From positions 9,816 to 73,815 of the forward strand of contig NZ_JBJTER010000089.1 in NCBI RefSeq assembly GCF_046093005.1: a DNA stretch of 64,000 nt, given 5' to 3'. Below are positions 1-64,000 of the stretch, piece by piece. Positions within the stretch are counted from its first letter, which is position 1. Each line of letters begins with the position of its first letter. Under the pieces are notes generated by a model, which was not told where the DNA came from, searched no databases, and saw nothing but the letters and a program-made list of their open reading frames with translations. Source of the DNA: Aestuariivirga sp. GTDB taxonomy: Bacteria; Pseudomonadota; Alphaproteobacteria; Rhizobiales; Aestuariivirgaceae. The position numbers were made by a program, and so were the translations under genes.

Positions 1-578
1 CGACTGATGTGCTCGGCCTTTATGGTTGCGGCCTGCGAGAGCTCGCCCTGCTCCTCGGCGGAGGCGGAAAGCGCCCACTGGCTCAGCGCCGCCACCAGCG
101 TCAGCACCCCCGCGCCCACCAGAGTGAGCCAGAACAGGTGCGGATGAACGAAGTACATCATGGCGATGAACAGGCCCGCGAAGGGCAGGTCGAGGATGGC
201 GATCAGGGCCCGCGAGGAAATGAAGGCCCTGAGCGAGGCAATGTCGCGAAGCGGCTGCATGCCATGCGCGGCCGTGGACCCCTTGCGCAGCACAATGCGC
301 ATCGCGGTGTCGCTGAGCCGCACCTCGAAGCGCTGCGCCGCGCGGTTGGCGACGAGGCTGCGGGCCACATCAAGCAGCGATGTGGCGAGGAGGGCGGCCG
401 CCATCATGACGGAAAGGTAGATCAGCGTGTCGGTGCTGCGCGACGGCAGAACGCGGTCATAAACCTGGATCGAATAGATCGATTGCGCCAGCAGCAAGAT
501 ATTGATGCCGGCCGAAAACAAAGCCAGCATCGCGATGGCCCGCCAGAACGCGCTTTTCACCTTGCCGAGCGTATCCAT
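1..578 (-). CDS. Type I secretion system ABC transporter/ATPase, PrtD family (5' part; runs off the window)
   Basis: Manual translation from ATG at 578: MDTLGKVKSAFWRAIAMLALFSAGINILLLAQSIYSIQVYDRVLPSRSTDTL... The Y-x-x-QVYDRVL-x-S-x-S motif and later PLRD and LDLPF motifs are PrtD hallmarks. Absent from the ORF track because there is no stop codon in the window. Confidence 0.82.
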   Translation of the reverse strand, partial: MDTLGKVKSAFWRAIAMLALFSAGINILLLAQSIYSIQVYDRVLPSRSTDTLIYLSVMMAAALLATSLLDVARSLVANRAAQRFEVRLSDTAMRIVLRKGSTAAHGMQPLRDIASLRAFISSRALIAILDLPFAGLFIAMMYFVHPHLFWLTLVGAGVLTLVAALSQWALSASAEEQGELSQAATIKAEHIS

Positions 579-828
579 TCCCCTATCCCGCCAGTCTAGA
601 TCAAAGGCCGTTCGCGGCCGTCCCGTGAGCCGCGAACTCCCGCCGCACGATCCGGAACAGGGGCGATTGTCGCGCGCACACGTTACCGGGAAGTTCCAGT
701 CTGGCCGCGAACGGCGTAAAAACGCGCCGGTAATGCTGACGAATTATGAAGAATGCCGCTCGACTTGATCTGACTGGCTCTACCTGGTCAAAACCATGTT
801 GCCGAAGCGTTGCGTCAAAAGGGTGTCG

Positions 829-1584
829 TCACGCCTTGCTGCGGAACGGCTTGGCGTTGATCTTGGTCTGGTGCCCGGCATGGGCCTTGCCGCCGGAGAC
901 GAAGGCGCCGCGGAAATACTCTTTCTGCCAGCCTTGCGCGACAGCGCCGGGGTCGTTCCTCGATAAGTCTTCCAGAAACTTGAGCCGCGAGTCCCGGGCG
1001 CTCTCGAAATCGCGCTTCACGTCGGGATAGGAGTCGATCGCCGCGAGTTCGGTTGTCACGCTGTCCACAATGCCGCGCGGAACGGGAAAAAAATGGCAAA
1101 TCGGCTCGTCGCGTTCGAAGCGCACTTTGTGGCCAGGCCGGGTCATCTTCCAGTTCATCGTGAAAGTGAAGGGCGACCAATCCGTTTCCACAATCCCGGT
1201 GAGCGCCTGGATGCCGTCCTTGAAGTAGTTGACCGGCCCGCCGATCCACAGGTTGACGCCGGGGTCGGTGCGTAACAGACAGTGAATGCTGAACGTAACG
1301 ATGCCCTCCCCGAAATGGCTCATCACGAAGCTGCGGGAGCCTGACTGCGTGGCAATCCTCAGGTCCTCGATGCGCTTACCGCCGTTCCAGATGATCTCGC
1401 AGGTGTCCTTGAACAGAATTTCCCAGCCATGGGAATTGGCGATCAGCAGCGGCAGGCAGCGGGCGGCAAAGCGCTGCGGCGTGGCGTCAATCCAGCTTCG
1501 TTCGGCTGGCGCCGGGCGGACATCGAATGCGGCGCCGGTCTCCGGCGGAGAAAAAGTCAAACATCTGATTTTCATGTCCGTCAC
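829..1584 (-). CDS. DUF6065-family protein
   Basis: RPAPAERSWIDATPQRFAARCLPLLIANSHGWE and GIVETDWSPFTFTMNW match my recollection of this family. Confidence 0.7.
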   Translation of the reverse strand: MTDMKIRCLTFSPPETGAAFDVRPAPAERSWIDATPQRFAARCLPLLIANSHGWEILFKDTCEIIWNGGKRIEDLRIATQSGSRSFVMSHFGEGIVTFSIHCLLRTDPGVNLWIGGPVNYFKDGIQALTGIVETDWSPFTFTMNWKMTRPGHKVRFERDEPICHFFPVPRGIVDSVTTELAAIDSYPDVKRDFESARDSRLKFLEDLSRNDPGAVAQGWQKEYFRGAFVSGGKAHAGHQTKINAKPFRSKA

Positions 1585-1733
1585 GCTGCTTCAACACGAT
1601 GCCCCATGCCGCTGAGCCTTACATCAGTTAGGACCGGCATGGAATATCTCCCGTGGCCCGCCACCGCTGGCAAGACCGGTGACAAGAAATGATGGCCGTG
1701 GAATACTGCGCCAAACCGAGGAAAGAGGCCGCC

Positions 1734-2861
1734 ATGAAAACCCGTGCCGCCGTTGCCTTCGAGGCGGGAAAGCCGCTCGAAATCGTCGATGTCGATCTGG
1801 AGGGGCCCAAGGCCGGCGAAGTGCTGGTCGAGGTGAAGGCCACCGGCGTCTGCCACACCGATGAATTCACGCTTTCGGGCGCCGATCCGGAAGGCTTGTT
1901 TCCGGCGATCCTCGGCCATGAAGGTGCCGGCGTCGTCGTCGACGTGGGGCCCGGCGTCACCTCCTTGAAGGCGGGCGATCACGTCATCCCGCTCTATACG
2001 CCGGAATGCCGCCAGTGCCCGTCCTGCCTGTCGCGCAAGACCAATCTGTGCACGGCGATCCGCGCCACCCAGGGCCAGGGCGTGATGCCGGACGGCACCT
2101 CGCGCTTTTCCTATCGTGGCCGCAAGGTCCATCACTACATGGGCTGCTCCACCTTCTCCAACTTTACTGTGCTGCCGGAGATCGCGCTCGCCAGGGTGAA
2201 CGCGGCCGCGCCATTTGACAAGATCTGTTACATCGGCTGCGGCGTCACCACCGGGGTGGGGGCGGTGCTCAACACCGCGCAGGTCGAGGCGGGGGCCACC
2301 GCCATCGTCTTCGGCCTTGGCGGCATCGGTCTCAATGTCATCCAGGGTCTGAGGCTGGCGGGCGCCGACATGATCATCGGCGTCGACATCAATGAGTCCA
2401 AGAAGCCCTGGGGCGAGCGCTTCGGGATGACGCATTTCGTCAATCCTGCGGCGATCGAGGGTGATCTCGTTCCCTATCTGGTGAACATGACCAAGCGCGG
2501 CGCAGACCAGATCGGCGGCGCTGACTACACCTTCGACTGCACCGGCAATGTGAAGGTGATGCGCATGGCGCTCGAATCCTGCCACCGCGGCTGGGGCCAG
2601 TCGATCATCATCGGCGTGGCCGGCGCCGGGCAGGAGATTTCAACCCGCCCGTTCCAGCTGGTGACGGGCCGCGTGTGGAAAGGCACGGCCTTCGGCGGCG
2701 CCCGCGGCCGCACCGACGTGCCGAAGATCGTCGACTGGTACATGGCGGGCAAGATCGAGATCGATCCGATGATCACCCACACCATGCCGCTGGAGCAGAT
2801 CAACACCGCCTTCGACCTCATGCATGAAGGCAAATCGATCCGCAGCGTGATTGTGTTCTAG
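1734..2861 (+). CDS. frmA: S-(hydroxymethyl)glutathione dehydrogenase / class III alcohol dehydrogenase
   Basis: MKTRAAVAF start, GVCHTD and GHEGAG Zn ligands, structural Zn motif C-x2-C-x2-C-x7-C, GLGGIG Rossmann motif, [11 protein letters not shown]. Confidence 0.96.
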
Positions 2862-3709
2862 CGTGTGGCGGCCAGCATCACCGCGGTCGCATCATCGGCC
2901 GGTTTGAAGCGCGGGTGGCGCAGGCAGCCGGGGTCGCTGGCCTCGGTGGCCCGCACCAGCTCCAGCACCTTAGCCACGCTCGCCGCGCTGGCATCCATGA
3001 GCCGGGCGTCGTCCATCAGCCCATAGGTGTCCACGGCGCGGTAATAGCCATCGGTGCAGAGCAGCGTCTGATCGGGCCAGCCGAGCTCCACGATCTCCGG
3101 CATTGCCAGCGCGTCACGGCTGCATTCGAGAACGCTGTAGCCGTCCGGACGGTTGCGCCGGGCGCGCGATTCCCGCAGTTGCGGCGCGAATTCAGCGAGC
3201 AGGGCCTTGACGTCGAACACGCCTTGCTGGCGGCGCTTGTGGGCCTCGCGGGCCAGCCAGTGATCGAAGCTGTTGTTGGGCGAGGCTGCGAGGATCAGGC
3301 CGCCGCCGCCCGCCTGGCGGGTGAGCAGGCAGGAATCGCCCAGCCGCAGGCATTGCCAGCCACCGGCGTAGCGCTTGACCAGCACCAGGCAGGCGGCCGG
3401 CGGATCATAATCGCGCGGCAGGTCCAGGCTGGCCGCCGCCGCCGCCCAGTCGGCCATCAGCCGGGCGACAAGCTCATGCAGCAGGGTGTCAGGCGCGATG
3501 CCGCGCGGGGCCAACTCAGCCAGATGAGCCTGCGCGCAAGCCACCAGCCATTGCGCATCGCTTCCGGCAGAGAGGTGATTGCGCGGATTGATGCCGGTCA
3601 CCCCGTCCAGGATCCATGCGGCCGAGACGTTTCCCGGGTCTCCGGCATAGCCGAAGCCGTCTTCGTTGACCGTACCGCTGCCCTGGCTCACGGCGCCCAG
3701 AAGCTTCAT
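2858..3709 (-). CDS. PP2C-like (PPM) phosphatase-domain protein
   Basis: Metal-binding motifs NED, WILDG, LGD, LLCTDG and C-terminal DDATAV. Confidence 0.6.
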
Positions 3710-3842
3710 GATTCCGCCCCATGATGTCTCTGACACGACTCATCGCTGAGGAGCCGGCCTGTTGCAAGCCTGCTGCGCGCCCGCGCGCTGTCCTTGCGCG
3801 AAAGGCATTTTCGTGGTGATTTCCCTTACGAAAGGGCGTGGC

Positions 3843-4577
3843 ATGATTTGTGAAATCTGCGTCGACTCAGCTGAAGGCGTCGCCGCCGCGAAGGCGGCGG
3901 GCGCCGCGCGGGTTGAGCTTTGCGCCAGCCTGATCGAGGGTGGCATCACGCCGAGCCGCGGCATGATCCGCGCGGCGCGCAAGGTGCCGGGCATCAAGCT
4001 CCACGTGATCATCCGGCCGCGCGGCGGCGACTTTCTGTTCAGCGATGCCGAATTCGCGGCGATAGCCGCCGACATCGCCTGCGCCAAAGAGGAGGGGGCC
4101 GATGGCGTGGTGATCGGCCAACTGACCGCCGATGGCCTCATCGACGTGCCCCGCACCCGGGAGCTGATGGCGCTGGCAAGGCCGATGGCCATTACGTTCC
4201 ACCGCGCCTTCGACATGACGCCAGACCCGTTCGCGGCGCTTGAAACGCTGATCGAACTCGGCGTCGACCGGGTTCTCACATCGGGCCAGGAGGCGAGCGT
4301 GCTCGAAGGCCTGCCGCTGATCGCCGCGCTGATCGAGAGGGCGGGAGACCGCATCATCGTCATGCCGGGCGGCGGCATCACGGCGCGCAATGTGGCGCGC
4401 ATCGTCGCCGTCGCGCAGCCGAAGGAGATTCATTTCGCGGCGCTGGAACTGGAAGCCGGCGGCATGCGGTTCCGGCGCGGGCATGTGTTCATGGGCGGCG
4501 AACTTCGGCCGCCCGAATATGACCGGCTGATGACATCGGAAACGGCGATCCGGTCGGTGATCGGACAAGCGGGCTAG
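3843..4577 (+). CDS. cutC: CutC-family TIM-barrel protein (annotated copper homeostasis)
   Basis: EICVDS, RVELC, GGITPS, IIRPRGGDF, TFHRAFD, RVLTSG, MPGGG. Confidence 0.92.
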   Translation: MICEICVDSAEGVAAAKAAGAARVELCASLIEGGITPSRGMIRAARKVPGIKLHVIIRPRGGDFLFSDAEFAAIAADIACAKEEGADGVVIGQLTADGLIDVPRTRELMALARPMAITFHRAFDMTPDPFAALETLIELGVDRVLTSGQEASVLEGLPLIAALIERAGDRIIVMPGGGITARNVARIVAVAQPKEIHFAALELEAGGMRFRRGHVFMGGELRPPEYDRLMTSETAIRSVIGQAG

Positions 4578-4592
4578 CAGCAGGAGGACACG

Positions 4593-6071
4593 ATGGCGCA
4601 AGCGCAGGACCTGGCAAGAACCGAATCGGCGGCCGCCCTGGCGGGCCGTATCCGGCGCCGGGAGGTTTCGCCCGTCGAGGTGATGGACGCCGCCATCGCC
4701 CGCATCGAGGCGCATAACCACAAGATCAACGCGCTCATCATTCTGCATCTCGACCAGGCGCGGGAGGCGGCGAAACAGGCCGAGGCGGCGGTGATGCGCG
4801 GCGATGAGCTGGGGCCGCTGCACGGCGTGCCGGTGGCCATGAAGGACTGTTTCGACTTCAAGCCGGGCTGGGTTTGCACCTTCGGCGGCGTGCGGGCGCT
4901 CAAGAACTGGACGGCGGATTTCCACTGCGTCTGGGCCGAGCGCATGGAGAAGGCGGGCGCCATCATCGTCGGCAAGACCAACAGCCCGGTGTTCGGCTTC
5001 CGCGGCACCTGCGACAATTACATGTATGGGCCGTCGCGCAATCCCTTCAATCTCGACAAGAACACCGGCGGTTCGTCCGGCGGCAGCGCCGGAGCGGTGG
5101 CGGCGGGTCTGTTGCCCATATGCGAGGGCACCGATGGCGGCGGCTCCACCCGCATTCCCTCGGCCTGGAGCGGCACCTATGGCTACAAGGCCTCGTTCGG
5201 CCGCGTGCCGCTGGTGTCGCGGCCCGATGCCTTTGGCAACATGACGCCGTTCATTTTCGAAGGCCCCATCACCCGTACCGTCGAGGACGCCGCCCTCGCC
5301 ATGTCGGCGCTGCAGGGCTATGATTCGCGTGACCCTTTCGCGCTCGAAGGCCAGGTGGATTTCATCGGCGCGCTCGGCGCTTCGATCAAGGGAAAGCGCA
5401 TCGCCTATACCCGCGATTATGACGTCTTCCCGGTCGACAAGCGGGTGACCGCGGTCACCGACAAGGCGGTGGACGCGCTGCGCGCGGCGGGCGCCATCGT
5501 CGAAGAGGTGAAGATCGGCATCAAGCACTCGCATATGGAGCTGAGCGAGGCCTGGTGCCGCTTCTGCGCGGCGAAACAGGTGGTGGTGCTGGAAGGCTTC
5601 AAGCGCCAGGGCATCGACATTCAGCGCGATCACCATGACGACATGCCGCCCGAATTCTGGCACTGGGACGCGATCGGCCGGAAGATGACGGCGGTCGACT
5701 GGCTCAATGACCAGGCGATCCGCACCGGGGTTTATGATGCGCTGCGGCGGGTGTTCGACAAATATGATTTGCTGGTGGCGCCCACGCTCTCCTGCCTGGC
5801 GGTTGACAACGCCACCGACGGCAACACGCTGGGGCCCGCGGAGGTCAATGGCGAGAAGATCAACCGGCTGATCGGCTGGTGCATGACCTTCCTGATCAAC
5901 TTCAATGGCCATCCGGCCGCTTCCTGCCCGGCGGGCCTCGCCGAAAACGGCTTGCCGGTGGGGCTGCAGATCGCCGGCCGGCGCTATGACGATCATGGCG
6001 TGATCGCGGCCAGCGCCGCATTGGAGCGGGTGAGGCCGTGGATGGACAGCTATCGCATGATCAGGGTTTGA
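4593..6071 (+). CDS. Amidase-signature family amidohydrolase
   Basis: GPLHGVPVAMKD (catalytic Lys), GGSSGGS, TDGGGSTRIPS (Ser-cisSer-Lys triad). Confidence 0.92.
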   Translation: MAQAQDLARTESAAALAGRIRRREVSPVEVMDAAIARIEAHNHKINALIILHLDQAREAAKQAEAAVMRGDELGPLHGVPVAMKDCFDFKPGWVCTFGGVRALKNWTADFHCVWAERMEKAGAIIVGKTNSPVFGFRGTCDNYMYGPSRNPFNLDKNTGGSSGGSAGAVAAGLLPICEGTDGGGSTRIPSAWSGTYGYKASFGRVPLVSRPDAFGNMTPFIFEGPITRTVEDAALAMSALQGYDSRDPFALEGQVDFIGALGASIKGKRIAYTRDYDVFPVDKRVTAVTDKAVDALRAAGAIVEEVKIGIKHSHMELSEAWCRFCAAKQVVVLEGFKRQGIDIQRDHHDDMPPEFWHWDAIGRKMTAVDWLNDQAIRTGVYDALRRVFDKYDLLVAPTLSCLAVDNATDGNTLGPAEVNGEKINRLIGWCMTFLINFNGHPAASCPAGLAENGLPVGLQIAGRRYDDHGVIAASAALERVRPWMDSYRMIRV

Positions 6072-6164
6072 GTTGCGCCGATATTGTCGGCGCGGTGTTT
6101 TTGTGACAGTTTTCTGCGGAGAAGGCCCTGCCGATGACAAGAGGGCCACAAACGGGAGGTAAGA

Positions 6165-7541
6165 ATGAGCATTCGGAAAGAGAAAGAACTTCTTCTGCAG
6201 GCGTCCTCGCGCGAGGCCCTGCGGCGCGGTGAGATCGACCGCCGCGAATTCCTGGCGCGCAGCCTGATGGCCGGCCTCGGCATGGCGGGCGTCGGCGTTG
6301 TGGGCAAGAGCAGCATCATGCCGGCGCTGGCCCAGGACCGGCCGCTGACGCCGACCTTCTACCAGTGGATTCAGGACCTTCATCCCAGCATCCCGAAGGT
6401 CAATGAGCGCTTCCCCGGCATCAATTACCAGATCGCGCCGGTCGAAGGCTTCGGCATCGAGCGTTTCGTGGCCGAGGCAAAGAACGGCGAATCGACCTGG
6501 GACGTCTATGTGGGCCAGACGCCGTTCGTCGAAATGACGGCGATGATCAAGGCCGGCGTCATCGAGCCGTGGGACGACTACATTCCGAAGGATGTGCTCG
6601 ACGACATGATCCCCTCGATCCGCGCCGAAGGCACGGTTGACGGCAAGCTCTATGGCTGGCCGTTCCTGCTCGATGTGATCGGCAATTCCTGGCACTCCGG
6701 CATCACCGGCAAGGCAGGGCTTCCCGACAAGGCGCCGGAGACCTGGGATGAGCACATGGCCAATGCCAAGGCGGTGGTCGATTCCAAGGCGGCGCCCTAT
6801 GGCGCGGCCTATGACGCGCGCGGCTGGCGCTCGCTGGCGCCGATGACGCATTCGATGAGCACCGATGTCTATACGCCGGAAGGCCTGTTCAACTTCGAGA
6901 GCGACGCGGCGATCTCGGCGCTGCAGCTCATGAAGCAGATCTACGCCATGTCGACGCCGGACCTGCTGCTCGAAGGCTCCTCCGACGGCGGCGTCAACGG
7001 CACGCCGGACGAGGTGGCGGTCGCCGCCCAGCGCGTGGGCTATTATTCCAAATACTTCAACGCGCCGCTGCGCATGGCCCAGTACTGGGACGATCCCAAG
7101 GCGCTGCGGCTCGGGCCCTTGCCGAAATTCGCCAATGGCGAGGGGTCAACGGTGTTCTGGACCACCGGTTGCGCGCTGTTCAAGCACGGCAAGAACAAGG
7201 AGAAGGTGGTCGAGTACATCCGCGCGCTCACCTATGATCCGCAGATCTGGCAGGATTCGATCGTCGGCACGGCGAGCGGGCATCCCGGCCACCTGCCGCC
7301 CTACAAGTCGATCTATGCCGGCTGGGACGCCAACAAGCCGGACTGGATGCCGGAGTTCGTGGGTCTGGTGCGCGGCCAGCTCGACCGCGCCAAGGCCATC
7401 AGCAACCATCTCTTCGGCCTGCAGCAATTCGTGATCGGCAAGCCGATCTGGGATGCTTACCTCAAGGGCGAGGAGACGGACGAAAAGGCGGTGATGAAGA
7501 AAGTCACCGAGGCCGTGCAGGCCGAAATGAACCGCGGCTAG
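6165..7541 (+). CDS. Carbohydrate-type ABC transporter solute-binding protein with Tat signal
   Basis: DRREFL twin-arginine signal, A-x-A cleavage (ALAQ), DGKLYGWP motif; directly upstream of two permeases. Confidence 0.85.
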   Translation: MSIRKEKELLLQASSREALRRGEIDRREFLARSLMAGLGMAGVGVVGKSSIMPALAQDRPLTPTFYQWIQDLHPSIPKVNERFPGINYQIAPVEGFGIERFVAEAKNGESTWDVYVGQTPFVEMTAMIKAGVIEPWDDYIPKDVLDDMIPSIRAEGTVDGKLYGWPFLLDVIGNSWHSGITGKAGLPDKAPETWDEHMANAKAVVDSKAAPYGAAYDARGWRSLAPMTHSMSTDVYTPEGLFNFESDAAISALQLMKQIYAMSTPDLLLEGSSDGGVNGTPDEVAVAAQRVGYYSKYFNAPLRMAQYWDDPKALRLGPLPKFANGEGSTVFWTTGCALFKHGKNKEKVVEYIRALTYDPQIWQDSIVGTASGHPGHLPPYKSIYAGWDANKPDWMPEFVGLVRGQLDRAKAISNHLFGLQQFVIGKPIWDAYLKGEETDEKAVMKKVTEAVQAEMNRG

Positions 7542-7616
7542 TCCGGGATCCGGGGCCTGATGCGCCGGGGCGCGTGCAAGCGCGCTCCGGCCGCCATTCC
7601 GGAAACCTGAACGGCG

Positions 7617-8546
7617 ATGTCCACCGCAAGCCTGACCCATCCTCACCGCGCGCTGGCGCTGCGCCGGGATCTGCTCACCTGGGCGTTCCTGGTGCCGGCG
7701 GTCGCTTTCTTCGTCGGCTATCAGGCCTATCCGATTATCCGGGTGGTGTGGCTCAGCTTCACGGATTTCCAGTATCTGAGCAACGAGCCGGCCAATTTCG
7801 TCGGCTTCGACAATTATGTGTCCGCCCTGAGCGACCCCCTGATGTGGGCCAGCCTGTGGCGCGCCACGCTCTTCACCCTCATGTTCCTGCCCGGCTGCAT
7901 CGTGCTGCCGCTGATCCTCGCCATCCTGATCGACCGGGTGCAGAACCCGGTGCTGGCCACCGTCTACCGGGTGATCCTGCTCATTCCCGCGGTGATTCCC
8001 AGCACGCTCGTCTTCGTGCTGTGGAAGTGGATGTATAATTTCCAGTCCGGCCCGATCAATCATTTCCTGGTCAACACCATGGGCTGGTTCAGCCTGCAGG
8101 ACGCGCCGCAATGGCTGGGCGGCACGGCGCTCACGCTCCCCGCCATCGCCGTCATGGAGGTGTGGTGGGGGCTTGGCTATCACACGATCTACTTCCTCGC
8201 CGGGCTCGCCGCCATACCCAAGGACCTGCCGGAAGCGGCCCGCATCGACGGCGCCAATGAGTGGCAGATGTTCTGGCACGTGACCCTGCCGGGCCTGATG
8301 CCGATCATGATGATCCTGGTGGTGCTGCGATTTGGCACCGCCATGGCGGTGATCGACGAATATCTCATCTTCGGCGGTTTCAACCGCGAGTCGCCAACCT
8401 ACACCTGGACCATCTTCATGTATGACCAGGCCTTCAAGCTGGGCCTGTGGCGCCAGGGTTTCGCCGCCGCCATCGGCATGATCGGCGCCGTGGCGATGAT
8501 GATCGTGATGGTCATCCTCCTGCGCGTTTTCCGGACGCGGGGGTGA
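7617..8546 (+). CDS. CUT1 ABC transporter permease (MalF-like)
   Basis: NFVGFDNY, EAA motif IPKDLPEAARIDGA, multiple TM helices. Confidence 0.92.
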   Translation: MSTASLTHPHRALALRRDLLTWAFLVPAVAFFVGYQAYPIIRVVWLSFTDFQYLSNEPANFVGFDNYVSALSDPLMWASLWRATLFTLMFLPGCIVLPLILAILIDRVQNPVLATVYRVILLIPAVIPSTLVFVLWKWMYNFQSGPINHFLVNTMGWFSLQDAPQWLGGTALTLPAIAVMEVWWGLGYHTIYFLAGLAAIPKDLPEAARIDGANEWQMFWHVTLPGLMPIMMILVVLRFGTAMAVIDEYLIFGGFNRESPTYTWTIFMYDQAFKLGLWRQGFAAAIGMIGAVAMMIVMVILLRVFRTRG

Positions 8547-8551
8547 GGGTG

Positions 8552-9424
8552 ATGAGCCAGTCAGCCGCCAGCGCGAACGCTCAGCCGGGCTGGCTCGCGC
8601 GCAATTATGCCGCCATCATCCGGCACGGCGTCATCTGGTTCTTCATGATCGTCATCCTGCTGCCCTTGTCCTGGGTGCTGATCATGTCGGTGAAATCCAG
8701 GCCCGATGCGATGCGCGGCGATTTCTGGCCGCGGAAATTCGATTTCACCACCTATGCCTATGTGTTCCAGAAGATCGAGACGCTGCCCATCAACATGTGG
8801 AACAGCATCTATGTGACGGCGGCAACCGTGCTGCTCACCACCGCCTGCGCGGTGCTGGCGGGCTATGCGCTCGTCCATATGCGCCCGCGTTTCGGCGGCA
8901 TCGTGGTGGCGGCACTGCTGGCCTCGCTCTATTTCCCCACCCGCGTGGTGTCGATCATCAGCGTCTATGAGATCCAGAGCGGGCTCGGCCTCATCAACAG
9001 CACGACGGGGCTGATCCTGCCCTACATCACCCTCAATCTGGCGATCAGCGTGCTCATCATGCGCAGCGTGTTCCAGTATGTGCCGCATGAGGTGATCGAG
9101 GCGGCGAAGGTCGATGGCGCGGGCCCGTTGCGCACGCTCCTCACCATCGCCCTGCCGATGGCGCGGAACGGCCTCGTGGTGGTGTTCATCGTCAATTTCG
9201 TCACCGCCTGGGGCGAGTTCCTGCTGTGCTCGACGCTCACCAACGATCAGGAGGCGCGCACCATGCCGGTGGTGCTGGCGGGTGCGCAGGGCGGGCTTGG
9301 CCAATGGACCTGGCCAAACCTTGCCGCCGTCTACATGATCGTGGTGACGCCCGGCATCCTGGCCTTCACCTTCGCCCAGAAATTGTTCTTCAAGGGCCTC
9401 GCCGAAGGCGTGGTGAAGGGCTGA
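8552..9424 (+). CDS. CUT1 ABC transporter permease (MalG-like)
   Basis: EAAKVDGAG motif and C-terminal QKLFFKGLAEGVVKG. Confidence 0.92.
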   Translation: MSQSAASANAQPGWLARNYAAIIRHGVIWFFMIVILLPLSWVLIMSVKSRPDAMRGDFWPRKFDFTTYAYVFQKIETLPINMWNSIYVTAATVLLTTACAVLAGYALVHMRPRFGGIVVAALLASLYFPTRVVSIISVYEIQSGLGLINSTTGLILPYITLNLAISVLIMRSVFQYVPHEVIEAAKVDGAGPLRTLLTIALPMARNGLVVVFIVNFVTAWGEFLLCSTLTNDQEARTMPVVLAGAQGGLGQWTWPNLAAVYMIVVTPGILAFTFAQKLFFKGLAEGVVKG

Positions 9425-9472
9425 CGCGCCATCTGGACGGCGGCGGCAAACTGGGCGAAAATCCACATCCTC

Positions 9473-10264
9473 ATGGAATGGCTATCTGGCAATAATTTCC
9501 TCCTGGCGCTTGCCGTCTGCGCCGCGGCAGCGCTGTCGACGGTGATCGGCAGCCTGTTCGTGATATTTTCCAGGGAGCCCAACCCGCGGCTTCTGGCCTT
9601 CGGGCTGGCCTTTTCCGGGGGCGCGATGGTCTATGTCTCGCTCGTTGAGATCTTCTGGAAAGCGGATGCGGGCTTTGCCGCGCTCCATGATCCCAGGACC
9701 GCCTATGTCTATGCCACGCTGGCGTTTTTCGCCGGGGTGCTGGTGCTGATGGCGGTCGACCGGTGGATGCCCAATCCGCATGCCGCGATCACGCCGGGCA
9801 ATGGCGGCGATGAGCACATCAAGCGGCTCGGCGTGCTTGCAGCGCTTGCCATCACCGCCCACAACCTGCCGGAAGGGCTTGCGACGTTCCTTGCCACACT
9901 GGACAATCCGGTGGTGGGCATTTCGCTGGCCGCGGCCATCGCCATTCACAACATCCCGGAAGGCGTGTCGATCGCCATCCCGATCTACTATGCCACGGGC
10001 AGCAAGCGGAAAGCGGTGATCGCCACCGTGCTCTCGGCGCTGGCCGAGCCGGTGGGCGCGCTGATCGGCTATGCCATTCTGGCGCCGTTCCTGGGCCCGG
10101 CTGTGTTCGCCGTGGTGTTCGGCATGATCGCCGGCGCCATGGTGTTTCTGGCGCTCGATGAGTTGCTGCCCACCGCCAAGCGCTATGCCCAGGGCCATGA
10201 GACGGTCTATGGCATGGTCACCGGCATGGCGGCGCTGGCCGCCAGCCTGGTGCTGTTCAAATAG
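9473..10264 (+). CDS. zupT: ZIP-family zinc transporter ZupT
   Basis: AITAHNLPEG and AIAIHNIPEG metal-site motifs; FSGGAMVYVSLVEI. Confidence 0.9.
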   Translation: MEWLSGNNFLLALAVCAAAALSTVIGSLFVIFSREPNPRLLAFGLAFSGGAMVYVSLVEIFWKADAGFAALHDPRTAYVYATLAFFAGVLVLMAVDRWMPNPHAAITPGNGGDEHIKRLGVLAALAITAHNLPEGLATFLATLDNPVVGISLAAAIAIHNIPEGVSIAIPIYYATGSKRKAVIATVLSALAEPVGALIGYAILAPFLGPAVFAVVFGMIAGAMVFLALDELLPTAKRYAQGHETVYGMVTGMAALAASLVLFK

Positions 10265-10293
10265 TCCTGATGCCAGGTCAGAAAGGCATTGCA

Positions 10294-10335
10294 ATTGGTT
10301 CGAAGTCGAACTATATAGTTCGATATCGAACCAAT
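10294..10335. promoter_or_regulatory. 42-bp compound palindrome (two GTTCGA-N2-TCGAAC boxes around TATATA); candidate MarR operator
   Basis: ATTGGTTCGAAGTCGAACTATATAGTTCGATATCGAACCAAT is self-complementary except at the N2 positions and ends 10 bp before the ATG at 10346. Confidence 0.6.
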
Positions 10336-10345
10336 GAGGTGACAC

Positions 10346-11494
10346 ATGGCTCTTTCGCGCCGCAAAACCCTGGCTCTGGTCGGCGGAGGCGTCATCGTCG
10401 CGGCGGCGGGCGCCACCGCCTATACGGTGACCCGCCAGCCGGAAACCGCGCTCAACCCCTGGAAGACCGCCGGCAGCCAGGATGAGATTCGGCGCAAGGC
10501 CCTGTCTTTCGCGCTGCTGGCGCCCAACCCGCACAACCGCCAGCCGTGGCTCGTCGATCTCGCAGGCGAGGATCAGGTGGTGCTCTATGCCGATCTGCAG
10601 CGGCTTCTGCCGGAGACCGACCCCTACAGCCGGCAGATCACCCTGGGGCTTGGGGGCTTCCTGGAGCTCATGCGCATGGCCGCCGCGCAGGACGGCTACC
10701 GGGTCGAACTCTCGCTGTTTCCGGAGGGCGAAAACCCCGCGGCGCTCGATCAGCGGCCGGTTGCCCGCGCTGTCTTCCGCGCCGATCCGGGCGTTCAGCC
10801 AGACCCGCTGTTCGCCCATGTCCTCGCCCGCCGGTCTCTGAAGGAGCCCTATGACACGGCGCGGCCGGTGCCGGCCGATGTGCTCCCGGTTATCGCCGCC
10901 AGCGTCAATTCCGGCTCGCGGTTCGGCGGCTCCGTGGCGCAGGATGACATCGGCCAGTTCCGCGGCCTCACCCGCGAGGCGCTGCGCATCGAACTCGAGA
11001 CGCCGCGCACCTACAAGGAAAGTGTGGATGTGTTCCGCATCGGCCGCCGCGAGGTCGACGCCAATCCGGACGGCATCGACTTCACCGGCCCGCTTTTCGA
11101 AACGCTCCGGCTGTTTGGCCTGTTCACGCGCGCGCAGGCGCTCGACCCGGCGTCGTCCGCCTACCAGGCGGGCGTTGAGGCCGTGTTTGCCAACGCCGAC
11201 ACCGCCATGGGCCATGTCTGGCTGGTCACCGCGGCCAATACGAGGCGGGATCAGATCGCCGCCGGGGCGGACTGGCTGCGCGTCAACCTCGCCCTCACCG
11301 GCGCCGGAGTCGGCACCCAGCCGCTGAGCCAGGCCTTGCAGGAATATCCCGAGATGGCCGCACTCTACGCCGATATCCACAAGCGGCTGGCGCCCGGCGG
11401 CGGAACGGTTCAGATGTTCGCGCGGATCGGCTATGGTCCGGCGGCGGAGCCCAGTCCGCGCTGGCCGCTGGAAAAGAAGATTGTCGAAACCTGA
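10346..11494 (+). CDS. Acg-family FMN-binding nitroreductase-like protein with N-terminal Tat-like/TM segment
   Basis: LAPNPHNRQPW, LPETDPYSRQITLGLG, QPLSQALQEY; N-terminal SRRKTL followed by a hydrophobic stretch. Confidence 0.75.
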   Translation: MALSRRKTLALVGGGVIVAAAGATAYTVTRQPETALNPWKTAGSQDEIRRKALSFALLAPNPHNRQPWLVDLAGEDQVVLYADLQRLLPETDPYSRQITLGLGGFLELMRMAAAQDGYRVELSLFPEGENPAALDQRPVARAVFRADPGVQPDPLFAHVLARRSLKEPYDTARPVPADVLPVIAASVNSGSRFGGSVAQDDIGQFRGLTREALRIELETPRTYKESVDVFRIGRREVDANPDGIDFTGPLFETLRLFGLFTRAQALDPASSAYQAGVEAVFANADTAMGHVWLVTAANTRRDQIAAGADWLRVNLALTGAGVGTQPLSQALQEYPEMAALYADIHKRLAPGGGTVQMFARIGYGPAAEPSPRWPLEKKIVET

Positions 11495-11936
11495 CGACGC
11501 CACCAGGCTGATTTTCGCGTTCTTCAACGAAATCGCCATCATCAGCCAGCTGTCCGGCAGGATGCTGGAAGAGGCGTTGCCCGGCGGATTTCTCGCCTCG
11601 CATTTCGGGGTTCTCAACCACCTCGTCCGGCTGGGCGATGGCCGCACGCCGCTGGCGATCGCCCGGGCCTTTCAGGTGCCCAAGACCACGATGACCCACA
11701 CGCTGGCGGGGCTTGAGAAGGCCGGGCTCATCAGCCTCGCGCCCAACCCCGCCGACGGACGCTCAAAATGCGTCAAGCTCACCCCGGAAGGCCGCCGTTT
11801 CCACGATGCGGCGATTATGCGGCTGCAGCCTCAGCTCCAAACGATCGCGGAACGCTTTCCGCCCGGGAACATCGCCGCCATGCTGCCCATGCTCTCGGAC
11901 ATCCGCGCCTACCTCGACAAGCTGCGAGACCGGTAG
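11481..11936 (+). CDS. MarR-family transcriptional regulator
   Basis: wHTH with KTTMTHTLAGLEKAGLI and NPADGRSKCVKLT; probable TTG start overlapping the upstream gene. Confidence 0.85.
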   Translation: MSKPDDATRLIFAFFNEIAIISQLSGRMLEEALPGGFLASHFGVLNHLVRLGDGRTPLAIARAFQVPKTTMTHTLAGLEKAGLISLAPNPADGRSKCVKLTPEGRRFHDAAIMRLQPQLQTIAERFPPGNIAAMLPMLSDIRAYLDKLRDR

Positions 11937-11940
11937 CGGG

Positions 11941-12252
11941 TCAGATGCCGATCAGCACTTTGCCGTTTTCGACCTTCACCGGATAGGTCTTGAGGTTGAT
12001 GCACACAGGCGCGCCCTTGGCCTCGCCGGTGCGGTAATCGAAGCGGCCGTTGTGCTTGGGGCATTCGATGATGTTGTCCATCACCAGCCCGTCCGCCAGA
12101 TGCACTTTCTCATGCGTGCAGAGGCCATCGGTGGCGTAATACGTGTCGTCCGGCGCGCGGTAGATCGCATAGCTGCGCCCGTCATGGTCAAAGCGCATGA
12201 CATCCTCCCGCGCGACATCGCCGGTGGCGCAGGCTTCAATCCATTGTGTCAT
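11941..12252 (-). CDS. MocE-type Rieske [2Fe-2S] ferredoxin
   Basis: CTHE and CPKH Rieske ligands; start MTQWIEAC. Confidence 0.85.
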   Translation of the reverse strand: MTQWIEACATGDVAREDVMRFDHDGRSYAIYRAPDDTYYATDGLCTHEKVHLADGLVMDNIIECPKHNGRFDYRTGEAKGAPVCINLKTYPVKVENGKVLIGI

Positions 12253-12397
12253 GCGCGCGTGCTCCAGCGGTGCGGCGGGTTGATGCTTGAAGATTACCCG
12301 CAAGCGGCGGATGGAACAAGGCCGGCGGACACACTCTCGCCAAAGATCGGGAGGATACGTCCGTATGCTTTGGACGCGAACAAAGGCGGCCACCCGC

Positions 12398-13168
12398 ATG
12401 CGAAACGCCCTGTCCGTGATTCTTGCCCTGGGTCTGCTGGGACTGGCCGGCGGGACCGCGGCGGCGAGTCAGGTGGCGGTCACCTATAAGGTCGACGTGG
12501 GCCCCGTGACGCTGACGACCGTTCGCTTCATCCTTGATGTGGGCGCCGATACGGTAACTTCCACGGCCCGCATCAAAAGCAACGGGCTTGCCAATCTTTT
12601 CGCCGAATACAGCGCCGTGGCGCGGGCCACCAGCCTGATCAACGGCGGCGCGCCGCAACCCGTGAGTTTCGATCTGGTGCGCGAGCGCGAAAAGGATATC
12701 CGCAGAGCCACCCTGTCGTGGACCGCCGATGGCGATCTCACCTATGAGCCGCAGAGTCCCAGGCCCGAGCGCCGGGAAGACATCGCCCGGGCGCTGAACA
12801 GCCGGGTTACCGATCCGATCACCGCGGTGTTGCGCATCGGAACCGCCGGCGAGACGCCATGTCCCTCCGTCCATGAGGTGTTCGACGGGCGTGACGTCTT
12901 CGAGCTCGCGCTGACCGACAAGGGAGCCGGCCATCTTGATGACGGCGCCGCCTATCAGGGCATGGTGCAACATTGTGAAGTGCGTTGGACTCCGCTTGCC
13001 GGGCGCGCCAAGGAGAAAAACGTCCCCGGCGATAGCTATGACGTCGCCTTCGCGCCGGTGGGCAAGCTCCCCACCGGCCAGCAACTGTGGCTTCCCGTCG
13101 ATCTCCGGGGTTCGCTCAAAGGCCTGCCGTTCCGGGCCTATGCCGGCGAGCTTGAGACGGCCGAGTGA
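12398..13168 (+). CDS. DUF3108-family exported protein
   Basis: Signal peptide MRNALSVILALGLLGLAGGTAAA; DPITAVL and VFDGRDVF motifs. Confidence 0.62.
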   Translation: MRNALSVILALGLLGLAGGTAAASQVAVTYKVDVGPVTLTTVRFILDVGADTVTSTARIKSNGLANLFAEYSAVARATSLINGGAPQPVSFDLVREREKDIRRATLSWTADGDLTYEPQSPRPERREDIARALNSRVTDPITAVLRIGTAGETPCPSVHEVFDGRDVFELALTDKGAGHLDDGAAYQGMVQHCEVRWTPLAGRAKEKNVPGDSYDVAFAPVGKLPTGQQLWLPVDLRGSLKGLPFRAYAGELETAE

Positions 13169-13228
13169 TGCGATCCTTCAAGCGCCGGCGTTGAGAACGG
13201 CCGCGCCGGCTGGCGGCGCGGGCGCGCC

Positions 13229-13846
13229 TCAGAACTCGACCCCCGCCTGCGCCTTGACGCCGTCGCGGAACGGATGCTTCACCTGTTCCATCTCGGTGAC
13301 GAGATCGGCGATCTCGATCAGCTCGTCCTTGGCGTTGCGTCCGGTGACGATCACATGCTTGTCCGCGGGCTTGTCGCGCAACACCTCCAGCACCTCGCCG
13401 AGCGGCAGATAGTCATAGCGCAGCACGATGTTGAGTTCATCGAGCAGCACCATGCGGCAGGCGGGATCGGCGATCATGCGCCTGGCTTCCTCCCAGGCGG
13501 CGCGGGCATGCGCGATGTCGCGTTCACGGTCCTGGGTTTCCCAGGTGAAGCCCTCGCCCATTGCTTTCACCGTTACCAGATCGGGGAACTTCTCCAGCAC
13601 CGTGCGCTCGCCGGTGGCCCAGGCGCCTTTCACGAACTGCACGACACCGCAGCGCATGCCATGGCCGATGGCCCGGAAAATCATGCCGAAGGCGGCGGTG
13701 GATTTCCCCTTGCCCTTGCCGGTGTGAACGATCAGCAGGCCTTTCTCGATGGTCTTGCCGGCCATGATCTTGTCGCGCACGGCCTTCTTCTTCACCATCT
13801 TCTCGTGGTGGCGGGCATTGTCATGGCCCGGCTTTTCCTCGGTCAT
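13229..13846 (-). CDS. cobO: Cob(I)yrinic acid a,c-diamide adenosyltransferase
   Basis: HTGKGKGKSTAAFG, QFVKG, GEGFTWETQ, LDELN, TGRNA, QAGVEF. Confidence 0.96.
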   Translation of the reverse strand: MTEEKPGHDNARHHEKMVKKKAVRDKIMAGKTIEKGLLIVHTGKGKGKSTAAFGMIFRAIGHGMRCGVVQFVKGAWATGERTVLEKFPDLVTVKAMGEGFTWETQDRERDIAHARAAWEEARRMIADPACRMVLLDELNIVLRYDYLPLGEVLEVLRDKPADKHVIVTGRNAKDELIEIADLVTEMEQVKHPFRDGVKAQAGVEF

Positions 13847-16800
13847 TTGGTAAGCTCCTCCAGCACATCATGCGCGGAATTAAGCCGCGGCGTCCATAGC
13901 CCGCGGGCGGCGGCCTCCGCCAGGCGCTGGGCAATCTCCTTGAGCGCCGCCGGATTGTTGTCCGCGATGAAGCGGCGGGTGCCGGCATCGGCGATGAAGG
14001 CGTCATAGGCGAGATCGAAATGATGCGAGCGCACCGCGCCGGTTGTCGCCGCGAAAGCAAACATGTAGTCCACCGTGGCGGCGATCTCGAAGGCCCCCTT
14101 GTAGCCGTGGCGCTTCACGCCATCGATCCATTTGGGATTGACCACGCGGGACCGCATCACCCGGCTCACCTCCTCCTCGAGCGTGCGGATCACCGGGCGC
14201 TCGGGCCGCGAATGATCATTATGGTAGACGCGCGGGCGGGTGCCGGATGCCTGTTCCACCGCCGCCGTCATGCCGCCCTCGAACTGATAGTAGTCATCCG
14301 AATCGAGCAGATCGTGTTCGCGGTTATCCTGGTTGTGGACCACCGCCTCGATCCGCTTGAGGCGCGAGAGGAAGGCGTCTTCGTCGCGCACGCCTTGTGC
14401 GCCCGCGCCATAGGCATAGGCGCCCCAGGTGACATAGGCGGCGGCGAGATCGGCGCGGCTAGTCCATATCTTCTCATCGATCAGCGCCTGCAGGCCAGCT
14501 CCATAGGCGCCCGGTCTGGATCCGAAGATGCGATGGCCGGCCATCCGCCGGGCCTCGGCGTCGCCGATCCCCGCCCTTGCCAGTGCGCGCGCTTCCGCCG
14601 CCATGCGCTGAGCCAGCGGGTTGTCGTCTTCATCCTCCTCGAGCGCTCCCACCGCGCGGATCGCCTTGTCGAGGAGTTCGATCTGGGCGGGGAAGGCGTC
14701 GCGGAAGAAGCCGGAGATGCGCAAGGTCACATCGACGCGCGGCCGCCCCAGCCTGGCGAGCGGCAGGATCTCGAAGCCGGTCACCCGCCAGCTCGCTGTG
14801 TCCCACACCGGTTTGGCGCCGATCAGGGCGAGCGCCTGGGCAATGTCGTCGCCGCCGGTGCGCATGTTGGAGGTGCCCCAGGCGGAAAGCCCCAGCGCCT
14901 TGGGATAGCGCCCGAAATCCTGGAGATGGCGGAGCAGCAGCTCCTCGGCGGATTTGCGCCCGAGCGTCCAGGCGGCGGGCGTGGGCAGGGTGCGGTTGTC
15001 AAGCGAATAGAAGTTCCGCCCGGTCGGCAGCACGTCGAGACGGCCCCGGGTGGGGGCACCCGATGGCCCCGGCCGCACGAAACGCCCCGCAAGACCTCCC
15101 AGAAGTGCGGCGATTTCACATGGTCCCGAAGCGCGCAGCAGCGGCCGCACATGGCTGTCGATGCGGGCGAGCACCCTGGCGGTTGCGTTCATGCCGGGCG
15201 GCAAGGCGAGGCCCTCCAGCAAAGCCGCCGCATAAAGCTCAAGCCGCTCCACGGTATCGCCGTTGCTGCGCCAGGCTTCGGCCGAGATGTCAGCCAGTGC
15301 CAGTGGACGCGGGCCTGCCCAGGCCGCGGCGGGCGCGCAGCTCAGGGGGTCGAAGCCGGTCAATCCGAAATCGATCGTCAGCGCCCGGGTGAGCGATTGA
15401 TCGCCGTCTTCGCCAAGCCCGCGCGGCACGCGGGTGAGCGCCACGAGAAGATCGGTTTCGAGCCGGCCTTGCGGTGCGGCTCCCAGCACGTGAAGCCCAT
15501 CGCGGATTTGTGCTTCCTTGAGATCGCAGAGAAACGCATCAAGCCGCTGCAAATCCTGCTCTTCGTCACCGGTGAACCCAGCGTCCGCATCAAGCCTTGT
15601 TGAAGCGGTGAGCGCCAGGATATCGCGGCGCAGTGCCGCGCGCCGCCGCGGGTCGAGGCCGGACGCGAGGTAGTACTCGTCAACGAGGGCTTCGAGATCC
15701 TTGAGCGGGCCATAGGTCTCGGCGCGCGTGAGCGGCGGCGTCAGATGGCTGATGATCACCGCCGCGGTGCGCCGCTTGGCCTGGGTGCCTTCGCCCGGAT
15801 CATTGATGATGAACGGGTAAAGCTGCGGCACCGGCCCGAGAATGGCTTCCGGCAGGCAGTCCGCCGAAAGCGCGGTCGCCTTGCCCGGCAGCCATTCGAG
15901 ATTGCCATGCTTGCCATTGTGGATCACCGCATGGGCGCCGAACACGTGCCGCACCCAGATGTAGAAGGCGAGATAGCCATGCGGCGGCGGCAGGGCAGGG
16001 TCATGGTAGCTGGATTTGGGATCGATGTTGTAGCCGCGCGCCGGCTGGATCGCCACCGCGGCATTGCCATGGCGGATCACCGGCAGGCGGAAGCCGCCGC
16101 CGGCGAAGAACGGGTCATCAGCGGGATCGCCCCAGCGGCCAGTGATCCGTTCACGGACGGTCTCCGGCAATGCCGCGAAATGCCGGAGGTAATCGGCCAG
16201 CGAAAGCGTTTCTCCATTCACGCAAGCCGTCTTTGGCGCGGCGTTGGTCGGGCCCCGCTGCAGGGCGGCGATCAAGGCGTTGCCGGTCTCGGGGATGTTG
16301 GTGATCGCATAGCCTTCACCGAGCAGGGCGGCGAGGATCGCCACCGTGCTGGCCGGCGTGTCATAGCCCACGCCATTGGCGATGCGGCCATCCTTGTTGG
16401 GATAGTTGGCGAGGATCACCGCCACTTTCCGCCCTTGCGGCGGCGTGCGCCGGAGCCTGATCCAGCTGGCCGCGAGATCGGCCACGAAGGCCACGCGGTC
16501 CTCAACCGGGCGGTAGGTGAGGATCGGGCACTCCGTCCCGGCGTGCCACTGGTCCTCCGCCTTGAAGGAGATGGCGCGTGACAGAATTCTGCCGTCCAGT
16601 TCCGGCAGCACCACATTCATCGCGAGGTCGCGGGCCTCGAGGCCTTGCGGGCTGGCGCGCCACCGGGCTTCGGAGCTTCCCGCCAGCACCACTTGCAGCA
16701 CCGGGCAATCATAGGCCGCCAGCGGATCGTCGGCGCCGCCCGCCGCCACCGCGAAACTGGTGGCATTCAGGATGATGTCCGGCGGCCGCCCGGAAAGCCC

Positions 16801-17511
16801 GCCACCGATTGCCGCAATACTCGCCGCGTCCTTGAGGCTGGCGACATAGAAAGCGCGTGTTGCAATGCCGCGCGCGGCAAGCTCATCGATCAGCGCGTCG
16901 ATGGGGGCTGTCTGGCCGCCGTCGATCGCCGAGCGGTAGAAGATGATCGCCGCCAGCGGCTGGCCCGCCGCGCCGGTTTCGCGGTAGAGCCCGGCGGGGG
17001 CGGGGGGGATGGCGGGTGCCGGCTCTTCACCCCGCTCCGTCAGATGCCTGCAATAGGCAAGAAAGCCATCGGCGTTGGCGGCGCCGCCGGCCACCAGATA
17101 CTGCCGCAGCCGCTCGCAGTGATGGGCGGGCAGGCTTGAGCGGCGCGTGAGGTCCGGGTCCGGCTGGGCATCTCCCGGCAGGACCGCCAGCAGGATTCCC
17201 CTGGTCTCGGCCAGCGCCTCCAGTTGTTCCAGCCCATAGCTCCAGTAGGACGCGCCACCCAGCAGCCGCAGCACGATCAGCCTGGCATGCGCCAGCGTCT
17301 TCCCGGCGTAAACATCGACCGACAGCGGATGCTGCAGCCGCAACAGGCTGGCGAGGCGCAGGGAACAGGGGTTCCGGTCATGGGCGCGGGCGAGGCTTGC
17401 GAGTTCGCTGTCGGCGGCCGACAGCACGATGATATCGGCCGGCCGCTGCGCGAGGTCGACGGCCTCGGCACTGCCGTCGATCACACCGCTGGTTGAGGCG
17501 AGGAGGTGCAT
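13843..17511 (-). CDS. cobN: Cobaltochelatase large subunit
   Basis: MHLLA start, GKHGNLEWLPGK, NDPGEGTQAKRR, PTGRNFY, NPKWIDGVKRHGYKGA. Confidence 0.96.
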   Translation of the reverse strand: MHLLASTSGVIDGSAEAVDLAQRPADIIVLSAADSELASLARAHDRNPCSLRLASLLRLQHPLSVDVYAGKTLAHARLIVLRLLGGASYWSYGLEQLEALAETRGILLAVLPGDAQPDPDLTRRSSLPAHHCERLRQYLVAGGAANADGFLAYCRHLTERGEEPAPAIPPAPAGLYRETGAAGQPLAAIIFYRSAIDGGQTAPIDALIDELAARGIATRAFYVASLKDAASIAAIGGGLSGRPPDIILNATSFAVAAGGADDPLAAYDCPVLQVVLAGSSEARWRASPQGLEARDLAMNVVLPELDGRILSRAISFKAEDQWHAGTECPILTYRPVEDRVAFVADLAASWIRLRRTPPQGRKVAVILANYPNKDGRIANGVGYDTPASTVAILAALLGEGYAITNIPETGNALIAALQRGPTNAAPKTACVNGETLSLADYLRHFAALPETVRERITGRWGDPADDPFFAGGGFRLPVIRHGNAAVAIQPARGYNIDPKSSYHDPALPPPHGYLAFYIWVRHVFGAHAVIHNGKHGNLEWLPGKATALSADCLPEAILGPVPQLYPFIINDPGEGTQAKRRTAAVIISHLTPPLTRAETYGPLKDLEALVDEYYLASGLDPRRRAALRRDILALTASTRLDADAGFTGDEEQDLQRLDAFLCDLKEAQIRDGLHVLGAAPQGRLETDLLVALTRVPRGLGEDGDQSLTRALTIDFGLTGFDPLSCAPAAAWAGPRPLALADISAEAWRSNGDTVERLELYAAALLEGLALPPGMNATARVLARIDSHVRPLLRASGPCEIAALLGGLAGRFVRPGPSGAPTRGRLDVLPTGRNFYSLDNRTLPTPAAWTLGRKSAEELLLRHLQDFGRYPKALGLSAWGTSNMRTGGDDIAQALALIGAKPVWDTASWRVTGFEILPLARLGRPRVDVTLRISGFFRDAFPAQIELLDKAIRAVGALEEDEDDNPLAQRMAAEARALARAGIGDAEARRMAGHRIFGSRPGAYGAGLQALIDEKIWTSRADLAAAYVTWGAYAYGAGAQGVRDEDAFLSRLKRIEAVVHNQDNREHDLLDSDDYYQFEGGMTAAVEQASGTRPRVYHNDHSRPERPVIRTLEEEVSRVMRSRVVNPKWIDGVKRHGYKGAFEIAATVDYMFAFAATTGAVRSHHFDLAYDAFIADAGTRRFIADNNPAALKEIAQRLAEAAARGLWTPRLNSAHDVLEELTK

Positions 17512-18542
17512 CAGCCTCGCAGCAGCTGGGTGATGGCGGCGCGGTCCATGTGCTTCTCGCCGATCACCACGAGGGCCGTGCCGCGCGGCTCGTCCTGGCG
17601 CCATGGCCGGTCGAAATAGCTGTCGAGCCGCGGGCCCACCGCCTGCACCAGCAGCCGCGCCGGCGCGCCCGCGATTTCGGCGAAGCCCTTGAGGCGCAGG
17701 ACGCCGTGGCTGGCGATGGCGTTTCCGATGCGGTTCAGCAGCGCTGCCTTATCGCCTTGCGGGCCGAGCGCCACCACGAAGCTCACGAAATCATCATGGT
17801 CATGCTGTTCCTCGCCTTCCATCTCATGGTGCGAGAGGCGGTTCGCCATATCGTCTTCCGCCGCCGCCCCGGCGCCCAGCAGTGCTGCCACGCTCACCGC
17901 GCCGTGCCGCGCGGCGATCATCCCGGTGCCCGCCCGCAGCTTCTGCTTCAGCGCGGCGGTAACGGCGTCCTGTTCGCCGGCCGCGAGAAGGTCGGTCTTG
18001 TTGACGATCACCAGGTCAGCGCAATTGAGCTGATCCTCGAACAGTTCCTCGATCGGGTTTTCATGGTCGAGCGTCGGGTCGGCCAGGCGCTGTGCCGCCA
18101 GCGCTTCTTCATCATCCGCGAAACGGCCCTCGGCCAGCGCCTTGGCATCGACAACGGTGATCACCCCATCGACGGTGACGCGCGGCTTGATCTCCGGCCA
18201 GTTGAAGGCCCGCACCAGAGGCTGGGGCAGGGCGAGGCCGGAGGTTTCGATCACGATGTGCTGCGGCGGGTCCGGCCGGTCGATCAGCTTCTTCATGGTC
18301 GGAATGAAATCATCGGCCACGGTGCAGCAGATGCAGCCATTGGCGAGTTCGATCACATCCTCCTCGCGGCAGGCTTCGGCGCCGCAGCCCTTCAGGATTT
18401 CGCCATCGACCCCGACATCGCCGAACTCGTTGACGATGAGAGCGATGCGCCGCCCGCCGGCATTGGCCAGCAGGTTGCGGATCAGCGTGGTCTTGCCGGC
18501 GCCGAGGAAGCCGGTGATGACGGTGGCGGGAATCTTCTGCAT
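17511..18542 (-). CDS. cobW: Cobalamin biosynthesis GTPase CobW
   Basis: MQKIPATVITGFLGAGKTT, NGCICCTVADDF, ETSGLALP. Confidence 0.94.
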   Translation of the reverse strand: MQKIPATVITGFLGAGKTTLIRNLLANAGGRRIALIVNEFGDVGVDGEILKGCGAEACREEDVIELANGCICCTVADDFIPTMKKLIDRPDPPQHIVIETSGLALPQPLVRAFNWPEIKPRVTVDGVITVVDAKALAEGRFADDEEALAAQRLADPTLDHENPIEELFEDQLNCADLVIVNKTDLLAAGEQDAVTAALKQKLRAGTGMIAARHGAVSVAALLGAGAAAEDDMANRLSHHEMEGEEQHDHDDFVSFVVALGPQGDKAALLNRIGNAIASHGVLRLKGFAEIAGAPARLLVQAVGPRLDSYFDRPWRQDEPRGTALVVIGEKHMDRAAITQLLRG

Positions 18543-18544
18543 GG

Positions 18545-19237
18545 TCAGCTTTCGTAAATGTCCCTGGCGGTGAGCGTGAGGGCCACGGCGAGGAACTGGC
18601 CGATCAGCAGCCAGAACACCGCATTGGCGGCGATGGTGTTGGCGGCGAAGCGCGCCGCGAGTTCGGCCGGCACCGTGCTTTCGGCATGGATGCCCGATGG
18701 CGCGCCCAGCGCATGCGGAAGGGCGATCAGTGCCAGCGCCAGCGCCACGGCCCAGGCCTGGCGGCGGCTCACGAGCAGAAAGATGCCTGCCGCCGTCAGG
18801 GCCACGGTGCTCACCCACCATAGCTGCTGCAGCCAAAGATCGCCCGCCGCCATGCCAGGAAGCACCGGAGGGAGGCCGGCTGCCGGGGCAATGGTGACGG
18901 CCAGAAATCCGCACAGGCCCCAGACCATGCCGTTCCGCCGGGTGATGGCGATGCCGGACAGCAGCGAAATTCCCGCCAGCACGGCGGCAAAGGCGGCGCC
19001 GGTCATGACGGTGGTGAGGGTGGTTGCGAGGCTTCGCTGCCAGCCATCGGCGGGGCGCCAGCCGTCATGCTCATGCGCCCCGCCGTTGCCATGGTCATGC
19101 GTGGCCACGGATTGCCGCGCCTCGAAGCCTTCGGCTTTAAGGATGAGGGGCGTCAGCCGCACATGCAGGATGGCACCCATGATAAGCCCGGCCGCCATCC
19201 CCGCAAGGAGTGCGGCGAGCACCACGCGCCCGATCAT
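18545..19237 (-). CDS. cbtA: Cobalt transporter subunit CbtA
   Basis: TM helices, His-rich loop (HDHGNGGAHEHD), GLPPVLPG, PHALGAP; lies downstream of cbtB. Confidence 0.85.
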   Translation of the reverse strand: MIGRVVLAALLAGMAAGLIMGAILHVRLTPLILKAEGFEARQSVATHDHGNGGAHEHDGWRPADGWQRSLATTLTTVMTGAAFAAVLAGISLLSGIAITRRNGMVWGLCGFLAVTIAPAAGLPPVLPGMAAGDLWLQQLWWVSTVALTAAGIFLLVSRRQAWAVALALALIALPHALGAPSGIHAESTVPAELAARFAANTIAANAVFWLLIGQFLAVALTLTARDIYES

Positions 19238-19250
19238 GAGCTAGGCGTGG

Positions 19251-19427
19251 TCAGTGGCAGGGAAAGCCAATGGCATGGCGGGTATCATGGGCGCTGTTAT
19301 GCGCCACCGCCATGTTGGAGAGCCCCACCGCGAAGGTCAGCGTGAGGCCGATGAAGACAAGCGCCAGCCCGGCGGCAAGCCGTTGCGAGACGCTGAGCGG
19401 GAAAGCGGAAACAGAACGCGCGGTCAT
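19251..19427 (-). CDS. cbtB: Cobalt transporter subunit CbtB (58 aa)
   Basis: One TM helix and C-terminal HNSAHDTRHAIGFPCH. Confidence 0.87.
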   Translation of the reverse strand: MTARSVSAFPLSVSQRLAAGLALVFIGLTLTFAVGLSNMAVAHNSAHDTRHAIGFPCH

Positions 19428-19461
19428 GAACACCCTCCGTGGTGACCAGGTTGATCCGGTT

Positions 19462-19650
19462 GCGTGGCAGGTCTCCTGACTTGCGGGTCGCCGGGCTCTG
19501 GCGGCCTTCCCGGTTGCCCAGTGGCCATGATCGCCAGAACCCTCGCCGCTCACAGTTGCGGGGGCAGTCACGGTTTTGGCCCCGCTTGGGTCATCCTCAC
19601 CGTGTTCCCTGTTAGGCCCGCTGCCGTCCGGCGTGCGGGCACCACACAAG
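19462..19650 (-). ncRNA. Cobalamin (AdoCbl) riboswitch
   Basis: Minus strand reads AGGGAACACGGTG...AAACCGTGACTGCCCCCGCAACTGTGAG...GCCACTG...GGGAAGGC...AAGTCAGGAGACCTGCC upstream of cbtB. Confidence 0.93.
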
Positions 19651-19807
19651 CGTTGTTCTTACAGCATGCCGGCGCTTCGTCAACCGCGCCACGCCGCTTT
19701 CCGGTCCGAAAACGGCACAGCTTGGAGCCCCGCGTTTACCAAACCGCAAGTCCCGGGGCCCTTGCCGGAAACTGGATTTTAACCCTGTTGGCCGGATACT
19801 GCCTTTC

Positions 19808-21034
19808 ATGCGTACCCGATCCCTGTTTCTCGCCACGGTGTGTTCCGCGTTCCTTGCTGCAAGTGCGGCGGCTTCCGGAACCTTCGCCGCAACCTCCGAC
19901 ACTGAGCTCGTCACCGCGGCCTATCAGGCCTTGCAGGCAGGCGACATCGAGACCGCCATCGCCGGCTTCAGCAAAGCGATCGAGTCCCGCGGTCTGGCGC
20001 CGGGCGTCCTCGCCAATACGCTGCTCAACCGCGCCCACGCCTACCAGCGCATGAACGAGCACCAGCTGGCGATCGATGACTACACGGCCGCGCTGCGCAT
20101 CGATGCAATGTCGGGCGAGGTGCGCGCGCTGGCGCTCTATAACCGCGGTCTCTCCTATCAACGGCTGCAAAACAACACGCTGGCCATGGAGGATTTCACC
20201 TCCGCCCTGTTCCTCAACGGCCAGTTCAGCCATGCCTATTACAGCCGCGGCATGCTGCTGCGCGATGCCGGGCAGTATCTCTTCGCGCTCGCCGATTTCG
20301 ACAAGGCGCTGCGCTACAATTATCCTGATCCGGCCCGCGTCCATGTCGCCGAGGCGATGGTGTTCGAAAAGCTGCAGCGTCTGCCGGATGCGCGGGCGGC
20401 GCTGGAAAAGGCTCTGGCCGCCAAACCTGATTATGAGCCCGCGCAGCGCCGCCTGGCGGCGCTTGATGGCGTGCCGGCGCCCGCGGTTGCGGGTGACGAG
20501 ATCCAGACCGCGGCGGTGAGCCCGGCGCCGGATGGCCTGCCCGCCGCCCAGGCGCCCTCGGAAGCGCTGATGGTGGAGGAGCCGGCGGCAGCGCAGGGCT
20601 CTGCCAAGCAGTTCTCGGACCGGGTGCCGTCGGGTGAAGCGGCCGCGCCGGCTGCCGCTCCCGCCACGGAAACGGTGATCGCGGTGGAAACCGTGCCGGA
20701 AGAACCGTCCGCGCCGGCCGCGCAGGTTGAGGTGGCCGCCGCCGGGCCAGCCCCGGCGGAGGAGCCTCCGCCGCCGAAGCTGACGGGCTGGACGGTGCAG
20801 CTCGCTTCCGCCACCAGCGAGGATGGCGCCTGGTCGAGCTGGAAGAAGATGCAGGGCCGCTACAAGGTGCTCGCCGGCAAGGAACCGGTGGTGGTCCGCG
20901 CCGATCTGGGCGCCAAGGGCGTGTTCTACCGGGTGCGGCTCGTGGGCTTCGACAGCCAGTCGGAAGCCGGCAGCGCCTGCGCCCGGCTCAAGGCCAAGGG
21001 CGTGAAGTGCTTCGTCAGCAAGGCCGCTTCGTGA
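19808..21034 (+). CDS. Exported TPR-repeat protein with C-terminal SPOR domain
   Basis: Signal peptide, TPRs (NRAHAY, YNRGLSY, YYSRG), Ala/Pro/Glu linker, WTVQLAS...GVFYRVRL...C-x2-L-K-x2-G-x-x-C. Confidence 0.82.
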   Translation: MRTRSLFLATVCSAFLAASAAASGTFAATSDTELVTAAYQALQAGDIETAIAGFSKAIESRGLAPGVLANTLLNRAHAYQRMNEHQLAIDDYTAALRIDAMSGEVRALALYNRGLSYQRLQNNTLAMEDFTSALFLNGQFSHAYYSRGMLLRDAGQYLFALADFDKALRYNYPDPARVHVAEAMVFEKLQRLPDARAALEKALAAKPDYEPAQRRLAALDGVPAPAVAGDEIQTAAVSPAPDGLPAAQAPSEALMVEEPAAAQGSAKQFSDRVPSGEAAAPAAAPATETVIAVETVPEEPSAPAAQVEVAAAGPAPAEEPPPPKLTGWTVQLASATSEDGAWSSWKKMQGRYKVLAGKEPVVVRADLGAKGVFYRVRLVGFDSQSEAGSACARLKAKGVKCFVSKAAS

Positions 21035-21115
21035 GCTGATTTCCCGGGGGGCGCGGAAGGGGGAGGCCGGTGCGCGGTTCGGGCTCATTCTTTTCTGCAA
21101 CTTTTCGACGAGTTA

Positions 21116-21130
21116 TTAACGTTGCCTTAA
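21116..21130. promoter_or_regulatory. Candidate CtrA box (TTAA-N7-TTAA)
   Basis: TTAACGTTGCCTTAA, 24 bp upstream of the mrr-like start. Confidence 0.45.
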
Positions 21131-21154
21131 TCTGAATTGACCTAACGTCAGGTT

Positions 21155-21784
21155 ATGTTTCACATTCCTGACTTCCAGCGTTTGATGGGATCGCCCCCCG
21201 ATGCCACCTCAACAGCGCCTGAAGGGGCAGGCCCCGGCCTGCCCGCCGATTGGAGCGCGGTCGCGGCCTTTGTCGAGGCTGCGCACGCGCAACTGGCGCA
21301 TGATCTGATCGGACGCATTCATGTGCAGCCGCCGTCGTTCTTCGAACGTCTGGTGATCGATGTGCTGTTGGCCATGGGCTATGGCAGCGGCCGGCCGGCC
21401 ATGGCGCGCTGTCTTGGGCGCTCCTGGGATGGCGGCATCGACGGTATGATCCTGCTCGACGAGTTGGGCTTTGATTCAATCTTCGTCCAGGCCAAGCGCC
21501 TGAAACCGGGCGTGGCGGTGCCGGTGTCGGACGTGCGCGATTTCGCGGGCAGCCTTGAGGCCTGCCGCGCCAGCAAGGGCGTGCTGGTGGCCACCACGCA
21601 TTTCACGTCCAGCGCGCAGGCTTTTTGCTCCAGCATCTCCCGTCACATCGTCCTCATTGACGGCGCGCGGCTGGTGCAGCTGATGATTCGCCATAACATC
21701 GGCGTCGCGGTGCGCGGCAGCTTCCTGCTGAAGGAGCTCGACAACGGCTACTTCAGGCAAGCGGCGGAGCGCCGGGCGGAGTAG
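21155..21784 (+). CDS. mrr: Mrr-family restriction endonuclease, catalytic domain only
   Basis: FFERLVIDVLLAMGYG, DGGIDG, VQAKR, VRDFAGSL, LIDG; about 100 aa shorter than E. coli-type Mrr. Confidence 0.82.
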   Translation: MFHIPDFQRLMGSPPDATSTAPEGAGPGLPADWSAVAAFVEAAHAQLAHDLIGRIHVQPPSFFERLVIDVLLAMGYGSGRPAMARCLGRSWDGGIDGMILLDELGFDSIFVQAKRLKPGVAVPVSDVRDFAGSLEACRASKGVLVATTHFTSSAQAFCSSISRHIVLIDGARLVQLMIRHNIGVAVRGSFLLKELDNGYFRQAAERRAE

Positions 21785-21868
21785 CGAAGCGGCGGGGGAT
21801 TGCGTGGCTGGGGAAAACCCGCGGGGTCTGCATTCCGGCTGCCCCGCGGCTTGGCTATACTCGCCCGC

Positions 21869-22285
21869 ATGCCGCTTAATCTGTTGAAGCTCTGCGTCGG
21901 CGTCAGCGACGTCGAGGAACTGGAAAACTGGGTCAAGGACTGCCGCAAGGGCCGCGACACGCTGGATCATGTCACCCGCATGTTCCCCAAGCGCCGCGAT
22001 GAAATCCTGCCGGGCGGTTCGCTGTACTGGGTGATCCGCGGCATGATCCTCTGCCGTCAGCCGATCGCCGCGCTGGAGCCGGTGACCGGCGGTGACGGTA
22101 TCGAGCGCTGCCGCATCGTTTTCAAACCGCAGATCGTGCCCGTGCGGGCCACGCCCAAGCGCGCATTCCAGGGGTGGCGCTATCTCGAGGAAGCAGATAC
22201 GCCTCCGGATCTGCCGAAATCGGCGCGGGTGGAGGGCATGCCGGTCCAGATGCGCCGCGACCTGGCTGACCTGGGTCTGCTGTAG
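21869..22285 (+). CDS. DUF1489-family protein
   Basis: LNLLKLCVG, GGSLYWVIRG, RAFQGWRYL, LADLGLL. Confidence 0.8.
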   Translation: MPLNLLKLCVGVSDVEELENWVKDCRKGRDTLDHVTRMFPKRRDEILPGGSLYWVIRGMILCRQPIAALEPVTGGDGIERCRIVFKPQIVPVRATPKRAFQGWRYLEEADTPPDLPKSARVEGMPVQMRRDLADLGLL

Positions 22286-22434
22286 CGCCGCTCCATCTCA
22301 GGCGCTTTCACTCAACGCCGAACCATCGGCGCCGGTGCGGCGGCACTCAGGCGCAAGGCGGCGTCTGGCATGTCTGGAAAACTGGCAGCGCCATCGTCAC
22401 CCGACCGGCGCCGCCTTCAAGCCCGCAGGCCGTC

Positions 22435-23022
22435 CTACCAGCGCATCGGACGGAAGGACTTCAGCGTCGGCATGCCGATCATCGAGGACAGGGGCGCGGC
22501 ATTCTTGCTGAGCAGCCCCATGCCGATGAGGGAGGAGAGCGGCGCGGCATTCTCACTCAGCAGCGGCATGCCGATAACCCTGGAGGCGCTCCAATCGGCT
22601 GACGTCAGCGGTGAGAACCCGATGATCTTGGAGATGGGCGTGGCATCATCGGACAGCAAGGGCATCATCAGCGCGCTTGATAGCGGCGCGGCTTCATCCC
22701 ACAGGGTTTCCGGCGCGGGCTCCGGCATGCCGGTTGGGATGGGGTGGTGGGAGTCGAGAATCTGTTCCGCCGCCAGTCCTGTGCCGAAAGGCGCGAACAC
22801 CGTCACCAGCGAACCGCCCGCCGCAACGCCCTTGGCGTAAATACGGGCGTCCGCCAGAAGCACCCGGTTCTGGGCGATCTGCGCGGCAATGGCCGAGAGC
22901 GGCGTATCACCGGCGGGCGGAGACACCACATGAACGTCCGTGAAGCCCTCCTCGCGCAGTTCGGCGGCGGCCTTGTGAGCGGAGTCCTGGCTGGAATACA
23001 TCCGGTTGATTTCAGTGGTCAT
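22435..23022 (-). CDS. Putative LH2-associated PucDE/gamma-like protein with ~16-aa repeats
   Basis: Lies immediately after pucC; C-terminal repeats (A-x-PLS-x2-IGM-x-LLS). Resemblance to R. capsulatus PucDE is from memory only. Confidence 0.5.
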   Translation of the reverse strand: MTTEINRMYSSQDSAHKAAAELREEGFTDVHVVSPPAGDTPLSAIAAQIAQNRVLLADARIYAKGVAAGGSLVTVFAPFGTGLAAEQILDSHHPIPTGMPEPAPETLWDEAAPLSSALMMPLLSDDATPISKIIGFSPLTSADWSASRVIGMPLLSENAAPLSSLIGMGLLSKNAAPLSSMIGMPTLKSFRPMRW

Positions 23023-23056
23023 TGCGGTGTCCTCTCGCTATTGGTTCGGTGTTCGT

Positions 23057-24457
23057 TCATCGGGCGTCTGCGGTGCGGCGGTTTGTGGCGTCCGGGCTGC
23101 GCGCAAGGTGGTAAGCAATTACGATTGTTGCCATTAGCAGGATCACCTCCAGCCCATAGACCGAAAGATAGGGCAACACTGTTCCCCCGCCGCCAATGGC
23201 CGCGACGCTGTCACGGAGGATCGCGCCCAGCGCAATCCCGCATCCCGCGGCGGTGGCCTGCACTGCGCCCCATGCGCCAAGCGCCAGGCCACGCTGGTCT
23301 TCGGGCGCATGGTTCATGGTGGCGGTGAGCGTGCCGTGCCCGAACAGCCCGCCGCCAAAGCCAATGAGCAGCGTGCCGGCGCCGAACAGCAAGGGTGAGG
23401 CCAATGGCGCCGCCGCGATGATCATCAGGAACGCCGGCACCCCAACCATCGCGCCGCATGCGGCCATGCGGAACGCATCGAAGCCGCGGCTCAGCACATA
23501 GGAGGCAAGGCTGAAGCCCAGGAGGCCGCCGCCCGCGAGTGCGGCCGTCAGCACCGTGGTGCGCGACACGGTAAGGCCGAGGACCTGGCCGCCATAGGGC
23601 TCCAGCATCACATCCTGCATGCTGAAGGCGAGTGTGCCGAGGCCTACCGCCACCAGCCGGGCCATCGCCTTGTCGCCGGCGATGAAGCAGGCCCAGGCCT
23701 CCCGGAAACTGGGGTCGGGGGCGGCTCCTGGCCGCCGCCTGGCGCCGCCGCGCGCCTCCTGCTTCCAAACCGCGATACCGGTGAGCAGCAAGGTGGCCAC
23801 GCCCGCGCCCTGGATCACCTGAACCAGCCGCCCATGCGAGAAATTGGCGAGCAAGGCTCCGAAAATCAGTGCACTGATGATTGAGCCCGCCAGCAGAGAG
23901 ACATACATGAGCCCGACCACATTGGGCTGTTTTTCCGGGGGCGTGAGGTCTGTCGCCAGTGCGAGCCCGGCAGTCTGGCTGATGTGCAGTCCGGCTCCAA
24001 CGAGCAGGAAGGCAAGCGCCGCCGCCGCCTGGCCCACCCAGGCGGGAACTTCAGCGGCATGGCCCTGGCGGGCAAGCACCAGCAGCGCGAAAGGCATGAT
24101 GGCGAGGCCGCCGAACTGCAGCATCGCGCCCTTGTAGATGAATGGAACGCGCTTCCAGCCCAGTTCGGACTGGTGGGTGTCGGATTTGAAGCCGATGAGC
24201 GCCCGGAATGGCGCGAAAACCAGTGGCATGGCCAGCATCACGGCCACCAGCGAGGCCGGAACGTGCAGCTCAACGATCATCACCCGGTTCAGCGTGCCCA
24301 CCAGCAGCGCCAGTGTCATTCCGGCGGAGACCTGGAACAGCGAAAGCCGCAGCAGCCGCTCGATCGGCACATCGGCCGTCGCGGCGTCCGCGAAGGGAAG
24401 ATATTTCGCGCCGAGCCCGATCCAGGCCCGCATCACGCTCTGGCTGAGACGGTTCAT
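23057..24457 (-). CDS. pucC: PucC/LhaA-family MFS light-harvesting assembly protein
   Basis: YLPFADAAT, LLRLSLFQVS, GTLNRVMIVEL, LEPYGG, GAWGAVQATAAG; follows pucBA. Confidence 0.9.
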   Translation of the reverse strand: MNRLSQSVMRAWIGLGAKYLPFADAATADVPIERLLRLSLFQVSAGMTLALLVGTLNRVMIVELHVPASLVAVMLAMPLVFAPFRALIGFKSDTHQSELGWKRVPFIYKGAMLQFGGLAIMPFALLVLARQGHAAEVPAWVGQAAAALAFLLVGAGLHISQTAGLALATDLTPPEKQPNVVGLMYVSLLAGSIISALIFGALLANFSHGRLVQVIQGAGVATLLLTGIAVWKQEARGGARRRPGAAPDPSFREAWACFIAGDKAMARLVAVGLGTLAFSMQDVMLEPYGGQVLGLTVSRTTVLTAALAGGGLLGFSLASYVLSRGFDAFRMAACGAMVGVPAFLMIIAAAPLASPLLFGAGTLLIGFGGGLFGHGTLTATMNHAPEDQRGLALGAWGAVQATAAGCGIALGAILRDSVAAIGGGGTVLPYLSVYGLEVILLMATIVIAYHLARSPDATNRRTADAR

Positions 24458-24498
24458 GCCCCGTATCCGGCGGTTAATGCTGCAACCGGTGTCGGAAT

Positions 24499-24607
24499 TT
24501 GCGGGAGGTGCGCGGGGCTTGGGTCCCCGCTCACCTCTCGCAATATCGTAGCCATCCCCCTTGCACTGCCGGCGCCGCTTTCGGGGGAAAGGAGGCGCCG
24601 GCGGTGC
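24499..24607 (-). terminator. Two GC-rich stem-loops between pucA and pucC (mRNA stabiliser/attenuator)
   Basis: TTGCGGGAGGTG...CACCTCTCGCAA (24499-24543) and GCACTGCCGGCGCC...GGCGCCGGCGGTGC (24563-24607). Confidence 0.55.
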
Positions 24608-24624
24608 CGGTCAGGAGGGACCAT

Positions 24625-24927
24625 CTATTTTACGGCGATCGCCGTCTCGTCCTCGAGCGAGGCGAGCTTGGCGGCCGCGTCAGGAGCCACTGTCACGGTG
24701 ATGACATAGCCCTGATCGGTCTTGGTCACGTTCGAGGCCAGCGGCGAAACCGTGGTTTCGGCCGAGGCGGCCTGCGCGGCCGCTCCGCCCTCGAAGAACT
24801 TCGACACCCAGGTGCTGTGCGTCATCACTGACGCATGCACCACCAGCGAGGTGACCGCCACGCCGCCGATGAACAGCGGCAGGCCGACGGTGGGGTTAAC
24901 GACGCACCAGATTCTTCCTTGGTTCAT
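24625..24927 (-). CDS. pucA: LH2 alpha polypeptide with long C-terminal extension (100 aa)
   Basis: [17 protein letters not shown], His31 BChl ligand, TW at 39-40. Confidence 0.93.
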
Positions 24928-24939
24928 GTCATTAACCTC

Positions 24940-25095
24940 CTAGTGCAGCCATGGCGAATAAACATACGCCAGCAGGTGTGCGAAGAGGGCGATCACGAAG
25001 AACACGCGCGAGCCGTCGATGACGTGCTTGTGCAGTTCCTCTGATTCCCGGATGGTAAGGCCAGTCGGCCATACCCGGTTGGGATCGTCTGACAT
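24940..25095 (-). CDS. pucB: LH2 beta polypeptide (51 aa; below the ORF-track cutoff)
   Basis: Manual translation: [51 protein letters not shown]; GGAGG RBS upstream. Confidence 0.94.
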
Positions 25096-25205
25096 CTAGC
25101 TTGTACCTCCAGACTTAGACTAGTTCCGTGCTTGACCCGCACGCAGGTTTCTCGTCATTTCATCAACAACAAGACTAGTTTTGGTGCAGAGCACCTTCCT
25201 TCCCC

Positions 25206-26261
25206 TCACGGGTTGGGAACCGATAATTCCGGATACTCCTTTGCCATGCTGAAGCCGTAGAGCGGCTTGTTCACGCCCTGGTGGCAGGTGGCGCAGTTGA
25301 CCTTGAGAACGTCGCCCATCGGCCCCTTGCGGTTGGCGGGGAACACATCGGTGAGCGAGTCCATGTAGGTCTGGTTGACATTGCCCACCATCTGCAGGCC
25401 GTGCCAGGCGGTGACGCGCTGCGGCCGGCTTTCCTTCCAGCTGCTGAAGATCCGCGAGTTGTGGCAGAAGGTGCAGTTGACGCCCAGCCCCGTGGACATG
25501 TGCATCATCAGCGCATAGGTCTTCTCGGTGCTCTGGATCGAGCCGCCGGTGCCGCCCGGAAGCGCCGTGGAGGCGATGACCCGGATGTTGGCGCCGGGCT
25601 GCAGCAGCGTGGTGAACGGATCATAGGGCAGGGAGGCATAGGCGGGAACCTGCATGCCGGCCACATTCTGGCCGTCGCGGCTCGCCGCCATGCCGCCCGC
25701 CTGTTTCGGCCCGGGGTTGATCGCCCAGACATTCGCGGGCACTGGCTTGCCGCGATGGCAGGTGTAGCAGGTGACGCCCGTCGCCTGCACGTGGGTCTGG
25801 TACTTGCTGTTGATGGTCCTCGTCATCTGCAGCATGCGCCGCGCCACGACCTTGGTGTAGACCTCGTCGGACGCCATGTTCTCGACATTGTGGCAATAGG
25901 CGCAGCCGGCATTGTCGCCTTCCTGCGGGGCGACCCAGGTGGTGATGGCGCCCATCAGCCGGTTGAACTGCGCGGTGTCGAGATCGCCCAGCACCTGCAC
26001 ATTCTTGTAGTTTTCAGGATCGTCCTTCACCAGCACGCCGTCGTTCTCCACGGGGTCGTCGGGCACCGGCGCCTTGTTGAGGGCGGCGAGCATTTCGGCG
26101 CGGCGCGGGTTGGTGATCTGCTCCATGCCGAGGCCGCGATAGCCCAGCTGCTCGGAGTGCATCGGCGGGCGCTCCCATTGCAGCATCATGGGGATGGTGA
26201 GCAGGGTCACCACGACGATGCCGAGCAGGGCTGCTGTAAGGGTTGAGGCGGAGAGTTTCAT
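25206..26261 (-). CDS. pufC: Reaction-centre tetraheme cytochrome c subunit
   Basis: Four CxxCH motifs (CAYCH, CYTCH, CTFCH, CATCH); axial Met/His candidates present; WERPP and GYRG motifs. Confidence 0.96.
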   Translation of the reverse strand: MKLSASTLTAALLGIVVVTLLTIPMMLQWERPPMHSEQLGYRGLGMEQITNPRRAEMLAALNKAPVPDDPVENDGVLVKDDPENYKNVQVLGDLDTAQFNRLMGAITTWVAPQEGDNAGCAYCHNVENMASDEVYTKVVARRMLQMTRTINSKYQTHVQATGVTCYTCHRGKPVPANVWAINPGPKQAGGMAASRDGQNVAGMQVPAYASLPYDPFTTLLQPGANIRVIASTALPGGTGGSIQSTEKTYALMMHMSTGLGVNCTFCHNSRIFSSWKESRPQRVTAWHGLQMVGNVNQTYMDSLTDVFPANRKGPMGDVLKVNCATCHQGVNKPLYGFSMAKEYPELSVPNP

Positions 26262-26274
26262 GTGGTCATCCCTC

Positions 26275-27249
26275 CTATTGCGCCACGCCCGTGGGATCGA
26301 GGACCGGCGCCGTCAGGTCGAGCGGATAGACCGGCGCCACGCCATGCTTCACCGCCCACAGATACCAGTTGTCGACCACCGTGCCGGTGAGCAGGATGCC
26401 GATGCCGCCAACCAGCGGGCACAGCACCGCGAACCACCACGCCCAGCGGTGGATCGACTCCATGGTGGCGTTGAAGCCCATGGTCCAGCGCCAGAACAGG
26501 GCGGCGCGCTCCGAGGCCGTGCCGCGGTCGAGGATCTGTTCGATCTCGCGCTCGCCGCCCAGCCGCGACACCGCGAGGATGGTCGCGCCATGCATGGCGA
26601 ACAGCAGCGCCGAGCCGTACAGGAAGGCGATCGAGAGCATGTGGAAAGGGTTGTAGAAGAGGTTGCCGTAGCGGATCGAAAACGCCGCCGTCCAGTCGAG
26701 GTGCGGGAAGATGCCGAACGGGACCGCTTCCGAGAAGTTGCCGAGCAGCAGCGGCCGGAAGAAGCCCAGCACCAGATAGAGCCAGATGGCCGCCGCGAAG
26801 GCCCAGGCGATATGCGTTCCCATGCCCAGCGCGCGGGCGCGCCGGTAGGTGCGCAGCCACCACAGCAGGATCGATGCGGTGAGGAAGAAGCCGGCCATCT
26901 GCCACCAGCCGCCTTCGCGCAGCGGCGCCAGGCCCAGCCCGTATTTGGCCGGCGGCGGCTCGAGGCCCAGCCAGAACAGCTGGCGCACGAATTCGATTGG
27001 GTTCCAGTTCACCGAGGCCAGCATGTTGAGGCCGATGATCTCGATCGCAATGAAACCGCAGAGCAGCGAGGCGATGCCCAGCGCGCCCAGATACACAGGC
27101 CCGATCTGCGCGTCGCCGAAGGTGCCGAGCAGCCAGTTGGTGGTGGTCATGTTCTCGCGTGACCAGTTTCCTGGCTTCATCGGCACGCCCATGTCGGCGG
27201 GGCCGTGCACCTGCACGCGGGTGAAGATATTCTGATATTCGTACATCAT
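26275..27249 (-). CDS. pufM: Type II reaction centre M subunit
   Basis: [57 protein letters not shown]. Confidence 0.98.
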
Positions 27250-27264
27250 GGGAGTCTCCGCGCG

Positions 27265-28089
27265 TCAGGACCAAATCGGCAGGTCGAGCCACCAGTTCCA
27301 CCATTCGGGCCAGCCACGGGTCCAGAATGGGCCGCTGATCACGATGCAGACGGCGCTGAAGAACACCGCGCCCAGCGCCAGCAACAGGCCCAGGCGGTGA
27401 ATGCCGAGCGTGCCGATCGAATAGCCGATGTGATCACGGAAGAAGGCGTTCTCGTGTTCGGCGGTCTTCACCGCCTCGCCCTTCGGCGGGTTGGTGGCCG
27501 ACAGCACCAGGCCGCCATGCATGGCGAGCGCCAGCGTCGTCGTGAAGAACAGCGTGATGGCGATCATATGCGCCGGATTGTAGTGGAAATGCAGATATTG
27601 GTAGCCCACGTTGGACACCCAATCGAGATGGCTGATGATGCCATAGGGGAAGGCATGACCCCAGGCGCCGAGCAGCACCGGGCGCACGATCTCGAGGGTC
27701 ACATAGGCGAGGATGGCGAAGGAGAAGGCGACCGGCACGTGAAGGCCGATGCCGAGCTTGCGGCAGATTTCCACCTCGCGCAGCGCCCAGCTCACGAAGG
27801 CGCCGGTGGCGCACACGGTGATGATCTGCCAGAGCCCGCCCTCCTTGAGCGGCGCCAGCGCCAGGCCATAGCTCAGGTCGGGCGGCGCGATGTTGATCTG
27901 CCAGAGGTTCCAGGTCGGCCCGATGGCCGCGGAATAGACGATCAGGGCGGTGCCCAGGATCGAGAAGAAGGCGGTGGTGACGCCGAAGAAGCCCACATAG
28001 AAGGGCCCCACCCAGAAATCGAACAGATCGCCGCCGAACAGCGTTCCGCCGCGTACGCGATATTTCTTTTCGAAACTGAGCATTGACAT
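27265..28089 (-). CDS. pufL: Type II reaction centre L subunit
   Basis: [36 protein letters not shown]. Confidence 0.98.
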
Positions 28090-28142
28090 TTCGGTCACTC
28101 CTCCGGCCCTGGAAGCCGGCCTTATTTCTCGAATTTCAGTTC

Positions 28143-28178
28143 GTGGACGGAACGGGGTGGAGGCCGCGTTCCGTCCAC
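28143..28178 (-). terminator. pufA-pufL intercistronic stem-loop
   Basis: Perfect 12-bp stem GTGGACGGAACG/CGTTCCGTCCAC at the position known to stabilise pufBA mRNA in Rhodobacter. Confidence 0.7.
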
Positions 28179-28201
28179 AGGGGGGTGCGGGATGACCGGC
28201 G

Positions 28202-28384
28202 TCAGCCGATCATCTCGCTGACTGTCACATCCAGGCTCGCAGCCTTCTTCACGCCGCCTTCCAGCCAGTTGAACCGGTCGGTGGACAGAAGAATGAAGTG
28301 GATGATGAGTGCCAGCACGAACAGGAAGGTAGCCATCGCCACCAGGGTCCTGCGGGGATCGAAAAGAAGCCACATGCGCCACAT
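28202..28384 (-). CDS. pufA: LH1 alpha polypeptide
   Basis: [28 protein letters not shown]. Confidence 0.97.
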
Positions 28385-28396
28385 GATCGATCCTCC

Positions 28397-28615
28397 TTAT
28401 GTGAACATCGACGTGAGCTGGTGCAGGACCGGCGTCAGGTCGGTGCTCTCATAGCCGTTGGGTCCGGGAATCCACGGGCGCCATTGCCAGGCAAGGAAGT
28501 GGGCGACGATCGCCACCAACGTGAAGGCAATGAAGCTCGAAACGAAGATTCCATGGAACTCCTTGGCTTCGGCTTCGGACAGGCCAGAGATGCCTGACCC
28601 TCTGTTATCGGCCAT
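28397..28615 (-). CDS. pufB: LH1 beta polypeptide
   Basis: [23 protein letters not shown]. Confidence 0.97.
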
Positions 28616-28756
28616 TTTACTGACCTCCGTCTGAGGCCCCGTGAAGGGCCCTGTTACCGCTGAAATCCCGCGCGGACCGGGTGCCTCGGGCCGGTGGAGA
28701 GCCCTTGGCGATCCGCCGTCACCCGCAAGGGTGCCGGCGAATGGCTGGCCCTGCGC

Positions 28757-28972
28757 CTACATGAAGGCGAAGGGGATCGAGTTGTGCGTCGCGGCCTTGG
28801 CGGCGGCGAAGATGGACTTGCCATCCTCATGGCCGGCCATGCGCGGCCGCGCGGCCCGCGGGATCAGCCGCGAGAGCGCGATGGCCACGAAGAACACCGC
28901 GAAGGCCAGCCACATCAGCAGGCTGAACTCGAGCTTCCCCTCGGCGTGGCGTGAGGCGTTGATCATTGACAT
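28757..28972 (-). CDS. pufQ: PufQ-like small membrane protein
   Basis: 71 aa, one TM helix after EF, C-terminal SIFAAAKAA...PFAF; sits between bchZ and pufB. Confidence 0.7.
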   Translation of the reverse strand: MSMINASRHAEGKLEFSLLMWLAFAVFFVAIALSRLIPRAARPRMAGHEDGKSIFAAAKAATHNSIPFAFM

Positions 28973-29024
28973 GCTGTAATCCTCCCGATGTCAGTGACGA
29001 GTGAACTGGAACGGAGCTGGCGCA

Positions 29025-30467
29025 TCAGGCGAGCTCCGCGATGGCTGAAAGCACGTCGGCTTCCGCGACGGTTTCGGATTGCGCCTTGCGGGCGCGGGCC
29101 TCGGCGCCGTCGCGAAGCCGCTTGGCGGCGGATATCCGCACCAGCACCGGCTGGCGTTCCACGAGTTCGTCAAGCGCCGCCTTGGCGGCCGCGTCCCAGA
29201 TCAATTCATGCTCGCGCCGCGCCGGTGTTGCTTCCACCTTGTCCATGTCGGTGGCGAGCGGCAGGATGTTGAACAGCGCGTCGAACAGCGCGTTGCACAC
29301 TTCCTGGATCAGATAGGTGGCGCCGGCATAGCCCATGAACGGCGTGCCGGTATGGCGGCGGATGATGGCGCCGGGGACGGAGGCGGGGAGATAGATGCCG
29401 CGCCCGCCCGCTTCCGTGAGCTACATGCGCTCGTTGTAGCTGCCGAACAGGATGAGCGGCGCCTTCTCGCGAACCAGCTTGCGCACCGCCTCGTTGTCGG
29501 TCTTGGCGCCCGCCTTGCGGGTCACCGCGAACTGGCAGGGCAGGCCCATCTCCTCGCCCAGGAAATGCTCGAGCCCGCGGGCATAGGTTTCGCTCGCCAC
29601 CACGGCGAAGCTGGCGGTGGCGAAGAAATCCTGGGTCACCGAGCGCCACAGGTCCCACAGCGGCTTGATGGTGGTGTGCTTTTCCCGGGCGATGAACGGC
29701 TCGGGATCGAGCCCGAGGGTTTCACCCAGCGCGCGCAGGAACTTGGTGGTCGAGTGCAGCCCGATCGGCGCCTGCAGATAGGGCCGGTCGAGGGTCTCGC
29801 ACAGCTTGCGGCCATATTCGCGGTACATGCACACATTGGCTTCCGCATTGGCGAGCTTCGGCACATCCGCGAGGTGCGATCCCAGCGGGAAGCACATGTT
29901 GACCTCAGCGCCGATGCCTTCGACCAGGCGGCGGATCTCCGCCAGGTCAGACCAGGTGTTGAAGGTGCCGTAGATGGGGCCGATGATATTGACGCGCGGC
30001 TTGTCGCCGGGCGCCCGCGGCTTGGCGGTCGGAACCTGCTTCTTCTTGGTTCCGAATTCCGTCCACAGCCAGTTCATGGCGCGGTCAGCGCTCTGCCACT
30101 GGTCTTCGTCGATGGTGCGCGGCAGGAAGCGCTGGATGCCGGTGCCCTGCGGCGTCACCCCGCCGCCGATCATCTCGGCGATCGAGCCGGTCACCACCAC
30201 GCTCGGCATGGCCGGATCGAGGGTCTTGTGGGCGCGGCGCATGGCGCCTTCGGTGCCGTGCTGGCCGAGTTCCTCCTCGGAAAGCCCGGTCACCACGATC
30301 GGCAGCTCATGCGGCGGCAGCGCGTCGGTGTAATGCAGCACCGATGTCACGGGAAGATTTTCGCAGCCCACCGGCCCGTCGATGATCACCTGCAATCCCT
30401 TGATCGCGGTGAACACATAGACAGCGCCCCAATAGCCGCCGGCGCGGTCGTGATCTAGCACCAGCAT
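29025..30467 (-). pseudogene. bchZ: Chlorophyllide a reductase subunit Z interrupted by an in-frame TAG at 29421-29423 (real lesion or sequencing error)
   Basis: [14 protein letters not shown]...[43 protein letters not shown]... The two ORF-track fragments are in one frame, 87 nt apart. Confidence 0.92.
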
Positions 30468-30528
30468 GGCCGCACCTCCGGGTGTTGCGGCCGCGCCGCG
30501 GCAGGGGTGGCTGTGATCAGAACACGGA

Positions 30529-32061
30529 TCATGTTCCCACCGCCTCTTCGGCCTTGGCGCGCGCCGCCAGCATGCCGGCATATTTCTTGCGGAACTCGGG
30601 GCGGTCGACCGGCGTATCTTCCCAGATGCCCGCCGCATGGCCTTCGCCCACGCCGGCGAAGAATTCGGTCATCGTATCGAAGCGGTGCTTGTTGGCCAAC
30701 GCCGCGTTGATCACCTGGGCGAGCGATCCGGCCCCCGCCGGGCCCATCAGCGGCCGCGCCGAGATCAGATTGGTGAAATAGAGCGACGGGATCGAAAGCT
30801 GCTTGGCTTTCTGCACCACCGGCGTGGTGCCGATCGCCAGATCGGGCCTTGCGTCAATCATCGCCGCGATGTCGTTCTCGAGCGAGGCGCGGAACTGCAC
30901 GGTGACGCCGCGCGCCTCCAGCCAGGCACGGTCGGCATCCGACCAGCGGGTGCGCGGGCAGGCGCTGCCGACATAGGGAACCTCAGCGCCGCTTTCGATC
31001 AGCAGCCGCGCCACCAGAAGCTCCGAGCCCTCGTAGCCAGAAACCGTGATGCGGCCCTTGATCGGCTTTGCCGCAAGAGCGCCCCTGATGGCGGGCAGGA
31101 TCGCATTCTGTGCCGCGGCGATCTTCTCGGCGCCGACATTGCAGGCCTGGCCGATGGCGGCGAGCCAGTCGGCCGTGCCGTCATGGCCCACCGGGGCGGA
31201 ACCAACGACGCTGCGTCCCGCCGCCTCGAATTCGCGCACCGCGGATGTGTAGAAGGGATGGATCGCCGCCACCGCGGCGCAATCGAAGGCGGCGAACAGC
31301 TCGCGCCATTCCCGCGTCGGCACCACCGGCCCGGCGGCAAGCCCCATCGGCTCCAGCATGCGGCCGATGCCGACCGGATCGGCGGGGACCATTTCGCCCA
31401 GCAGCGTGACCGCGGGACGCGCGCTGCGCGAGGTGCGCGGCGCGGCCACCGGACCCTGGCGGATTTCGGAGGCGGCATATTTCAGCATCGCGCCGGCGAG
31501 CACGTCCTTCGCTTCGGCATGGGTCGGCACGCCAAAGCCCGGCACGTCGATGCCGATGATGCGAACCCCGTTGATCTCCTTGGGCAGAAGTTGCAGCGGC
31601 ACGCCAGAGGCCGTCGGCACGCACAGATTGGTAATGACGATCGCGTCATAATCCTCGGGCTTCGCCAGCTTGTAGACGGCCTCGCGGATGTCCTCGAACA
31701 GCTTGCCGGTCACCAGCGTCTCGGAATTGAACGGCACATAGCCGACCGAGCGCCGCGCGCCGTAGAAGTGCGAGGTGAAGGTGAGGCCGTAGACGCAGCA
31801 GGCCGAGCCGGAAAGGATCGTCGCGGTGCGGCGCATGCGCAGTCCCACCCGCAGCGAGCCGAAGGCCGGGCACATGCTTTGCGGCTGGTCATGCGGGCCC
31901 AGCGGATAGTCCCTGGCGTATTGTTCCAGCGCTTCGGACTTGCCGGCGGCGCGCGCCGCCTTGTTGAGTTCATCCTTGCCCGCATGGCAGGACAGACCGG
32001 AGACATCCGCCTTTGGCGCCTCCGTCACGGGCCCGTTCCTGTCGATGAGGGTGGTGGCCAT
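30529..32061 (-). CDS. bchY: Chlorophyllide a reductase subunit Y
   Basis: [28 protein letters not shown] Fe-S ligands. Confidence 0.96.
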
Positions 32062-32065
32062 TGTC

Positions 32066-33064
32066 TTAAACCGTGTCGTAGATCACTTCGAGGGAAGGCT
32101 TGGCGGTGATGGTGCCCCCGCACATGTCCTCGGCGGACGCGGGCACCAGCACGACGTTGCGGCCCACCGTGTCGCCCTTGAACAGGCCAAGCAGGCCGTC
32201 CTGGTCGAGCGGCGAGGGGCGCTGCGGCGGGGCTTCCGCCACGTTGACGGCGAGGCCGGCGAACAGCGCGCCCCACTCGCTTTCGGGCTTGCCGATGATC
32301 TCGTAATTGGCGCTCTTGCGGCGAATGTCCTCATGGGCGGGGATCGAGGCCAGCACCGGAATGCCAACGGCCTCGGCGAAAGCCGCCGCCTCGCCGGTGC
32401 CGTCGTCCTTGTTGATGACGATGCCGGCCACGCCCACATTGCCGCCGAGCTTGCGGAAATATTCCACCGCCGAGCAGACATTGTTGGCCACATAAAGCGA
32501 CTGCAAGTCGTTGGAGCCGACGATGATCACCTTCTGGCACATGTCGCGGGCGATCGGCAGGCCGAAGCCGCCGCACACCACGTCGCCGAGGAAGTCGAGC
32601 AGCACATAATCGAAGCCCCATTCATGGAAGCCCAGCTTCTCCAGAAGCTCGAAGCCGTGGATGATGCCGCGCCCGCCGCAGCCGCGGCCCACTTCCGGGC
32701 CGCCCAGCTCCATGGCGAAGACGCCGTCGCGCTTGAAGCACACATCGCCGATCTTCACCTCTTCGCCGGCCAGCTTCTTCTTGGCCGAGGTCTCGATGAT
32801 GGTGGGGCAGGCCTTGCCGCCGAACAGCAGCGAGGTGGTGTCGCTTTTCGGGTCGCAGCCGATCAGCAGCACGCGCTTTCCCTGCTGCGCCATCATGTAG
32901 GAGAGGTTGGCGAGCGTGAAGCTCTTGCCGATGCCGCCCTTGCCGTAAATGGCGATGATCTGCGTTTCTTTCTTCACCGGTCCGGTGTGCACGGGGTCGG
33001 GAGGCTGGTTGGCCTCCTCGCGCAGCTTGGCGTCACGGACCAGTGTCAGGTCGATGCTGTTCAT
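32066..33064 (-). CDS. bchX: Chlorophyllide a reductase iron protein X
   Basis: YGKGGIGKS P-loop, GRGCGGRG, DVVCGGF (NifH-like). Confidence 0.97.
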   Translation of the reverse strand: MNSIDLTLVRDAKLREEANQPPDPVHTGPVKKETQIIAIYGKGGIGKSFTLANLSYMMAQQGKRVLLIGCDPKSDTTSLLFGGKACPTIIETSAKKKLAGEEVKIGDVCFKRDGVFAMELGGPEVGRGCGGRGIIHGFELLEKLGFHEWGFDYVLLDFLGDVVCGGFGLPIARDMCQKVIIVGSNDLQSLYVANNVCSAVEYFRKLGGNVGVAGIVINKDDGTGEAAAFAEAVGIPVLASIPAHEDIRRKSANYEIIGKPESEWGALFAGLAVNVAEAPPQRPSPLDQDGLLGLFKGDTVGRNVVLVPASAEDMCGGTITAKPSLEVIYDTV

Positions 33065-33996
33065 GAGAACGCGCTCCAGTCGAGGGCCATCTTGATGCAG
33101 GAAGGATCGTTGAATGCCTGGGCATAGGCCGCTTCCGCGCCGGCGGCGGCGGCGCGGTGCGTGATGAGTCCCGCCAGGCTCAAGCGGCCGGCGGTGACCA
33201 GCGAGCGCACCGATTCGATGTCGGCTTTGGTGAATTCGGCGGCGATCCTGATTCGCGCCTCGCGCATGAAGGCGGGCGGAAAGGCGAAGCTCAGCGGTTC
33301 CTCGTAGAAACCGGCAAGCGTGATCTCGCCGCGCCTGGCGAGCCGCGGCATGAGCGTATCGAGAAGGCCGGCGGCGCCGCTGGCATCGCAGATCGTTTCG
33401 TAGTCGCGCCGCTGGTCCTGTTCCGGAGCGATCACCGCATAGCCCGTTGCGCCGTCGCGGCGGCCTGCCTGCTTCTCCCAGACGGTGGGGGCATCGCCAC
33501 CCAGAGCGAGCGTGATGCGGGCGATCAGCCGGCCGAGAATGCCGTGGCCCACGATCAGCTGCGGCAATCTCGTATCAGGCGCGGCGACGGCATGGTGAGC
33601 CGTTGCCGCAAGAGCCATCAGAATGCCGGTATCGTCAGCGATGCCGTCGAGCGGCACGGCGCGTTGCGCCGGAACCACCAGGCGCGCCGCGGCGCCGCCG
33701 AACAGGCCGCGCAATCCGGCGAAGCAATTGGCGCCCGGCACGAATACCAGGTCGCCTTCCGCGAAACCATGGCCGCCGCGGCTCACCCGGCCAACCGTCT
33801 CGTAGCCGGGGACCAGCGGATAGCCCATGCCGGGAAAATCGGGCATGCGGCCAGCCCACAGCAGCCGTTCAGTGCCGGATGAAATTCCTGTCCAGGCCGC
33901 GTCGACGACGATGTCGCCGGCGGTTGCCTCCTGCAGTGTCACTGTTCTGAGCGCCAGTTTTCCCGGCTGTTCCAGAACGACCGCGACCGTATCCAT
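33061..33996 (-). CDS. bchC: 3-hydroxyethyl bacteriochlorophyllide a dehydrogenase
   Basis: GISSGTERLLW, FPGMGYPLVPGYE, FPPAFMREAR; first gene of bchCXYZ. Confidence 0.95.
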   Translation of the reverse strand: MDTVAVVLEQPGKLALRTVTLQEATAGDIVVDAAWTGISSGTERLLWAGRMPDFPGMGYPLVPGYETVGRVSRGGHGFAEGDLVFVPGANCFAGLRGLFGGAAARLVVPAQRAVPLDGIADDTGILMALAATAHHAVAAPDTRLPQLIVGHGILGRLIARITLALGGDAPTVWEKQAGRRDGATGYAVIAPEQDQRRDYETICDASGAAGLLDTLMPRLARRGEITLAGFYEEPLSFAFPPAFMREARIRIAAEFTKADIESVRSLVTAGRLSLAGLITHRAAAAGAEAAYAQAFNDPSCIKMALDWSAFS

Positions 33997-34057
33997 TCCC
34001 GGTCTCTCCTCTGGGGTCCGGCGGTGTTGTTGCGAGGCACAGCCAGAGACTCCAGAC

Positions 34058-34101
34058 TGTAAGCTTACTCTTACACATCAAAGTGTCAATAGGAGTGTAC
34101 A
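34058..34101. promoter_or_regulatory. Tandem PpsR/CrtJ palindromes at the bchC promoter
   Basis: TGTAAGCTTACTCTTACA (34058-75) and TGTCAATAGGAGTGTACA (34084-101); both are TGT-N12-ACA and 8 bp apart. Confidence 0.9.
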
Positions 34102-34262
34102 GTTCTGCCGTCTGGAAATGTGGACTGCGGGCCGTGGCGATTTGAGGCGAAGCAGATGCTCGTTAAAATTGAATTTAATGCTATTTGTTCTACCTGATGT
34201 AGCCCCAAGACCTGCGTCTCGCGCATGGCGTATGAAATGGTTTTCTGAGGAACAACCCGACG

Positions 34263-34343
34263 CATCCGCATGTCATGTTTGGTGCATCCGGACCGCATCC
34301 AAATGTCATCCAAACCGCATCGAAAAGCATCCAAACCGCATCC
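34263..34343. repeat. Helically phased degenerate 11-bp tandem repeat (consensus AAACCGCATCC)
   Basis: CAT cores at 34263, 34274, 34285, 34296, 34307, 34318, 34328 and 34339. Confidence 0.8.
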
Positions 34344-34348
34344 GAAAG

Positions 34349-35428
34349 CTACATGATTTTGAGCATGCTGCAGACCACCGGATTGCGGGTCCTGATCGCC
34401 GTGGTGGAGGTGAAGCCGGCGGCGGCGGCGAGGCGGCCAAGCTCGGCGGCGGTCCGGGTGCGGCCCTGGCCCATGGCGGCGAAATAGGTGCCGAAATAGG
34501 CATCGGCGATGGGCGCGGTGGCGGCGATGCCGGACAGCGGTTCGGCCACGATCAGCACCCCGCCGGGCGGCAGCATGTGTTTGATGGCGCTCAGGATTTT
34601 CAGCACCGAGTCGTCATCATGGTCATGCGCGACGCGGATCAGCGTGGCCACGTCGGCCCCCTTGGGAAGTTCATCGGTGAGAAAAGACCCAGGATGAATT
34701 TCCACGTCATTTCCGAGGTTTACGCGCGCAATCTCAGCCACCGCGGGAAGATCGAACAGGCTGAGCCTGAGCTGCGGATAGCGGCTCCGGGCGGCGGCCA
34801 GGAAGGTGCCGTTGCTGCCGCCCACGTCGATCAGCTGGCGGTGACGCCCGAAATCATAGGCGGCGAGGATCTCGGCCGCCACGGCCTGCTGCGAGGCCGC
34901 CATCAGCGCCGTGTAGGACGCCGCATGCGGGGTCGCGGAATAGTTCCAGAACTCCTTGAGTTTGTTGTCTTTTCTGTCGCCGGACAGAAGCGCCAGCGGG
35001 TCCGCCAAATCATCATAGAGCAGGTGGTGATGGGCGATGAACTTGGCGATCCACGGGTTGCCGGCCAGCGCTGCTCCATGCTGGCCGAGGGTGTAGGCGC
35101 CGGTGCTGGTCAGTTCCAGAATCTCCAATGAAACCGCAGCCTTGAGCAGTCTTTCGAGGCGGCCGGCGGGCCAGCCAACGCGGGCCGCCAGCGCGGGCCC
35201 GGTCAGTGCCGGGCCTTGCAGCATGTCGATCAGCCCCAGCTTCACCGTGGCATAGAGCACCTGCGAATAGGTGAAGCCCGCCAGCAGGTCGAAGAGGGCC
35301 CGGGAGCGCCGCCGGGCGATAGGCCTAAACGGCGGAAATTCAATGGCAAATTTCTGAAATCGCGGGCTTGCCAGCAGGCGGTTGCGGAAACCTCGCCAGC
35401 GGTCCGCGGCGGCTCCGGCGAGGCTCAT
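34349..35428 (-). CDS. crtF: Hydroxyneurosporene/demethylspheroidene O-methyltransferase
   Basis: RNRLLASPRFQ, LFDLLAGFTYSQVL, DVGGSNG SAM motif, RVAHDH, GQGRTR. Confidence 0.93.
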   Translation of the reverse strand: MSLAGAAADRWRGFRNRLLASPRFQKFAIEFPPFRPIARRRSRALFDLLAGFTYSQVLYATVKLGLIDMLQGPALTGPALAARVGWPAGRLERLLKAAVSLEILELTSTGAYTLGQHGAALAGNPWIAKFIAHHHLLYDDLADPLALLSGDRKDNKLKEFWNYSATPHAASYTALMAASQQAVAAEILAAYDFGRHRQLIDVGGSNGTFLAAARSRYPQLRLSLFDLPAVAEIARVNLGNDVEIHPGSFLTDELPKGADVATLIRVAHDHDDDSVLKILSAIKHMLPPGGVLIVAEPLSGIAATAPIADAYFGTYFAAMGQGRTRTAAELGRLAAAAGFTSTTAIRTRNPVVCSMLKIM

Positions 35429-35429
35429 G

Positions 35430-36302
35430 TCAGGCGGCGGCGGTGCGCGCCGAGAGGCCGGTCACGAGGCTGCGCGACACGCCGGTGATCTGCTTGCCGA
35501 GCTGTTCGGCGCCGGGGCAGGGCGGGATCGCCGCCATGGCCTCGGCCAGCAGCTCCTCGAAATGCGCCATGGCGCCGTCAAACCCAAGATTCAAAACGAA
35601 ATTCGGCCGCTGGTTGGCCTCGTCCTGGTTGACCGGCTTGCCCAGTTTCTCGGCCGATCCGGCGACATCGCGCAGGTCATCAGCCACCTGGAAAGCCTCG
35701 CCGATGGCAAAGCCCAGCCGCTGCCATGGCTGCGGCTCCAGCCCGGCGGAGGCGGCGCCCGCCATGGTGCAGGCGGCGAACAGGGCCCCGGTCTTGGCTC
35801 GCTGATAGCGAACAATATCAATGGTTTCCTCGCATTCCCAGGCCTGGCCAGCGCAAATCCCGGACGGGCCGCCGACACAGGAGGCGATGATCCGGGTAAG
35901 CGGCGCCAGCCGCTCCGGGGCGGCTGCCAGCCGCACCGCCAGCCATTCGAAGGCCAGCACGATCAGCGCATCGCCAGTGAGCACCGCGATCCGCTCGCCG
36001 AAGGCTGCATGCACCGATGGCTTGCCCCGCCGCAGTGCCGAATTGTCGAAGCAGGGCAGGTCGTCATGGACCAGCGAGGCGCAATGAAGAAGCTCGATCG
36101 AGGCTGCGGAAACCAATGATGCCATTGGGTTTTTTGTATCGCAGGCAGCGGCCACGGCGAGCGCCAGCCGGGGCCGGATGCGGGCTCCGCCGGGGAACAC
36201 CGCATCGCGCAGCGCAGCCGCCAGTTTCGGAGGACAATCGCCTGCGGCGGCCCGTGCCACTGCGAGGTCAAGTTCAGCTTCCAGGCGCTGTCCAACGTCC
36301 AT
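35430..36302 (-). CDS. crtE: Geranylgeranyl diphosphate synthase
   Basis: GGARIRP, HDDLPCFD, KTGALF, FQVADD; ATG at 36302. Confidence 0.95.
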   Translation of the reverse strand: MDVGQRLEAELDLAVARAAAGDCPPKLAAALRDAVFPGGARIRPRLALAVAAACDTKNPMASLVSAASIELLHCASLVHDDLPCFDNSALRRGKPSVHAAFGERIAVLTGDALIVLAFEWLAVRLAAAPERLAPLTRIIASCVGGPSGICAGQAWECEETIDIVRYQRAKTGALFAACTMAGAASAGLEPQPWQRLGFAIGEAFQVADDLRDVAGSAEKLGKPVNQDEANQRPNFVLNLGFDGAMAHFEELLAEAMAAIPPCPGAEQLGKQITGVSRSLVTGLSARTAAA

Positions 36303-36314
36303 GGCGATCCCCGC

Positions 36315-36357
36315 TGTCAACTCATAATGTCATTGCGACTGTCAGGAATTATTGACA
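36315..36357. promoter_or_regulatory. PpsR palindromes at the crtE/crtD divergent promoter
   Basis: TGTCAGGAATTATTGACA (36340-57, perfect) and TGTCAACTCATAATGTCA (36315-32, one mismatch). Confidence 0.8.
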
Positions 36358-36393
36358 TACTTGTCCAAACTCCGCAACAGGGAACCGAAATCG

Positions 36394-37899
36394 GTGTCCA
36401 GAGTGGTCGTCATCGGCGCTGGGATGGGGGGATTATCCGCTGCGATTTCAATGGCTTCGCAGGGAGAAGACGTGCTGGTCCTGGAGCGTGCCGCAAGCCC
36501 TGGCGGCAAGATGCGGCGGCTTCAGGTGGGGGACTATGCGATCGATGGCGGTCCCACCGTGCTCACCATGCGGGCGGTGTTCGAGCAGATCTTCGCGCTG
36601 GCCGGGGAAAGCCTTTCGAACCATGTCACGCTGGAGCCCTTGTCGATCCTCGCCCGGCATGCCTGGAGTGCCGGCGAACGCCTTGATTTGTATGCGGATT
36701 TACAGGCTTCCGCGGATGCCATCGGGGATTTCGCGGGGGCGGCGGAGGCCAGGCGATTCCTTGAATTCAGCACGGAATCACGGCGTATTTTCGAGACGCT
36801 GGACAAGCCGTTCATGCGGTCGCAGCGGCCGAACCCGCTGACGCTGGCGACCGCCAACGGGCTTCGTGGCCTGGCCGCCATGGCCCGCATCAACCCCTTC
36901 GAGACAATGTGGAAGGGCCTCGGCCGCCATTTCCGCGACCGCCGCCTGCGCCAGCTCTTCGGGCGCTACGCAACCTATTGTGGTTCCTCGCCTTTTCTGG
37001 CTCCCGCAACGCTGATGCTGATCGCCCATGTGGAACAGGCCGGGGTGTGGACGGTGAAGGGCGGCATGCATGAGCTGGCCCTGGCACTGGAGGCGCTGGC
37101 CCGCCGCAAGGGCGTCAGCTTTCGATATGGCGCCGAGGTGACGGCAATCCGCACCGCCCGCGGGCGCGTGGCGGCGGTGGCCACGGCGGACGAAGAAATC
37201 GATTGTTCAGCGGTGATCGTCAATGCCGACGCCAATGCGTTGGCCACCGGACTGCTGGGCCGCGACGGCGCGCGGGCAGCCCGCCCGGTGGCCCCGAAAC
37301 AGCGCTCGCTCTCCGCCATCACCTGGGCCGCGGCCATTGAAACCAGGGGGTTTCCGCTGTCCCGGCACAATGTGTTCTTCTCGGGTGATTATGAGCGGGA
37401 ATTCCGTGAGCTTGCCAGCGGCTATCCCATTGAACCGACAGTCTATATTTGCGCCCAGGACCGGGATGGGCATGCGGCCGGGCCGGAGCGCCTGCTGCTG
37501 CTGGTCAATTCCCCGGCCAATGGCGATCTGGCGCCGCAACCGCCCGCCGCGGTGGAGCACGCGATGCGCCGGAAGCTTGCCGATTGCGGGTTAATTCTCG
37601 ATTGGAATCAGCAACATATCATCATGACCGACCCCGCCCGGTTTGGCCGCCTGTTTCCGGCCACCGGCGGGGCGCTGTATGGGAGGGCATCGCACGGATG
37701 GATGGCGTCATTTCAGCGGCCGGCGGCCAGGACGGCGGTGCCGGGGCTCTATCTGGCGGGGGGCAGCGTGCATCCGGGGCCGGGCGCCCCGATGGCCGCG
37801 CTCTCGGGCCTTTTGGCAGCGGAAAGCCTCATGATGTCAAAGGCTTCGATGCGGAGGTTGCAGCCGGTGGCTACCGTTGGTGGTATCTCGACGGCCTGA
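36394..37899 (+). CDS. crtD: 1-hydroxycarotenoid 3,4-desaturase
   Basis: VVIGAGMGGL, GGKMR, DGGPTVLTM, GRYATYCGSSP, GGALYGRASHGW; GTG start. Confidence 0.94.
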   Translation: MSRVVVIGAGMGGLSAAISMASQGEDVLVLERAASPGGKMRRLQVGDYAIDGGPTVLTMRAVFEQIFALAGESLSNHVTLEPLSILARHAWSAGERLDLYADLQASADAIGDFAGAAEARRFLEFSTESRRIFETLDKPFMRSQRPNPLTLATANGLRGLAAMARINPFETMWKGLGRHFRDRRLRQLFGRYATYCGSSPFLAPATLMLIAHVEQAGVWTVKGGMHELALALEALARRKGVSFRYGAEVTAIRTARGRVAAVATADEEIDCSAVIVNADANALATGLLGRDGARAARPVAPKQRSLSAITWAAAIETRGFPLSRHNVFFSGDYEREFRELASGYPIEPTVYICAQDRDGHAAGPERLLLLVNSPANGDLAPQPPAAVEHAMRRKLADCGLILDWNQQHIIMTDPARFGRLFPATGGALYGRASHGWMASFQRPAARTAVPGLYLAGGSVHPGPGAPMAALSGLLAAESLMMSKASMRRLQPVATVGGISTA

Positions 37900-38756
37900 G
37901 CGATGATGGCCGCCACGGCCTCACCATCATCGGATTCGTGGGCAGCGTGTTCTCACCCTATTATGCCTGGGCGCGGCGGCGCGGTTCCGCTGATCCCGAA
38001 AACCATTGCGCGCTCAATGTGGCGCTGTACGGCGACATTGGCCACCGCTGGAGCATGACCGAGCGCGGACGCCGGTCGATCAGCCGTTCGGCAAACCAGT
38101 TCCTTATTGGGCCCAGCGCCATGCGCTGGGAAGGCGGTGATTTGGTCATCGATATCAATGAGATAACGGTTCCTGTTCCAAGCCGGCTGAAAGGCCGGGT
38201 GCGGCTCACGCCTTCCGCCATCTGCGGCCATGAGGTGGCGCTCGATCCGCAGGGGCTCCATATCTGGCGGCCTGTGGCACCGGTCTCGCGGATCACCGCG
38301 GTGTTTGAAAATCCGAAGCTGTCCTGGAGCGGGGCGGGCTATCATGATTCGAACTGGGGCGCGGTGCCGCTGGAGGACAGTTTCGAGAGCTGGGTATGGT
38401 CCCGCGCCGCCACCAGGCATGGCGCGGCGATCATCTATGATACTGTTTTAAAAGGAGGAAAATCGGCGGGCTTCGGGCTGGACATCGCCGCCGACGGCAG
38501 CGTGCGCACCCAGCCGGCGCCGCCCCGCCAGGATATGCCCACCACCTTCTGGCGGATGGCCCGCCACATGCGCGCCAGCCGGCCCTTCCGGATTACCTCG
38601 CTGCTCGAGGATTCGCCCTTCTATTCCCGCAGCTTGCTCCGCCTCGCGACGGAGGACGGCGAGGCCGATGCGTTCCACGAGAGCCTGTCGCTCAATCGTT
38701 TTCGGAACCCCGTTGTGCAACTCATGCTGCCCTTCCGCATGCCCCGCCGGAACTGA
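37698..38756 (+). CDS. crtC: Carotenoid 1,2-hydratase
   Basis: GGYRWWYLDGLSDDGRHGLTIIGFVGSVFSPYY, YHDSNWG, LEDSPFYSR, MLPFRMPR. The start is uncertain: 37698 is the last in-frame ATG before the motif and lies inside crtD. Confidence 0.9.
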   Translation: MDGVISAAGGQDGGAGALSGGGQRASGAGRPDGRALGPFGSGKPHDVKGFDAEVAAGGYRWWYLDGLSDDGRHGLTIIGFVGSVFSPYYAWARRRGSADPENHCALNVALYGDIGHRWSMTERGRRSISRSANQFLIGPSAMRWEGGDLVIDINEITVPVPSRLKGRVRLTPSAICGHEVALDPQGLHIWRPVAPVSRITAVFENPKLSWSGAGYHDSNWGAVPLEDSFESWVWSRAATRHGAAIIYDTVLKGGKSAGFGLDIAADGSVRTQPAPPRQDMPTTFWRMARHMRASRPFRITSLLEDSPFYSRSLLRLATEDGEADAFHESLSLNRFRNPVVQLMLPFRMPRRN

Positions 38757-38777
38757 CTCCGGCACCCAAAAATCATG

Positions 38778-38836
38778 TTGCAAATCGATGCCAAAATGCA
38801 TGCTTTTTGATGCGGTAAGTTGCCAAAATCGATGCC
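38778..38836. repeat. Second phased TGC/GATGC array with A/T tracts after crtC
   Basis: TGC at 38779, 38789, 38801, 38811, 38821 and 38833; TTGC(C)AAA(A)TCGATGCC occurs twice. Confidence 0.5.
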
Positions 38837-39068
38837 GCCGTTGACCATGGGGGTGTCGTCCGGATGCCTTGGCCTGTGATGCCGGCCTTCGTCCTGCAAC
38901 TCAGAATTTTTATCAACAAATCGCTACACGCTCTTGGCGAAATCCGTCAATCTCGTATGACAGTCTGCGCTGTCTGAGGAATCATCGCTGTTTTTCGGCG
39001 CCACTCCCCTTTCCGCAGATGCTGCTGTATGAAAGAGGTCGCGTAAGAAGCGGACGGGAGAAGCGACG

Positions 39069-39980
39069 ATGAAAAACACTGCAAAGCGGCGGCGGGCATG
39101 GTTTGCCCTTGCTGGTTTGGCGTGGCTGGCATGTTCCGGCGGGCCATCGCTTGCTGCCGAGATCAAGATCGATCCGGCGAGCCCCAAGGAGTTCCCGGCG
39201 ATCCTGATCTCCGGCGTCTTCGAGGACGGTGACGACAAGAAGTTCACCGCGCTCGCCCTCGACGTGGACAATGCCATCGTGGTGTTCGAGAGCCCGGGAG
39301 GTAACCTGCTCGCCGGACTCGGCATTGGCCGGGCGATCCGGCTCAAGGAATTCTCCACTGCCGTGGAAGGCGGCGCGCAGTGCGCCTCGGCCTGCGGGCT
39401 GGCCTGGCTCGGCGGCATCAGGCGCTTCGCGCATCCTGAAGCACAGATCGGCTTTCATGCCGCCTATATCGAAAACAACGGACAGGCCACCGAGACCGGG
39501 GCGGGAAACGCCCTGGTTGGCGCCTATCTGAACCAGCTGTCCTTGCCGCAGTCGGCCATTGTGTATCTCACCTCGGCGCCGCCGCATGACATGCAATGGC
39601 TGCCGCTCCAGGAGGCGCGGAACTACGGCATTGACCTCGAGATCATTGGTGCGCCGGAACCGGGGGCGGGCGGCGGCGGCGCCGCCTCCGCCACGGCGAG
39701 CGGCGAGGAGATCGCCGCGGCGCTCGCCGGGAACACGGTGAAAGGCAGCATGACGGAATCCGGCGCCTATGAGGAATTCTACGCCCCCGATGGCGCAATC
39801 AAGGGCGAGGACTTCAGCGGCACATGGCGCATCGACGGCGACAGCATTTGCATCAAGTACGACGACGATCCCGAAGCCTGCTGGGAAGTAAAGCTGGACG
39901 GCGGCGAAGTGACCTGGCTCGACGACGGCGAGGAGCAGGGCACGGGCGTGATCGTGGAGGGGAATCCCAACGAGTTCTGA
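39069..39980 (+). CDS. Exported two-domain hypothetical protein (ClpP/crotonase-like domain plus acidic beta-rich C-terminal domain)
   Basis: Signal peptide, ESPGG, CASAC, IGFHAAY motifs, Gly/Ala linker, acidic C-terminal domain with two Cys. Confidence 0.65.
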   Translation: MKNTAKRRRAWFALAGLAWLACSGGPSLAAEIKIDPASPKEFPAILISGVFEDGDDKKFTALALDVDNAIVVFESPGGNLLAGLGIGRAIRLKEFSTAVEGGAQCASACGLAWLGGIRRFAHPEAQIGFHAAYIENNGQATETGAGNALVGAYLNQLSLPQSAIVYLTSAPPHDMQWLPLQEARNYGIDLEIIGAPEPGAGGGGAASATASGEEIAAALAGNTVKGSMTESGAYEEFYAPDGAIKGEDFSGTWRIDGDSICIKYDDDPEACWEVKLDGGEVTWLDDGEEQGTGVIVEGNPNEF

Positions 39981-40008
39981 GGCCGTGGAACGCTTGGCGC
40001 CCCGCCAC

Positions 40009-40383
40009 TCAGGCGGCGGCGCGCAAATCGAAATCCGCGTGGATCACATCGAAGGGCACATGGACTTTTCCGCCGCCGGTGCGCTCAACAATTCCCCAGC
40101 CGGCGAGCAGCGTCACATCGGCGTGGACCCGCTTAACATCCCGCTCCAGCGCGCGGGCGAGGCCGCGCACGCTCATCGGCCCCGCCTTTTGCAGGTGCTC
40201 CGTGAGTTGCCAGCGCTTGGGGCTCAGGACGGAAAACAGCTGGGCGGGCGAGCTGAAAATGAAAGTGGCGGCGGGATCGCCGGACTTGCCGCTTTTCCAC
40301 GCACGCACGAAGTTCCTGCCCATCGCCGCAACAACGGCTTTGGCGCTGTCATCACGCTGAATTCGAATGACCGCCCGTCTCAT
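40009..40383 (-). CDS. HTH antitoxin-like regulator (HVO_A0114/TumA type)
   Basis: LSPKRWQL, GPMSVRGLARALERDVKRVHADV HTH; 4-bp overlap with the upstream DUF6516 gene. Confidence 0.75.
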   Translation of the reverse strand: MRRAVIRIQRDDSAKAVVAAMGRNFVRAWKSGKSGDPAATFIFSSPAQLFSVLSPKRWQLTEHLQKAGPMSVRGLARALERDVKRVHADVTLLAGWGIVERTGGGKVHVPFDVIHADFDLRAAA

Positions 40384-40664
40384 TCCGGCATCCTCCTGTA
40401 GACTTCCAAAAGAAAATCCCTCATCAGCGCTTCCACCGAGGTGAAACTGTATGGTTTCTCATCGCCGTCCAGGTGGCGGTGATCACCTTTGCCGCGCTCG
40501 TTGTCAAAACCTACCAGTCTTTTGCCGTTCCGGCCGAAATAGAGGCGGTATTTGTAGGCATGGCGGCTTCCCGGTAGCGGTTTTGGAAGCTTCCAGATGA
40601 CCATTTCAACGATCGCTCCATCCGGCAAGACGCGCTTTTCCCGGTGAATGAGCTGCGCTGTCAT
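40380..40664 (-). CDS. DUF6516/TumE-family toxin
   Basis: EMVIWKLPKP, H-x-YKYRL, FDNERGKGDHRH, Y-x-F-x-S; 94 aa. Confidence 0.78.
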   Translation of the reverse strand: MTAQLIHREKRVLPDGAIVEMVIWKLPKPLPGSRHAYKYRLYFGRNGKRLVGFDNERGKGDHRHLDGDEKPYSFTSVEALMRDFLLEVYRRMPE

Positions 40665-40811
40665 GTTGGCTTTTGTGCCAACACTTTTGACTGGTTGTCA
40701 AGGATCAGGAGATGGATGGCGATAGAGCAAGTGCCGCCCACGGCAGACGGCAAGATGCCCGCAAACTTCCTTCTTCCGCCGCGCCAGCGGTGGGAGAAGG
40801 GCCGAAATCGA

Positions 40812-40919
40812 TTACTTCCGCTTATCCCGCCTGAGCTTCCATAACTCCCAGAAGCCGAAGCCCAGGACCAGGCCCAGGACGAGGAGCATTTCCGCGAAAA
40901 TGAGCGAATCCGGGCTCAT
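40812..40919 (-). CDS. 35-aa single-TM peptide translationally coupled to crtB
   Basis: MSPDSLIFAEMLLVLGLVLGFGFWELWKLRRDKRK*; its ATG overlaps the crtB TGA (ATGA). Confidence 0.65.
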   Translation of the reverse strand: MSPDSLIFAEMLLVLGLVLGFGFWELWKLRRDKRK

Positions 40920-41944
40920 GAGCGCTGCTTTTCCAGCCTGGTGAACAGTTCGGTGAGCCATTGCGCGCGTTCGTCCAGGGTGCGCGGCGGGCGCTGCGGA
41001 TCGCCGGCGCGCGAGACCGCATCGACCAGGAACTGCGCCTGCGGCAGGGCAGGCGTGCCGCAGGGCGGCGTGCGCGCCGCCGCGGTGGCGATGGCGCCGC
41101 CCAGCAGGGCGAGTTTTCGCAGCGTCGGCACCACGGCGCGGCGGCCTACGCTGTCGCCGCCATTGCGCTCCACCTCGCGGCCGATGCCGGCATAAAGCAG
41201 CCGCGCGGCGTTGATGGACGGCCGGCAGCCCATGGGCAGCATGGCGATGCCCGCGAGGCTCCGCGCATAAAGCACATCCGCTTCGGCCAGCAGCTGGCCC
41301 ACCACGCGGGCAAGCGCGGGCGAGTGGCGCGGCGCCGCGACAAAGCCATCGGCATCCACACCCGCGTTCGCCAGCCAGTCGAGCGGCAGGTAGACGCGGC
41401 CGTTGCGCGCATCCTCGCCCACATCCCGCGCGATGTTGGTGAGTTGCATGGCAATGCCAAGGTCGCAGGCCCGGGCAATGGCCTCAGGCGCGCGCACCTG
41501 CATGACCAGCGACATCATCGCGCCAACCGTGCCGGCCACGCGCACGGCATAGGCGTGCAGCTCGCCAAGGTTTGGATAGCGGCGGCCGCTGGCGTCCCAG
41601 GCGAAGCCTTCGATGAGGGCTTCCGGAATCTCGCGCGGGATCGCGAAGCGCGCCGCCACGTCGGCAAAGGCGCGGTCGGCGGGGTCATCGCCCGGCGCGC
41701 CGCGGTAGATGCGGTCAAGCCGCTCAAGCAGCGTGTCCACCGCGGCGCGGCTGTCCGGCGTGCGGTCAACAAGGTCATCGGCCACGCGGCAAAAGGCATA
41801 GAGCGAGCGCGAGGCATCGCACACCCGCTGCGGCAGCAGCAGCGAGGCGGTGTAGAAGGTTTTGGAGCCATCGCGGATCATCTGGCGGCACTGCGCCAGA
41901 TCGGCGGGGCTCACCAGGGAACGGTCAGGCGAATGCTGCAGCAT
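40916..41944 (-). CDS. crtB: Phytoene synthase
   Basis: GSKTFY, LYAFCRVADDLVD, RVAGTVG, QLTNIARDVGED, GRVYLP. Confidence 0.95.
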   Translation of the reverse strand: MLQHSPDRSLVSPADLAQCRQMIRDGSKTFYTASLLLPQRVCDASRSLYAFCRVADDLVDRTPDSRAAVDTLLERLDRIYRGAPGDDPADRAFADVAARFAIPREIPEALIEGFAWDASGRRYPNLGELHAYAVRVAGTVGAMMSLVMQVRAPEAIARACDLGIAMQLTNIARDVGEDARNGRVYLPLDWLANAGVDADGFVAAPRHSPALARVVGQLLAEADVLYARSLAGIAMLPMGCRPSINAARLLYAGIGREVERNGGDSVGRRAVVPTLRKLALLGGAIATAAARTPPCGTPALPQAQFLVDAVSRAGDPQRPPRTLDERAQWLTELFTRLEKQRS

Positions 41945-43457
41945 CAGGCACCACGGTGTCGAGAATGCGGGCGGAGGAAATGACGCCGGGAAGGCCAGCG
42001 CCGGGGTGGGTGCCGGCCCCCACCAGGAACAGGTTCTCGATGTCCTCCGCCTTGTTGTTGGGCCGGAACCAGGCGCTTTGCAGCAGCACCGGCTCCAGCC
42101 CGAAGGCGGCCCCCTTGTAGGAGCCAAGCCGGTTTTCGAAATCGATGGGCGTGATCAGCTTCTCCGTGACGATGCTTGCCGAGAGGCCGGGCAGCAGCGT
42201 GGCCTCGAGATGCGCGGCAATCGCCGCGCGGTAGGCTGGCGCGCGGGCCTTCCAGTCGATGCCGGAATCCTGGTGTGGCACCGGCGAAAGCACATAGAAA
42301 CTGTCGCAGCCCGCGGGCGCCAGTTGCGGGTCCGACGCCGTGGGGCGGTGCAGATAGAGGCTGAAATCCTCCGCGAGGTGCTTTCGCGTGAAGATGTCAT
42401 CGAGCAGGCCGCGGTAGCGTGGACCCATCATGATGGTGTGGTGGCGCACGCCGGGATATTGGCGGCCGGTGCCGAAATACCAGACGAACAGGCTCATCGA
42501 ATAGCGGGCGCGGGCGAGCCTCGCATCCGACCAGCGGCGGCGCGGCGCTTTGGCCAGCAGTTTCATGTAGGTATGCGCGGTCTCCGCATTGGAGACGACG
42601 ACCGAAGCCGCGACGGCGCGGCCATCGGCGAGCCGGATGCCGGTGGCGCGGCGGCCATCGAGGGTGATCTCCGCCACCTCGCTGTTGAGGTGAATGGTTC
42701 CGCCCTGGCGTTCGATCAGCCGCGCCATGGCGGCGACCAGCGCGCCGGTGCCGCCGATGGCGCAATGCACGCCGAACTGGCGCTCGAGATAGGCGATCAT
42801 GCTGTAGATGGCAGTGACCTTGAACGGGTTGCCGCCGATGAACAGCGGGTGGAAGCTCAGCGCCATACGGATCTTGGGATCCTTCACGCGCGCCGACACA
42901 TGCTGGTAGACGGTGCGCCAAGCACCGAGCCGCACGAGGTCAGGCGCGATGCGCACCATGCTCATCGGCGAGCCGAAGGGCACATGGCCCAGCTGCTCGA
43001 AGCCGATGCGGTAGATCGCCTCGCTTTCGGCCATGAAGCGCTCATAGCCCTCGACATCGCCCGGCGAAATCCGCGCCACTTCCGCGCGCATGCTGGCGGG
43101 GTCGCCCGAACAGGTCATCACCGTGCCGTCATGGAAGCGGATGTCATAGAAGGGGTCGAGGGCCTTGAGCGTCACGTCATCGGAGAACTTCGCCCCGGCC
43201 AGCGCCCAGAGTTCCTCCAAAATGAAGGGGGCGGTGATGATGGTCGGGCCGGCATCGAAGGTGAAACCGTCCTGGCGGAACACCGAAGCGCGGCCGCCCG
43301 GCTGCTCCAGCTTCTCATAAACGCTCACCCGGTAGCCGCGCGCCCCGAGCCTGATCGCCGCCGCCAGACCGCCCAGCCCGCTGCCGATCACCACGGCATG
43401 CGGGCGCGAACCCACGGTCCGGGCGGGGGGCGGCGGATGTTCGGTGTCTGTAAACAT
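41925..43457 (-). CDS. crtI: Phytoene desaturase
   Basis: VIGSGLGGLAAA, FDAGPTIITAP, HPLFIGGNPF, GAGTHPGAGLPGV. Confidence 0.96.
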   Translation of the reverse strand: MFTDTEHPPPPARTVGSRPHAVVIGSGLGGLAAAIRLGARGYRVSVYEKLEQPGGRASVFRQDGFTFDAGPTIITAPFILEELWALAGAKFSDDVTLKALDPFYDIRFHDGTVMTCSGDPASMRAEVARISPGDVEGYERFMAESEAIYRIGFEQLGHVPFGSPMSMVRIAPDLVRLGAWRTVYQHVSARVKDPKIRMALSFHPLFIGGNPFKVTAIYSMIAYLERQFGVHCAIGGTGALVAAMARLIERQGGTIHLNSEVAEITLDGRRATGIRLADGRAVAASVVVSNAETAHTYMKLLAKAPRRRWSDARLARARYSMSLFVWYFGTGRQYPGVRHHTIMMGPRYRGLLDDIFTRKHLAEDFSLYLHRPTASDPQLAPAGCDSFYVLSPVPHQDSGIDWKARAPAYRAAIAAHLEATLLPGLSASIVTEKLITPIDFENRLGSYKGAAFGLEPVLLQSAWFRPNNKAEDIENLFLVGAGTHPGAGLPGVISSARILDTVVPDAAAFA

Positions 43458-43466
43458 CTCCTGACA
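43449..43466. promoter_or_regulatory. PpsR palindrome over the crtI start
   Basis: TGTAAACATCTCCTGACA (TGT-N12-ACA); a degenerate partner begins 8 bp away at 43475. Confidence 0.7.
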
Positions 43467-43507
43467 GTAGAAACTGTCAGACTGATTTTGGCAAGGGGGA
43501 GCGGCGC

Positions 43508-44383
43508 CTATCGCAATGCGAAACGCTCCGGCGCCGCGATGATGGCGGCGGCGGTCGCGGGGTCTTCCTCATGGGCGAGGTGGCCCAGCCCCTTCATCTC
43601 GATGAGGCGCGGCTGGCGGGTGAGGCGCGCCGCCTCGGCCGCCTTGGCGGGCGCGATGGTGCGGTCATTGCTGGCCCACACGAGGGTGAGCGGCAGGGGC
43701 AGGTTGCGCAGGTCCTGTGGCACCCAGTGCAGGTCCCAGGCGGCCATCATGCCGAGCGCGCCCGCCACATGGCCTTCGTTGGAGAACAGGCGCTGGTAGA
43801 GGCTGACGCCCTCGGCGTCGATGTTGGAGCCGGTGTCGCGCAACAGCCGCTCCACCGCCTTGCGGTCAGCCATGCGGGCAAACACCTTCTGAATGAGCGA
43901 GGCATTGGCGAAGGCCCGGGCGAGCGGCGAGAAGAACTGGCCGGCCATGCCGCTCACCGGAAAGAAGGCGCCGTTGAAGCTGACGAGGTCCCGCGGCGCG
44001 AACAGCCGCTCCACCGCCATGCGCACCATGACCGCGGCCCCCGCCGAGTGGCCTGCGGCGCGCACCGGTTCAACCTTGAGCGCCTGCAGGAGCCGCGCCA
44101 CCGCCGCGGCCATGCCGGGAAGCGACAGGCTTTCCGGCGTCGGCCGGATGGTGAAGGCGTGGCCCGGCAGATCGGGCGCAATGACCGTGAAATGCTGGGC
44201 GAGCTTCGGCATCACGTCGCGCCAGGAATGAGTCGAGGCGCCGGTGCCGTGGAGCAGCAGGAGCGGCGGGCCATCGCCCATCACCTGCACATGCCAGCGC
44301 ATGCCGGCGGCCTCGACGAAACGGCTGGCCTGACGGTTGGGCCAGCCGGCGCCGTCGGTCGCCCAGTCGAGATAATAGCCCAT
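43508..44383 (-). CDS. bchO: Alpha/beta hydrolase BchO
   Basis: WPNRQASRFV, LLHGTGASTHSW, GHSAG, GHLAHEE; follows bchD. Confidence 0.9.
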   Translation of the reverse strand: MGYYLDWATDGAGWPNRQASRFVEAAGMRWHVQVMGDGPPLLLLHGTGASTHSWRDVMPKLAQHFTVIAPDLPGHAFTIRPTPESLSLPGMAAAVARLLQALKVEPVRAAGHSAGAAVMVRMAVERLFAPRDLVSFNGAFFPVSGMAGQFFSPLARAFANASLIQKVFARMADRKAVERLLRDTGSNIDAEGVSLYQRLFSNEGHVAGALGMMAAWDLHWVPQDLRNLPLPLTLVWASNDRTIAPAKAAEAARLTRQPRLIEMKGLGHLAHEEDPATAAAIIAAPERFALR

Positions 44384-44384
44384 G

Positions 44385-46067
44385 TCAGGCGTCCGTTGGC
44401 ATGGCGGCCGCCACCGCGCGCGAGATCGACGCGGCATCGGCGCGCGGCAGGGCGAGATATTGCGCAGCCATCGCCTCGGCCACCCGCTGGGCGGGCCCAC
44501 CTCTGGCATCGGCGAGATCGATCATCAGCGCGCGCACGCCGGCCAGCCGCAGCATCCTGGCCGCCGCCTCGGCATCGGCCAGTGCGGCTGGCCGGCTGGC
44601 GGCGCCATCGCGCGCGATATTGGCCTTGCCGTCGGTGAGGAACACGGCGAGCGGCGTGCCGCCGGCGCGCCGCACTTGGGTGGCCACTTCCACCGCCTGG
44701 GCGATGCCCGCCGCCAGCGGGGTGCCACCGCCACCCGGCAGATCGGCCAGGGATTTGCGCGCCCGCTGCAGCGAGCGGGTGGGCGGCAGCAGAACTTCCG
44801 CCGCCTTGCCGCGAAAGGCGATGAGGGCGGTGCGGTCCCGCCTGACGTAACAATCGGCCAGCAGCAGCTCAACCGCGCCCTTGGCCTCCGCCATGCGGTG
44901 CACCGCCGCCGAGCCCGACGCATCGACCACGAAGATCGCCGTGGTCTCCCGCTTCTGCTGGTAGCGCCGGATGCGGAGATCAGTACTGGTGACGATCAGC
45001 CCCTGGCGCCCGGGTGCTGCGCGGCGGCGCAATGGCTGCCATGGGGCGGCCGCCCGCAACGTATCGACCAGCGCCAGCCGCGCGCCGTTGCGTGGCTCAC
45101 CAGCCCGCGTCCCGGCCGGGCGGCCGCGCGTGACGCCCAGCTTTTCGGAGGCCGCGCCGGCGCCGGATTTCGCCTGGCTCTGGCGCAGATTCTGTTCCAG
45201 CGCCGCCAGCAGGCCTTGTGGCAGGGACGCCTTAACGGCGGCCAGCAGCAGCTCCGACATCTCCCGCGCGGAGGGGTTGCCGTCAGACTTATTTGCATCG
45301 TTCTCGTCCGACGCGGGCGGGGGTGGCGGCGTTTCGGGCTCCGCCGCCGCTTCCGGAACCGGAAAGCGCAGCGCGCGCGGCGCCAGCACGAGGCGGACGG
45401 CGGCCGTGGCATCGTCCTGCGAGACCTCCCGCCTGCCATCCAGCGCGGCGGTGGCGCGGGCGGCGGCACAGGCGAACAGGGCCGGGCGCAAGGAATTGAT
45501 CCCCAGGCTCAGCGCAGCCCCGCACAGCGCGGCGGTGATGACATCCGGCAGCACGACATTGGGCAGCAGCGCTCTGGCCGCGGCCAGATCTTGCCAGGCT
45601 GTGAGGGTTTCGTCGAAATCCTCAGGGAGATCGAGCAGGAAGGCGGCGCGTTCGGCCAGGGCCGGGGGTGCGCGTTCGTCATCCTGGCCTTCATCGCAAA
45701 CGATAAGAAGATATTCTCCTGGACGCTCATCCACCGCCGCGGCGATGAAGCCTGCCTTGGAAGGTGTAAGGCGCTCGCCGGAGGCGATCAGCAAGACGCC
45801 GCCGCGCGCTTCCGCGAGGAGCCCCGGGTCGAGGCAGGGCTTGCCGGTGCGCAGCGTTTCCGCGACATAGAGGCTGCCCGCCAGACGATCCGCCCCGATA
45901 TGCGGCGGCAGGCGGAACATGCGGCGCTCCGGCAACAGGCGGCGGATGCCGGCGATGAAAGCCTCGGGCCCCGGCCCGCCCGGCCCGCGCAGCACCGCGC
46001 CGCCGAGCCCTGCCGGATCGATGGCGAGCAGGGCGAGCGCCGCAGCCCAGCTCTCCGCCGCCATCAC
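44385..46067 (-). CDS. bchD: Magnesium chelatase subunit D
   Basis: Degenerate AAA N-terminus, Pro/acidic linker, vWA domain FVVDASGS, GGGTPLA, TDGKAN. Confidence 0.95.
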   Translation of the reverse strand: MMAAESWAAALALLAIDPAGLGGAVLRGPGGPGPEAFIAGIRRLLPERRMFRLPPHIGADRLAGSLYVAETLRTGKPCLDPGLLAEARGGVLLIASGERLTPSKAGFIAAAVDERPGEYLLIVCDEGQDDERAPPALAERAAFLLDLPEDFDETLTAWQDLAAARALLPNVVLPDVITAALCGAALSLGINSLRPALFACAAARATAALDGRREVSQDDATAAVRLVLAPRALRFPVPEAAAEPETPPPPPASDENDANKSDGNPSAREMSELLLAAVKASLPQGLLAALEQNLRQSQAKSGAGAASEKLGVTRGRPAGTRAGEPRNGARLALVDTLRAAAPWQPLRRRAAPGRQGLIVTSTDLRIRRYQQKRETTAIFVVDASGSAAVHRMAEAKGAVELLLADCYVRRDRTALIAFRGKAAEVLLPPTRSLQRARKSLADLPGGGGTPLAAGIAQAVEVATQVRRAGGTPLAVFLTDGKANIARDGAASRPAALADAEAAARMLRLAGVRALMIDLADARGGPAQRVAEAMAAQYLALPRADAASISRAVAAAMPTDA

Positions 46068-47077
46068 GCCCCCAGCACTTCCGCCACGGCGCGGGCGATG
46101 CGGGTGGCCGAGCCCGTCTCGTCGAGCGGGTTGCGGCGCAGCCGGTGGCGCAGCGACGGGGTGGCCATGCGCCGCAGATGCTCATCGCCCACCCGCTTCG
46201 CCCCCTCGAAAGCGGCGAGCGCGCGGGCGGCGCGCATCAGGGTCAGCTGGCCGCGCAGGCCATCGGTCTTCAAATGGATGCACAGGGCGGCGGCGCGCTC
46301 CAAGACCGCGTCCGGCACCTCGGTGGCGGCCAGCCCGCGCCGGGCCTTGACGATGCGCCTCCTGATCTTCTCCTCCTCCGGCGCCCAGCGGGCGAGGAAG
46401 GCGGGTGGATCGCGCTCGAAGGCATCACGGCGCTTGACGATTTCCACCCACAGCGCGGGATCGCCCGGGGTGCGCACTTCCAGCGACAGGCCGAAACGGT
46501 CCAGCAATTGCGGGCGGAGCTCGCCTTCCTCCGGATTGCCGCTGCCCACCAGCACGATGCGCGCCGGATGGCGCACGCTGAGGCCCTCGCGCTCCACCAC
46601 GTTTTCGCCCGAGGCGGCAACGTCAAGCAAGAGATCGACGATATGATCCTCAAGCAGGTTCACCTCGTCGACATAGAGATAGCCGCGGTTGGCCTGGGCG
46701 AGCAGGCCCGGCTCGAAAGTCTTCTCGCCATGCGAGAGCGCGCGCTCGAGGTTGAGCGCGCCCAGCACGCGGTCCTCAGTGGCGCCAAGCGGCAGGTCGA
46801 CGACCGGAATAGGAATGCGCCGCACCTTGATGGGGCCGCCCGAGCGGCAGGCATCGCACTGGGAGGCGGGCGAATCCGGGTCACAGTGATAGGGGCATGA
46901 CGCGGCGCGGATTTCGGGAAGCAGTGCTGCCAGCGCGCGAACCGCGGTGGATTTCCCCGTGCCGCGGTCGCCAAAGGCGAGGAGCCCGCCGATCAGCGGG
47001 TCCACCGCGGTCAGCAGCAGCGCCTCCTTGAGTTCGTCCTGCCCGGCAATGGCGGAGAAGGGATAGCGCAAGCTCAT
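46064..47077 (-). CDS. bchI: Magnesium chelatase subunit I
   Basis: YPFSAIAGQ, GDRGTGKST, LYVDEVNLL, LDRFGL, DGLRG. Confidence 0.96.
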   Translation of the reverse strand: MSLRYPFSAIAGQDELKEALLLTAVDPLIGGLLAFGDRGTGKSTAVRALAALLPEIRAASCPYHCDPDSPASQCDACRSGGPIKVRRIPIPVVDLPLGATEDRVLGALNLERALSHGEKTFEPGLLAQANRGYLYVDEVNLLEDHIVDLLLDVAASGENVVEREGLSVRHPARIVLVGSGNPEEGELRPQLLDRFGLSLEVRTPGDPALWVEIVKRRDAFERDPPAFLARWAPEEEKIRRRIVKARRGLAATEVPDAVLERAAALCIHLKTDGLRGQLTLMRAARALAAFEGAKRVGDEHLRRMATPSLRHRLRRNPLDETGSATRIARAVAEVLGA

Positions 47078-47109
47078 GGAACGGTTCCGGAATCTGTCAT
47101 GTACCGGTG

Positions 47110-47127
47110 TGTAACACGGAATTGACA
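47110..47127. promoter_or_regulatory. PpsR palindrome upstream of bchI
   Basis: TGTAACACGGAATTGACA. Confidence 0.7.
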
Positions 47128-47329
47128 GGCGGCAAATGCGGGGAGGGATGGAAAGAGTGTAGCATGAGGTGGTAGCGCCGGGCTTGACCAGGGGGGTCTC
47201 TGCGGCGGGAAAGAAGATACCATGGTCAAGCCATGGCATTGCGTTCATGCGCCGCCTAAGTCTTGCGAAACCCGTGCGGGAACAAACCGAACCCGCCGAA
47301 AAAACAACGCAAGCCATTGATGCAGAAAC

Positions 47330-47413
47330 AAAAAAGGGCCGACGGTGTTACCCAGTCGGCCCAAGTCTAGGGAGGAAACGCCCAGGAAGGGCTACGAGAC
47401 ATCACTGCCTCGC
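47330..47413 (-). ncRNA. mmgR: MmgR / suhB (alpha-r8)-like small RNA
   Basis: Minus strand has TTTCCTCCCT, then terminator GGGCCGAC-loop-GTCGGCCC-T run. Upstream is a TTGAAC-N17-CATATG promoter; the neighbour is an inositol monophosphatase-family gene. Confidence 0.78.
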
Positions 47414-47670
47414 CAGGGTCATATGGCAGTGCGGTATGAGATGTTCAAGGCGTATTGGTGGAATTTTGTGCAAAAATCGTTGCAGATGTGCTCAAGAAGA
47501 TCATGAATAAAACTATAACTACATGAAACAAAAAGATTAAGTTTTGAACTTCGCCATTTGGCAAGCGCTCATGCAAAATTTGCATGCCGTTGTTCTGACG
47601 CGAATAGGCCGGCAGTTGAGCGCCCCGGACGCTTGGCCTAGGGAGAAGAAACACTGCGAAAGAATCGTCC

Positions 47671-48459
47671 ATGACCCCTGACTGGGACAGCCTCACCCGC
47701 TTCGCGATCGCGCTGGCCTATGAATCGGCCGCCGCCATCCTCCCCTATTTCCGCCGCAACGCCGAAATCGAGGTCAAGGACGGCCCGGTGTGGGACCCGG
47801 TCACCGAGGGCGACCGGGCCGGTGAGCGCGCCATCCGCCGGATGATCGAGGAGCGCTTTCCGGACCATGGCATTCTCGGCGAGGAGTATGGGGTGAAAGA
47901 GGCCAGATCGCCCTTCACCTGGGTGCTGGACCCGGTGGACGGCACCCACGCCTTCGTCTGCGGCATGCCGACCTGGGCAACGCTCAACGGCCTCAGCTAT
48001 GCGGGCCGCCCGGCGGTCGGGTTGATGAACCAGCCGGTGGTGGGCGACATGTTCTATGGCAATCCGGCGGGCGCCTGGCATGACTACCGTGGCGCCACCA
48101 GCCCGATCACCAGCCGCCGCAACGTCACGCTGGAGCAGGCCAGCATCGGCACCACCGCGCCCGAGCTCTACCGCAGCACTGAAAACCAGCGCCGCTTCCA
48201 GGCGTTGCGCGCCAGGGCGCGGCTCACCCGCTATGGCGGCGATGCCTATTTCTTCTGCATGGTGGCGGCGGGCCACATCGACATCGCCATGGATTGCGGC
48301 CTCCAGCCCTATGACATCACGCCCCTGCTGCCGATCGTGGCGGGTGCGGGCGGCGCCGCCGCCGAATGGACGGGTGGCGACCTGGCGCGGGGCGGCAATG
48401 TGATCACCGCCGGCTCCGAGGCCCTGCTCGCGGAAGCGCTCGCCGTCATGTCCGGCTGA
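47671..48459 (+). CDS. hisN: Histidinol-phosphatase, inositol monophosphatase family
   Basis: DPVTEGD, GEEYG, WVLDPVDGT, GGDAY, YDITPL. Confidence 0.85.
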   Translation: MTPDWDSLTRFAIALAYESAAAILPYFRRNAEIEVKDGPVWDPVTEGDRAGERAIRRMIEERFPDHGILGEEYGVKEARSPFTWVLDPVDGTHAFVCGMPTWATLNGLSYAGRPAVGLMNQPVVGDMFYGNPAGAWHDYRGATSPITSRRNVTLEQASIGTTAPELYRSTENQRRFQALRARARLTRYGGDAYFFCMVAAGHIDIAMDCGLQPYDITPLLPIVAGAGGAAAEWTGGDLARGGNVITAGSEALLAEALAVMSG

Positions 48460-48510
48460 TTGCGCCACCCATGCGCTGCCCTATAGTGGAAGCCCGCGAA
48501 GGAGCCGCCA

Positions 48511-50304
48511 ATGACCGCCTTGAAGAGCTGGGCTGACACCGCCCCCCTGCTGATCGACACCGCCATGGGCCGCCGCAAGGCCGACATGGTGGTCCGCAAC
48601 GGCCGCTGGGTGAACGTCCATTCGGGCGAAATCATTCCCGGAACCGACGTGGCCATCACCGCCGGGCGCTTCGCCTATGTGGGGCCCGATGCCGCGCACA
48701 CCATCGGGCCCGCGACCCGGGTGATCGACGCCGCCGGGCGTTACCTGGTTCCCGGCCTGTGCGACGGCCACATGCATGTCGAGAGCGGCATGGTGACAGT
48801 CACCGAGTTCGCCCGCGCCGTGATCCCGCACGGCACCACCACGATGTTCGCCGACCCCCATGAGATCGCCAATGTGCTGGGCCTGCCGGGCGTCAGGCTG
48901 ATGCATGACGAGGCGATGGGGCTTCCCGTCAACGCTTTCATCCAGATGCCGTCCTGCGTGCCGAGTGCCCCTGGCCTGGAGAACCCGGGCGCCGAGCTGG
49001 GCCCCGCCGAAGTCCAGGAGGCAATGGGCTGGCCCAACATCATCGGGCTCGGCGAGATGATGAATTTCCCGGGCGTCATCGCCGGCGACCCCAAGATGCT
49101 GGCGGAAATCGCCGCCACCCAGAACGCCGGCAAGACCGTGGGCGGGCACTACGCCTCACCCGACCTGGGCCATGCGTTTCATGCCTATGCGGCGGGAGGC
49201 CCGGCCGACGACCATGAAGGTACCCGCCGCGAGGATGCCATCGCCCGGGTGCGGCAGGGCATGCGCGCCATGCTCAGGCTGGGCTCCGCCTGGTATGACG
49301 TGGCCGCCCAGATCAAGGCGGTGACCGAGGACGGGCTGGATTCGCGCAATTTCATTCTGTGCACGGATGATTCGCACTCCGGCACGCTGGTCAACGAGGG
49401 TCACATGAACCGCGTGGTCCGCCACGCCATCGCCCAGGGCCTCAAGCCCGTGACCGCGATCCAGATGGCGAGCCTCAACACCGCGCAGCATTTCGGCCTC
49501 GAGCGCGAGCTGGGCTCGATCGCGCCGGGCCGCCGCGCCGACATGATCCTGACCTCCAATCTGGTGGCGCTTCCCATCGAGATGGTGATCGCGCGCGGCA
49601 AGGTGCTGGCGGAAAACGGGCGGCTCACCGCTGATATCCCGGCCTTCGCCTATCCGGCTTCGGCCCGCAATAGCGTGAACATGAAACGTGACCTGACGGC
49701 GGATGATTTCGCCATCGCCGCGCCCAAGGGCGCCAATGAGGTGACGGCCCGGGTGATCGGCGTGATCGAGAACCAGGCGCCCACCAAGGCCCTCGAGAAG
49801 CGCCTCAAGGTGGCGTCGGGGCTCGTCGACGCGGGGCTCGAGTCCGGCGTCTGCCAGATCGCGCTCGTCGAGCGCCACCGCGCAACGGGCGGCGTCGTCA
49901 ACGCCTTCGTCTCGGGCTTCGGCTACAATGTCGATTGCGCGGTCGCCTCGACGGTGGCCCATGACAGCCACCACATGATCGTGGTGGGCACCAACCGCAG
50001 CGACATGGCGATGGCCGCCAACATCCTGCGCAAGGCGGGCGGCGGCGCCGTGGTGGTGAGCGGCGGCCGCCAGCTGGCGCTGGTCGAACTGCCGATCGCC
50101 GGGCTGATGTCGGACGAGCGCGCCGAGATCGTGGCCCGCAAGGCCGAGGCGCTGGTGCAGGCGATGAAGGATTGCGGCTGCACCCTCAACAACGCCTATA
50201 TGCAGCACTCGCTGCTGGCGCTGGTGGTGATCCCCGAATTGCGCATCTCCGACGTCGGCCTTGTCGACGTGCGCAGCTTCGAGAAGGTTGAGCTGTTCGT
50301 CTAG
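48511..50304 (+). CDS. ade: Adenine deaminase
   Basis: DGHMHVES, DPHEIANV, DDHE, CTDD, STVAHDSH. Confidence 0.94.
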   Translation: MTALKSWADTAPLLIDTAMGRRKADMVVRNGRWVNVHSGEIIPGTDVAITAGRFAYVGPDAAHTIGPATRVIDAAGRYLVPGLCDGHMHVESGMVTVTEFARAVIPHGTTTMFADPHEIANVLGLPGVRLMHDEAMGLPVNAFIQMPSCVPSAPGLENPGAELGPAEVQEAMGWPNIIGLGEMMNFPGVIAGDPKMLAEIAATQNAGKTVGGHYASPDLGHAFHAYAAGGPADDHEGTRREDAIARVRQGMRAMLRLGSAWYDVAAQIKAVTEDGLDSRNFILCTDDSHSGTLVNEGHMNRVVRHAIAQGLKPVTAIQMASLNTAQHFGLERELGSIAPGRRADMILTSNLVALPIEMVIARGKVLAENGRLTADIPAFAYPASARNSVNMKRDLTADDFAIAAPKGANEVTARVIGVIENQAPTKALEKRLKVASGLVDAGLESGVCQIALVERHRATGGVVNAFVSGFGYNVDCAVASTVAHDSHHMIVVGTNRSDMAMAANILRKAGGGAVVVSGGRQLALVELPIAGLMSDERAEIVARKAEALVQAMKDCGCTLNNAYMQHSLLALVVIPELRISDVGLVDVRSFEKVELFV

Positions 50305-50424
50305 CGCGGCGGGCAGTCATTTGTATGGATCTCAAAGCGAATGATGAGCGCGCTTGTTTGGAATAGCTGAGGTCAATCGATCGCCCGCTGCTCCGGACGC
50401 CGCCAGGCTGGCGGCAACAGCCGT

Positions 50425-52218
50425 TCAGCTCTGCGTCTTCTCGCGCCGCAGCCGTTTGCGGGCGAGGTCGAGCGGCTCCGTGCGGTTGGGGCGCCCGAGC
50501 AGCTTGCGAAAGCCGTCGCGGCGCTCATGCACCGAGGCGATGGCAAGGCCCATCGGCACGCCGGTCTCGACCAGCAGCGCCTCGCCGAGCTGCAGGCTCG
50601 ATTCGACGGTTTCCGGCACCGCCTCGGTGACGCCATGCGCGTAAAGCCTCTGGGCATGGCGCTCGTCGCGGGCCCGGGCCACGATCTTGAGATCGCCGCG
50701 CAGTGCTCGCGCCGCCTTGGCCACTTCATCGGCGCGCACCGGATTGTCCATGGTGATGGCCAGAGCGGGAGCTTCCGCCAGCCCGCAGCGCTTGAGGAAT
50801 TCTGCGTTGGACGCGTCGCCGAAATAGACCGGCTTTCCCAGTTTTCGTTCACGCGCCACGAGTTCGGCGTCGCTGTCGGCGGCGAGGAAGGGGATTTTGT
50901 GCTCTTCCAGCATCGAGGCGATGAGCTGGCCCACCCGGCCGAAGCCGGCGATGATCACCCGCGGCTGACTGTCATCCGGAAGTGGGGTCGCCGCCGCCGC
51001 CAGCGCGGCGTCGTGGCGGAGCGCCGCGCCAAGCCGCTGTCCGAGCCTGGCGAGGAAGGGGATGGCGATCATGGTGAGCGTCACCACCAGCACGATGTTG
51101 CGGGTGGTCGCGTTGTCGATGAGCCCGGAGGCCAGCGCCGCGGCGGCGATCACGAAACCGAATTCGCCGCAGGGGCCCAGCAGGATGGAGGATTCGAGCG
51201 CTGCGGCATGCTGCACCCTGAAGGCGCGCGCCAGTCCATAAACGATGGCGGACTTCAGCACGATGATGCCCGCAGCCATGCCCAGCGTATAGGCCGGCGC
51301 GGCGAACAGCATATCGAGATCGAGCTTGAGCCCGACCACCAGGAAGAAGGTGCCGAGCAGCAGGCCCTTGAACGGCTCGATCACCGCCTCGATGGCGCGG
51401 CGGTATTCGGTTTCGGCCAGCAGCAGCCCGGCGATGAAGGCGCCGAGCGTCATCGAGATACCGGCGAGGCTGGCGATGGCGCCGGTGCCGACCGCGATCA
51501 GCAGGGTGGCGGCCATGAAGAAATCCGCCCCGCCGGTGCGCGCCACCAGGCGCAGGAGCGGGCGCAACAGGTAACGGCCCACCGTGACGATCAAGGCGAT
51601 GGCGAGCGCCGCCTGGGCAAGCGCCATGAGCACGCTGACGATCACATTGCCTTCGGTTCTGGCGCCGAGAATGGGCACCAGCAAAAGCAGCGGGATCACC
51701 GCCAGGTCCTGCATCAGCAGGATGGCGAAGCTGGCGCGGCCGGTTTGCGAGCCCAGCCGCTTCGAATCCGAGAGCAGCTGCACCACGATCGCCGTCGAGG
51801 AAAGCGAGAGCGCCGCGCCGGCCACCAGCGCCGCGCGGATGTCGAAGCCCATCGCCACGGCGATCGCCGCGATGGCGGCAAGGCTTGCCACCACCTGCAA
51901 ACCGCCCAGCCCGAACACCAGCCGTCGCATGATGGTGAGGCGTTCGAATGAGAGTTCGAGGCCGATCAGGAACAGGAGGAACACAACGCCAAGCTCGGCG
52001 ATGTGAGAGAGCGTCCCGGTTTCGCCGATGTTCGCATATGACAGCCAGGGAAAGACATTGGCTAGCCGGCCAAGCACATCCGGGCTCAGCAGGATGCCCA
52101 CGGTCAGGAAGGCCACCACGGAGTTGACGCCAATGCGCAGAAACAGCGGCACGATCAGGCCTGCCGCGCCCAGCACAATCAGAAACTCCTTGTAGTAGAA
52201 CGCCTGTTCAGCCGCCAT
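50425..52218 (-). CDS. CPA2-family monovalent cation:proton antiporter with KTN/TrkA-N domain (KefB/C-like)
   Basis: GVVFLLFLIGLE, LSSTAIV, QDLAV, IAGFGRVGQ, FGDAS. Confidence 0.92.
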   Translation of the reverse strand: MAAEQAFYYKEFLIVLGAAGLIVPLFLRIGVNSVVAFLTVGILLSPDVLGRLANVFPWLSYANIGETGTLSHIAELGVVFLLFLIGLELSFERLTIMRRLVFGLGGLQVVASLAAIAAIAVAMGFDIRAALVAGAALSLSSTAIVVQLLSDSKRLGSQTGRASFAILLMQDLAVIPLLLLVPILGARTEGNVIVSVLMALAQAALAIALIVTVGRYLLRPLLRLVARTGGADFFMAATLLIAVGTGAIASLAGISMTLGAFIAGLLLAETEYRRAIEAVIEPFKGLLLGTFFLVVGLKLDLDMLFAAPAYTLGMAAGIIVLKSAIVYGLARAFRVQHAAALESSILLGPCGEFGFVIAAAALASGLIDNATTRNIVLVVTLTMIAIPFLARLGQRLGAALRHDAALAAAATPLPDDSQPRVIIAGFGRVGQLIASMLEEHKIPFLAADSDAELVARERKLGKPVYFGDASNAEFLKRCGLAEAPALAITMDNPVRADEVAKAARALRGDLKIVARARDERHAQRLYAHGVTEAVPETVESSLQLGEALLVETGVPMGLAIASVHERRDGFRKLLGRPNRTEPLDLARKRLRREKTQS

Positions 52219-52281
52219 GCGCCGCGCCCTCCGGCACACAGTGTGCGTGAGCGTCCGGGCGAAGTCAAAAGCTCAGTCCTG

Positions 52282-53385
52282 TCAGGGCACCGCGGCGACC
52301 ACGATGAACATGATGAACAGGCCAAGATGGACCACGCCTTGCAGCACGGTGGTGCGGCCCGGCAGCAGGGTGATGACGCACACGAACAGAGCCAGCACCA
52401 GCAGCACCATCTTGGCGGGCGGCACGCCGAGCGACAGCTGCACATCCGTAAACGCGGCCAGCATGGTGATGACCGGAATGGTCAGCGCGATCGAAGCCAG
52501 CGCCGAACCAAGGGCCAGGTTGATGCTGGTCTGTGGACGGTTGGCAAGCGAGGCCCGCACCGCCGCGATACTCTCGGGCGCCAGCACCAGAACGGCGATG
52601 ACCACGCCGATGAATTCCTGCGGCAGCCCAGCGGCGCCGATCAGATCGTCGAGCGATGGCGCCAGCATCTTGGCCAGAACAATGACCCCCGTAAGCGAGA
52701 TCAGCAGAAACACCAGACTCACGGCCGCATCGCGGTTGGAGGGCGGATCGAAGTCCTCATTGGCGGCATCCGAGTCATCCGCGGCTGCAAGGAAGTAGTC
52801 GCGGTGGCGCACCGTCTGGATGAACAGGAACGCCCCATACAGCAGCAGCGACACCAGCGCCGCGGCGGTGAGCTGTGCCGCGCTGTAGGTCGGACCCGTT
52901 GTGGACGTCGTGAAGTTCGGCAGGATGAGGGCGATGGTGGCCAGCGTTCCCAGTACGGCGAGATAGGATGAGGTTCCGCTGACCCTGATCCGCTGCTCAT
53001 AGTGTTTCTGGCCGCCCATGATGAGGCAGAGACCGATCAGCCCCGTGAGCACCAGCATCACCGCCGCGTAGACGGTGTCCCGCGCGATCGTTGGGCCACC
53101 GTCATCGGCGGCGAGCATCAGCGCCACGATCAGCCCGACTTCGATAATGGTGACGGCAACCGCGAGGATGATCGAGCCGAAAGGCTCGCCGACCCGGGCG
53201 CTCACCACCTCGGCATGATGCACGGCCGCGAAGATCGCGCCGCACAGCAACACCGCCTCGATGGCAATCCGGAGCGCGCCCTCCTTCGGCAGCAGACCGC
53301 CGAAATACAACGCGATCAGCGCCGCCGACGCCAGAGGCAGCAAGATCGTCCACCAGGGATTGCCGGCATGTTTCAACTCTGCCAA
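52282..53385 (-). CDS. chaA: Ca2+/H+ antiporter, ChaA family
   Basis: HHAEVV, GEPFG, VTIIEV, LAPESIAA, NLALGS; TTG start with GGGAG RBS. Confidence 0.88.
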   Translation of the reverse strand: MAELKHAGNPWWTILLPLASAALIALYFGGLLPKEGALRIAIEAVLLCGAIFAAVHHAEVVSARVGEPFGSIILAVAVTIIEVGLIVALMLAADDGGPTIARDTVYAAVMLVLTGLIGLCLIMGGQKHYEQRIRVSGTSSYLAVLGTLATIALILPNFTTSTTGPTYSAAQLTAAALVSLLLYGAFLFIQTVRHRDYFLAAADDSDAANEDFDPPSNRDAAVSLVFLLISLTGVIVLAKMLAPSLDDLIGAAGLPQEFIGVVIAVLVLAPESIAAVRASLANRPQTSINLALGSALASIALTIPVITMLAAFTDVQLSLGVPPAKMVLLVLALFVCVITLLPGRTTVLQGVVHLGLFIMFIVVAAVP

Positions 53386-53513
53386 ACGCTCGCTCCCGAG
53401 ACCACGAAATGACGATTTTTCATTATGACAGATCGGCCTCGCTTGTCATCCGGCCGCCATTCATCCCGCGGCGGCCGCGGCCGGGCCATGACAAGAGACG
53501 CAACAAGCGTCCC

Positions 53514-53556
53514 AAAAAGAACTGACCCCGGAGGCGGGTGCCGTCCGGGGTCCAGT
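53514..53556 (-). terminator. Intrinsic terminator after the small basic ORF
   Basis: Stem ACTGACCCCGGA/TCCGGGGTCCAGT followed on the minus strand by a T run. Confidence 0.7.
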
Positions 53557-53573
53557 CCTTAAAGATAAGAAGA

Positions 53574-53660
53574 TTACTTCTTCTTGGCGGCCTTCTTCTT
53601 GGCCGGCTTCTTAGCGGCCTTCTTCTTGGCCGGCTTCTTCGCAGCTTTCTTCGCAGCCAT
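53574..53660 (-). CDS. 28-aa Lys/Ala-rich basic peptide (histone H1-tail-like)
   Basis: MAAKKAAKKPAKKKAAKKPAKKKAAKKK*, AGGAG RBS, own terminator. Confidence 0.72.
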   Translation of the reverse strand: MAAKKAAKKPAKKKAAKKPAKKKAAKKK

Positions 53661-54118
53661 CGCTGTCTCTCCTAGAGTTGTTAGTGCCCCACAACGCAGG
53701 TAAGCCTCACACGGACGAACAGCCTGGCGTGAAGGAACCGAGTCTCATTCGTCGTTGTCACGTTATGTGCACCCGCTTGCGTGATTCGGCAATATGCCGA
53801 ACCCCATTCAGGACTATCGCGGATTCACGCTAACAATCGGTAAACGCTGGGAAAACCGGCCAGACCGTCCTTGCACGGACAAACTGGCCGCTGGCGCGGA
53901 AAAAATCAATAAAAACGGGGGTTTCAGAAGTTATTCCGTGGACGGATGAACGCTGGTTTTGAGGGGGCTCTGGCGGCAAAACCTGTCAAGAGGCGGGCGC
54001 GCCCTTCACAAGAAGCTGTGGATATTTTTTTCGATTGAAGCGGCGCCGAGGCCCTGAAATGCGCGAAGGCCGGCGCATGACCGGCCTCCGTTTGTTGTCA
54101 CAACAAGGCGTCCGGGCG

Positions 54119-57100
54119 TTACGAGCAGCCGCTCGTCGAGCCGCAGGTATCGCACTTCAGGCAGGTGCCGTTGCGCACCATGGTGAAGTTGCCGCATTCG
54201 GAGCAGCTCTCGCCCTCATAGCCCTTCATGCGCGCCTCCATGCGCCGGTCCGCGGTGGCGATGATTGTGGTCTCCATGGCCACCGCCATCTCCTGGCGCG
54301 GCGCCGCGAAGGCGGCTGCGGCGGCCTCGGCAAGCGCCAGCGCTCCTTGCGCCTCAGCCCGCAGCTGCAGCGCCGGAGCCGCCGCCTGCGCGCCCGACAT
54401 CACCACCACATTGGCGGAGGCGAGGTTTGGCTTGCGCACGAAGCCCGACGACAGCACCCGGGCGGCGGGCACGCGCGGCGCATTGTCAGCCCCTTCGCCC
54501 TTGCCCAGCGCGTCGAAGCCCATTTCGGAGGCCTCGACATGGGCAAGGTCGCTACGGCCCAGATAGGACACGGCCAGCTCCCGGAACACATAATCGAGGA
54601 TCGAGGTGGCGTTCTTGATCGAGTCGTTGCCCTGCACCATGCCCGCCGGCTCGAACTTGGTGAAGGTGAAGGCGTCGACGAACTCGTCCAGCGGCACGCC
54701 ATATTGCAGGCCCACCGACACGGCGATGGCGAAGTTGTTCATCATCGCCCGCAGCGCCGCACCTTCCTTGTGCATGTCGATGAAGATCTCGCCCAGCGTG
54801 CCGTCGTCATACTCGCCAGTGCGCAGATAGACCTTGTGGCCGCCCACCACCGCCTTCTGGGTATAGCCCTTGCGGCGGTGCGGCAGCTTGAGGCGGGAAC
54901 GCTCACGCTCCACCACCCGCTCGACGATCTTCTCGACCACCGTCTCGACGCGGGCCGCCACGGGCCTGGCCAGCAGGGCCTCCGCCATGTCCTCCGCATC
55001 GTCATCCTCGTCGGCGATGAGCTGGGAGGAGAGGGGCTGGGAAAGCTTGGAGCCGTCGCGGTAGAGCGCGTTGGCCTTGAGCGCCAGCTTCCACGACAGC
55101 ATGTAGGCGCTGGCGCAATCCTCGACCGCGGCGTCATTCGGCATGTTGATGGTCTTGGAGATGGCCCCCGAGATGAAGGGCTGGCTCGCCGCCATCATGC
55201 GGATGTGGCTTTCGACCGACAGGTAGCGCTTGCCCAGCCTGCCGCAGGCATTGGCGCAGTCGAACACCGGCAGGTGCTCCGGCCTGAGGCCGGGCGCACC
55301 CTCGAGGGTCATGGCGCCGCAGACATGGACATTGGCCTTCTCGACATCGGCCTTGGAGAAGCCGAGGCGGGCCAGCATGTCGAAGCCGAAATCATTGAGT
55401 TCGGCATCGGTGAGGCCCAGCGCGTCGCGGCAGAAGGCTTCGCCCAGCGTCCACTTGTTGAACACGAACTTGATGTCGAAGGCCGAGGCGAGGCCAGCCT
55501 CGACCTTGGCGATCTGCTCATCGCCGAAGCCCTTGGCCTTCAGCGCCGCGTGGTTGATGCCGGGCGCGTCAGCGAGCGAGCCGTGGCCCACCGCATAGGC
55601 GATGATCTTCTCGATCTCGTCCTGGCCGTAGCCCAGCGTCCGCAGCGCCTCCGGCACCGCCTGGTTGATGATCTTGAAATAGCCGCCGCCCGCCAGCTTC
55701 TTGAATTTCACCAGCGCGAAATCAGGCTCGATGCCGGTGGTGTCGCAATCCATGACCAGGCCGATCGTGCCGGTGGGCGCGATCACCGTTGACTGGGCGT
55801 TGCGGTAGCCGTGCTGCTCGCCGAGCGAGACCGCGAGATCCCAGGCGCGGCGGGCCGCCGCCGCCAGCGCCCTGTCCTTGAGGTCGGTTTCATCAAGCGC
55901 CACCGGAACGGTGTTGAGGCCTTCATAGCCGACGGCGGCGCCATAGGCGGCGCGGCGGTGGTTGCGCATCACCCGCAGCATGTGCTCGCGGTTCCTGGCG
56001 AAGCCCGGGAAGGGGCCAAGCTCCTTCGCCATCTCGGCCGAGGTGGCGTAGGAAATGCCGGTCATGATCGCCGAGATCGCGGCGCAGATGGCGCGCCCCT
56101 CGTGGCTGTCATAGGGGATGCCGCCGGTCATCAGGAGGCCGCCGATATTGGCGAAGCCCAGACCCAGGGTGCGGAACTCGTAGGACAGGCGGGCGATTTC
56201 CTTTGAGGGAAACTGCGCCATCATCACCGAAACCTCGAGCACCACCGTCCACAGCCGCACCGCATGCTCGAAGGAGGCGATGTCGAAGCGGCCGGTGGCG
56301 GCATCGCGGAACTGCAGAAGGTTCAGCGAAGCGAGGTTGCAGGCGGTGTCGTCCAGGAACATATATTCCGAGCACGGGTTCGATGCGCGGATCGGCCCCG
56401 AGGCCGGGCAGGTGTGCCAGTCGTTGATGGTGGTGTGATACTGGATGCCGGGATCGGCCGAAGCCCAGGCGGCATGGGCGATCCGGTCCCACAGGGCGGA
56501 GGCCTTCAGCGTCTTGGTCACCTTGCCGGAGAGCCGCGAGGACAGCTGCCAGTCGGCGTCGCGCTCCACCGCCTGCAAGAAGGCGTCGTTGACCCGGACC
56601 GAGTTGTTGGAGTTCTGGCCGGACACCGTGCGGTAGGCCTCGCCGTCCCAGTCGGTGTCGTAGGTGTCAAAGGCGATTTCGGTGTAACCCTGCCGGGCGA
56701 ACTGGATCACCCGCTTGATATAGTTGTCGGACACCAGCGCCTTGCGCGCTTCCTTGACGGCGCGCTTCAAGGCCGGATTCTTGTCGATGGCGAAGCAGTC
56801 CTCGCCGGGGCCTTCGCAATTGACGCAGGCCTTCATCACGGCCTGAAGATGCTTCTTCACGGTCTTCGAGCCGGTGACCAGCGAGGCCACTTTCTGCTCC
56901 TCGCGCACCTTCCACTCAATGAATTCCTCGATGTCCGGATGATCGACGTCGACGATCACCATCTTGGCGGCGCGCCTCGTCGTGCCGCCCGACTTGATGG
57001 CGCCGGCCGCGCGGTCGCCGATCTTGAGGAAGCTCATCAGGCCGGAGGACTTGCCGCCGCCCGACAGCTTCTCATTCTCGCCGCGCAGGTTGGAGAAGTT

Positions 57101-57799
57101 GGAGCCGGTGCCCGAACCATATTTGAAGAGACGCGCCTCGCGCACCCACAGGTCCATGATGCCGCCGTCGTTGACGAGGTCATCGGCCACCGACTGGATG
57201 AAGCAGGCGTGCGGCTGCGGATGCTCATAGGCCGACTTCGACTTGGTGAGGCGGCCGGTTTCGGGATCGACATAATAGTGGCCCTGGCCGGGGCCATCGA
57301 TGCCATAGGCCCAGTGCAGGCCGGTGTTGAACCACTGCGGCGAATTGGGCGCGCATTTCTGGGTGGCGAGCATGTGGCAGAGCTCGTCGTAGAAGGCGCG
57401 GGCATCTTCCTCGGTATCGAAATACTTGCCCTTCCAGCCCCAGTAGGTCCAGGTGCCGGCCAGCCGGTTGAATACCTGGGTCGACGAATGCTCGCCGGTG
57501 TAGCGCTGCTTTTCGGGGAGTGCCGCGAGCGCCTCCTCGTCGGGCACCGAGCGCCACAGCCAGGAGGGGACCGTCTCCTCCTCGACCCGCTTCAGGGCCG
57601 CCGGCACGCCGGCCTTGCGAAAATACTTCTGCGCCAGAATATCGGCCGCCACCTGGCTCCAGGAGGCGGGCACGTCGATGTTCTCCAGCCGGAACACCAC
57701 CGAGCCATCCGGGTTCTTGATCTCGCTCGTGGCGCGGCGGAACTCGATGTCCGCGTAAGGTTCCTGTCCCGGCTTGGTGTAGCGGCGTTCAATGCGCAT
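54119..57799 (-). CDS. nrdJ: Class II adenosylcobalamin-dependent ribonucleotide reductase
   Basis: [41 protein letters not shown] domain, C-terminal Zn ribbon. Confidence 0.97.
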
Positions 57800-58042
57800 A
57801 ATCGGTCCCTCTTTTCATGTTCGTTGCCTCGCGCGCACAACCATGCGCAACCGAGGTGCTTCTTCCACCCTGCTGCAAGACACACTCCCTGACCCCGGAA
57901 ACCAACGCCCCCGGGACCCTGCCGGCTCTTCTTTTCGGTTAAGTCGTCACGGGGAAGGTAGCCCTTCCGCCGCGTCCCCTCACGTCTCGGCCTTGAGAAA
58001 GAGACTAGTACCGAACCCGGACAGCCGTCAACAGCTAGTGTG

Positions 58043-58072
58043 TTAACGAGAGGTTAACACCAGATGTTGTGG
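58043..58072. promoter_or_regulatory. Overlapping CtrA box and NrdR box upstream of nrdJ
   Basis: TTAACGAGAGGTTAAC (58043-58) and ACACCAGATGTTGTGG (58057-72). Confidence 0.62.
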
Positions 58073-58284
58073 TTGCAACCTGAGGCAGGCTCTCCATTAC
58101 AGATTGTTCATCCGATTCTTTGCATAAATTCAAGAACTCCGGGCGCTTATGCCCGCTATCAACAGCGGCGGATGAGGCGGAGAGGCGGCCGCCAGGCTGG
58201 AGATCGGAACAAGAGTTCGGAACAAACAGGGCGGCTGGCATGGCTAATCACCGCTATCCACAGCCCCGGGGCGGCGCCTCGGGG

Positions 58285-59844
58285 CTAGAATTCGGCCTGT
58301 TGACCCATGGGCACCCCGGGTTTCGGTTCCCGAATCGGGCCGAGCCGCCACAGCAGCAGGAGCGCCAGCGAGGTGAGGCCGCCCATCATCAGCCAGGCTT
58401 CGTTGATGGCCATGGTGACCGCGGTTTCCTGGATAATGTCCATGACGCCCAGCAGACCCAGGGGATCGTCCGGGTCGGGGAATTCCTCGGGCGGGATGGC
58501 CATGAGGGCTGATGCGGCGGCGGGGTCGGCCGTCATCATCTCCTGCAACCGGTCGGCGTGCTCGGAGGTGCGGGTGAACAAGATCGTGTCGATCAGCGCG
58601 ATGCCGATCACCCCGCCAAGGGCGCGGGAAAGATTGTAAAGTCCGCTGCCGTCGCTCACCCGGTCGAGCGGCAGGAAGCCGAGCGCGAAACGGGTGACCG
58701 GCACGATGCAGAAGCCCAGCGCGATGCCGCGCACCACCTGCGGCCAGAACAGCTCGTCATAGCCCGAAAGCCTGGTCTCGAAGCCGCTCATGAACAGCCC
58801 GGCCGCGAAGGCGGCGAAGCCCAGGATGCTCAGCAGGCGGGCCGGGGCGATCCTGTCGAGCAGCACGGAAACCGGGGCCGAAACGAGTTGAGCAAGCCCC
58901 GTCACCAGCACCACCATGCCGATCTCGACCGGGCCCATATAGCGCACCAGCGACAGGAACACCGGCATGAGATAGACCGAGCCATAAAGCCCGATGCCGA
59001 CGAAAAAGCTCAAGGCACAGCCATAGGCGAGGTAGCGGTCGCGCAGCAGGCTGAAATCGACGGCGGGCTTCGGGCGGATGACGGTCAGCGCCATGAGCAC
59101 GGCGCAGCCCAGCAGCAGCGACAGCGTCACCGGCGACAGCCAGCCCAGTTCCGGGGCCTGCTTGAGGCCGATCTCGAGGGCCGCGAGGGACCCCGCGATC
59201 ATCACCACCGAAGCGATGTCCAGGTCGCGCAGCAGGCCGAGCTGCCGAGGTTCGCGCGGCAGGCACAGCAGGGTGATCAGCACCACGATTACGCCCGGCC
59301 CCACATTGATCAGGAACAGCCAGTGCCAGGACAGGTTTTCGGTGATGAGCCCGCCCATGATCGGGCCCATCGAGGGGGCGATCACCGCCACCACGCCGCC
59401 CAGCACGGTGGCCACCGCCTGTTCGGTGCCGGGGCGGAACAGCAGGAACACCGCCGCGAACACCACTGGCATCAGCACGCCCGCCGCCATGCCCTGCAGC
59501 ACCCGGAAGCCCACCAGGCTGGCAAAACCGGTGCTCGCCGCGCAGCCGACCGAGGCCAGCACGAACATGATGGTGGCGGCGATCACCAGCGTGCGCATGC
59601 TCAACACCCGCATCAGCAGGCCGGTGAGCGGGATGGTGATGATCTCGGCGATGAGATAGGAGGTTTGAACCCAGCTCATGCGGTCGGCGCCGATGTCGAG
59701 CGACTTCTCGATCACGCCGAGCGAGGTGACGACGATCTGGATATCGAGCACGGCCATGAACATGGCGAGGCACAGGCCGGCGAAGCCCAGCCATGTGCGC
59801 AGCGCGCCCGCCGGCCGGGCGTTTGCGTCGATCATCGTCATCAT
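58285..59844 (-). CDS. DHA2 (EmrB/QacA)-family MFS efflux pump
   Basis: MAVLDIQIV, WVQTSYLIAE, FRVLQG, WHWLFLINV, SGLYNLSRALGG. Confidence 0.92.
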   Translation of the reverse strand: MMTMIDANARPAGALRTWLGFAGLCLAMFMAVLDIQIVVTSLGVIEKSLDIGADRMSWVQTSYLIAEIITIPLTGLLMRVLSMRTLVIAATIMFVLASVGCAASTGFASLVGFRVLQGMAAGVLMPVVFAAVFLLFRPGTEQAVATVLGGVVAVIAPSMGPIMGGLITENLSWHWLFLINVGPGVIVVLITLLCLPREPRQLGLLRDLDIASVVMIAGSLAALEIGLKQAPELGWLSPVTLSLLLGCAVLMALTVIRPKPAVDFSLLRDRYLAYGCALSFFVGIGLYGSVYLMPVFLSLVRYMGPVEIGMVVLVTGLAQLVSAPVSVLLDRIAPARLLSILGFAAFAAGLFMSGFETRLSGYDELFWPQVVRGIALGFCIVPVTRFALGFLPLDRVSDGSGLYNLSRALGGVIGIALIDTILFTRTSEHADRLQEMMTADPAAASALMAIPPEEFPDPDDPLGLLGVMDIIQETAVTMAINEAWLMMGGLTSLALLLLWRLGPIREPKPGVPMGQQAEF

Positions 59845-59939
59845 GCGGTAATATGGACCAAGGCCCGGCAAGCTCCAATGGCCGAAATCGCGATGTGAGG
59901 CTTGTCATTGCCGCAGGGATTTCCCTAAAATCGGCCGCC

Positions 59940-60200
59940 ATGCGCTCCGCGGTCTTGATCTCGCTGTCCCTCGTCTGCCCAGGTACGGCCTTCGCCATGA
60001 ACTGGGAAGGCCATGACGACTGGATGGAGAGCATGGAGCCCGCCGTGGTCTATGAGCAGGCCTTGCCCCATGCCGCGCCGAAGCCGCTGGCCGGCTGCGA
60101 AGACGTGAAGCCGCCCGCCGCCGATAACCCTTATGAGCAAATTCCGCTTGGCCGGCCGGATTGCCCCGTCATGCCAGAAATGCCAAAGCATCCGCGCTGA
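59940..60200 (+). CDS. Small exported hypothetical protein
   Basis: Signal peptide ending AFA, then NWEGHDDW and two Cys; 86 aa. Confidence 0.5.
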   Translation: MRSAVLISLSLVCPGTAFAMNWEGHDDWMESMEPAVVYEQALPHAAPKPLAGCEDVKPPAADNPYEQIPLGRPDCPVMPEMPKHPR

Positions 60201-60236
60201 GCCCGATCCGCCGCCGCAACAGGAATAACGCCCCCC

Positions 60237-62252
60237 GTGTTCGATTTCGTCCGGACCATCCTCGATTTCTTCTCATCCAATCCGGAGTGGGCGCTGGTCA
60301 TCATCTTCCTGATCGCCATGGGCGAGGCGCTGCTGATCATCGGATTGTTCGTGCCGTCGACGGCGGTTCTGGTGGGGGCGGGCGTTCTGGTCGGCACCGG
60401 GCACCTGGGTTTCTGGCCGGTGATCGTGGCCACCGCGGTGGGCTGCATCATCGGCGATCAGATATCCTACTGGGCGGGACGGCTGTTCGGCGAGCGGCTC
60501 AAGACCATGTGGCCCCTGTATCTCTACCCGCAGCTGGTGGCCAAGGGCGAGGATTTCGTGCGCCAGCACGGCGGCAAGAGCGTGGCCATCGGCCGCTTCG
60601 TGCCGGGCGTTAAATCGGTGGTTCCGGGCATCGTCGGCATGCTCGGCATGAACCAGACGTTCTTCCTGATCGTCAACGTGACGTCCGGAATCGTCTGGTC
60701 TTTCGCGCATGTGGTGCCGGGCGTGCTGATCGGGCAGGGGCTGGCCTTCGCCGGCGAACTCAGCGGCCGCCTGCTCGCCGTTCTGCTGGCGCTGCTCGTC
60801 ATCCTGGCGCTGGCGGGTTATGCGATCCGGCTCGCGGCGGCGGGCGTCTCGCCTTACCTGAACCATCTGCTGTCGCGCGTCTCCAGCTGGGCGCGGCGCA
60901 AGCAGGGCCGCTCCTGGCAGCGCTTCGCGCGCGCCGTGGCGCCCGAGAACCCGCGCTCGGTCATCATCGTGGTGTTCGCGGCGGTCGTCTTCGCCGGGCT
61001 CGCGGCGCTGATCAACATCGCGGTCAGGGCGGGATCCGGTTCGGCGATCTCCAACCTCGACATCTCGGTTGCCAGCCTGATGCGCGAATCGCGCAACGCG
61101 CCCGCCGACGAGATCATGACGGTGATCACCATGCTGGGCGATACGGTGGTGATGACGGCGCTGGCCGTCACCATCATCTTATGGCTGGTCTGGCGCAAGG
61201 CCTACCGGGCCGCCTGGGCGGCGGGCGTGGCGATTGCCGCCACCAAGCTGTTCGAACTGGCGCTCAAATACGGCCTGCACCGCGCCAGGCCGACCGAACT
61301 CGCCTACGCCGGGGCGAGCGAATACAGTTTCCCCTCCGGCCACGCCACCATGGCGGCGGTGATCTTCGGCATCCTCGCGGTGCTGGCGAGCCACGCCATG
61401 GGCCGCTGGGGCCGCGCGCTGGTCTATGCGATCTGCGGCCTGGCGGTGGTGGCGATCGCCTATTCGCGCGTCTATCTCGGGGCGCACTGGCTTACCGATG
61501 TGCTGGCCGGGCTCTTGTTCGGCGCCGTGATGACGGCCGCCTTCGGCGTGGCGATCGAGGCGATACCGCCGCGCCGCATCAAGCCGTGGGGCCTGCTCGC
61601 CGCCGCCTTCGTGGTGTTCCTCGGCGCCGGGGCGCTGCATGTGGCGCAAGGCTATGACCGCGCGCGGGAATTCTATGCCATGCCGGAGCGCCAGATCCTG
61701 GTGCCGCTGGCGCAATGGCGCGACCAGGACTGGCAGACCTTGCCCGCCCGCCGCATCGACTTCGGCGGCAGGCCGGGCGAAGTGTTCGTGGCCCAGCTGG
61801 CGGGTGGCGTCGCGGCGCTGGAACAAGCCGCCGTGGCAGCCGGCTGGACGAGCGAACCGGTGTGGACGTGGCGCGACAGCCTGCCCTACCTCAACCCCAA
61901 CGCCAGCTTGCCGGAACTGCCGCCGCGCCCCGCCCTGCATGAGGGGCTCGCCGCCAGGCTCACGATGACTCGCGCCGCGGGGGGCGGCGAAGCCCGCGAT
62001 GTGCTGCGCGTCTACAAGACGGCGCTCGCCGCCGCCGATGGCGACAATTATCAGCCGATCTTTCTGGTGAGTCTCACCCGCGAGGTGAAAGGCCGCGGTT
62101 TCGGGCTTTATGCCATTCCGGCGGTGGAGCCGGTACCGCCCGGGGACATCGCAGGCCTGCGGCAGCTGTTGGCGGCGGCGCCGGGGCTCAGCGTCGCGGG
62201 CCGCGAGGAGCGCGAGGGCCAAAGCCTCGATCTGATCGCAGCGAAGCCTTAA
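60237..62252 (+). CDS. Bifunctional DedA / PAP2 phosphatase with C-terminal soluble domain
   Basis: DedA (GDQISYW, GRFVP), PAP2 (RARP, SFPSGH, SRVYLGAHW), extra ~200-aa C-terminal domain. Confidence 0.9.
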   Translation: MFDFVRTILDFFSSNPEWALVIIFLIAMGEALLIIGLFVPSTAVLVGAGVLVGTGHLGFWPVIVATAVGCIIGDQISYWAGRLFGERLKTMWPLYLYPQLVAKGEDFVRQHGGKSVAIGRFVPGVKSVVPGIVGMLGMNQTFFLIVNVTSGIVWSFAHVVPGVLIGQGLAFAGELSGRLLAVLLALLVILALAGYAIRLAAAGVSPYLNHLLSRVSSWARRKQGRSWQRFARAVAPENPRSVIIVVFAAVVFAGLAALINIAVRAGSGSAISNLDISVASLMRESRNAPADEIMTVITMLGDTVVMTALAVTIILWLVWRKAYRAAWAAGVAIAATKLFELALKYGLHRARPTELAYAGASEYSFPSGHATMAAVIFGILAVLASHAMGRWGRALVYAICGLAVVAIAYSRVYLGAHWLTDVLAGLLFGAVMTAAFGVAIEAIPPRRIKPWGLLAAAFVVFLGAGALHVAQGYDRAREFYAMPERQILVPLAQWRDQDWQTLPARRIDFGGRPGEVFVAQLAGGVAALEQAAVAAGWTSEPVWTWRDSLPYLNPNASLPELPPRPALHEGLAARLTMTRAAGGGEARDVLRVYKTALAAADGDNYQPIFLVSLTREVKGRGFGLYAIPAVEPVPPGDIAGLRQLLAAAPGLSVAGREEREGQSLDLIAAKP

Positions 62253-62326
62253 ACAGAGGCCAAAACGGCACTGGACGAAGCCCCGGTCATCCGCCATATT
62301 CCGCCGCGATTTCAAGGCGGGACCGC

Positions 62327-62725
62327 ATGCAATTTCTGAAGCAGCTTTTCACCTGGTGGAACGGCCAGACACTGAACACCAGGTTCTATACCTGGCGCAA
62401 GGGCGAGTATGTCGGCGCTGACCAATACGGCAACAAATACTACCGCGCCAAATCGGCGGTGCCGGAATCGATCGCCGAGCGGCGCTGGGTGATCTACAAT
62501 GGCTATTCCGAAGCCTCCGCCATTCCGCCCGGCTGGCATGGCTGGATGCACCACCGCGCCGATGACCCGCCCACCGAAGAGACATACCAGCCGCGCGACT
62601 GGCAGAAGCCGCATCAGCCCAACATGACGGGAACGGTTGACGCCTACCGGCCCAAGGGCTCGATTCTGGCGGGCGCGGCGCCCGCCCCGCGCGCGCCGGA
62701 TTATTCGGCGTGGCGGCCCGAGTAG
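62327..62725 (+). CDS. NADH:ubiquinone oxidoreductase subunit NDUFA12 family
   Basis: FTWWNGQT, GADQYGNKYY, RRWVIY, IPPGWHGWMHH. Confidence 0.92.
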   Translation: MQFLKQLFTWWNGQTLNTRFYTWRKGEYVGADQYGNKYYRAKSAVPESIAERRWVIYNGYSEASAIPPGWHGWMHHRADDPPTEETYQPRDWQKPHQPNMTGTVDAYRPKGSILAGAAPAPRAPDYSAWRPE

Positions 62726-62789
62726 TGTGGTCATAGTTCGGCCCGGGTCCGTTGTGACACTGAACAAATCTGATCAGGAGTGAACCACT

Positions 62790-63272
62790 GTGGCTGGCGT
62801 GAAGGACTCGACCGTTGAGACGCTGATCGGCGCGGCGGTGATCGCCATTGCGGCGGCGTTCTTTTTGTTCGCCTACCAGACCTCCGACCAGGGCCATGCG
62901 GCGGGCTCCTACCGGCTCAGCGCCGAGTTCGACAATGCCGCCGGCGTGAGCGTGGGAACCGACGTGCGGGTGGCGGGCGTCAAGATTGGCTCGGTCGTCG
63001 ATTTCTCGCTCAATCCGGAAAACTTCCAGGCCAATGTGGTGATGGAGATCGACCCCAAGGTGAAGTTCACCGAGGACACCACGGCCAAGGTCACCTCGGA
63101 GGGGCTGCTCGGCTCCAATTTCATCGCGCTTGAGCAAGGCGGAGCGGAAACGGTGCTGGCCGATGGCGGGGTGATTTCCAATACCCAGGGCGCGGTCGAC
63201 ATCTGGTCGCTGATCAGCCAGGCGATGTTCGCCAACAAGGGCGGCGGCGCCCCGGAAGCCCCGACGCCGTGA
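62790..63272 (+). CDS. mlaD: MCE-domain lipid asymmetry protein MlaD
   Basis: ETLIGAAV, GTDVRVAGVKIG, SEGLLGSNFI. Confidence 0.9.
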   Translation: MAGVKDSTVETLIGAAVIAIAAAFFLFAYQTSDQGHAAGSYRLSAEFDNAAGVSVGTDVRVAGVKIGSVVDFSLNPENFQANVVMEIDPKVKFTEDTTAKVTSEGLLGSNFIALEQGGAETVLADGGVISNTQGAVDIWSLISQAMFANKGGGAPEAPTP

Positions 63273-63718
63273 GATATGTTGTCGTGGCGCTCGCGCTGGC
63301 TGCCGCCTGCGGCCCCGCGATGGCCGAGCGTATTTCGAACCCGATCGCGGTGTTCGCCGGCCTCGACAAGATCACCGGGGTCACCACCACTTTCGAAATC
63401 CCGATCGGCGAGCAGCGCCGCTTCGGCGCGGTGATCGTGCGGCCCAATGTGTGTTATTCGCGGCCGCCCACCGAGGAGCCGAAGACCACGAGCTTCGTCG
63501 AGATCGATCAGATCGAATCCGGCAATACGCGGCGGCGGGTGTTTTCCGGCTGGATGTTCGCCGAAAGCCCGGGCCTCAGCGGTCTCGAGCACGCCACCTA
63601 TGACATCTGGCTCACCGGCTGCCGCGACCCCAATGCGCCGCCGCCGCCGGTCGAGGCCACGCCGGACGCCAACGCGCTCCAGGATCAGACCGTGAAGGAA
63701 GGCGAGCCGGAGGACTGA
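63269..63718 (+). CDS. DUF2155-family protein
   Basis: [24 protein letters not shown]-x2-YD-x-W. Confidence 0.88.
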
Positions 63719-64000
63719 GGCCGCCGCGCCCAGGCCAGCACGGCGTCCGGATCATCGTCCTGGGCGAAGGCGGAGAAATCCGCTTCCGCGGCGAGCAGGG
63801 GTTCCATCATCCGGTGATAATCGCCGCGCGGCACGGCGACGGCCCCGAGCCTTGCCAGATGGTCATTCACGAACTGCGCGTCGAGCAGCCGGAAGCCGCC
63901 GAAATTGAGCCGTGCGACGAGATGGACGAGCGCCACCTTGCTGGCGTCATCAGCGCGCGAGAACATGCTCTCGCCGAAGAACACCGCGCCGATGCGCACG
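63685..64000 (-). CDS. aat: Leucyl/phenylalanyl-tRNA-protein transferase (3' part)
   Basis: [28 protein letters not shown]. Confidence 0.93.

Follow-up and report, generated by a model that had tools for sequence, protein, structure and literature searches.

The arrangement of light-harvesting genes at this locus raises the question of whether LH2 can be expressed as a continuation of the puf transcription unit. In Rhodobacter, pucBAC(DE) is transcribed from its own PpsR/CrtJ-repressed promoter, and a stable ~0.5 kb pucBA mRNA is derived from a longer transcript. The siting of the puc operon outside the photosynthesis gene cluster is the textbook arrangement (PMC11659472, PMC12654162). In the window, a 64,000-nucleotide stretch of a contig from Aestuariivirga sp., the puc genes are instead attached to pufC, and ten genes form a single series, all on the minus strand:

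28757-28972, minus strand: pufQ-like ORF, 71 aa, first gene of the puf unit (assigned by position and architecture)
28397-28615, minus strand: pufB, LH1 beta (Pfam LHC, 3.5e-11)
28202-28384, minus strand: pufA, LH1 alpha (Pfam LHC, 4.3e-17)
27265-28098, minus strand: pufL (Pfam Photo_RC, 5e-97)
26275-27249, minus strand: pufM (Pfam Photo_RC, 2e-110)
25206-26261, minus strand: pufC, tetrahaem reaction-centre cytochrome (Pfam CytoC_RC, 6e-131)
24940-25095, minus strand: pucB, LH2 beta, 51 aa (Pfam LHC)
24625-24927, minus strand: pucA, LH2 alpha, 100 aa, with a ~45-aa C-terminal extension (Pfam LHC)
23057-24457, minus strand: pucC, LH2 assembly factor of the MFS type (Pfam PUCC, PF03209, 5.4e-145)
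22435-23022, minus strand: orf195, a 195-aa protein accompanying puc operons (ORF call)

The pufQ-like ORF encodes a basic N-terminus followed by a single hydrophobic helix, and its homologues occupy the equivalent place 5' of pufB in related loci; it gave no Pfam match, even at E<=1. The nearest homologues of PufC include proteins named from Aestuariivirga sp. The top PDB matches of PucB and PucA were the LH2 beta chain of Rps. palustris (7ZE3_B, 7.7e-27) and LH2 alpha chains (7ZE3_A, 1.9e-18, with only residues 1-55 aligned), respectively, and LH1 chains in the PDB scored far below LH2 chains; judged from these alignments, both products are genuine LH2 polypeptides, nearer to LH2 than to LH1. 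pucC lies directly 3' of pucBA, as expected of an LH2 (puc) operon. The "(DE)" that the initial annotation had placed after pucC could not be upheld: neither pucD nor pucE is recognisable from the sequence, which holds one 195-aa ORF rather than two genes. Searches of Pfam, NCBIfam and the PDB with orf195 returned zero matches, and among its 563 homologues all source-named ones are called "hypothetical" except one evident mislabel. Homologues adjoin pucBAC in L003, L005, L006, L008, L010, L012, L019, L075, L161, L163, L164 and L166, and by homology orf195 belongs to a conserved family without a name that neighbours pucBAC in several lineages. Its AlphaFold2 model predicts a ferredoxin-like N-terminal domain and a disordered tail with APLSSxxGhPxL repeats, and Foldseek gave no match to the model below E 0.03. 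Downstream of orf195, at positions below 22435, come cobalamin genes and the genes for DUF1489, an Mrr-type nuclease and a TPR-SPOR protein. The other end of the photosynthesis cluster, which is a partial one, is bchI at 47317, and puc occupies its margin rather than its interior, contrary to the first description. One likely base error was noted in bchZ of the window.

Between the pufC stop codon (25206-25208) and the pucB ATG (25095) there are exactly 110 bp, the distance given initially. The signals in and around this gap are as follows:

25096-25205, minus strand: pufC-pucB junction, the 110-bp puc leader (from the sequence)
34058-34101: tandem TGT-N12-ACA sites 5' of bchC, the PpsR-type sites lying closest upstream of puf-puc
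36340-36379: tandem TGT-N12-ACA sites between crtE and crtD, heading the crtEF-bchCXYZ-puf-puc same-strand run
28142-28179, minus strand: pufA-pufL hairpin with a 13-bp stem and no T tail (segment fold -46.9 kcal/mol, z -2.4)
24495-24627, minus strand: two strong hairpins between pucA and pucC (fold -78 kcal/mol, z -6.3)
22376-22415, minus strand: terminator-like hairpin GGCGGCGCC...GGCGCUGCC, then AGUUUUCC, 3' of orf195 (sequence and fold)

Zero TGT-N12-ACA sites were found within 22435-28972 (11 were observed in the whole window vs 3.6 expected), and a terminator scan returned zero terminator-like sites in the minus-strand intergenic spaces of the same region, junction included. The hairpin at 22376-22415 is absent from the output of that scan because its T-run fell under the threshold. 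A consensus scan detected no sigma-70-like site in the pufC-pucB gap. The early description of a gap devoid of a T-tailed terminator and of TGT-N12-ACA was borne out by the two scans, and folding recovered the stem-loops described after pufA and pucA, two of them in the latter case. The puf and puc genes are same-strand contiguous genes without a terminator at the operon junction.

Of the 15 Aestuariivirga-type loci that could be evaluated, 14 have the pufC-pucB order, and among the remaining pufC loci it occurs in 2 of 122; the order is a genus-level trait. The initial annotation had called for a survey of this adjacency, with a common order in related taxa counting against its proposal; the 14/15 result lowers the uniqueness of the window but leaves co-transcription unrefuted. 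The same survey bears on the reading that the junction is an assembly artefact, in which two contigs of a metagenome-assembled genome, one with puf and one with puc, were joined into a chimera. In favour of it, the window probably derives from an uncultured freshwater genome and carries the likely bchZ error, but the same junction is repeated on 14 independent contigs that differ in sample and assembler, one of them a complete long-read chromosome (L003), and public metagenomes contain up to 96% of the words of 24400-26400. The artefact reading is refuted by these independent contigs, and its probability is practically nil.

Loci with a short pufC-pucB gap differ from others in what follows pufC. 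Over the 110 nt that follow the pufC stop, the median for the best hairpin was -15.2 kcal/mol in 12 short-gap loci vs -25.4 kcal/mol in 133 other pufC loci (Mann-Whitney p = 1e-6), and where puc is not directly behind pufC, a strong hairpin (L001, L002) or a canonical terminator (L019) follows pufC. One or two TGT-N12-ACA sites lie within ~300 nt 5' of independent or long-gap puc operons (L002, L006, L008, L012, L019, L072, L161, L163, L164 and L166), vs 0/12 short-gap loci with such a site upstream of pucB; in the congener L002, a classical tandem-PpsR promoter is inserted into the pufC-pucB gap. Independent puc-orf195 operons occur in Roseiarcus fermentans (L161), in Rhizobiales, Steroidobacteraceae and Piscinibacter MAGs (L006, L008, L012, L072) and in a Myxococcota MAG (L166). 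Like the window, they encode closely related PucB, many carry the HP2 leader motif described below, and most have an orf195 homologue, with none in the fetched flank of L072. Unlike the window, they are solitary, convergent to pufC or distant from it, with TGT-N12-ACA sites and TTGACA-type promoters upstream. A 2025 review names Limnohabitans as the notable exception in that its LH2 genes lie within the photosynthesis gene cluster (PMC12654162). Its puc would, as in the window, be physically linked to the cluster, but Limnohabitans belongs to the Betaproteobacteria, a different class from the host of the window, and in the single locus fetched (L054) puc was absent within 10 kb downstream of pufC. 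We know of no claim that puc is co-transcribed with puf in Limnohabitans.

Loci of the short-gap type have, in place of TGT-N12-ACA sites, a leader whose structure of two hairpins, HP1 and HP2, is conserved; in the window a small additional hairpin precedes it:

25183-25195, minus strand: HP0, GGUGC-UCU-GCACC, just 3' of the pufC stop in the variable spacer (from folding)
25150-25174, minus strand: HP1, UCUUGUUGUU-GAUGA-AAUGACGAGA (from alignments)
25127-25143, minus strand: HP2, invariant inverted repeat CGUGC-GGGUCAA-GCACG, 32-48 nt 5' of the pucB ATG

HP0 is restricted to the window, L081 and L082. For HP1, 95% of the cells in the alignment are paired vs 30-55% in slid controls, and both sides have changed in 4 pairs. 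The strict HP2 motif, CGTGCNGGTNNNGCACG, occurs in 21 sense copies just 5' of pucB and 1 copy elsewhere (3.7 Mb, both strands counted), and it is present in loci of Alpha-, Beta- and Gammaproteobacteria. Upstream of HP1, the last part of pufC shows free variation at synonymous sites among the aligned loci, and the 17-40 nt 3' of the pufC stop are variable in both sequence and length; there is therefore no conserved promoter upstream of HP1.

RNA spanning the pufC-pucB junction was found in the congener L084 only, in which the junction is 93 nt long. Contigs of 708 and 713 nt cross pufC, the gap and pucB (2028-2736 and 2024-2736) in two runs, at a low depth matching that of pufC. According to one reading, puf transcription stops at pufC, puc is separate, and such bridges represent DNA carry-over or joined overlapping ends. 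RNA runs can contain DNA, and DNA carry-over in these libraries is formally possible, but 40-fold depth steps argue against it; the depth of the locus ranges from 0 to several hundred, unlike DNA, and the bridges, obtained in two independent runs, have the depth of pufC rather than a uniform background. In one run, a sequencing adapter is joined after 2598, which places an RNA 3' end 1 nt beyond the pufC stop, in keeping with separate units, but both a terminator and a strong hairpin are absent after pufC, and the 33 nt between this end and the fixed 5' end described below are too small for a terminator plus a promoter. With the lack of a bridging contig in the window strain (see below) also counted in its favour, a locus without functional coupling is considered very unlikely.

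Abundant pucBA RNA of L084 (depth 69-380, compared with about 6 or less for pufC and pucC) has a fixed 5' end. Runs X42, X45 and X46 (depth 49-151) have adapter joined at C2632, which lies in the 3' arm of HP1, and contigs start at 2628 and 2635 in two further runs; at the other side, adapter is joined after 3253, behind the pucA hairpins and ~20 nt 5' of pucC. The counterpart of the fixed end in HP1 of the window is C25154. Either RNA processing or transcription initiation could give rise to such an end. In the latter case, an independent puc promoter of a non-PpsR type (weak-consensus or activator-dependent) would overlap the leader and start at ~25150-25154, and read-through would be minor. 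The end is sharp and reproducible with a 15-40-fold depth step in L084, but its base is C, which is unusual for initiation. A -10-like TGAAAT lies 3-6 nt upstream of it in most congeners, but the adapter-joined end is just 3 nt past this hexamer, too close for a start, and L005 and L091 have lost TGAAAT, the sole -10-like hexamer, while keeping HP1 through compensatory changes. In L084, CTGACA-N17-TGAAAT would predict a start at ~2636, near the contig start at 2635, but the -35 position, which is part of the variable spacer, is unconserved, and no consensus site was detected in the gap. A dedicated promoter would be the simplest account of the high abundance of pucBA, but it does not explain why pufC-containing RNA ends at 2598 in L084 with no hairpin able to terminate there. 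Based on these observations, an independent promoter is regarded as rather unlikely, and we infer that the 5' end in HP1 probably arises by cleavage rather than by initiation of transcription.

For L084 and the window strain alike, RNA data were assembled metatranscriptome contigs, not reads, so that depth is a flat mean and sequence common to several strains is collapsed. On this scale, pufBA RNA of the window strain had a contig depth of 16-39 and pucBA RNA 5-28, compared with below 2 to 2.6 for pufC and ~2 or less for pucC; over the two strains, pufC and pucC RNA were 10 to 40 times below pufBA and pucBA, and the abundant segments had hairpin limits. The pucBA contigs of the window strain stop at the foot of the second pucA hairpin (3' ends at 24493 and 24495), and the pucA-pucC double hairpin is the 3' limit of the abundant RNA. 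Their upstream ends are scattered over 25182-25205, as expected of a low-level precursor, and none enters pufC. A contig bridging pufC and pucB of the exact window strain was found in none of 12 lake runs; this weighs little because the pufA-pufL junction, which is certainly co-transcribed, was likewise unbridged. An abundant short pucBA segment between hairpins with sparse flanks is the puf-type pattern of segmental mRNA decay. The proposal of one superoperon with ratios set by mRNA decay, made in the initial annotation, predicts such discrete, abundant pufBA and pucBA segments with 10 to 40 times lower pufC and pucC; it gains from these and from the L084 bridges. The hard-wired LH2:RC ratio that the initial annotation drew from it is not supported: the fixed 5' end of the abundant pucBA RNA is compatible with both cleavage and a start, and the gap of L002 has acquired a classical tandem-PpsR promoter.

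Taken together, this locus is probably expressed by read-through from puf into puc, with subsequent processing into RNA segments of unequal stability, and the following scheme was considered. The puc genes would form the distal end of the puf transcription unit, in that RNA polymerase coming from pufQBALMC, and probably also from crtEF-bchCXYZ, would not be stopped after pufC and would continue into pucBAC-orf195, the first terminator-like element that it meets being the one behind orf195. The read-through precursor would be cut within HP1, at the equivalent of C25154 in the window. The pufLMC part, which has no protective 3' hairpin, would then decay, and a ~0.65-kb pucBA segment with HP2 at its 5' side and the pucA double hairpin at its 3' side would reach an abundance 10-40 times that of pufC and pucC. 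From the cut in HP1 and the stability of pucBA relative to the decaying pufLMC part, the level of LH2 polypeptide mRNA would therefore be governed mainly by post-transcriptional processing and stability, and not by a PpsR-controlled promoter of its own. Read-through may supply most of the pucBA RNA in the window strain. Against read-through alone stands the level of pucBA, which is about half that of pufBA and more than 10 times that of pufC; on this reading the pucBA segment must be very stable.

Among the nearest comparable systems are two from Rhodobacter. Work by Bauer, Beatty, Belasco and Klug reportedly established superoperons of the form crtEF-bchCXYZ-pufQBALMX and segmental decay of puf mRNA in Rhodobacter capsulatus and R. 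sphaeroides. The window resembles these in having crtE, crtF, bchC, bchX, bchY, bchZ and puf on one strand, tandem TGT-N12-ACA sites at crtE and bchC, a post-pufA hairpin without a T tail, and pufBA RNA far above that of the distal puf genes. In contrast, its unit would continue past the last puf gene, which is pufC and not pufX, into pucBAC-orf195, and a second stable segment, pucBA, would be released from its 3' part. With the Rhodobacter puc operon, the window shares the pucB-pucA-pucC order, hairpins 3' of pucA, genuine LH2 polypeptides and a short pucBA RNA whose abundance far exceeds that of pucC RNA. It differs in lacking PpsR sites and space for a classical promoter, in having an unrelated-looking 195-aa protein as the product of the fourth gene instead of pucD/pucE, and in an abundant RNA that begins ~59 nt before the ATG, within a conserved hairpin.

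A further step is put forward tentatively, namely that LH1, the reaction centre and LH2 are encoded in one unit, from which the PpsR promoter of puc has been lost, with the HP1 cleavage site and the HP2 module making a stable LH2 message. In this single unit, the class-spanning HP2 element (CGUGC-RGGUNNN-GCACG) would act as a putative 5' stabiliser or regulator-binding site. If this is correct, Aestuariivirga would be the first organism described in which LH1, the reaction centre and LH2 come from one transcription unit, and antenna quantity would be adjusted post-transcriptionally, not through repression of transcription by redox or light.

The puf and puc genes of the window follow one another on the minus strand in the order listed here.

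28757-28972, minus strand, pufQ-like ORF, assigned by position only (no Pfam match even at E ≤ 1)
28397-28615, minus strand, pufB
28202-28384, minus strand, pufA
27265-28098, minus strand, pufL
26275-27249, minus strand, pufM
25206-26261, minus strand, pufC
25096-25205, gap between pufC and pucB
24940-25095, minus strand, pucB
24625-24927, minus strand, pucA
23057-24457, minus strand, pucC
22435-23022, minus strand, orf195, an ORF of 195 aa behind pucC

The initial annotation had described pucB as starting 110 bp past pufC on the same strand, with neither a T-tailed terminator nor a TGT-N12-ACA site in between and with stem-loops behind pufA and pucA. This description was confirmed by the gene order, the site and terminator scans and the hairpin folds: the gap is exactly 110 bp, both scans of it were empty, a 13-bp hairpin lies 3' of pufA, and pucA is followed by two very stable hairpins (z -6.3). 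A consensus scan found no terminators in the minus-strand intergenic spaces, and a sigma-70 consensus scan of the relevant intergenic spaces returned nothing. No TGT-N12-ACA site lies within 22435-28972; 11 were observed in the whole window against 3.6 expected, including tandem pairs before bchC (34058 and 34084) and between crtE and crtD (36340 and 36362). The best solved-structure matches of PucB and PucA are Rhodopseudomonas palustris LH2 chains, with LH1 chains far lower, and judged by sequence both are true LH2 polypeptides. PucA (100 aa) possesses a C-terminal extension of about 45 residues rich in Ala, Thr and Val, which is also present in congeners (PucA of 93-107 aa), and has KFFEGG in place of the Tyr-Trp or Tyr-Tyr of B800-850 alpha chains; given the known effect of these residues, the LH2 is presumably blue-shifted (B800-820-like). 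Elsewhere on the same strand, an in-frame TAG at 29421-29423 splits bchZ between GSYNERM and LTE. This position is an invariant Tyr codon (TAY) in more than 100 related loci and reads TAT in public metagenome contigs of near-identical strains; rather than marking a genuine pseudogene, the TAG is most likely due to an assembly base error or to a rare nonsense allele.

The puc genes had also been placed inside the photosynthesis gene cluster, which did not hold: puc is its last element, and non-photosynthesis genes lie beyond orf195, namely a DUF1489 gene, an Mrr-type nuclease and a TPR-SPOR protein, then cbtA, cobW, cobN and cobO. On the other side, photosynthesis genes end at bchI (47317), followed by hisN, adenine deaminase and transporters. 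The gene content of both flanks shows that the cluster contained in the window is partial (bchIDO-crt-bchCXYZ-puf-puc); about half of the usual photosynthesis gene cluster is present, with bchFNBHLM, puh and ppsR absent from the window. The cobalamin cluster (cobO, cobN, cobW, cbtA; 13229-19237) and the last photosynthesis gene are separated by about 3 kb, and a B12-dependent ribonucleotide reductase is encoded on the opposite side (54119-57799).

According to the textbooks, the LH2 genes are found outside the photosynthesis gene cluster and have a PpsR-controlled promoter of their own, so that purple bacteria can adjust the size of the antenna without changing the core complex. In contrast to the known puc operon, that of Aestuariivirga has no PpsR promoter of its own, is attached to pufC and has a different fourth gene. 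The survey of pufC-pucB adjacency suggested by the initial annotation covered 160 pufC loci from species-representative genomes and metagenomes, on each of which the puf and puc genes were mapped. The PufC of the window is 76-97% identical to freshwater metagenome proteins and to those of Aestuariivirga sp. MAGs (order Hyphomicrobiales); the taxonomic assignment is based on such protein similarity to named MAGs. A same-strand pucB after pufC was found at 14 of the 15 evaluable Aestuariivirga-type loci and at 2/122 other loci (L019, a Labrys MAG, and L075, a Gammaproteobacteria MAG); thus, the order is a genus trait that is rare elsewhere. A misassembled junction is excluded by 14 independent contigs. 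Gap sizes in the genus are 93-110 bp at 12 loci, 247 bp at two and 642 bp at L002. The sole exception among the 15 is L001, an Aestuariivirga MAG (PufC 82% identical) with no puc behind pufC, in which a strong hairpin and a convergent gene follow pufC (2851-3997); hence, in at least one lineage of the genus, LH2 is either missing or encoded elsewhere. A tblastn search of a plasmid collection with PucB returned only Sulfitobacter pufB and no puc locus. No published description of pufC-pucB adjacency or co-transcription was found, and according to a 2025 review, aerobic phototrophs have their LH2 genes outside the cluster, the notable exception being Limnohabitans (PMC12654162).

In the independent puc operons (L006, L008, L012, L072, L161, L163, L164 and L166), the 300 nt or so that precede pucB contain one or two TGT-N12-ACA sites, which often overlap TTGACA-type promoters. 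Upstream sites are also carried by the long-gap loci L002 and L019, the latter with a canonical terminator behind pufC. At the 12 Aestuariivirga-type loci with gaps of 93-110 bp (short-gap loci), no such site was found upstream of pucB (0/12), and the strongest hairpin in the 110 nt that follow pufC has a median of -15.2 kcal/mol versus -25.4 kcal/mol at other pufC loci (p = 1e-6). These comparisons indicate that the usual end of a puf operon and the usual start of a puc operon are both missing at the junction, which has a conserved structured RNA leader instead. The genus is not uniform, as is seen from L002, whose gap (11054-11695) contains an inserted promoter of the classical tandem-PpsR type: two TGT-N12-ACA sites 8 bp apart overlap a TTGACA-N17-TAGCTT promoter, with the same leader downstream, and L002 is a natural "uncoupled" variant of use as a comparison.

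In the short-gap alignment, synonymous sites show free variation over the final 20 codons of pufC, the 17-40 nt past the pufC stop are variable in sequence and length, and conservation then starts abruptly with TCTTGTTGTTGATGAAATGACGAGAAACCTGCGTGCrGGTmmAGCACG. A promoter hidden within the 3'-terminal part of pufC, with AATTAT (25228-25223, rare TTA codon) and AGTATC (25237-25232) as candidates, was rejected as a general explanation, since the synonymous sites there vary freely among congeners. The conserved block contains two hairpins.

25174-25150, minus strand, HP1, first part of the block
25143-25127, minus strand, HP2, second part of the block, invariant

In HP1, 95% of cells pair versus 30-55% in slid controls, four pairs are altered on both sides, and the hairpin is rebuilt in L005 and L091 as CCCGCCACC-GAAGA-GGCGGCGGG. 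The HP2 motif, CGTGCNGGTNNNGCACG, has 21 sense copies just upstream of pucB and one copy elsewhere in 3.7 Mb searched on both strands. It occurs as CGUGC-RGGUNNN-GCACG at the same position in the window, L002-L008, L019, L072 and L081-L091, and also precedes independent puc operons in Alpha-, Beta- and Gammaproteobacteria. Since stem and loop are both invariant in sequence, HP2 would be more than a mere hairpin, and a protein or a small RNA may bind there. An Rfam search of 22000-29500 at a permissive threshold returned nothing, no Rfam family covers HP2, and no published study of the motif was found. A direct repeat, AACUAGUCU, brackets the leader (25172-25180 and 25117-25125, minus strand); its AGUCU core is kept at both places in congeners, with the second copy right before the Shine-Dalgarno sequence. 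The Gammaproteobacteria locus L075 (11113-14503; see also L166) likewise shows the order pufC-pucBAC-orf195. The gap measures about 87 nt there, the HP2 motif is absent, and pucB is directly preceded by a hairpin plus a run of five T. PucB of this locus closely resembles that of Aestuariivirga, whereas PufC is only about 58% identical, a pattern suggesting that the puc module was horizontally transferred.

Every RNA result comes from contig assemblies, in which depth is averaged flat over each contig and sequence common to strains is collapsed. Bridging and end mapping refer to the congener locus L084 (PufC 85% identical, 93-nt gap, same leader), which has good coverage in riverine metatranscriptomes, and not to the window strain, for which near-identical contigs from lake metatranscriptomes were used. 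At L084, single contigs of 708 and 713 nt from two runs extend from pufC across the gap into pucB with no mismatch. Depths are 3-6 for pufC, 0-6 for pucC and 69 to several hundred for pucBA, and the bridging contigs average 20 and 31, as would result from combining about 600 nt of pufC depth with 100 nt of pucBA depth. These contigs show that read-through from pufC into puc exists in L084, at about the level of the pufC RNA itself; that puf and puc are not coupled at all is very improbable. The proposal of one superoperon in the initial annotation thus stands as to read-through at the congener locus, and no bridge was seen in the window strain.

The sequencing adapter is fused directly to C2632, in the 3' arm of HP1, in three other L084 runs (depth 49-151), contigs start at 2635 and 2628 in two further runs, and in one run the adapter joins the RNA after 3253, past the pucA hairpins and some 20 nt short of pucC. 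The abundant pucBA RNA is thereby shown to have a fixed 5' end in HP1, corresponding to window base C25154, and a fixed 3' end behind the pucA hairpins. Such a 5' end could arise from a promoter at HP1, and L084 has a passable CTGACA-N17-TGAAAT arrangement with a predicted start near 2636; read-through as the only supply would, moreover, need a very stable pucBA segment. However, the adapter-fused base is a C just 3 nt past the only -10-like hexamer, the -35 position falls within the non-conserved spacer, two congeners have lost the hexamer and kept the hairpin by compensatory changes, and the pufC RNA ends 33 nt upstream without any terminator, so that transcription starting at HP1 is rather unlikely. 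The pufC end was seen in one run, where a pufC contig is joined to the adapter after 2598, the first base beyond the stop. In one riverine run the pucBA RNA starts at 2632, 34 nt on from the pufC RNA end at 2598, and the 33 nt between the two ends (spacer, HP1 5' arm and loop) are missing from the contigs, which looks like excision of the top of HP1.

A puf-puc superoperon that is read through and then processed is probable, if by no means certain. In this mechanism, polymerase would not be stopped after pufC, and the precursor would be cut within HP1. The pufLMC part, having no 3' hairpin, would then decay, and the pucBA part could accumulate under the protection of HP2 and the 3' hairpins. 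In the window strain, depth is 5-28 for pucBA, 16-39 for pufBA and about 2 for pucC, and pufC is unassembled (below 2) or reaches 2.6 in one run. The pucBA contigs end upstream at 25182, 25183, 25188 (three runs), 25203 and 25205, never within pufC, and downstream at 24493 and 24495, at the base of the second hairpin 3' of pucA. No contig of the lake runs bridges pufC and pucB; this was rejected as evidence against read-through because pufA-pufL, which is certainly co-transcribed, is equally unbridged. A transcription start at the pufC stop codon, considered from the upstream ends, was dropped after the L084 data since the abundant species there begins further downstream, in HP1; the scattered ends at 25182-25205 fit a low-level precursor.

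The gene behind pucC had been labeled "(DE)"; it encodes a single protein that is unrecognizable by sequence as pucD or pucE and has no match in Pfam, NCBIfam or PDB. Its first 100 residues are predicted with high confidence to form a ferredoxin-like domain, and the remainder is predicted to be disordered, with APLSSxxGhPxL-type repeats (3-10 per tail in the family). Foldseek returned nothing below E 0.03, only generic ferredoxin-like folds (NDK, CutA1, PII) at E ≥ 0.04. Homologues adjoin pucBAC in many lineages, among them Roseiarcus fermentans, a Steroidobacteraceae MAG, a Gammaproteobacteria MAG and a Myxococcota MAG. The type strain of A. litoralis also has an orf195 homologue. In addition to the window ORF, the family has members at these loci of the comparison.

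L161, 5068-5823
L163, 5183-5923
L164, 3459-4142
L166, 3447-4136

The family thus stands beside pucBAC in Alpha- and Gammaproteobacteria and in one Myxococcota MAG, so orf195 is a conserved, unnamed companion of the puc operon and a candidate LH2 assembly or regulatory factor; no published study of it was found.

Compared with the generally known Rhodobacter-type superoperon crtEF-bchCXYZ-puf, the Aestuariivirga locus adds one more operon and reuses the principle of hairpin-bounded stable segments familiar from Rhodobacter puf. Under the superoperon reading, LH2 transcription would be tied to puf and, via the same-strand run, to the PpsR sites of bchC and crtE. The LH2:RC ratio proposed to be hard-wired would, however, be set at steady state by cleavage and stability, both of which could be regulated. 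The genus appears to have given up independent antenna control at the level of transcription, and read-through with RNA processing and stability seems to replace it. In a freshwater lake, Aestuariivirga is reported as a stable core member of the aerobic anoxygenic phototroph communities (PMC10976687). Transcript counts of pufM in lake metatranscriptomes would underestimate the expression of photosystem genes when compared with pucBA or pufBA. For specialists in photosynthesis gene regulation and freshwater aerobic phototrophs, the locus, if confirmed, would draw attention to the widely conserved HP2 motif of puc leaders and to the unnamed puc-linked family, and would provide a natural system for the study of how antenna-to-core stoichiometry can be set purely post-transcriptionally.

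What the first reader, a model, noticed from the sequence alone, without database searches (positions are those of the whole stretch)
22435..47077. Self-contained half photosynthesis gene cluster with sharp chromosomal boundaries in a Hyphomicrobiales-like host
Seen: 24.6 kb of bch/crt/puf/puc bounded by DUF1489/mrr on the left and an sRNA/hisN on the right, with no integrase, IS or tRNA at either end. bchFNBHLM, bchG/P, acsF/bchE/bchJ, puhABC, lhaA, ppsR/aerR and crtA are absent, yet four PpsR-type promoters are present. Inference: the PGC is split between two or more loci, or the other half has been lost. The core genes give me an unverified impression of an Aestuariivirga-like lineage; if so, an LH2-bearing phototroph there would be notable.
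Basis: partly seen in the sequence, partly recalled or inferred. Interest (0 to 1): 0.68.

Follow-up and report, generated by a model that had tools for sequence, protein, structure and literature searches.

The report
One piece of a split photosynthesis cluster
This is a real 24.7 kb block of bacterial photosynthesis genes in a freshwater Aestuariivirga bacterium, cut off from the rest of the cluster most likely by a chromosomal rearrangement rather than by gene loss; it is a modest variant of something already known in this genus.

Summary
Window 22432-47148 carries bchIDO-crtIB, crtCD, crtEF-bchCXYZ-pufBALMC and pucBAC. It lies between mrr/DUF1489 and mmgR/hisN, with no tRNA, integrase or terminal repeats. 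Six PpsR boxes sit in four promoters, but the window holds no ppsR, bchFNBHLM, bchG/P or puh genes.

The host is an Aestuariivirga. That is not surprising: the genus is a known freshwater pufM group, and the type strain's genome holds a contiguous cluster including pucBAC.

In at least seven relatives the orf195 end runs into idi-cycA-tspO-bchP-pucC-bchG. In the window it abuts DUF1489, whose usual neighbour is panC. The reciprocal junction, idi next to panC, occurs in related environmental contigs. One inversion between two convergent intergenic sites would produce both junctions.

dN/dS of about 0.1, intact PpsR boxes and near-identical pufBA and pucBA transcripts argue for a working, multi-locus cluster. 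The rest of the cluster was not found for this genome itself, so loss is not excluded.

bchZ carries an in-frame TAG inside an aberrant 44 bp patch. Every independent assembly covering it reads TAT, so it is probably an assembly error or a rare allele.

Verdict: new variant of a known kind, modest interest.

The parts
21800..22285 (+). DUF1489 gene, the last chromosomal gene on the left. It converges on orf195.
   Evidence: Pfam PF07370, 4e-52. It is 79-83% identical to Aestuariivirga homologues. In at least 15 loci its downstream neighbour is panC, not a photosynthesis gene.
22286..22434 (.). New junction: a convergent intergenic region joining DUF1489 to orf195.
   Evidence: Single contigs span it in five Logan assemblies. 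Homology to sister lineages L290 and L293 stops at 22432 and 22460.
22435..23022 (-). orf195, a conserved protein of unknown function that closes this module. Its C-terminal part holds repeats of the form PLLS..AAPLSS.IG.
   Evidence: No Pfam, NCBIfam or PADLOC hit. A homologue lies between pucC and idi in L001, L003, L201, L279, L283, L301, L318 and L320. dN/dS is 0.09-0.14.
23057..25095 (-). pucBAC operon for the LH2 antenna: pucB 24940-25095, pucA 24625-24927 (100 aa, with a C-terminal extension), pucC 23057-24457.
   Evidence: Pfam PUCC 5e-145 and LHC. The best solved-structure matches are LH2 B800-850 chains (7ze3; beta 8e-27, alpha 2e-18), while LH1 beta scores only 1e-6. Metatranscriptome contigs with 0-4 differences map here.
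25206..28615 (-). pufBALMC: LH1 beta and alpha, reaction-centre L and M, and the tetrahaem cytochrome.
   Evidence: NCBIfam equivalogs, all above their cut-offs. A 536 nt metatranscriptome contig with one difference covers pufBA.
28757..28972 (-). orf71, a small membrane protein in the position that pufQ normally occupies.
   Evidence: No family hit. One hydrophobic segment. It is 79-83% conserved in relatives at the same position.
29025..33996 (-). bchCXYZ, encoding chlorophyllide a reductase and BchC. bchZ is interrupted by an in-frame TAG at 29421-29423.
   Evidence: NCBIfam BchZ matches split over two ORFs, at profile positions 1-344 and 374-466. Contigs from X2-X5 read TAT (Tyr), as in all relatives.
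34058..34101 (.). Tandem PpsR/CrtJ palindromes in the bchC promoter.
   Evidence: TGT-N12-ACA at 34058 and 34084, 8 nt apart.
34349..36320 (-). crtE and crtF.
   Evidence: Polyprenyl synthase and CrtE family matches. O-methyltransferase domains in Pfam.
36340..36379 (.). Two PpsR palindromes in the divergent crtE/crtD promoter.
36352..38756 (+). crtD and crtC.
   Evidence: NF045637 CrtD at 662 bits; NF045922 CrtC at 287 bits, covering residues 160-434 of the long ORF.
39069..40383 (.). Variable slot between crtC and crtB. It holds a 303 aa secreted protein (+) and an HVO_A0114-type winged-helix protein (-). Neither is a photosynthesis gene.
   Evidence: Pfam PF25212, 6e-27, for the winged-helix protein; only a weak ClpP-like hit for the 303 aa protein. 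Neither has a homologue in any fetched relative.
40916..47077 (-). bchIDO-crtIB: Mg-chelatase I and D subunits, BchO, phytoene desaturase and phytoene synthase.
   Evidence: NCBIfam. PpsR palindromes lie at 43449 (crtI) and 47110 (bchI).
47078..47148 (.). bchI promoter with its PpsR box; the right edge of the conserved block.
   Evidence: L198 matches window 46842-47148 at 95-97% nucleotide identity, and no further.
47322..47399 (-). mmgR sRNA, the first chromosomal feature on the right. hisN follows at 47671-48459 (+).
   Evidence: Rfam RF00519, 67.3 bits against a gathering score of 41. TIGR02067 HisN, 5e-79.

Best explanation
**What it is.** The block is one module of the photosynthesis gene cluster of a freshwater aerobic anoxygenic phototroph of the genus Aestuariivirga. 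It holds bchIDO-crtIB, crtCD, crtEF-bchCXYZ-pufBALMC and pucBAC-orf195.

**Ancestral layout.** In the genus the cluster is contiguous. The module aerR-ppsR-bchG-pucC2-bchP-tspO-orf-cycA-idi converges head-on with orf195-pucC-pucAB-pufCMLAB and the genes behind it.

**What changed.**
- In the window's lineage the convergent idi/orf195 junction was broken.
- The orf195 end was joined to DUF1489, whose conserved neighbour is panC.
- The matching junction, idi against panC, exists in related populations.
- One chromosomal inversion with end points in these two convergent intergenic regions yields exactly these two junctions.
- The inverted segment would be more than 41 kb, because the window does not reach panC.

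**Consequence.** The bchG-to-idi module, and a third module not observed here (ppsR/aerR, bchFNBHLM, lhaA-puh, acsF), should lie elsewhere on the same chromosome. The block would still work as usual: PpsR-repressed promoters drive carotenoid, bacteriochlorophyll-reductase, reaction-centre/LH1 and LH2 genes.

**Shown.** Gene content, boundaries, reality of the junction, the synteny break, the reciprocal junction in relatives, purifying selection, intact PpsR boxes, and transcription of near-identical pufBA and pucBA.

**Inferred.** That the reciprocal junction and the remaining modules are in this very genome, and that the event was an inversion.
For: **Contiguous layout in relatives.**
- The orf195 end runs straight into idi-cycA-tspO-bchP-pucC2-bchG in L001, L003, L201, L279 (the A. 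litoralis type strain), L283, L301, L318 and L320.
- ppsR, aerR and bchF lie beyond that module in L201 and L283.

**The synteny break.**
- DUF1489 is followed by panC-(lrp)-putA-dinB in at least 15 Aestuariivirga loci.
- The window has none of these genes.

**The reciprocal junction.**
- L299 reads tspO-orf-cycA-idi, then panC convergent with idi.
- A 33 kb JGI contig reads SecDF-DUF498-SQS_PSY | bchG...idi | panC-putA-dinB.
- Sister lineage L293 has SQS_PSY-DUF498 next to orf195. This supports SQS_PSY as the ancestral left flank of the cluster.

**Signs that the block still works.**
- dN/dS is 0.09-0.11 between the window and its two sisters, which also lack idi next to orf195. dS is 0.5-0.7.
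- The window's branch shows no excess of amino-acid changes: 67, against 62 and 54 for two relatives.
- Six intact PpsR palindromes sit in four promoters.
- Lake metatranscriptome contigs at least 97% identical cover pufBA and pucBA.

**The junction is not an artefact.** It appears in five independent assemblies.
Against: - **Source genome out of reach.** The rest of the source genome could not be read, so no bchG, bchL, puhA or ppsR has been shown for this organism.
- **Reciprocal junction seen only in relatives.**
  - The L299 population is not in the metagenomes that hold the window, at 90% identity or more.
  - In those metagenomes the L299-like panC contig runs 268-348 nt past the panC stop codon without matching idi.
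- **Depth test failed.** Contig depths of idi, bchP and cycA did not track the window's depth well.
- **More than one event is needed.**
  - Both flanks of the block differ among close relatives.
  - Next to orf195 lie cob methylase genes in one sister and SQS_PSY in another.
  - A Fic gene lies upstream of bchI in a relative whose BchI is 97% identical.
- **Loss does occur in this group.** Some related contigs look eroded, for example tspO-cycA-idi without bchP.
- **bchZ.** As given, the window's bchZ carries a stop codon.
Confidence: 0.6

Rival explanations
1. The block is a remnant. The lineage has lost the rest of the cluster (bchG/P, bchFNBHLM, puh, ppsR), and this block is a non-functional leftover at the start of decay. 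The bchZ nonsense codon would be the first visible lesion.
For: - The window as given has an in-frame TAG in bchZ, plus three other changes at invariant residues within 44 bp.
- No other photosynthesis gene lies in the 64 kb.
- Related contigs show modules going missing. One sister has SQS_PSY directly next to orf195, as if bchG-to-idi had been deleted. Another contig has tspO-cycA-idi preceded by an oxidoreductase instead of bchP.
- The remaining modules were not linked to this population.
Against: - Apart from that one patch, every gene in the block is intact.
- dN/dS is about 0.1 across three sister lineages that share the break, and the window's branch shows no rate excess.
- All six PpsR palindromes are perfect.
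- Near-identical pufBA and pucBA are transcribed in lakes.
- Every independent assembly covering the bchZ site (X2, X3, X4, X5) reads TAT, together with the consensus residues. No contig carries the window's version.
- A free-standing bchG-to-idi module with the reciprocal flank exists in relatives.
Confidence: 0.17
2. The 24.7 kb block is a movable or horizontally exchanged module. It has landed at different chromosomal sites in closely related Aestuariivirga lineages, here between DUF1489 and mmgR/hisN, through recombination that leaves no classical mobile-element marks.
For: - Homology to the sisters stops exactly at the orf195 stop codon (22432) and at the bchI promoter (47148).
- Three different left flanks occur: DUF1489, cob methylase genes and SQS_PSY.
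- At least two or three different right flanks occur: mmgR/hisN, a Fic gene, and the unrelated flank of L198.
- pucBA shows dS of 0.03-0.07 against L290, while the neighbouring pucC and orf195 show 0.65-0.7. That points to recombination between lineages inside the block.
Against: - There is no integrase, transposase, tRNA or terminal repeat (family scans).
- Base composition matches the flanks.
- This is not a simple insertion. panC, the usual neighbour of DUF1489, is not on the far side of the block.
- The idi-panC junction in relatives is what a reciprocal exchange predicts, not what an insertion predicts.
- The flanks seen in relatives come from short contigs of 1.8-5 kb. Small local insertions, such as a Fic gene, could mimic a new context.
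Confidence: 0.15
3. The half cluster is an assembly or binning chimera that joins a photosynthesis contig to an unrelated chromosome.
For: The source is evidently a metagenome-derived sequence: its exact orf195 occurs only in freshwater metagenome assemblies. The bchZ patch shows that it contains at least one local anomaly.
Against: - Single contigs of 2.5-4.3 kb in five independently assembled runs carry pucC-orf195-DUF1489-mrr at 99.98% identity.
- Depth is even across the junction.
Confidence: 0.02

Closest known systems
Contiguous photosynthesis gene cluster of Aestuariivirga litoralis KCTC 52945 (GCA_003234965.1, contig QKVK01000007.1) and of Aestuariivirga MAGs such as NZ_OZ245771.1
   Same: The genes have the same order and orientation from bchZ/bchY to orf195, including orf71, pufBALMC and pucBAC. 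Proteins are 79-93% identical. The chromosomal genes on the window's left flank are also syntenic.
   Different: In those genomes orf192/195 converges with idi. The cluster then continues through cycA-tspO-bchP-pucC2-bchG-ppsR-aerR to bchF. In the window that continuation is replaced by DUF1489-mrr-cob genes.
The classical 'crt-bch-puf' superoperon half of purple-bacterial clusters (Rhodobacter capsulatus/sphaeroides: crtA-bchIDO-crtIB-tspO-crtCDEF-bchCXYZ-pufQBALMX). This comparison rests on my own knowledge and was not tested here.
   Same: The window has the same modules and the same operon logic. crtEF reads into bchCXYZ-puf, crtDC is divergent, bchIDO-crtIB is present, and PpsR/CrtJ palindromes sit at bchC, crtD/E and crtI.
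   Different: The window has no crtA and no tspO in the crtB-crtC slot; two unrelated genes sit there instead. It has pufC instead of pufX. pucBAC is fused to the end of the puf operon region.
Split or multi-locus photosynthesis clusters in other Alphaproteobacteria, for example Methylobacterium and Rhodospirillum rubrum (own knowledge). A 'split PGC' was also reported for Blastomonas sp. AAP53 (PMC3622956).
   Same: The genes are functional but spread over more than one chromosomal locus. The bchIDO...pufBALMC part stays together.
   Different: Here the break can be dated within a genus and mapped to one convergent intergenic region, and the reciprocal junction has been recovered. The authors of the Blastomonas report themselves attribute its split to incomplete assembly.
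Related Aestuariivirga populations with interrupted clusters: ENA ERZ12289969 NODE_88 (L280/L296) and JGI 3300060284 (L283)
   Same: The cluster is disturbed at the same place, the idi/orf195 convergent junction.
   Different: In those populations non-photosynthesis genes are inserted, and both halves stay on one contig. The insert is 19 kb of transporter genes in NODE_88 and a sulfatase gene in L283. In the window the halves have been separated by rearrangement.

Membership tests
Purple-bacterial photosynthesis gene cluster (type II reaction centre) | pufL and pufM with LH1 pufBA, next to bchCXYZ | tested here: met
   TIGR01157 at 440 bits, TIGR01115 at 546 bits, the pufA and pufB models at 79 bits each, and BchX, BchY, BchZ and BchC above their cut-offs.
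Purple-bacterial photosynthesis gene cluster (type II reaction centre) | A full gene set at one locus: bchFNBHLM, bchG, bchP, acsF or bchE, puhA, lhaA, ppsR | tested here: not met
   None is in the 64 kb window. The only BchH-like protein is CobN: 1585 bits to the CobN model against 616 to the BchH model.
PpsR/CrtJ regulon | TGT-N12-ACA palindromes in bch, crt or puc promoters | tested here: met
   Six sites in four promoters, two of them tandem pairs. The window total is 11 against 4.3 expected, and none of 100 shuffles reached 11.
PpsR/CrtJ regulon | The ppsR gene (with aerR/ppaA) in the genome | not testable with these tools
   It is absent from the window. It lies next to bchG in L201, L279, L280 and L283. 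The rest of the source genome could not be reached.
LH2 peripheral antenna (pucBAC) | Alpha and beta polypeptides closer to LH2 than to LH1, followed by pucC | tested here: met
   The best PDB matches are LH2 B800-850 chains (7ze3, 7zdi; 8e-27 and 2e-18), while LH1 beta scores 1e-6. Pfam PUCC scores 5e-145.
LH2 peripheral antenna (pucBAC) | Assembly of a B800-850 type complex | not testable with these tools
   This needs spectroscopy. PucA has an unusual C-terminal extension of about 45 residues.
Genomic island / integrative mobile element | Integrase or transposase, a tRNA or direct-repeat border, deviating base composition | tested here: not met
   No tRNA. No recombinase family among the flanking genes. 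No shared repeat longer than 9 nt. GC is 0.63-0.72 in the block and 0.62-0.69 in the flanks.
Genus Aestuariivirga (as used by NCBI and GTDB) | Housekeeping genes and synteny closest to Aestuariivirga genomes, including the type strain | tested here: met
   The best DUF1489 hits are Aestuariivirga at 79-83%, including A. litoralis. The cobO-cobN-cobW-cbtA-TPR-mrr-DUF1489 order is conserved in L081-L089. The window holds no 16S rRNA gene and no marker-gene set, so formal placement was not possible.
Pseudogenised (decaying) cluster | Several disrupted genes and relaxed selection | tested here: not met
   There is a single in-frame stop, in bchZ, and independent assemblies do not support it. dN/dS is about 0.1, with no lineage-specific rate excess.
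mmgR (RF00519) sRNA | Covariance-model score above the gathering threshold | tested here: met
   67.3 bits against a threshold of 41, full length 1-77.

The most novel reading that the evidence does not exclude
In this freshwater Aestuariivirga subclade the photosynthesis cluster may have been broken into at least three modules. These would be re-shuffled again and again at the same convergent intergenic hot spots (idi/orf195 and ppsR/bchG). The 24.7 kb puf-crt-bchIDO module would sit in a different chromosomal context in each close relative, and some lineages would be dropping modules. That would be a natural series showing how a cluster fragments, moves and is finally lost, or a recombinase-independent way of moving a photosynthesis module.
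Probability: 0.2. Interest if true: 0.55.

Novelty: new variant of a known kind. Interest (0 to 1): 0.33.

Why it matters
Photosynthesis gene clusters are the textbook case of a large functional gene set that is gained and lost as a unit. How they break up is less well documented.

Here a break can be placed within one genus and at one convergent intergenic region, with both recombinant junctions recovered. That makes Aestuariivirga, an abundant freshwater photoheterotroph, a usable case for asking two questions: whether clustering is needed for function, and how phototrophy is lost.

There is also a practical point. MAG surveys that score phototrophy by the presence of a contiguous cluster would misjudge such genomes. 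None of this changes what is known about the photosynthetic machinery itself.

Tried and rejected
1. **Searching the source assembly directly.** This was impossible. Exact-protein look-ups returned only contigs shorter than 5 kb.

2. **Reading the complete relative chromosome NZ_OZ245771.1 beyond 21 kb.**
   - Three further genome scans (DUF1489, BchI, BchG) did not return it.
   - Even the BchG query taken from that chromosome failed to find it.

3. **Co-abundance test.**
   - I laid four metagenomes rich in the window population on the bchG-to-idi part of relatives.
   - Many AAP populations map there at 80-90% identity.
   - Contig depths for bchP/pucC2 were 27.8/18.4/17.3/20.6, and for cycA 26/17/13/13.
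   - The window's depths are 24/29/19/13.5, so the two do not track cleanly.
   - The result is inconclusive.

4. **Presence/absence control.** I used an aquaculture study in which one run holds the window and two do not. All three carry complex AAP communities, so the control was uninformative.

5. **Looking for the idi-panC junction in the window's own metagenomes.**
   - L299-like idi and panC contigs are present at 85-86% identity.
   - They are not joined within 268-348 nt.
   - The 30 nt loose ends matched nothing.

6. **A minor contig with loose ends at 22062 and 22973.** I first suspected a second copy of the junction. The depth bins show two separate short matches from other species, so I dropped it.

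8. **Terminal repeats at the block ends.** None were found.

9. **Blastomonas AAP53 as a precedent for a split cluster.** On reading, its authors attribute the split to assembly.

10. **PADLOC scan of the odd genes in and beside the block.** Only Mrr scored, as a type IV restriction enzyme. It is conserved in relatives at the same place, so it is not an island marker.

Full report
**1. What is in the window**

The window is GC-rich (0.62-0.72), so I called genes by third-position GC and named them with NCBIfam and Pfam.

Between 22435 and 47077 lie the following genes, on the minus strand unless noted:
- orf195
- pucC, pucA, pucB
- pufC, pufM, pufL, pufA, pufB
- a 71 aa membrane protein in the pufQ position
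- bchZ, bchY, bchX, bchC
- crtF, crtE
- crtD and crtC, on the plus strand
- two unrelated genes: a 303 aa secreted protein and an HVO_A0114-type winged-helix protein
- a 49 aa ORF
- crtB, crtI, bchO, bchD, bchI

The pucB and pucA products match solved LH2 B800-850 chains far better than LH1 chains. They are followed by a PUCC-family gene, so the LH2 reading is sound.

The left flank is cobO-cobN-cobW-cbtA behind a cobalamin riboswitch, then a TPR/SPOR protein, an Mrr-type restriction enzyme and DUF1489. The right flank is the mmgR sRNA, then hisN, adenine deaminase, kefC, chaA, nrdJ, emrB and others.

The window has no tRNA and no recombinase. Its two ends share no repeat, and its base composition does not step at the edges.

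Six of the window's eleven TGT-N12-ACA palindromes fall in the bchC, crtD/E, crtI and bchI promoters. Chance would give 4.3 in the whole window.

No other photosynthesis gene is in the 64 kb.

**2. The junction is real**

The window's exact orf195 occurs in five Logan assemblies of one freshwater series. Each time it sits on a single contig carrying pucC-orf195-DUF1489-mrr. One of these contigs is 99.98% identical to the window over 4309 nt.

**3. Who the host is**

- PufM is 91-93% identical to Aestuariivirga MAGs.
- DUF1489 is 79-83% identical to Aestuariivirga genomes, including the type strain A. litoralis KCTC 52945.
- The 9 kb left flank is syntenic with more than ten of these genomes.

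The genus is already reported as a core member of freshwater AAP communities from pufM amplicons (PMC10976687). The type strain's genome carries a full cluster including pucBAC. A phototroph with LH2 genes in this lineage is therefore expected, not notable. I found no paper that describes the cluster layout in the genus.

**4. How the window differs from its relatives**

In the following relatives the orf195 homologue converges with idi:
- L001, a complete chromosome
- L003 and L201
- L279, A. litoralis
- L283, L301, L318 and L320

The cluster then continues idi-cycA-orf-tspO-bchP-pucC2-bchG. It runs on to ppsR, aerR and bchF in L201 and L283, and to ppsR and aerR in L279.

The idi/orf195 convergent region is disturbed in several lineages:
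- two small ORFs in A. litoralis
- a sulfatase gene in L283
- 19 kb of transporter genes in ENA NODE_88

The window is the extreme case, because idi and everything behind it are gone from the locus.

DUF1489 normally converges with panC, which is followed by an lrp-type regulator, putA and dinB. This holds in at least 15 loci. None of these genes is in the window. Both partners of the window's junction have therefore lost their usual neighbours.

**5. The reciprocal junction**

If one event joined DUF1489 to orf195, it should also have joined idi to panC. That junction exists:
- The JGI contig L299 reads tspO-orf-cycA-idi, then panC convergent with idi.
- A 33 kb contig of metagenome 3300059473 reads SecDF-DUF498-SQS_PSY | bchG-x-pucC2-bchP-tspO-orf-cycA-idi | panC-putA-dinB.

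All four genes point at their junctions. A single inversion whose end points lie in the two convergent intergenic regions therefore gives exactly the two new junctions.

The sister lineage L293 has orf195 82% identical to the window's. There, SQS_PSY-DUF498 lies directly next to orf195. This is what the same ancestral locus would look like without the bchG-to-idi module. It supports SQS_PSY as the ancestral left border.

In the 33 kb contig bchG follows SQS_PSY directly. In L199 it follows an efflux pump. So ppsR, aerR and bchF... form a third, separate module in this subclade.

**6. Is the block still in use?**

- The window's nearest relatives by orf195 are L290 (88% nucleotide identity) and L293 (85%). 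Both also lack idi next to orf195.
- dN/dS among the three is 0.09-0.11 over pucB, pucA, pucC, orf195 and pufC, at dS 0.5-0.7.
- Amino-acid changes unique to the window (67) are no more frequent than those unique to L001 (62) or L003 (54).
- The PpsR boxes are perfect palindromes.
- Lake metatranscriptomes contain contigs with 0-1 differences over pufBA and pucBA.

These results point to a working apparatus, which in turn requires the missing biosynthetic genes somewhere in the genome.

**7. What remains open**

I could not read the rest of the source genome.
- The L299 population is not the window's population.
- The window's metagenomes hold L299-like idi and panC contigs at 85-86% identity, but these are not adjacent within about 300 nt.
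- Depth comparisons were inconclusive.

Both flanks of the block differ among close relatives:
- cob methylase genes or SQS_PSY lie next to orf195
- a Fic gene lies upstream of a 97%-identical bchI
- L198 has yet another context

More than one rearrangement has therefore happened, and movement of the block as a unit is not excluded.

Some related contigs look eroded, so loss does occur in this group.

I put about 0.6 on 'split by rearrangement, remainder elsewhere and functional'. I put about 0.17 on 'remnant after loss' and about 0.15 on 'moving module'.

**8. The bchZ stop codon**

The TAG at 29421-29423 replaces a Tyr that is invariant in relatives. Within the next 44 bp the window has four more differences from the contigs of X2-X5. 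Three of them change residues that the metagenome contigs and four compared relatives share or vary conservatively: Phe to Val, Ile to Leu, and Val/Met to Ile.

Over the 10.5 kb laid, only two other differences from the contigs are shared by all four runs, and both are synonymous. No independent contig carries the window's version of the patch. The most likely reading is a local consensus error or a rare allele, not a fixed pseudogene.

**9. Verdict**

This is a new arrangement of a known kind of gene cluster, of modest interest to specialists in the evolution of phototrophy.

Noticed in passing
window 29378-29423 (bchZ): bchZ has an in-frame TAG at codon 406, plus four more differences within 44 bp; three of them change conserved residues and one is synonymous. 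Contigs from four independent metagenome runs read the consensus (Tyr, Val, Ile, Phe). No contig carries the window's version.
   Followed up: yes
window 38757-40915 (between crtC and crtB): A variable slot holds a 303 aa secreted protein with a weak ClpP-like hit and an HVO_A0114-type winged-helix protein. Neither has a homologue in any fetched relative. Rhodobacter has tspO in this slot, L162 has two other ORFs, and L163 has nothing. A 49 aa membrane ORF at 40812-40961 is conserved in L163 (67% identity).
   Followed up: partly
window 22435-23022 (orf195) and homologues in L001, L003, L279, L283, L301: orf195 is a conserved cluster gene with no known family. Its C-terminal half holds repeats of the form PLLS..AAPLSS.IG. 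It always lies between pucC and idi and is under purifying selection (dN/dS 0.09-0.14). It has about twice as many lineage-specific changes in the window (17) as in L001 (7) or L003 (9).
   Followed up: partly
window 24625-25095 versus L290 165-635: pucB and pucA differ from the sister lineage by dS 0.03-0.07, while the adjacent pucC and orf195 differ by dS 0.65-0.7. This suggests recent recombination between lineages inside the block, or extreme codon constraint.
   Followed up: no
L279 (A. litoralis KCTC 52945, QKVK01000007.1: 199023-220042): The type strain of the genus carries a complete-looking cluster with pucBAC. A GIY-YIG ORF is inserted at the idi/orf192 junction, and two sugar-modification genes lie between ppsR and bchG. 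I found no paper in the library that describes the strain as phototrophic.
   Followed up: partly
L198 (Aestuariivirga sp. CTOTU1234, DAISVW010000141.1) 3952-4258 and 6343-6493: Two direct copies of the bchI promoter and first 79 codons lie 2.4 kb apart. They are 95-97% identical to window 46842-47148, and the flanks are unrelated. The second copy runs to the contig end, so this may be an assembly loop. It could also be a truncated bchI.
   Followed up: partly
JGI+NCBI 3300059473 contigs (P0042); L293/L294/L295: There are signs of module loss in relatives. One contig has tspO-orf-cycA-idi preceded by a GFO/IDH/MocA oxidoreductase where bchP should be. One sister lineage has SQS_PSY directly next to orf195, as if bchG-to-idi had been excised.
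   Followed up: partly
L280/L296 (ENA ERZ12289969 NODE_88, 65-106 kb): Non-photosynthesis genes spanning 19 kb sit between idi and orf190 inside an otherwise ordinary cluster. They include DUF3833, an AI-2E transporter, MarC, arginine deiminase, the Mrp antiporter, an RND pump and a patatin. The idi/orf195 convergent region looks like an insertion hot spot.
   Followed up: partly
window 13229-19661 and 54119-57799: A cobalamin riboswitch controls cbtA-cobW-cobN-cobO immediately left of the block, and a B12-dependent ribonucleotide reductase (nrdJ) lies to the right. One sister lineage has precorrin methylase genes directly next to orf195. In relatives the cluster's antirepressor, AerR, is a B12-binding protein. 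The closeness of B12 genes may be coincidence.
   Followed up: no
L163 9026-9916 and L199 1-10000: The clade shows other break points. In L163 a B12-binding aerR-like gene sits directly upstream of bchI, next to secA. In L199 bchG is preceded by an RND pump, PadR and liv transporter genes instead of ppsR.
   Followed up: partly

Follow-up and report, generated by a model that had tools for sequence, protein, structure and literature searches.

The window, by which we mean the whole 64-kb stretch of Aestuariivirga DNA analyzed here, carries on its minus strand the core RC-LH1 operon pufBALMC (25206-28615) directly upstream of pucBA, with pucC directly downstream of pucBA and followed by an unannotated gene, orf195 (Table 1). 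The window shares the gene order pufM-pufC-pucB-pucA-pucC-orf195 with three Aestuariivirga species genomes and with the type strain A. litoralis (GCA_003234965.1), and its puf-puc order is also found in the Aestuariivirga loci L005-L007 and L064. PufM is 91-92% identical to that of the three species genomes, and PucC shows 79-82% identity to its Aestuariivirga orthologues in the same position. A tblastn search of the 64 kb with all four LH polypeptides picked up a single pair each of LH2 and LH1 genes and no further LH gene. The window contains only half a photosynthesis gene cluster (13229-18914 and 22400-47317), comprising bchIDO, crtI, crtD, crtE, a crtF-like methyltransferase gene, bchCXYZ, puf and puc, which is flanked by the cobalamin genes cobO, cobN and cobW; bchFNBHLM, puhA, acsF and ppsR do not occur in the window.

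Table 1. Features of the puf-puc region and the evidence by which they were assigned.
Feature	Coordinates	Strand	Basis
pufB	28397-28615	minus	
pufA	28202-28384	minus	
pufL	27265-28098	minus	
pufM	26275-27249	minus	
pufC	25206-26261	minus	
Conserved non-coding 48-nt block, pufC-pucB spacer (TCTTGTTGTTGATGAAATGACGAGAAACCTGCGTGCGGGTC..GCACG)	25127-25174	minus	multi-genome alignment
pucB, LH2 beta, 51 aa	24940-25095	minus	Pfam LHC, E 2.4e-9
pucA, LH2 alpha, 100 aa	24625-24927	minus	PF00556 match, gapless PDB alignment
PucA codons 44/45, TTC TTC (Phe Phe)	24796-24798 / 24793-24795	minus	direct reading
PucA C-terminal extension, residues 49-100	24628-24783	minus	homologue alignment
Two very stable stem-loops right after the pucA stop	24480-24627	minus	MFE -79.3 kcal/mol, z = -5.15, 0/200 shuffles as stable
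pucC, PucC/LhaA MFS family LH2 assembly factor	23057-24457	minus	Pfam PUCC, E 5.4e-145
orf195, 195 aa, unannotated, follows pucC	22435-23022	minus	conserved in puc loci

The ATG of pucA is preceded, 8 nt upstream, by a GGAGG ribosome-binding site, and its product matches the Pfam LHC family (PF00556) with an E value of 7.6e-10. In phmmer comparisons with PDB chains, PucA aligned residue 1 on residue 1 and without gaps over 48-61 residues. The top match was 7ZE3_A (Rps. palustris PucA-d, TWVAKFMNG; E 1.9e-18), and further matches were 8Z81_a (Hlr. halophila LH2 alpha, SWYPAFFEG; E 1.9e-17), 1IJD_A (Rbl. acidophilus 7050 B800-820, TWYAAFLQG), 9DWZ_A (B800/820) and 7ZCU_A (Rps. palustris PucA-a, TWFSKYWNG); 1KZU_A (Rbl. 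acidophilus 10050) and 7PBW_AA (Rba. sphaeroides) aligned to residues 1-50. Since the alignment is gapless, PucA positions 44 and 45 are in register with Tyr44/Trp45 of Rbl. acidophilus and Tyr44/Tyr45 of Rba. sphaeroides, and this rules out an alignment that would place Tyr or Trp in the donor sites. These two alpha positions hold the H-bond donors to the B850 C3-acetyls in B800-850 complexes (PMC9618040).

Counted from Met1 by direct reading, the key residues of PucA are Ser27, His31, Trp40, Val41, Phe44 and Phe45. As position 41 is Val, Tyr41, the third known donor, present in the B800-820/835 complexes, is absent too, and PucA therefore lacks all three known alpha-chain acetyl donors, with Phe, Phe and Val in place of Tyr44, Trp/Tyr45 and Tyr41. 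The original prediction, made for positions 24790-24927, had read His31, Trp40, Phe44 and Phe45 in an LH2 alpha that has lost both B850 donors; translation of the ORF at 24625-24927 gives these same residues, and the alignment to characterised alphas that it had proposed puts Phe at both 44 and 45. It had also given F44/M45 in a TWV-x-KF context for PucA-d, which is what 7ZE3_A reads. Its span takes in only codons 1-46 of a gene that has 100 codons and ends at 24625.

The beta polypeptide is similarly well placed, its top PDB match being 7ZE3_B (PucB-d; E 7.7e-27), gapless over residues 1-51. This alignment upheld the earlier claim that Arg30 and His40 are retained: PucB keeps His22, Arg30 (the B800 H-bond) and His40 (the B850 ligand), and both coupled-ring ligands, PucA His31 and PucB His40, are in register with the solved structures. 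The expected B800-site residues are also in place, with PucA starting MNQGRIW (Met1) and with PucB having both His22, whose counterpart H-bonds the carboxy-Met1, and Arg30, ten residues ahead of the His ligand. We propose that pucBA (24625-25095) encodes the alpha and beta chains of a peripheral LH2 antenna of the nonamer type, belonging to an uncultured freshwater Aestuariivirga from a lineage of aerobic anoxygenic phototrophs. In this antenna, a standard-looking B800 site (alpha Met1, beta His22, beta Arg30) would accompany a coupled ring whose ligands are alpha His31 and beta His40.

Compared with the residue patterns that define the known antenna types, PucA does not have the Tyr44 plus Trp/Tyr45 of canonical B800-850 alphas. 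It carries the Phe44/Phe45 seen in one-H-bond complexes of the Rbl. acidophilus 7050/Hlr. halophila type, with Val and not Tyr at position 41, and it agrees with the LH3 pattern of the Rhodopseudomonas scheme (F44 plus M45 or F45). From the M26, F44 and M45 of the LH4/PucD alpha it retains only F44, having T26 and F45; it does share with LH4/PucD the presence of zero donors to the B850 acetyls (V41, F44, F45, and a beta C-terminus as in PucB-d). Among PDB chains, both alpha and beta are closest to this B800-only PucD-LH2 (7ZE3).

In the nine LH2 structures tabulated by Qian et al. (PMC9618040), two H-bonds to the C3-acetyls (from alpha Trp/Tyr45 and from Tyr44 of alpha+1) are associated with absorption at ~850 nm, a single H-bond, such as that of Tyr41 in Rbl. 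acidophilus 7050, with ~825 nm, and no acetyl H-bond with the single 803-nm band of PucD-LH2. The Rba. sphaeroides LH2 alpha double mutant Y44F/Y45L, which like PucA has lost both donors and kept Ser27, the C13-1 keto H-bond donor in that species, has its band at 826 nm (77 K; PMC9618040); it differs from the window's LH2 in being engineered and in having no C-terminal extension. In the Rhodopseudomonas scheme, F44 with M45 or F45 denotes an 800/820-nm LH3, and LH4 requires M26 (PMC5069747 Table 2).

Given that Tyr44, Trp/Tyr45 and Tyr41 are all missing, the C3-acetyls of the bacteriochlorophylls should be free, which would raise the site energies and place the "850" band at ~800-826 nm. The resulting spectrum would be either of the B800-820 kind (LH3-like) or a single merged band at ~803-810 nm (PucD/LH4-like), and sequence alone gives no basis for choosing between the two; the retained Ser27 may keep the band closer to 820 nm. 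Thr26-Ser27 in place of the Met26-Val27 of PucD, the 826-nm mutant and the LH3/LH4 scheme speak against a full shift to 803 nm, and our estimate is therefore 800-826 nm. We thus consider it probable, as a complete explanation, that the Val41/Phe44/Phe45 LH2 of Aestuariivirga has a blue-shifted coupled ring absorbing at ~800-826 nm. The blue shift itself is very likely on this evidence; its exact wavelength, the assembly into nonamers and a role in energy transfer are inferred. The original prediction had placed the band at ~820-830 nm, and donor loss together with the H-bond rule supports its direction, but the shift expected here is at least as large and possibly extends to ~800-810 nm. That losing the alpha 44/45 donors yields a blue-shifted LH2 is already textbook knowledge, and F44/F45 is an existing LH3 signature (PMC5069747); the prediction extends a known tuning pattern to a new lineage and involves no new mechanism.

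Several antennas share parts of this pattern. The Rps. palustris PucD-LH2/LH4 (7ZE3) has in common with the window the TWV-x-KF context, Val41, Phe44, a non-donor at 45 and beta Ser29. Its alpha differs in having Met45, Met26 and Val27 where PucA has Phe45, Thr26 and Ser27, and in its length of 59 aa as against 100 aa for an alpha located in the puf operon; moreover, PucD is low-light induced, is one of five pucBA pairs and is associated with a Rhodopseudomonas-specific gamma subunit (PMC9618040). The Hlr. halophila LH2 alpha (8Z81) shares F44, F45, E46, G47 and a longer C-terminus (71 aa), but has Tyr41, which H-bonds the alpha-bound pigment in a complex absorbing at 835 nm (Tani et al., PMC11802735), and it comes from the LH1-LH2 co-complex of a halophilic purple sulfur bacterium. 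The B800-820 LH3 of Rbl. acidophilus 7050 (1IJD) resembles the window's LH2 in Phe44, a non-donor Leu45 and nonamer-type N-termini; it differs in that Tyr41 gives one H-bond (824 nm) and that it is low-light induced beside a B800-850 set. Constitutive LH3- or LH4-like sole antennas are found in the aerobic phototrophs Roseobacter denitrificans (F44/L45), Pseudohaliea rubra (804/821) and Limnohabitans (799/813) (PMC12654162), which have the same lifestyle as the window's lineage but belong to other lineages and have a different residue 45, none being reported from Aestuariivirga. For PDB entry 9LT4 (B800/814), we found no associated paper.

Exciton coupling and ring size, besides H-bonds, also tune the Qy transition, and the C-terminal extension of PucA (including Tyr74) and orf195 could in principle touch the pigments. 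A complex that still absorbs at ~840-850 nm, either because some other residue supplies the H-bonds or because stronger exciton coupling compensates, nevertheless appears to us highly improbable. Candidate donors for it are beta Tyr44, Tyr46 and Trp49, alpha Ser42 and Tyr74 of the extension, which is conserved and absent from the solved structures. There is a precedent in Phs. molischianum and Mch. purpuratum, where the beta-B850 acetyl receives an H-bond from a Trp of the beta chain (PMC9618040), and the beta C-terminus of the window does have Tyr and Trp nearby. The same C-terminus, AYVYSPWLH, however, occurs in PucB-d of the 803-nm complex and makes no H-bond there. Additionally, relatives with YW or FW at alpha 44/45 have Ser42, Tyr74 and these beta residues as well, which indicates that they are not compensatory changes.

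Residues 44 and 45 vary among relatives of the window PucA. A total of 537 alpha homologues were recovered, and the 44/45 state was tallied in the best-scoring 120, which comprise Aestuariivirga-type alphas and related extension-bearing alphas. This set held FF (46 sequences), YW (44), FW (23), FL (4) and single cases of FM, YF and VL; Tyr41 occurred in no member, position 41 being M, V, F or, once, L, and Ser27 was kept in 115 of 117 aligned homologues. On a neighbor-joining tree built with residues 41-46 masked, the state changed at least 30 times, compared with 56 changes for shuffled labels, so that it is clustered and yet has switched repeatedly; as the tree was built on ~90 residues, this count is rough. 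Lys43 and Glu46 went preferentially with FF: Lys43 accompanied FF in 26 of 47 sequences and FW in 0 of 22, and Glu46 was present in 43/47 FF alphas vs 15/41 YW alphas.

Variation at 44/45 is found between close relatives. The cultured type strain A. litoralis has YW, and the beta of an Aestuariivirga genome with YW (locus L006) shows two differences from the window PucB. Bradyrhizobium offers a natural pair, B. denitrificans with FF and strain HKCCYLS20291 with YW, whose betas are identical. As beta is almost the same in FF relatives as in YW relatives, the part that varies is alpha 44/45. The lineage of the window itself is uniformly FF (eight homologues with 91-99% identity), and no variant at 24793-24798 was found in four freshwater metagenomes. 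The named sequences among the closest of the 537 alpha homologues are Aestuariivirga sp. MAGs, and the best alpha match to a GTDB representative, among the matches listed, is 72%. The window's own PucA was found on four short metagenome contigs, with the same neighbors on all, and the window sequence was present in freshwater and lake metagenomes (Logan runs). The run lists of the FF window and of its FW (L005) and YW (L007) relatives had no common run among the top 20-24.

The pucBA genes are transcribed in lakes. Two metatranscriptome runs yielded contigs over pucBA, one (X15) spanning 24701-25183 with 0 mismatches and a depth of 17, which covers the Phe44/Phe45 codons, and the other (X21) spanning 24701-25203. 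Judged by contig depth, which is a crude measure of expression, RNA was most abundant for pufBA (33-38), followed by pucBA (9-19), and was low for pufC (~2) and pucC (~0-3), a pattern in line with the excess of antenna mRNA segments that is usually seen. The stem-loops after the pucA stop codon probably act as a stabilizer of the mRNA 3' end or as a partial terminator before pucC.

Upstream of pucB, the 48-nt block is conserved in the window, in four Aestuariivirga genomes and in one metagenome contig of the same lineage, in a spacer whose upstream part is variable. The block contains the near-palindrome ACCTGCGTGCGGGT, lies inside the RNA contigs ending at 25183 and 25203, and is a possible promoter/operator or 5'-UTR element of pucBA. 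The RNA fold of the pufC-pucB spacer was no more stable than those of shuffled sequences (z = -1.18), scans for sigma-70 promoters and terminators over 22900-29100 gave nothing above chance, and there are no TGT-N12-ACA (PpsR/CrtJ) sites near pufB or pucB. Elsewhere in the window this motif occurs 11 times in all vs 4.3 expected, with tandem sites at 34058/34084 (34058-34101), upstream of bchC, and at 36340/36362 (36340-36379), in the crtE/crtD divergent region. The conserved block and the excess of pucBA RNA over pufC RNA raise the possibility that pucBA is under separate regulation; the pair belongs physically to the puf operon and probably has a control element of its own. On these same grounds, the original prediction's description of the antenna as constitutively blue-shifted is not established. 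Its statement that this is the only LH2 agrees with the tblastn result for the window, and need not extend to the genome.

These data also bear on whether the FF pair could be one of several pucBA sets, regulated by light or redox and possibly assembled into mixed rings, instead of a constitutive sole antenna. We regard this as unlikely, if by no means far-fetched. There are models for it in the LH3/LH4 of Rhodopseudomonas and in Bradyrhizobium BTAi1, which makes LH2 from the pucBA pair of ABQ35200.1 under the control of a neighboring bacteriophytochrome (PMC3899966). Moreover, the photosynthesis gene cluster is incomplete in the window (bchIDO-crt-bchCXYZ-puf-puc), and the 48-nt element and a contig depth of pucBA RNA ~8-fold over that of pufC would fit separate control. 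On the other hand, three Aestuariivirga species genomes, one of them a complete 4.4-Mb chromosome, each have a single pucA locus, after pufC, among the matches listed, which argues weakly against additional sets. No bacteriophytochrome gene (bphP) was found in the 64-kb window, and there is no TGT-N12-ACA site near pucBA. In aerobic phototrophs, the usual case is constitutive expression of one peripheral antenna (PMC12654162).

A further comparison concerns the function of the complex. ABQ35200.1, which we take to be the PucA of Bradyrhizobium sp. BTAi1 (B. denitrificans), resembles the window PucA in its TWMGAFFEGG motif (F44/F45 followed by E46-G47-G48), in Thr26-Ser27 and in a long C-terminal extension with GYVI(S/T), and pucC and an orf195 homologue lie downstream, as in the window. 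It differs in its length (127 aa), is 54% identical overall to the window PucA, and its pucBA genes are located away from pufC. In work of Jaubert and colleagues from 2008, the FF-type complex of BTAi1 reportedly showed a single 803-nm band and poor energy transfer. By analogy, the complex of the window might be made and yet be a poor antenna, serving mainly as an energy sink or as a photoprotective pigment store, as proposed for BTAi1, whose PucA is in the same extension-bearing family. We find this improbable. The family is abundant and under purifying selection, and it switches among FF, FW and YW, which would matter only if the absorbed energy is used. Besides, transfer from 800-825 nm to LH1 is downhill and thermodynamically favorable, and the gene is highly transcribed beside pufBA in lakes.

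PucA also stands out by its C-terminal extension. This contains the motif P62-x-A64-x-N66-x-x-K69-x-x-x-G73-Y74-V75-I76, the residues of which are kept in 104-115 of 117 homologues; P62, A64, K69, G73, Y74, V75 and I76 are near-invariant (at least 90%) in the alpha alignment. None of the solved LH2 chains in the PDB aligns beyond PucA residue 64 in phmmer searches. An AF2 monomer model of the 100-aa alpha, built on an alignment of 58 sequences, was confident only for a helix at residues 15-37. Its pLDDT was under 50 for residues 59-76 and 80-100, which make up most of the extension, so that the model is uninformative there. Alphas of Bradyrhizobium, Acetobacteraceae, Rhodoferax, other Betaproteobacteria and Caulobacterales MAGs carry similar extensions, whereas the Ala/Pro-rich extensions described for Rubrivivax and for Rps. 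palustris PucA-b/c (PMC5069747) look unlike that of the window PucA.

The second conserved part of the locus is orf195. Homologues were present in 51 of 56 puc loci of other genomes, from Alpha-, Beta- and Gammaproteobacteria, the other five being truncated contigs, and their database names were all "hypothetical protein". The product has a ferredoxin-like domain at its N terminus and, at its C terminus, five repeats of ~15 aa (PLSSxIGxPLL); AF2 gave a pLDDT of 82-92 for residues 1-100, the repeats being disordered. It had no match in Pfam, NCBIfam or PDB sequences, and a fold search returned generic ferredoxin-like folds only, none at E <= 0.001. Homology to the gamma subunit was rejected: there is no match to an LH2 chain in PDB sequences, and the gamma repeat EYKGHSGHPLIKQEG is unlike PLSSxIGxPLL. 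An analogous role to that of the gamma subunit is speculation, and we consider orf195 a candidate for an undescribed LH2-associated factor.

Aestuariivirga is a core, year-round genus of freshwater aerobic anoxygenic phototrophs (PMC10976687). We found no literature linking it with light-harvesting, and its antenna is previously undescribed. If the prediction is true, the lineage of the window harvests light at 800-825 nm and not at 850 nm, which affects the reading of infrared fluorescence and absorption surveys of lakes. A broader scenario, which we offer tentatively as possible though not probable, is that closely related, abundant freshwater Aestuariivirga lineages share the same puf-puc operon and a near-invariant beta, and that their YW, FW and FF alphas would set absorption classes of ~850, 835-840 and 800-825 nm, respectively. 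This would amount to spectral niche partitioning similar to that of picocyanobacterial pigment types, built on an LH2 with two undescribed conserved parts, the 50-residue periplasmic C-terminal domain of alpha and orf195. The FF/FW/YW natural allelic series, in a near-constant background and with a cultured YW type strain in A. litoralis, allows the H-bond tuning rule to be tested cleanly in a native host. What is added here is modest, and consists of this series in an ecologically important genus and of two conserved components of the puc locus that had not been described.

Three minor observations concern other parts of the sequence. The LH1 beta (28397-28615, minus strand) has 72 aa, ~22 residues of which lie past the WRPW motif, and is longer than most LH1 betas. 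Over window positions 24400-26400, ENA contig k141_1936718 is 100% identical in PucA, 96% in PucB and only 82% in PufC, which reflects either recombination around pucA or a chimeric metagenome assembly. Lastly, bchZ (29025-30638, minus strand) contains an in-frame TAG at 29421-29423 (...GSYNERM*LTEAGG...) that splits the match to the BchZ profile into 1-344 and 374-466. The site reads TAT (Tyr) in metagenome contigs of a slightly different strain, and the base of the window was found in no public contig; the stop is probably due to an error in assembly or sequencing, or else to a nonsense mutation specific to this strain.

What the first reader, a model, noticed from the sequence alone, without database searches (positions are those of the whole stretch)
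29421..29423. Single in-frame amber codon splits bchZ in an otherwise intact photosynthesis operon
Seen: [17 protein letters not shown]..., with the frame staying open to a normal BchZ C-terminus at 29025. TAG occupies the position that is normally Tyr (TAC/TAT), one substitution away. Known: BchXYZ (COR) is required for BChl a synthesis. Inference: one of (a) a very recent loss of phototrophy with puf/puc still intact, (b) a leaky stop that throttles COR, or (c) a base-call error. A second odd change 13 codons downstream (SVPG for SFPG) favours error or relaxed selection.
Basis: partly seen in the sequence, partly recalled or inferred. Interest (0 to 1): 0.72.

Follow-up and report, generated by a model that had tools for sequence, protein, structure and literature searches.

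The report
Amber codon in bchZ: assembly error
The stop codon that splits the bacteriochlorophyll gene bchZ is really in the sequence, but it lies in one of several short patches of implausible base changes that no independent data for the same lake bacterium shows, so it is most likely a sequencing or assembly error and not a loss of phototrophy.

Summary
bchZ (minus strand, 30467..29025) carries TAG at 29423-29421, where 120/120 homologous proteins and 79/79 genomes have Tyr (TAT/TAC). The frame stays open to a normal C-terminus.

The stop is not an isolated change. It belongs to a 44-nt patch of five differences: Y349*, V358I, I360L, one silent change and F364V. Four freshwater metagenomes and one JGI contig hold the same strain, about 99.96% identical over 51 kb. 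All of them read TAT/ATC/TTC here, at the strain's full depth. No indexed public run holds any sampled 31-mer of the window's version.

Three similar patches occur in bchY, an inositol-monophosphatase-family gene and a cation/proton antiporter. They also replace conserved residues with residues rarely or never seen in relatives.

Of the 22 window-specific differences, the 9 isolated ones are all silent or non-coding. The 13 clustered ones are 11/13 non-synonymous (Fisher p=2e-4). A:T>C:G changes after GGGA are over-represented (P~1e-6).

Verdict: most likely local consensus errors in the source assembly (~0.85). A real, very recent mutation is not excluded, because the source reads were not available. 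There is no support for a programmed leaky stop.

The parts
29424..30467 (-). bchZ, part upstream of the stop (codons 1-348)
   Evidence: TIGR02014 BchZ, 602.7 bits, profile positions 1-344 of 468. Identical to the intact protein P0001 over these residues.
29421..29423 (-). In-frame TAG at codon 349, where the family has Tyr
   Evidence: Tyr in 120/120 homologues. TAT/TAC in 79/79 genomes. The + strand C at 29421 reads A (giving TAT) in contigs of runs X2, X3 and X4 at the strain's depth.
29025..29420 (-). bchZ, part downstream of the stop (codons 350-480 plus TGA)
   Evidence: TIGR02014 profile positions 346-466, 170.5 bits. The frame is open to TGA at 29027-29025.
29378..29421 (.). Patch A: five window-specific substitutions in 44 nt (29378, 29379, 29390, 29396, 29421), giving F364V, one silent change, I360L, V358I and Y349*
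   Evidence: P0001 has Y, V, I and F at these positions. None of 9 sampled 31-mers of 29348-29452 is held by any indexed run.
31389..31418 (.). Patch B in bchY: two A>C changes 29 nt apart, giving F225V and L215R
   Evidence: All covering runs read A at both sites. Position 225 is Phe in 74/74 relatives; Arg at 215 is common in the family.
47948..48002 (.). Patch C in an inositol-monophosphatase-family gene (47671-48459, +): four changes in 55 nt, giving R93H, one silent change, I106N and E111A
   Evidence: Pfam PF00459. In 70 relatives position 93 is R64/K5/I1, position 106 is I63/V6/L1 and position 111 is E58 with A only twice. No run holds more than 1 of 5 sampled words of the patch.
50474..50480 (.). 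Patch D in a Na/H-exchanger plus TrkA-N gene (50425-52239, -): two T>G changes 6 nt apart, giving K587T and Q589P
   Evidence: All four runs read T at both sites. Pfam PF00999 and PF02254. In 30 relatives position 587 is K or R in 26, and position 589 is never Pro.
30529..32061 (-). bchY
   Evidence: TIGR02015, 716 bits, profile positions 1-422 of 422.
32066..33064 (-). bchX
   Evidence: TIGR02016, 427 bits.

Best explanation
The TAG is most likely a consensus error in the assembly that produced this contig, not a feature of the organism. The organism is a freshwater Aestuariivirga-like aerobic anoxygenic phototroph whose real bchZ most probably reads TAT (Tyr) at codon 349, ATC (Ile) at 360 and TTC (Phe) at 364. 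At a few places the contig's consensus seems to have been taken from poor sequence, for example a low-coverage spot carried by error-rich read ends. That would produce short substitution-only patches of 7 to 55 nt that are blind to codon position and to residue conservation. What is shown: the patches exist, their alleles are missing from independent data of the same strain, they ignore selection, and they have a context bias. What is inferred: that their cause is technical. The platform and the exact assembly step are unknown.
For: (1) Logan contigs of four freshwater metagenomes (X1-X4) match the window at all but 22 of about 51,000 bases. At the stop they read A on the + strand, giving TAT, at depths of 14.8, 25.8 and 16.8. 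Those depths equal the strain's depth in the flanks, and no contig carries the window's C at 29421 or 29378.
(2) An independently assembled JGI protein, P0001, is 475/480 identical and intact. It has Y349, V358, I360 and F364.
(3) No indexed run holds any of the 9 sampled 31-mers across the patch, whereas 20 runs hold the surrounding 1.7 kb.
(4) Within 16 codons the window replaces an invariant Tyr, an Ile/Val-only position and a Phe (118/120) with a stop, Leu and Val. The rest of the gene is unchanged.
(5) Three more patches of the same kind lie in bchY, an IMPase-family gene and a cation/proton antiporter. They also put unseen or rare residues at conserved positions.
(6) The 9 isolated window-specific differences are 8 silent and 1 non-coding, and two of them segregate in run X4. 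The 13 clustered ones are 11 non-synonymous, and none is seen in any run. Fisher p=2.2e-4.
(7) Ten of 20 gaps between neighbouring sites are 60 nt or less (simulation P<1e-5). Nine of 22 changes are A:T>C:G, and four of those nine follow GGGA, a context that covers 1% of A:T sites (binomial P=1e-6).
(8) The differences are substitutions only, with no indels. Published Illumina error profiles report clustered miscalls, G-rich preceding motifs, an excess of A/T to G/C changes with A-C and T-G cross-talk, and higher rates in high-GC genomes (PMC3141275; PMC4787001).
Against: The reads behind this contig were never seen. Its own record is absent from the searchable collections. Logan contigs drop rare variants, so they show that TAT is present but cannot show that TAG is absent at low frequency. 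The nine isolated silent differences show that the source is a slightly different sample or genotype from X1-X4, so a private real mutation is formally possible. The miscalls do not copy the preceding bases, as classical Illumina dephasing errors do. One patch allele (bchY R215) is the commonest residue in the family. The sequencing platform is unknown.
Confidence: 0.85

Rival explanations
1. The nonsense mutation is real and very recent. One genotype of this lake population lost chlorophyllide a reductase and is at the first step of losing phototrophy. The patches would be real multi-base mutation events, for example error-prone repair synthesis or a mutT-like A:T>C:G mutator.
For: The stop is one substitution from Tyr. 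The rest of the photosynthesis cluster is intact, as expected just after inactivation. The window differs from X1-X4 at real silent polymorphisms, so it is a distinct genotype. The excess of A:T>C:G changes is also the signature of 8-oxo-dGTP misincorporation (own knowledge).
Against: Four patches in 51 kb scale to roughly 350 such events in a genome of about 4.4 Mb, mostly hitting conserved residues in unrelated genes. That is hard to reconcile with a genotype abundant enough to assemble into a contig of 64 kb or more. A mutator explains the type of change but not clusters of 7 to 55 nt. No independent data set holds any patch allele.
Confidence: 0.11
2. The patch is an assembly chimera. In this conserved gene the graph is tangled by co-occurring phototroph strains, and the assembler threaded a short path from another strain or a minor variant.
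For: Short-read contigs break exactly here, and depth rises to hundreds because many strains share k-mers. Two patch alleles, G at 29379 and T at 29396, are the majority alleles in other co-occurring strains.
Against: The three damaging alleles (C at 29378, G at 29390, C at 29421) occur in no strain laid at 80% likeness or more, in no relative genome and in no homologue. Patches C and D lie in regions where a single 5-kb contig spans the site without any branching.
Confidence: 0.03
3. The stop is functional: programmed read-through or amber suppression that lowers the COR dosage.
For: None beyond the open frame downstream of the stop.
Against: There is no stop at this codon in 120 proteins or 79 genomes, including the same strain in other samples. 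TAG ends 13 of 39 called genes in the window, so it is not reassigned. The window has no tRNA gene. The stop comes with two further damaging changes in the same patch.
Confidence: 0.01

Closest known systems
Residual consensus errors in metagenome-assembled contigs; Illumina sequence-specific and clustered substitution errors (Nakamura et al. 2011, PMC3141275; Schirmer et al. 2016, PMC4787001)
   Same: The differences are substitutions only and come in short runs. A/T to G/C changes of the A>C and T>G kind are in excess. G-rich sequence precedes four of the sites. The genome is high-GC (65.7%). The changes pay no attention to codon position or residue conservation.
   Different: The platform of the source assembly is unknown. 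The miscalled bases do not repeat the preceding bases, as lagging-strand dephasing predicts. The preceding motif here is GGGA, not the 3-mers ending in GG that the papers report. Errors normally vanish in a consensus unless local coverage is very low, and local coverage could not be checked.
Genuine bchZ (chlorophyllide a oxidoreductase subunit Z) null mutants of purple bacteria
   Same: Truncation after residue 348 would remove the last 132 of 480 residues. These match the C-terminal quarter of the BchZ model and the stretch where Pfam PF08369 (PCP_red) hits the intact homologues. It would be expected to abolish COR and hence bacteriochlorophyll a synthesis (own knowledge of the pathway).
   Different: The mutation is not seen in independent data for the same strain. 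There is no phenotype information and no sign of relaxed selection elsewhere in the gene.
Programmed stop-codon read-through or amber suppression
   Same: An in-frame TAG with an open, homologous frame downstream.
   Different: The stop is not conserved in any relative, there is no sign of reassignment, and it is accompanied by other damaging substitutions.

Membership tests
BchZ, chlorophyllide a reductase subunit Z (NCBIfam TIGR02014) | Sequence matches the equivalog model above its cut-off (529 bits) | tested here: met
   The upstream part alone scores 602.7 bits and the downstream part adds 170.5 bits, colinear on the profile.
BchZ, chlorophyllide a reductase subunit Z (NCBIfam TIGR02014) | Gene context bchX-bchY-bchZ followed by puf genes | tested here: met
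   bchC, bchX, bchY, bchZ, a 71-codon ORF, pufB, the pufA position (not scanned itself; a 60-aa LHC gene sits there in the same-strain contigs), pufL, pufM and pufC, all on the minus strand.
BchZ, chlorophyllide a reductase subunit Z (NCBIfam TIGR02014) | Uninterrupted reading frame of about 480 codons | tested here: not met
   TAG at codon 349 in the window as given. Copies of the same strain elsewhere are intact.
Genuine pseudogene (real inactivating mutation) | The disrupting allele is present in independent reads or assemblies of the same lineage | tested here: not met
   All covering contigs in X2-X4 read TAT (X1's near-identical contigs break just before the site), and P0001 is intact. 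No run holds the patch k-mers.
Genuine pseudogene (real inactivating mutation) | The disrupting allele is supported by the source assembly's own reads | not testable with these tools
   The source record and its reads were not found in any collection.
Programmed read-through or recoding site | The stop codon is conserved at the site in relatives | tested here: not met
   Tyr in 120/120 proteins and TAT/TAC in 79/79 genomes.
Programmed read-through or recoding site | TAG is reassigned, or a suppressor tRNA is present | tested here: inconclusive
   TAG ends 13 of 39 called genes. There is no tRNA in the window, but the rest of the genome was not available.
Sequencing or assembly artefact | The allele is private to one assembly while the same strain elsewhere has the consensus allele | tested here: met
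Sequencing or assembly artefact | The differences are unfiltered by selection and recur in unrelated genes | tested here: met
   Clustered sites are 11/13 non-synonymous against 0/8 for isolated coding sites, p=2.2e-4. Conserved residues are hit in bchY, the IMPase-family gene and the antiporter.
Sequencing or assembly artefact | Low coverage, strand bias or low base quality at the sites in the source reads | not testable with these tools
   The source reads are unavailable.

The most novel reading that the evidence does not exclude
The patches are real. A wild freshwater aerobic anoxygenic phototroph genotype would carry bursts of clustered, context-biased (GGGA-N, A:T>C:G) multi-base mutations, one of which has just knocked out bchZ. 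That would catch both localized hypermutation and the first step of phototrophy loss in nature.
Probability: 0.08. Interest if true: 0.5.

Novelty: not a real feature. Interest (0 to 1): 0.07.

Why it matters
If the stop is taken at face value, this genome would be scored as a phototroph that has just lost bacteriochlorophyll synthesis. Aestuariivirga is a core member of freshwater aerobic anoxygenic phototroph communities (PMC10976687), so that scoring would distort trait inference for the genus. The practical lesson is about method. A lone in-frame stop in an otherwise perfect gene of a metagenome-derived contig should be checked against independent reads or contigs of the same population before any biology is read into it. 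Comparing clustered with isolated differences, and non-synonymous with silent ones, is a quick way to separate errors from real polymorphism. This contig probably holds more such patches than the four found in the 51 kb examined, so other annotations drawn from it deserve caution.

Tried and rejected
- I looked up the truncated 348-aa product and the 510-aa BchY by exact sequence to find the source contig. Neither is on record.
- The look-up with PufB returned only short contigs of the same strain that stop before codon 349.
- Two pattern scans of the JGI metagenome contigs (N at the variable sites, then a shorter pattern) and one scan of the species-representative genomes found no exact match, not even of the native haplotype. 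They are therefore uninformative.
- DNA for the P0001 contig could not be fetched because the sample file is too large.
The stretch 9000-19999 worked. Positions 1-8999 and 60000-64000 were not compared.
- Recombination from a relative was considered as the source of the patch. It was rejected because the damaging alleles occur in no strain, genome or homologue.
- The classical Illumina dephasing signature (a miscall equal to the preceding base) was checked by eye on the contexts and is not seen. For that reason the platform is left open.
- No solved COR structure exists to place Y349 or F364. The nearest structures are DPOR BchB chains.

Full report
**1. The observation**

bchZ lies on the minus strand from ATG 30467 to TGA 29027-29025. 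The sequence reads ...[26 protein letters not shown]..., with TAG at 29423-29421. NCBIfam TIGR02014 (BchZ) aligns the upstream 348 residues to profile positions 1-344 (602.7 bits) and the downstream 131 residues to positions 346-466 (170.5 bits). The stop therefore occupies exactly one profile position, and the two halves are colinear.

bchY (TIGR02015), bchX (TIGR02016) and bchC lie upstream. A 71-codon ORF, pufB, pufL, pufM and pufC lie downstream, and all give full-length family matches. The second odd change, Val for Phe in SFPG, is at codon 364. That is 15 codons after the stop, not 13.

**2. How unusual the residues are**

In 120 homologous proteins (79-99% identical), position 349 is Tyr in 120. 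Position 360 is Ile in 108 and Val in 12; the window has Leu. Position 364 is Phe in 118 and Leu in 2; the window has Val. In 79 species-representative genomes the codon is TAT (43) or TAC (36) and is never a stop. The closest genomes are freshwater Aestuariivirga MAGs, at up to 94% protein identity.

**3. The same strain in independent data**

Twenty public freshwater metagenome runs hold the 1.7 kb around bchZ. Contigs of the four best runs (X1-X4) are identical to the window across bchZ except inside a 44-nt stretch. There, a contig at the strain's own depth (14.8 in X2, 25.8 in X3, 16.8 in X4) differs at five + strand positions:

| Position | Window | Runs | Effect (runs to window) |
|---|---|---|---|
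| 29378 | C | A | TTC Phe to GTC Val (F364V) |
| 29379 | G | A | silent |
| 29390 | G | T | ATC Ile to CTC Leu (I360L) |
| 29396 | T | C | GTC Val to ATC Ile (V358I) |
| 29421 | C | A | TAT Tyr to TAG stop (Y349*) |

Even at 80% likeness, which brings in other co-occurring strains, no contig carries the window's C at 29378, and none was listed with its C at 29421.

An independently assembled JGI protein (P0001, 480 aa, intact) is 475/480 identical. It differs at exactly these four residues (Y, V, I, F) plus one other. No indexed run holds any of the 9 sampled 31-mers of 29348-29452. One caveat applies: contigs drop rare variants, so they show that TAT is present but cannot show that TAG is absent at low frequency.

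**4. The stop is one of several patches**

I laid 9000-59999 on X1-X4 at 98% likeness or more and kept the sites where at least three of the four runs cover the site and the window's base appears in none of them, or only in X4. This gives 22 window-specific differences in about 51 kb.

Nine are isolated:
- 14830 in cobN
- 20896
- 25311 in pufC
- 40979, 40997 and 41147 in crtB
- 45869
- 53661, one base before a start codon
- 59248

All eight coding ones are silent third-position changes. Two of them (25311, 59248) are present in X4, so they look like real polymorphisms.

The other thirteen fall in four patches:
- **Patch A**, bchZ: described above.
- **Patch B**, bchY 31389 and 31418: F225V, where Phe is found in 74/74 relatives, and L215R, where Arg is common in the family.
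- **Patch C**, an inositol-monophosphatase-family gene, 47948-48002: R93H next to the DPVDGT motif (R64/K5/I1 in 70 relatives), one silent change, I106N (I63/V6/L1) and E111A (E58, A only twice).
- **Patch D**, a Na/H-exchanger plus TrkA-N gene, 50474 and 50480: K587T (K or R in 26 of 30 relatives) and Q589P (Pro never seen).

None of the thirteen patch alleles occurs in any run. The stretch around patch C is likewise not held by any run beyond one word of five.

**5. Statistics**

- Non-synonymous changes are 0 of 8 among isolated coding sites and 11 of 13 among clustered sites (Fisher p=2.2e-4).
- Ten of 20 gaps between neighbouring sites are 60 nt or less. No simulation in 100,000 reached that number.
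- Nine of the 22 changes are A:T>C:G. Four of those nine follow GGGA on the + strand, a context that covers 1.0% of A:T positions (binomial P=1.1e-6).
- There are no indels.

The isolated differences behave like selected polymorphism. The clustered ones behave like unselected noise with a sequence-context bias.

**6. Interpretation**

The simplest account is that the contig's consensus is locally wrong. Published Illumina error profiles describe the following:
- runs of consecutive miscalls that start at sequence-specific positions;
- higher rates in high-GC genomes;
- an excess of A/T to G/C conversions, with T-G and A-C favoured by optical cross-talk (PMC3141275);
- substitutions that cluster and follow G-rich 3-mers (PMC4787001).

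The fit is suggestive but not exact. The miscalls here do not copy the preceding base, and the platform of the source is unknown. I therefore claim only a technical consensus error, not a specific mechanism. The window is 65.7% G+C.

**7. Rivals**

A real recent nonsense mutation, with real clustered mutation events, cannot be excluded without the source reads. It would imply hundreds of mostly damaging patches genome-wide in a genotype abundant enough to assemble well, and a mutator would not explain the clustering.

A strain chimera explains two of the five alleles in patch A but not the three damaging ones. It also does not explain patches C and D, which lie on unbranched 5-kb contigs.

A programmed leaky stop is contradicted by the complete lack of conservation, by ordinary use of TAG as a stop (13 of 39 genes), and by the company the stop keeps.

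**8. Comparison with known things, and verdict**

The gene is a BchZ by sequence and context. The stop most likely does not belong to the organism. No COR structure has been solved; the nearest are DPOR BchB chains. Aestuariivirga is a core freshwater AAP genus (PMC10976687), so a false pseudogene call would matter for trait inference. The finding itself is ordinary.

Confidence that it is an artefact is 0.85. Interest is low. The decisive test is the read pile-up of the source assembly at the four patches, or Sanger sequencing.

Noticed in passing
window 31389-31418, 47948-48002, 50474-50480: Three further short patches of window-specific substitutions, in bchY, an IMPase-family gene and a cation/proton antiporter. 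They replace conserved residues and are absent from all runs that hold the same strain. The contig probably has more such patches in the parts not compared.
   Followed up: yes
window 23057-25095 (minus strand): Downstream of pufC lies a second antenna gene pair: a 51-aa protein matching the LH1 beta model NF040862 and a 100-aa protein with a Pfam LHC domain. A PucC-family gene (PF03209) follows. This may be an extra light-harvesting (puc-like) unit in this AAP lineage.
   Followed up: no
window 28760-28972 (minus strand): A 71-codon ORF sits between bchZ and pufB, at the position of pufQ. It has no Pfam hit. An ORF of the same size is called in the independent contigs of the same strain.
   Followed up: no
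Some stretch in the first 9 kb therefore resembles sequence common in human-derived runs, either a conserved gene or a contaminant-like segment.
   Followed up: no
window 28090-28168; 18343-18485; 37724/38757: Population variants appear in the metagenome contigs. One X2 contig skips 77 nt just upstream of pufL. X1 and X2 contigs replace 141 nt at 18343-18485 with other sequence. One X4 contig joins 37724 to 38757 on opposite strands.
   Followed up: no
window 29205-29207 (bchZ codon 421): The JGI protein P0001 has Gly where the window and runs X1-X4 have Glu. This looks like an ordinary strain difference.
   Followed up: partly
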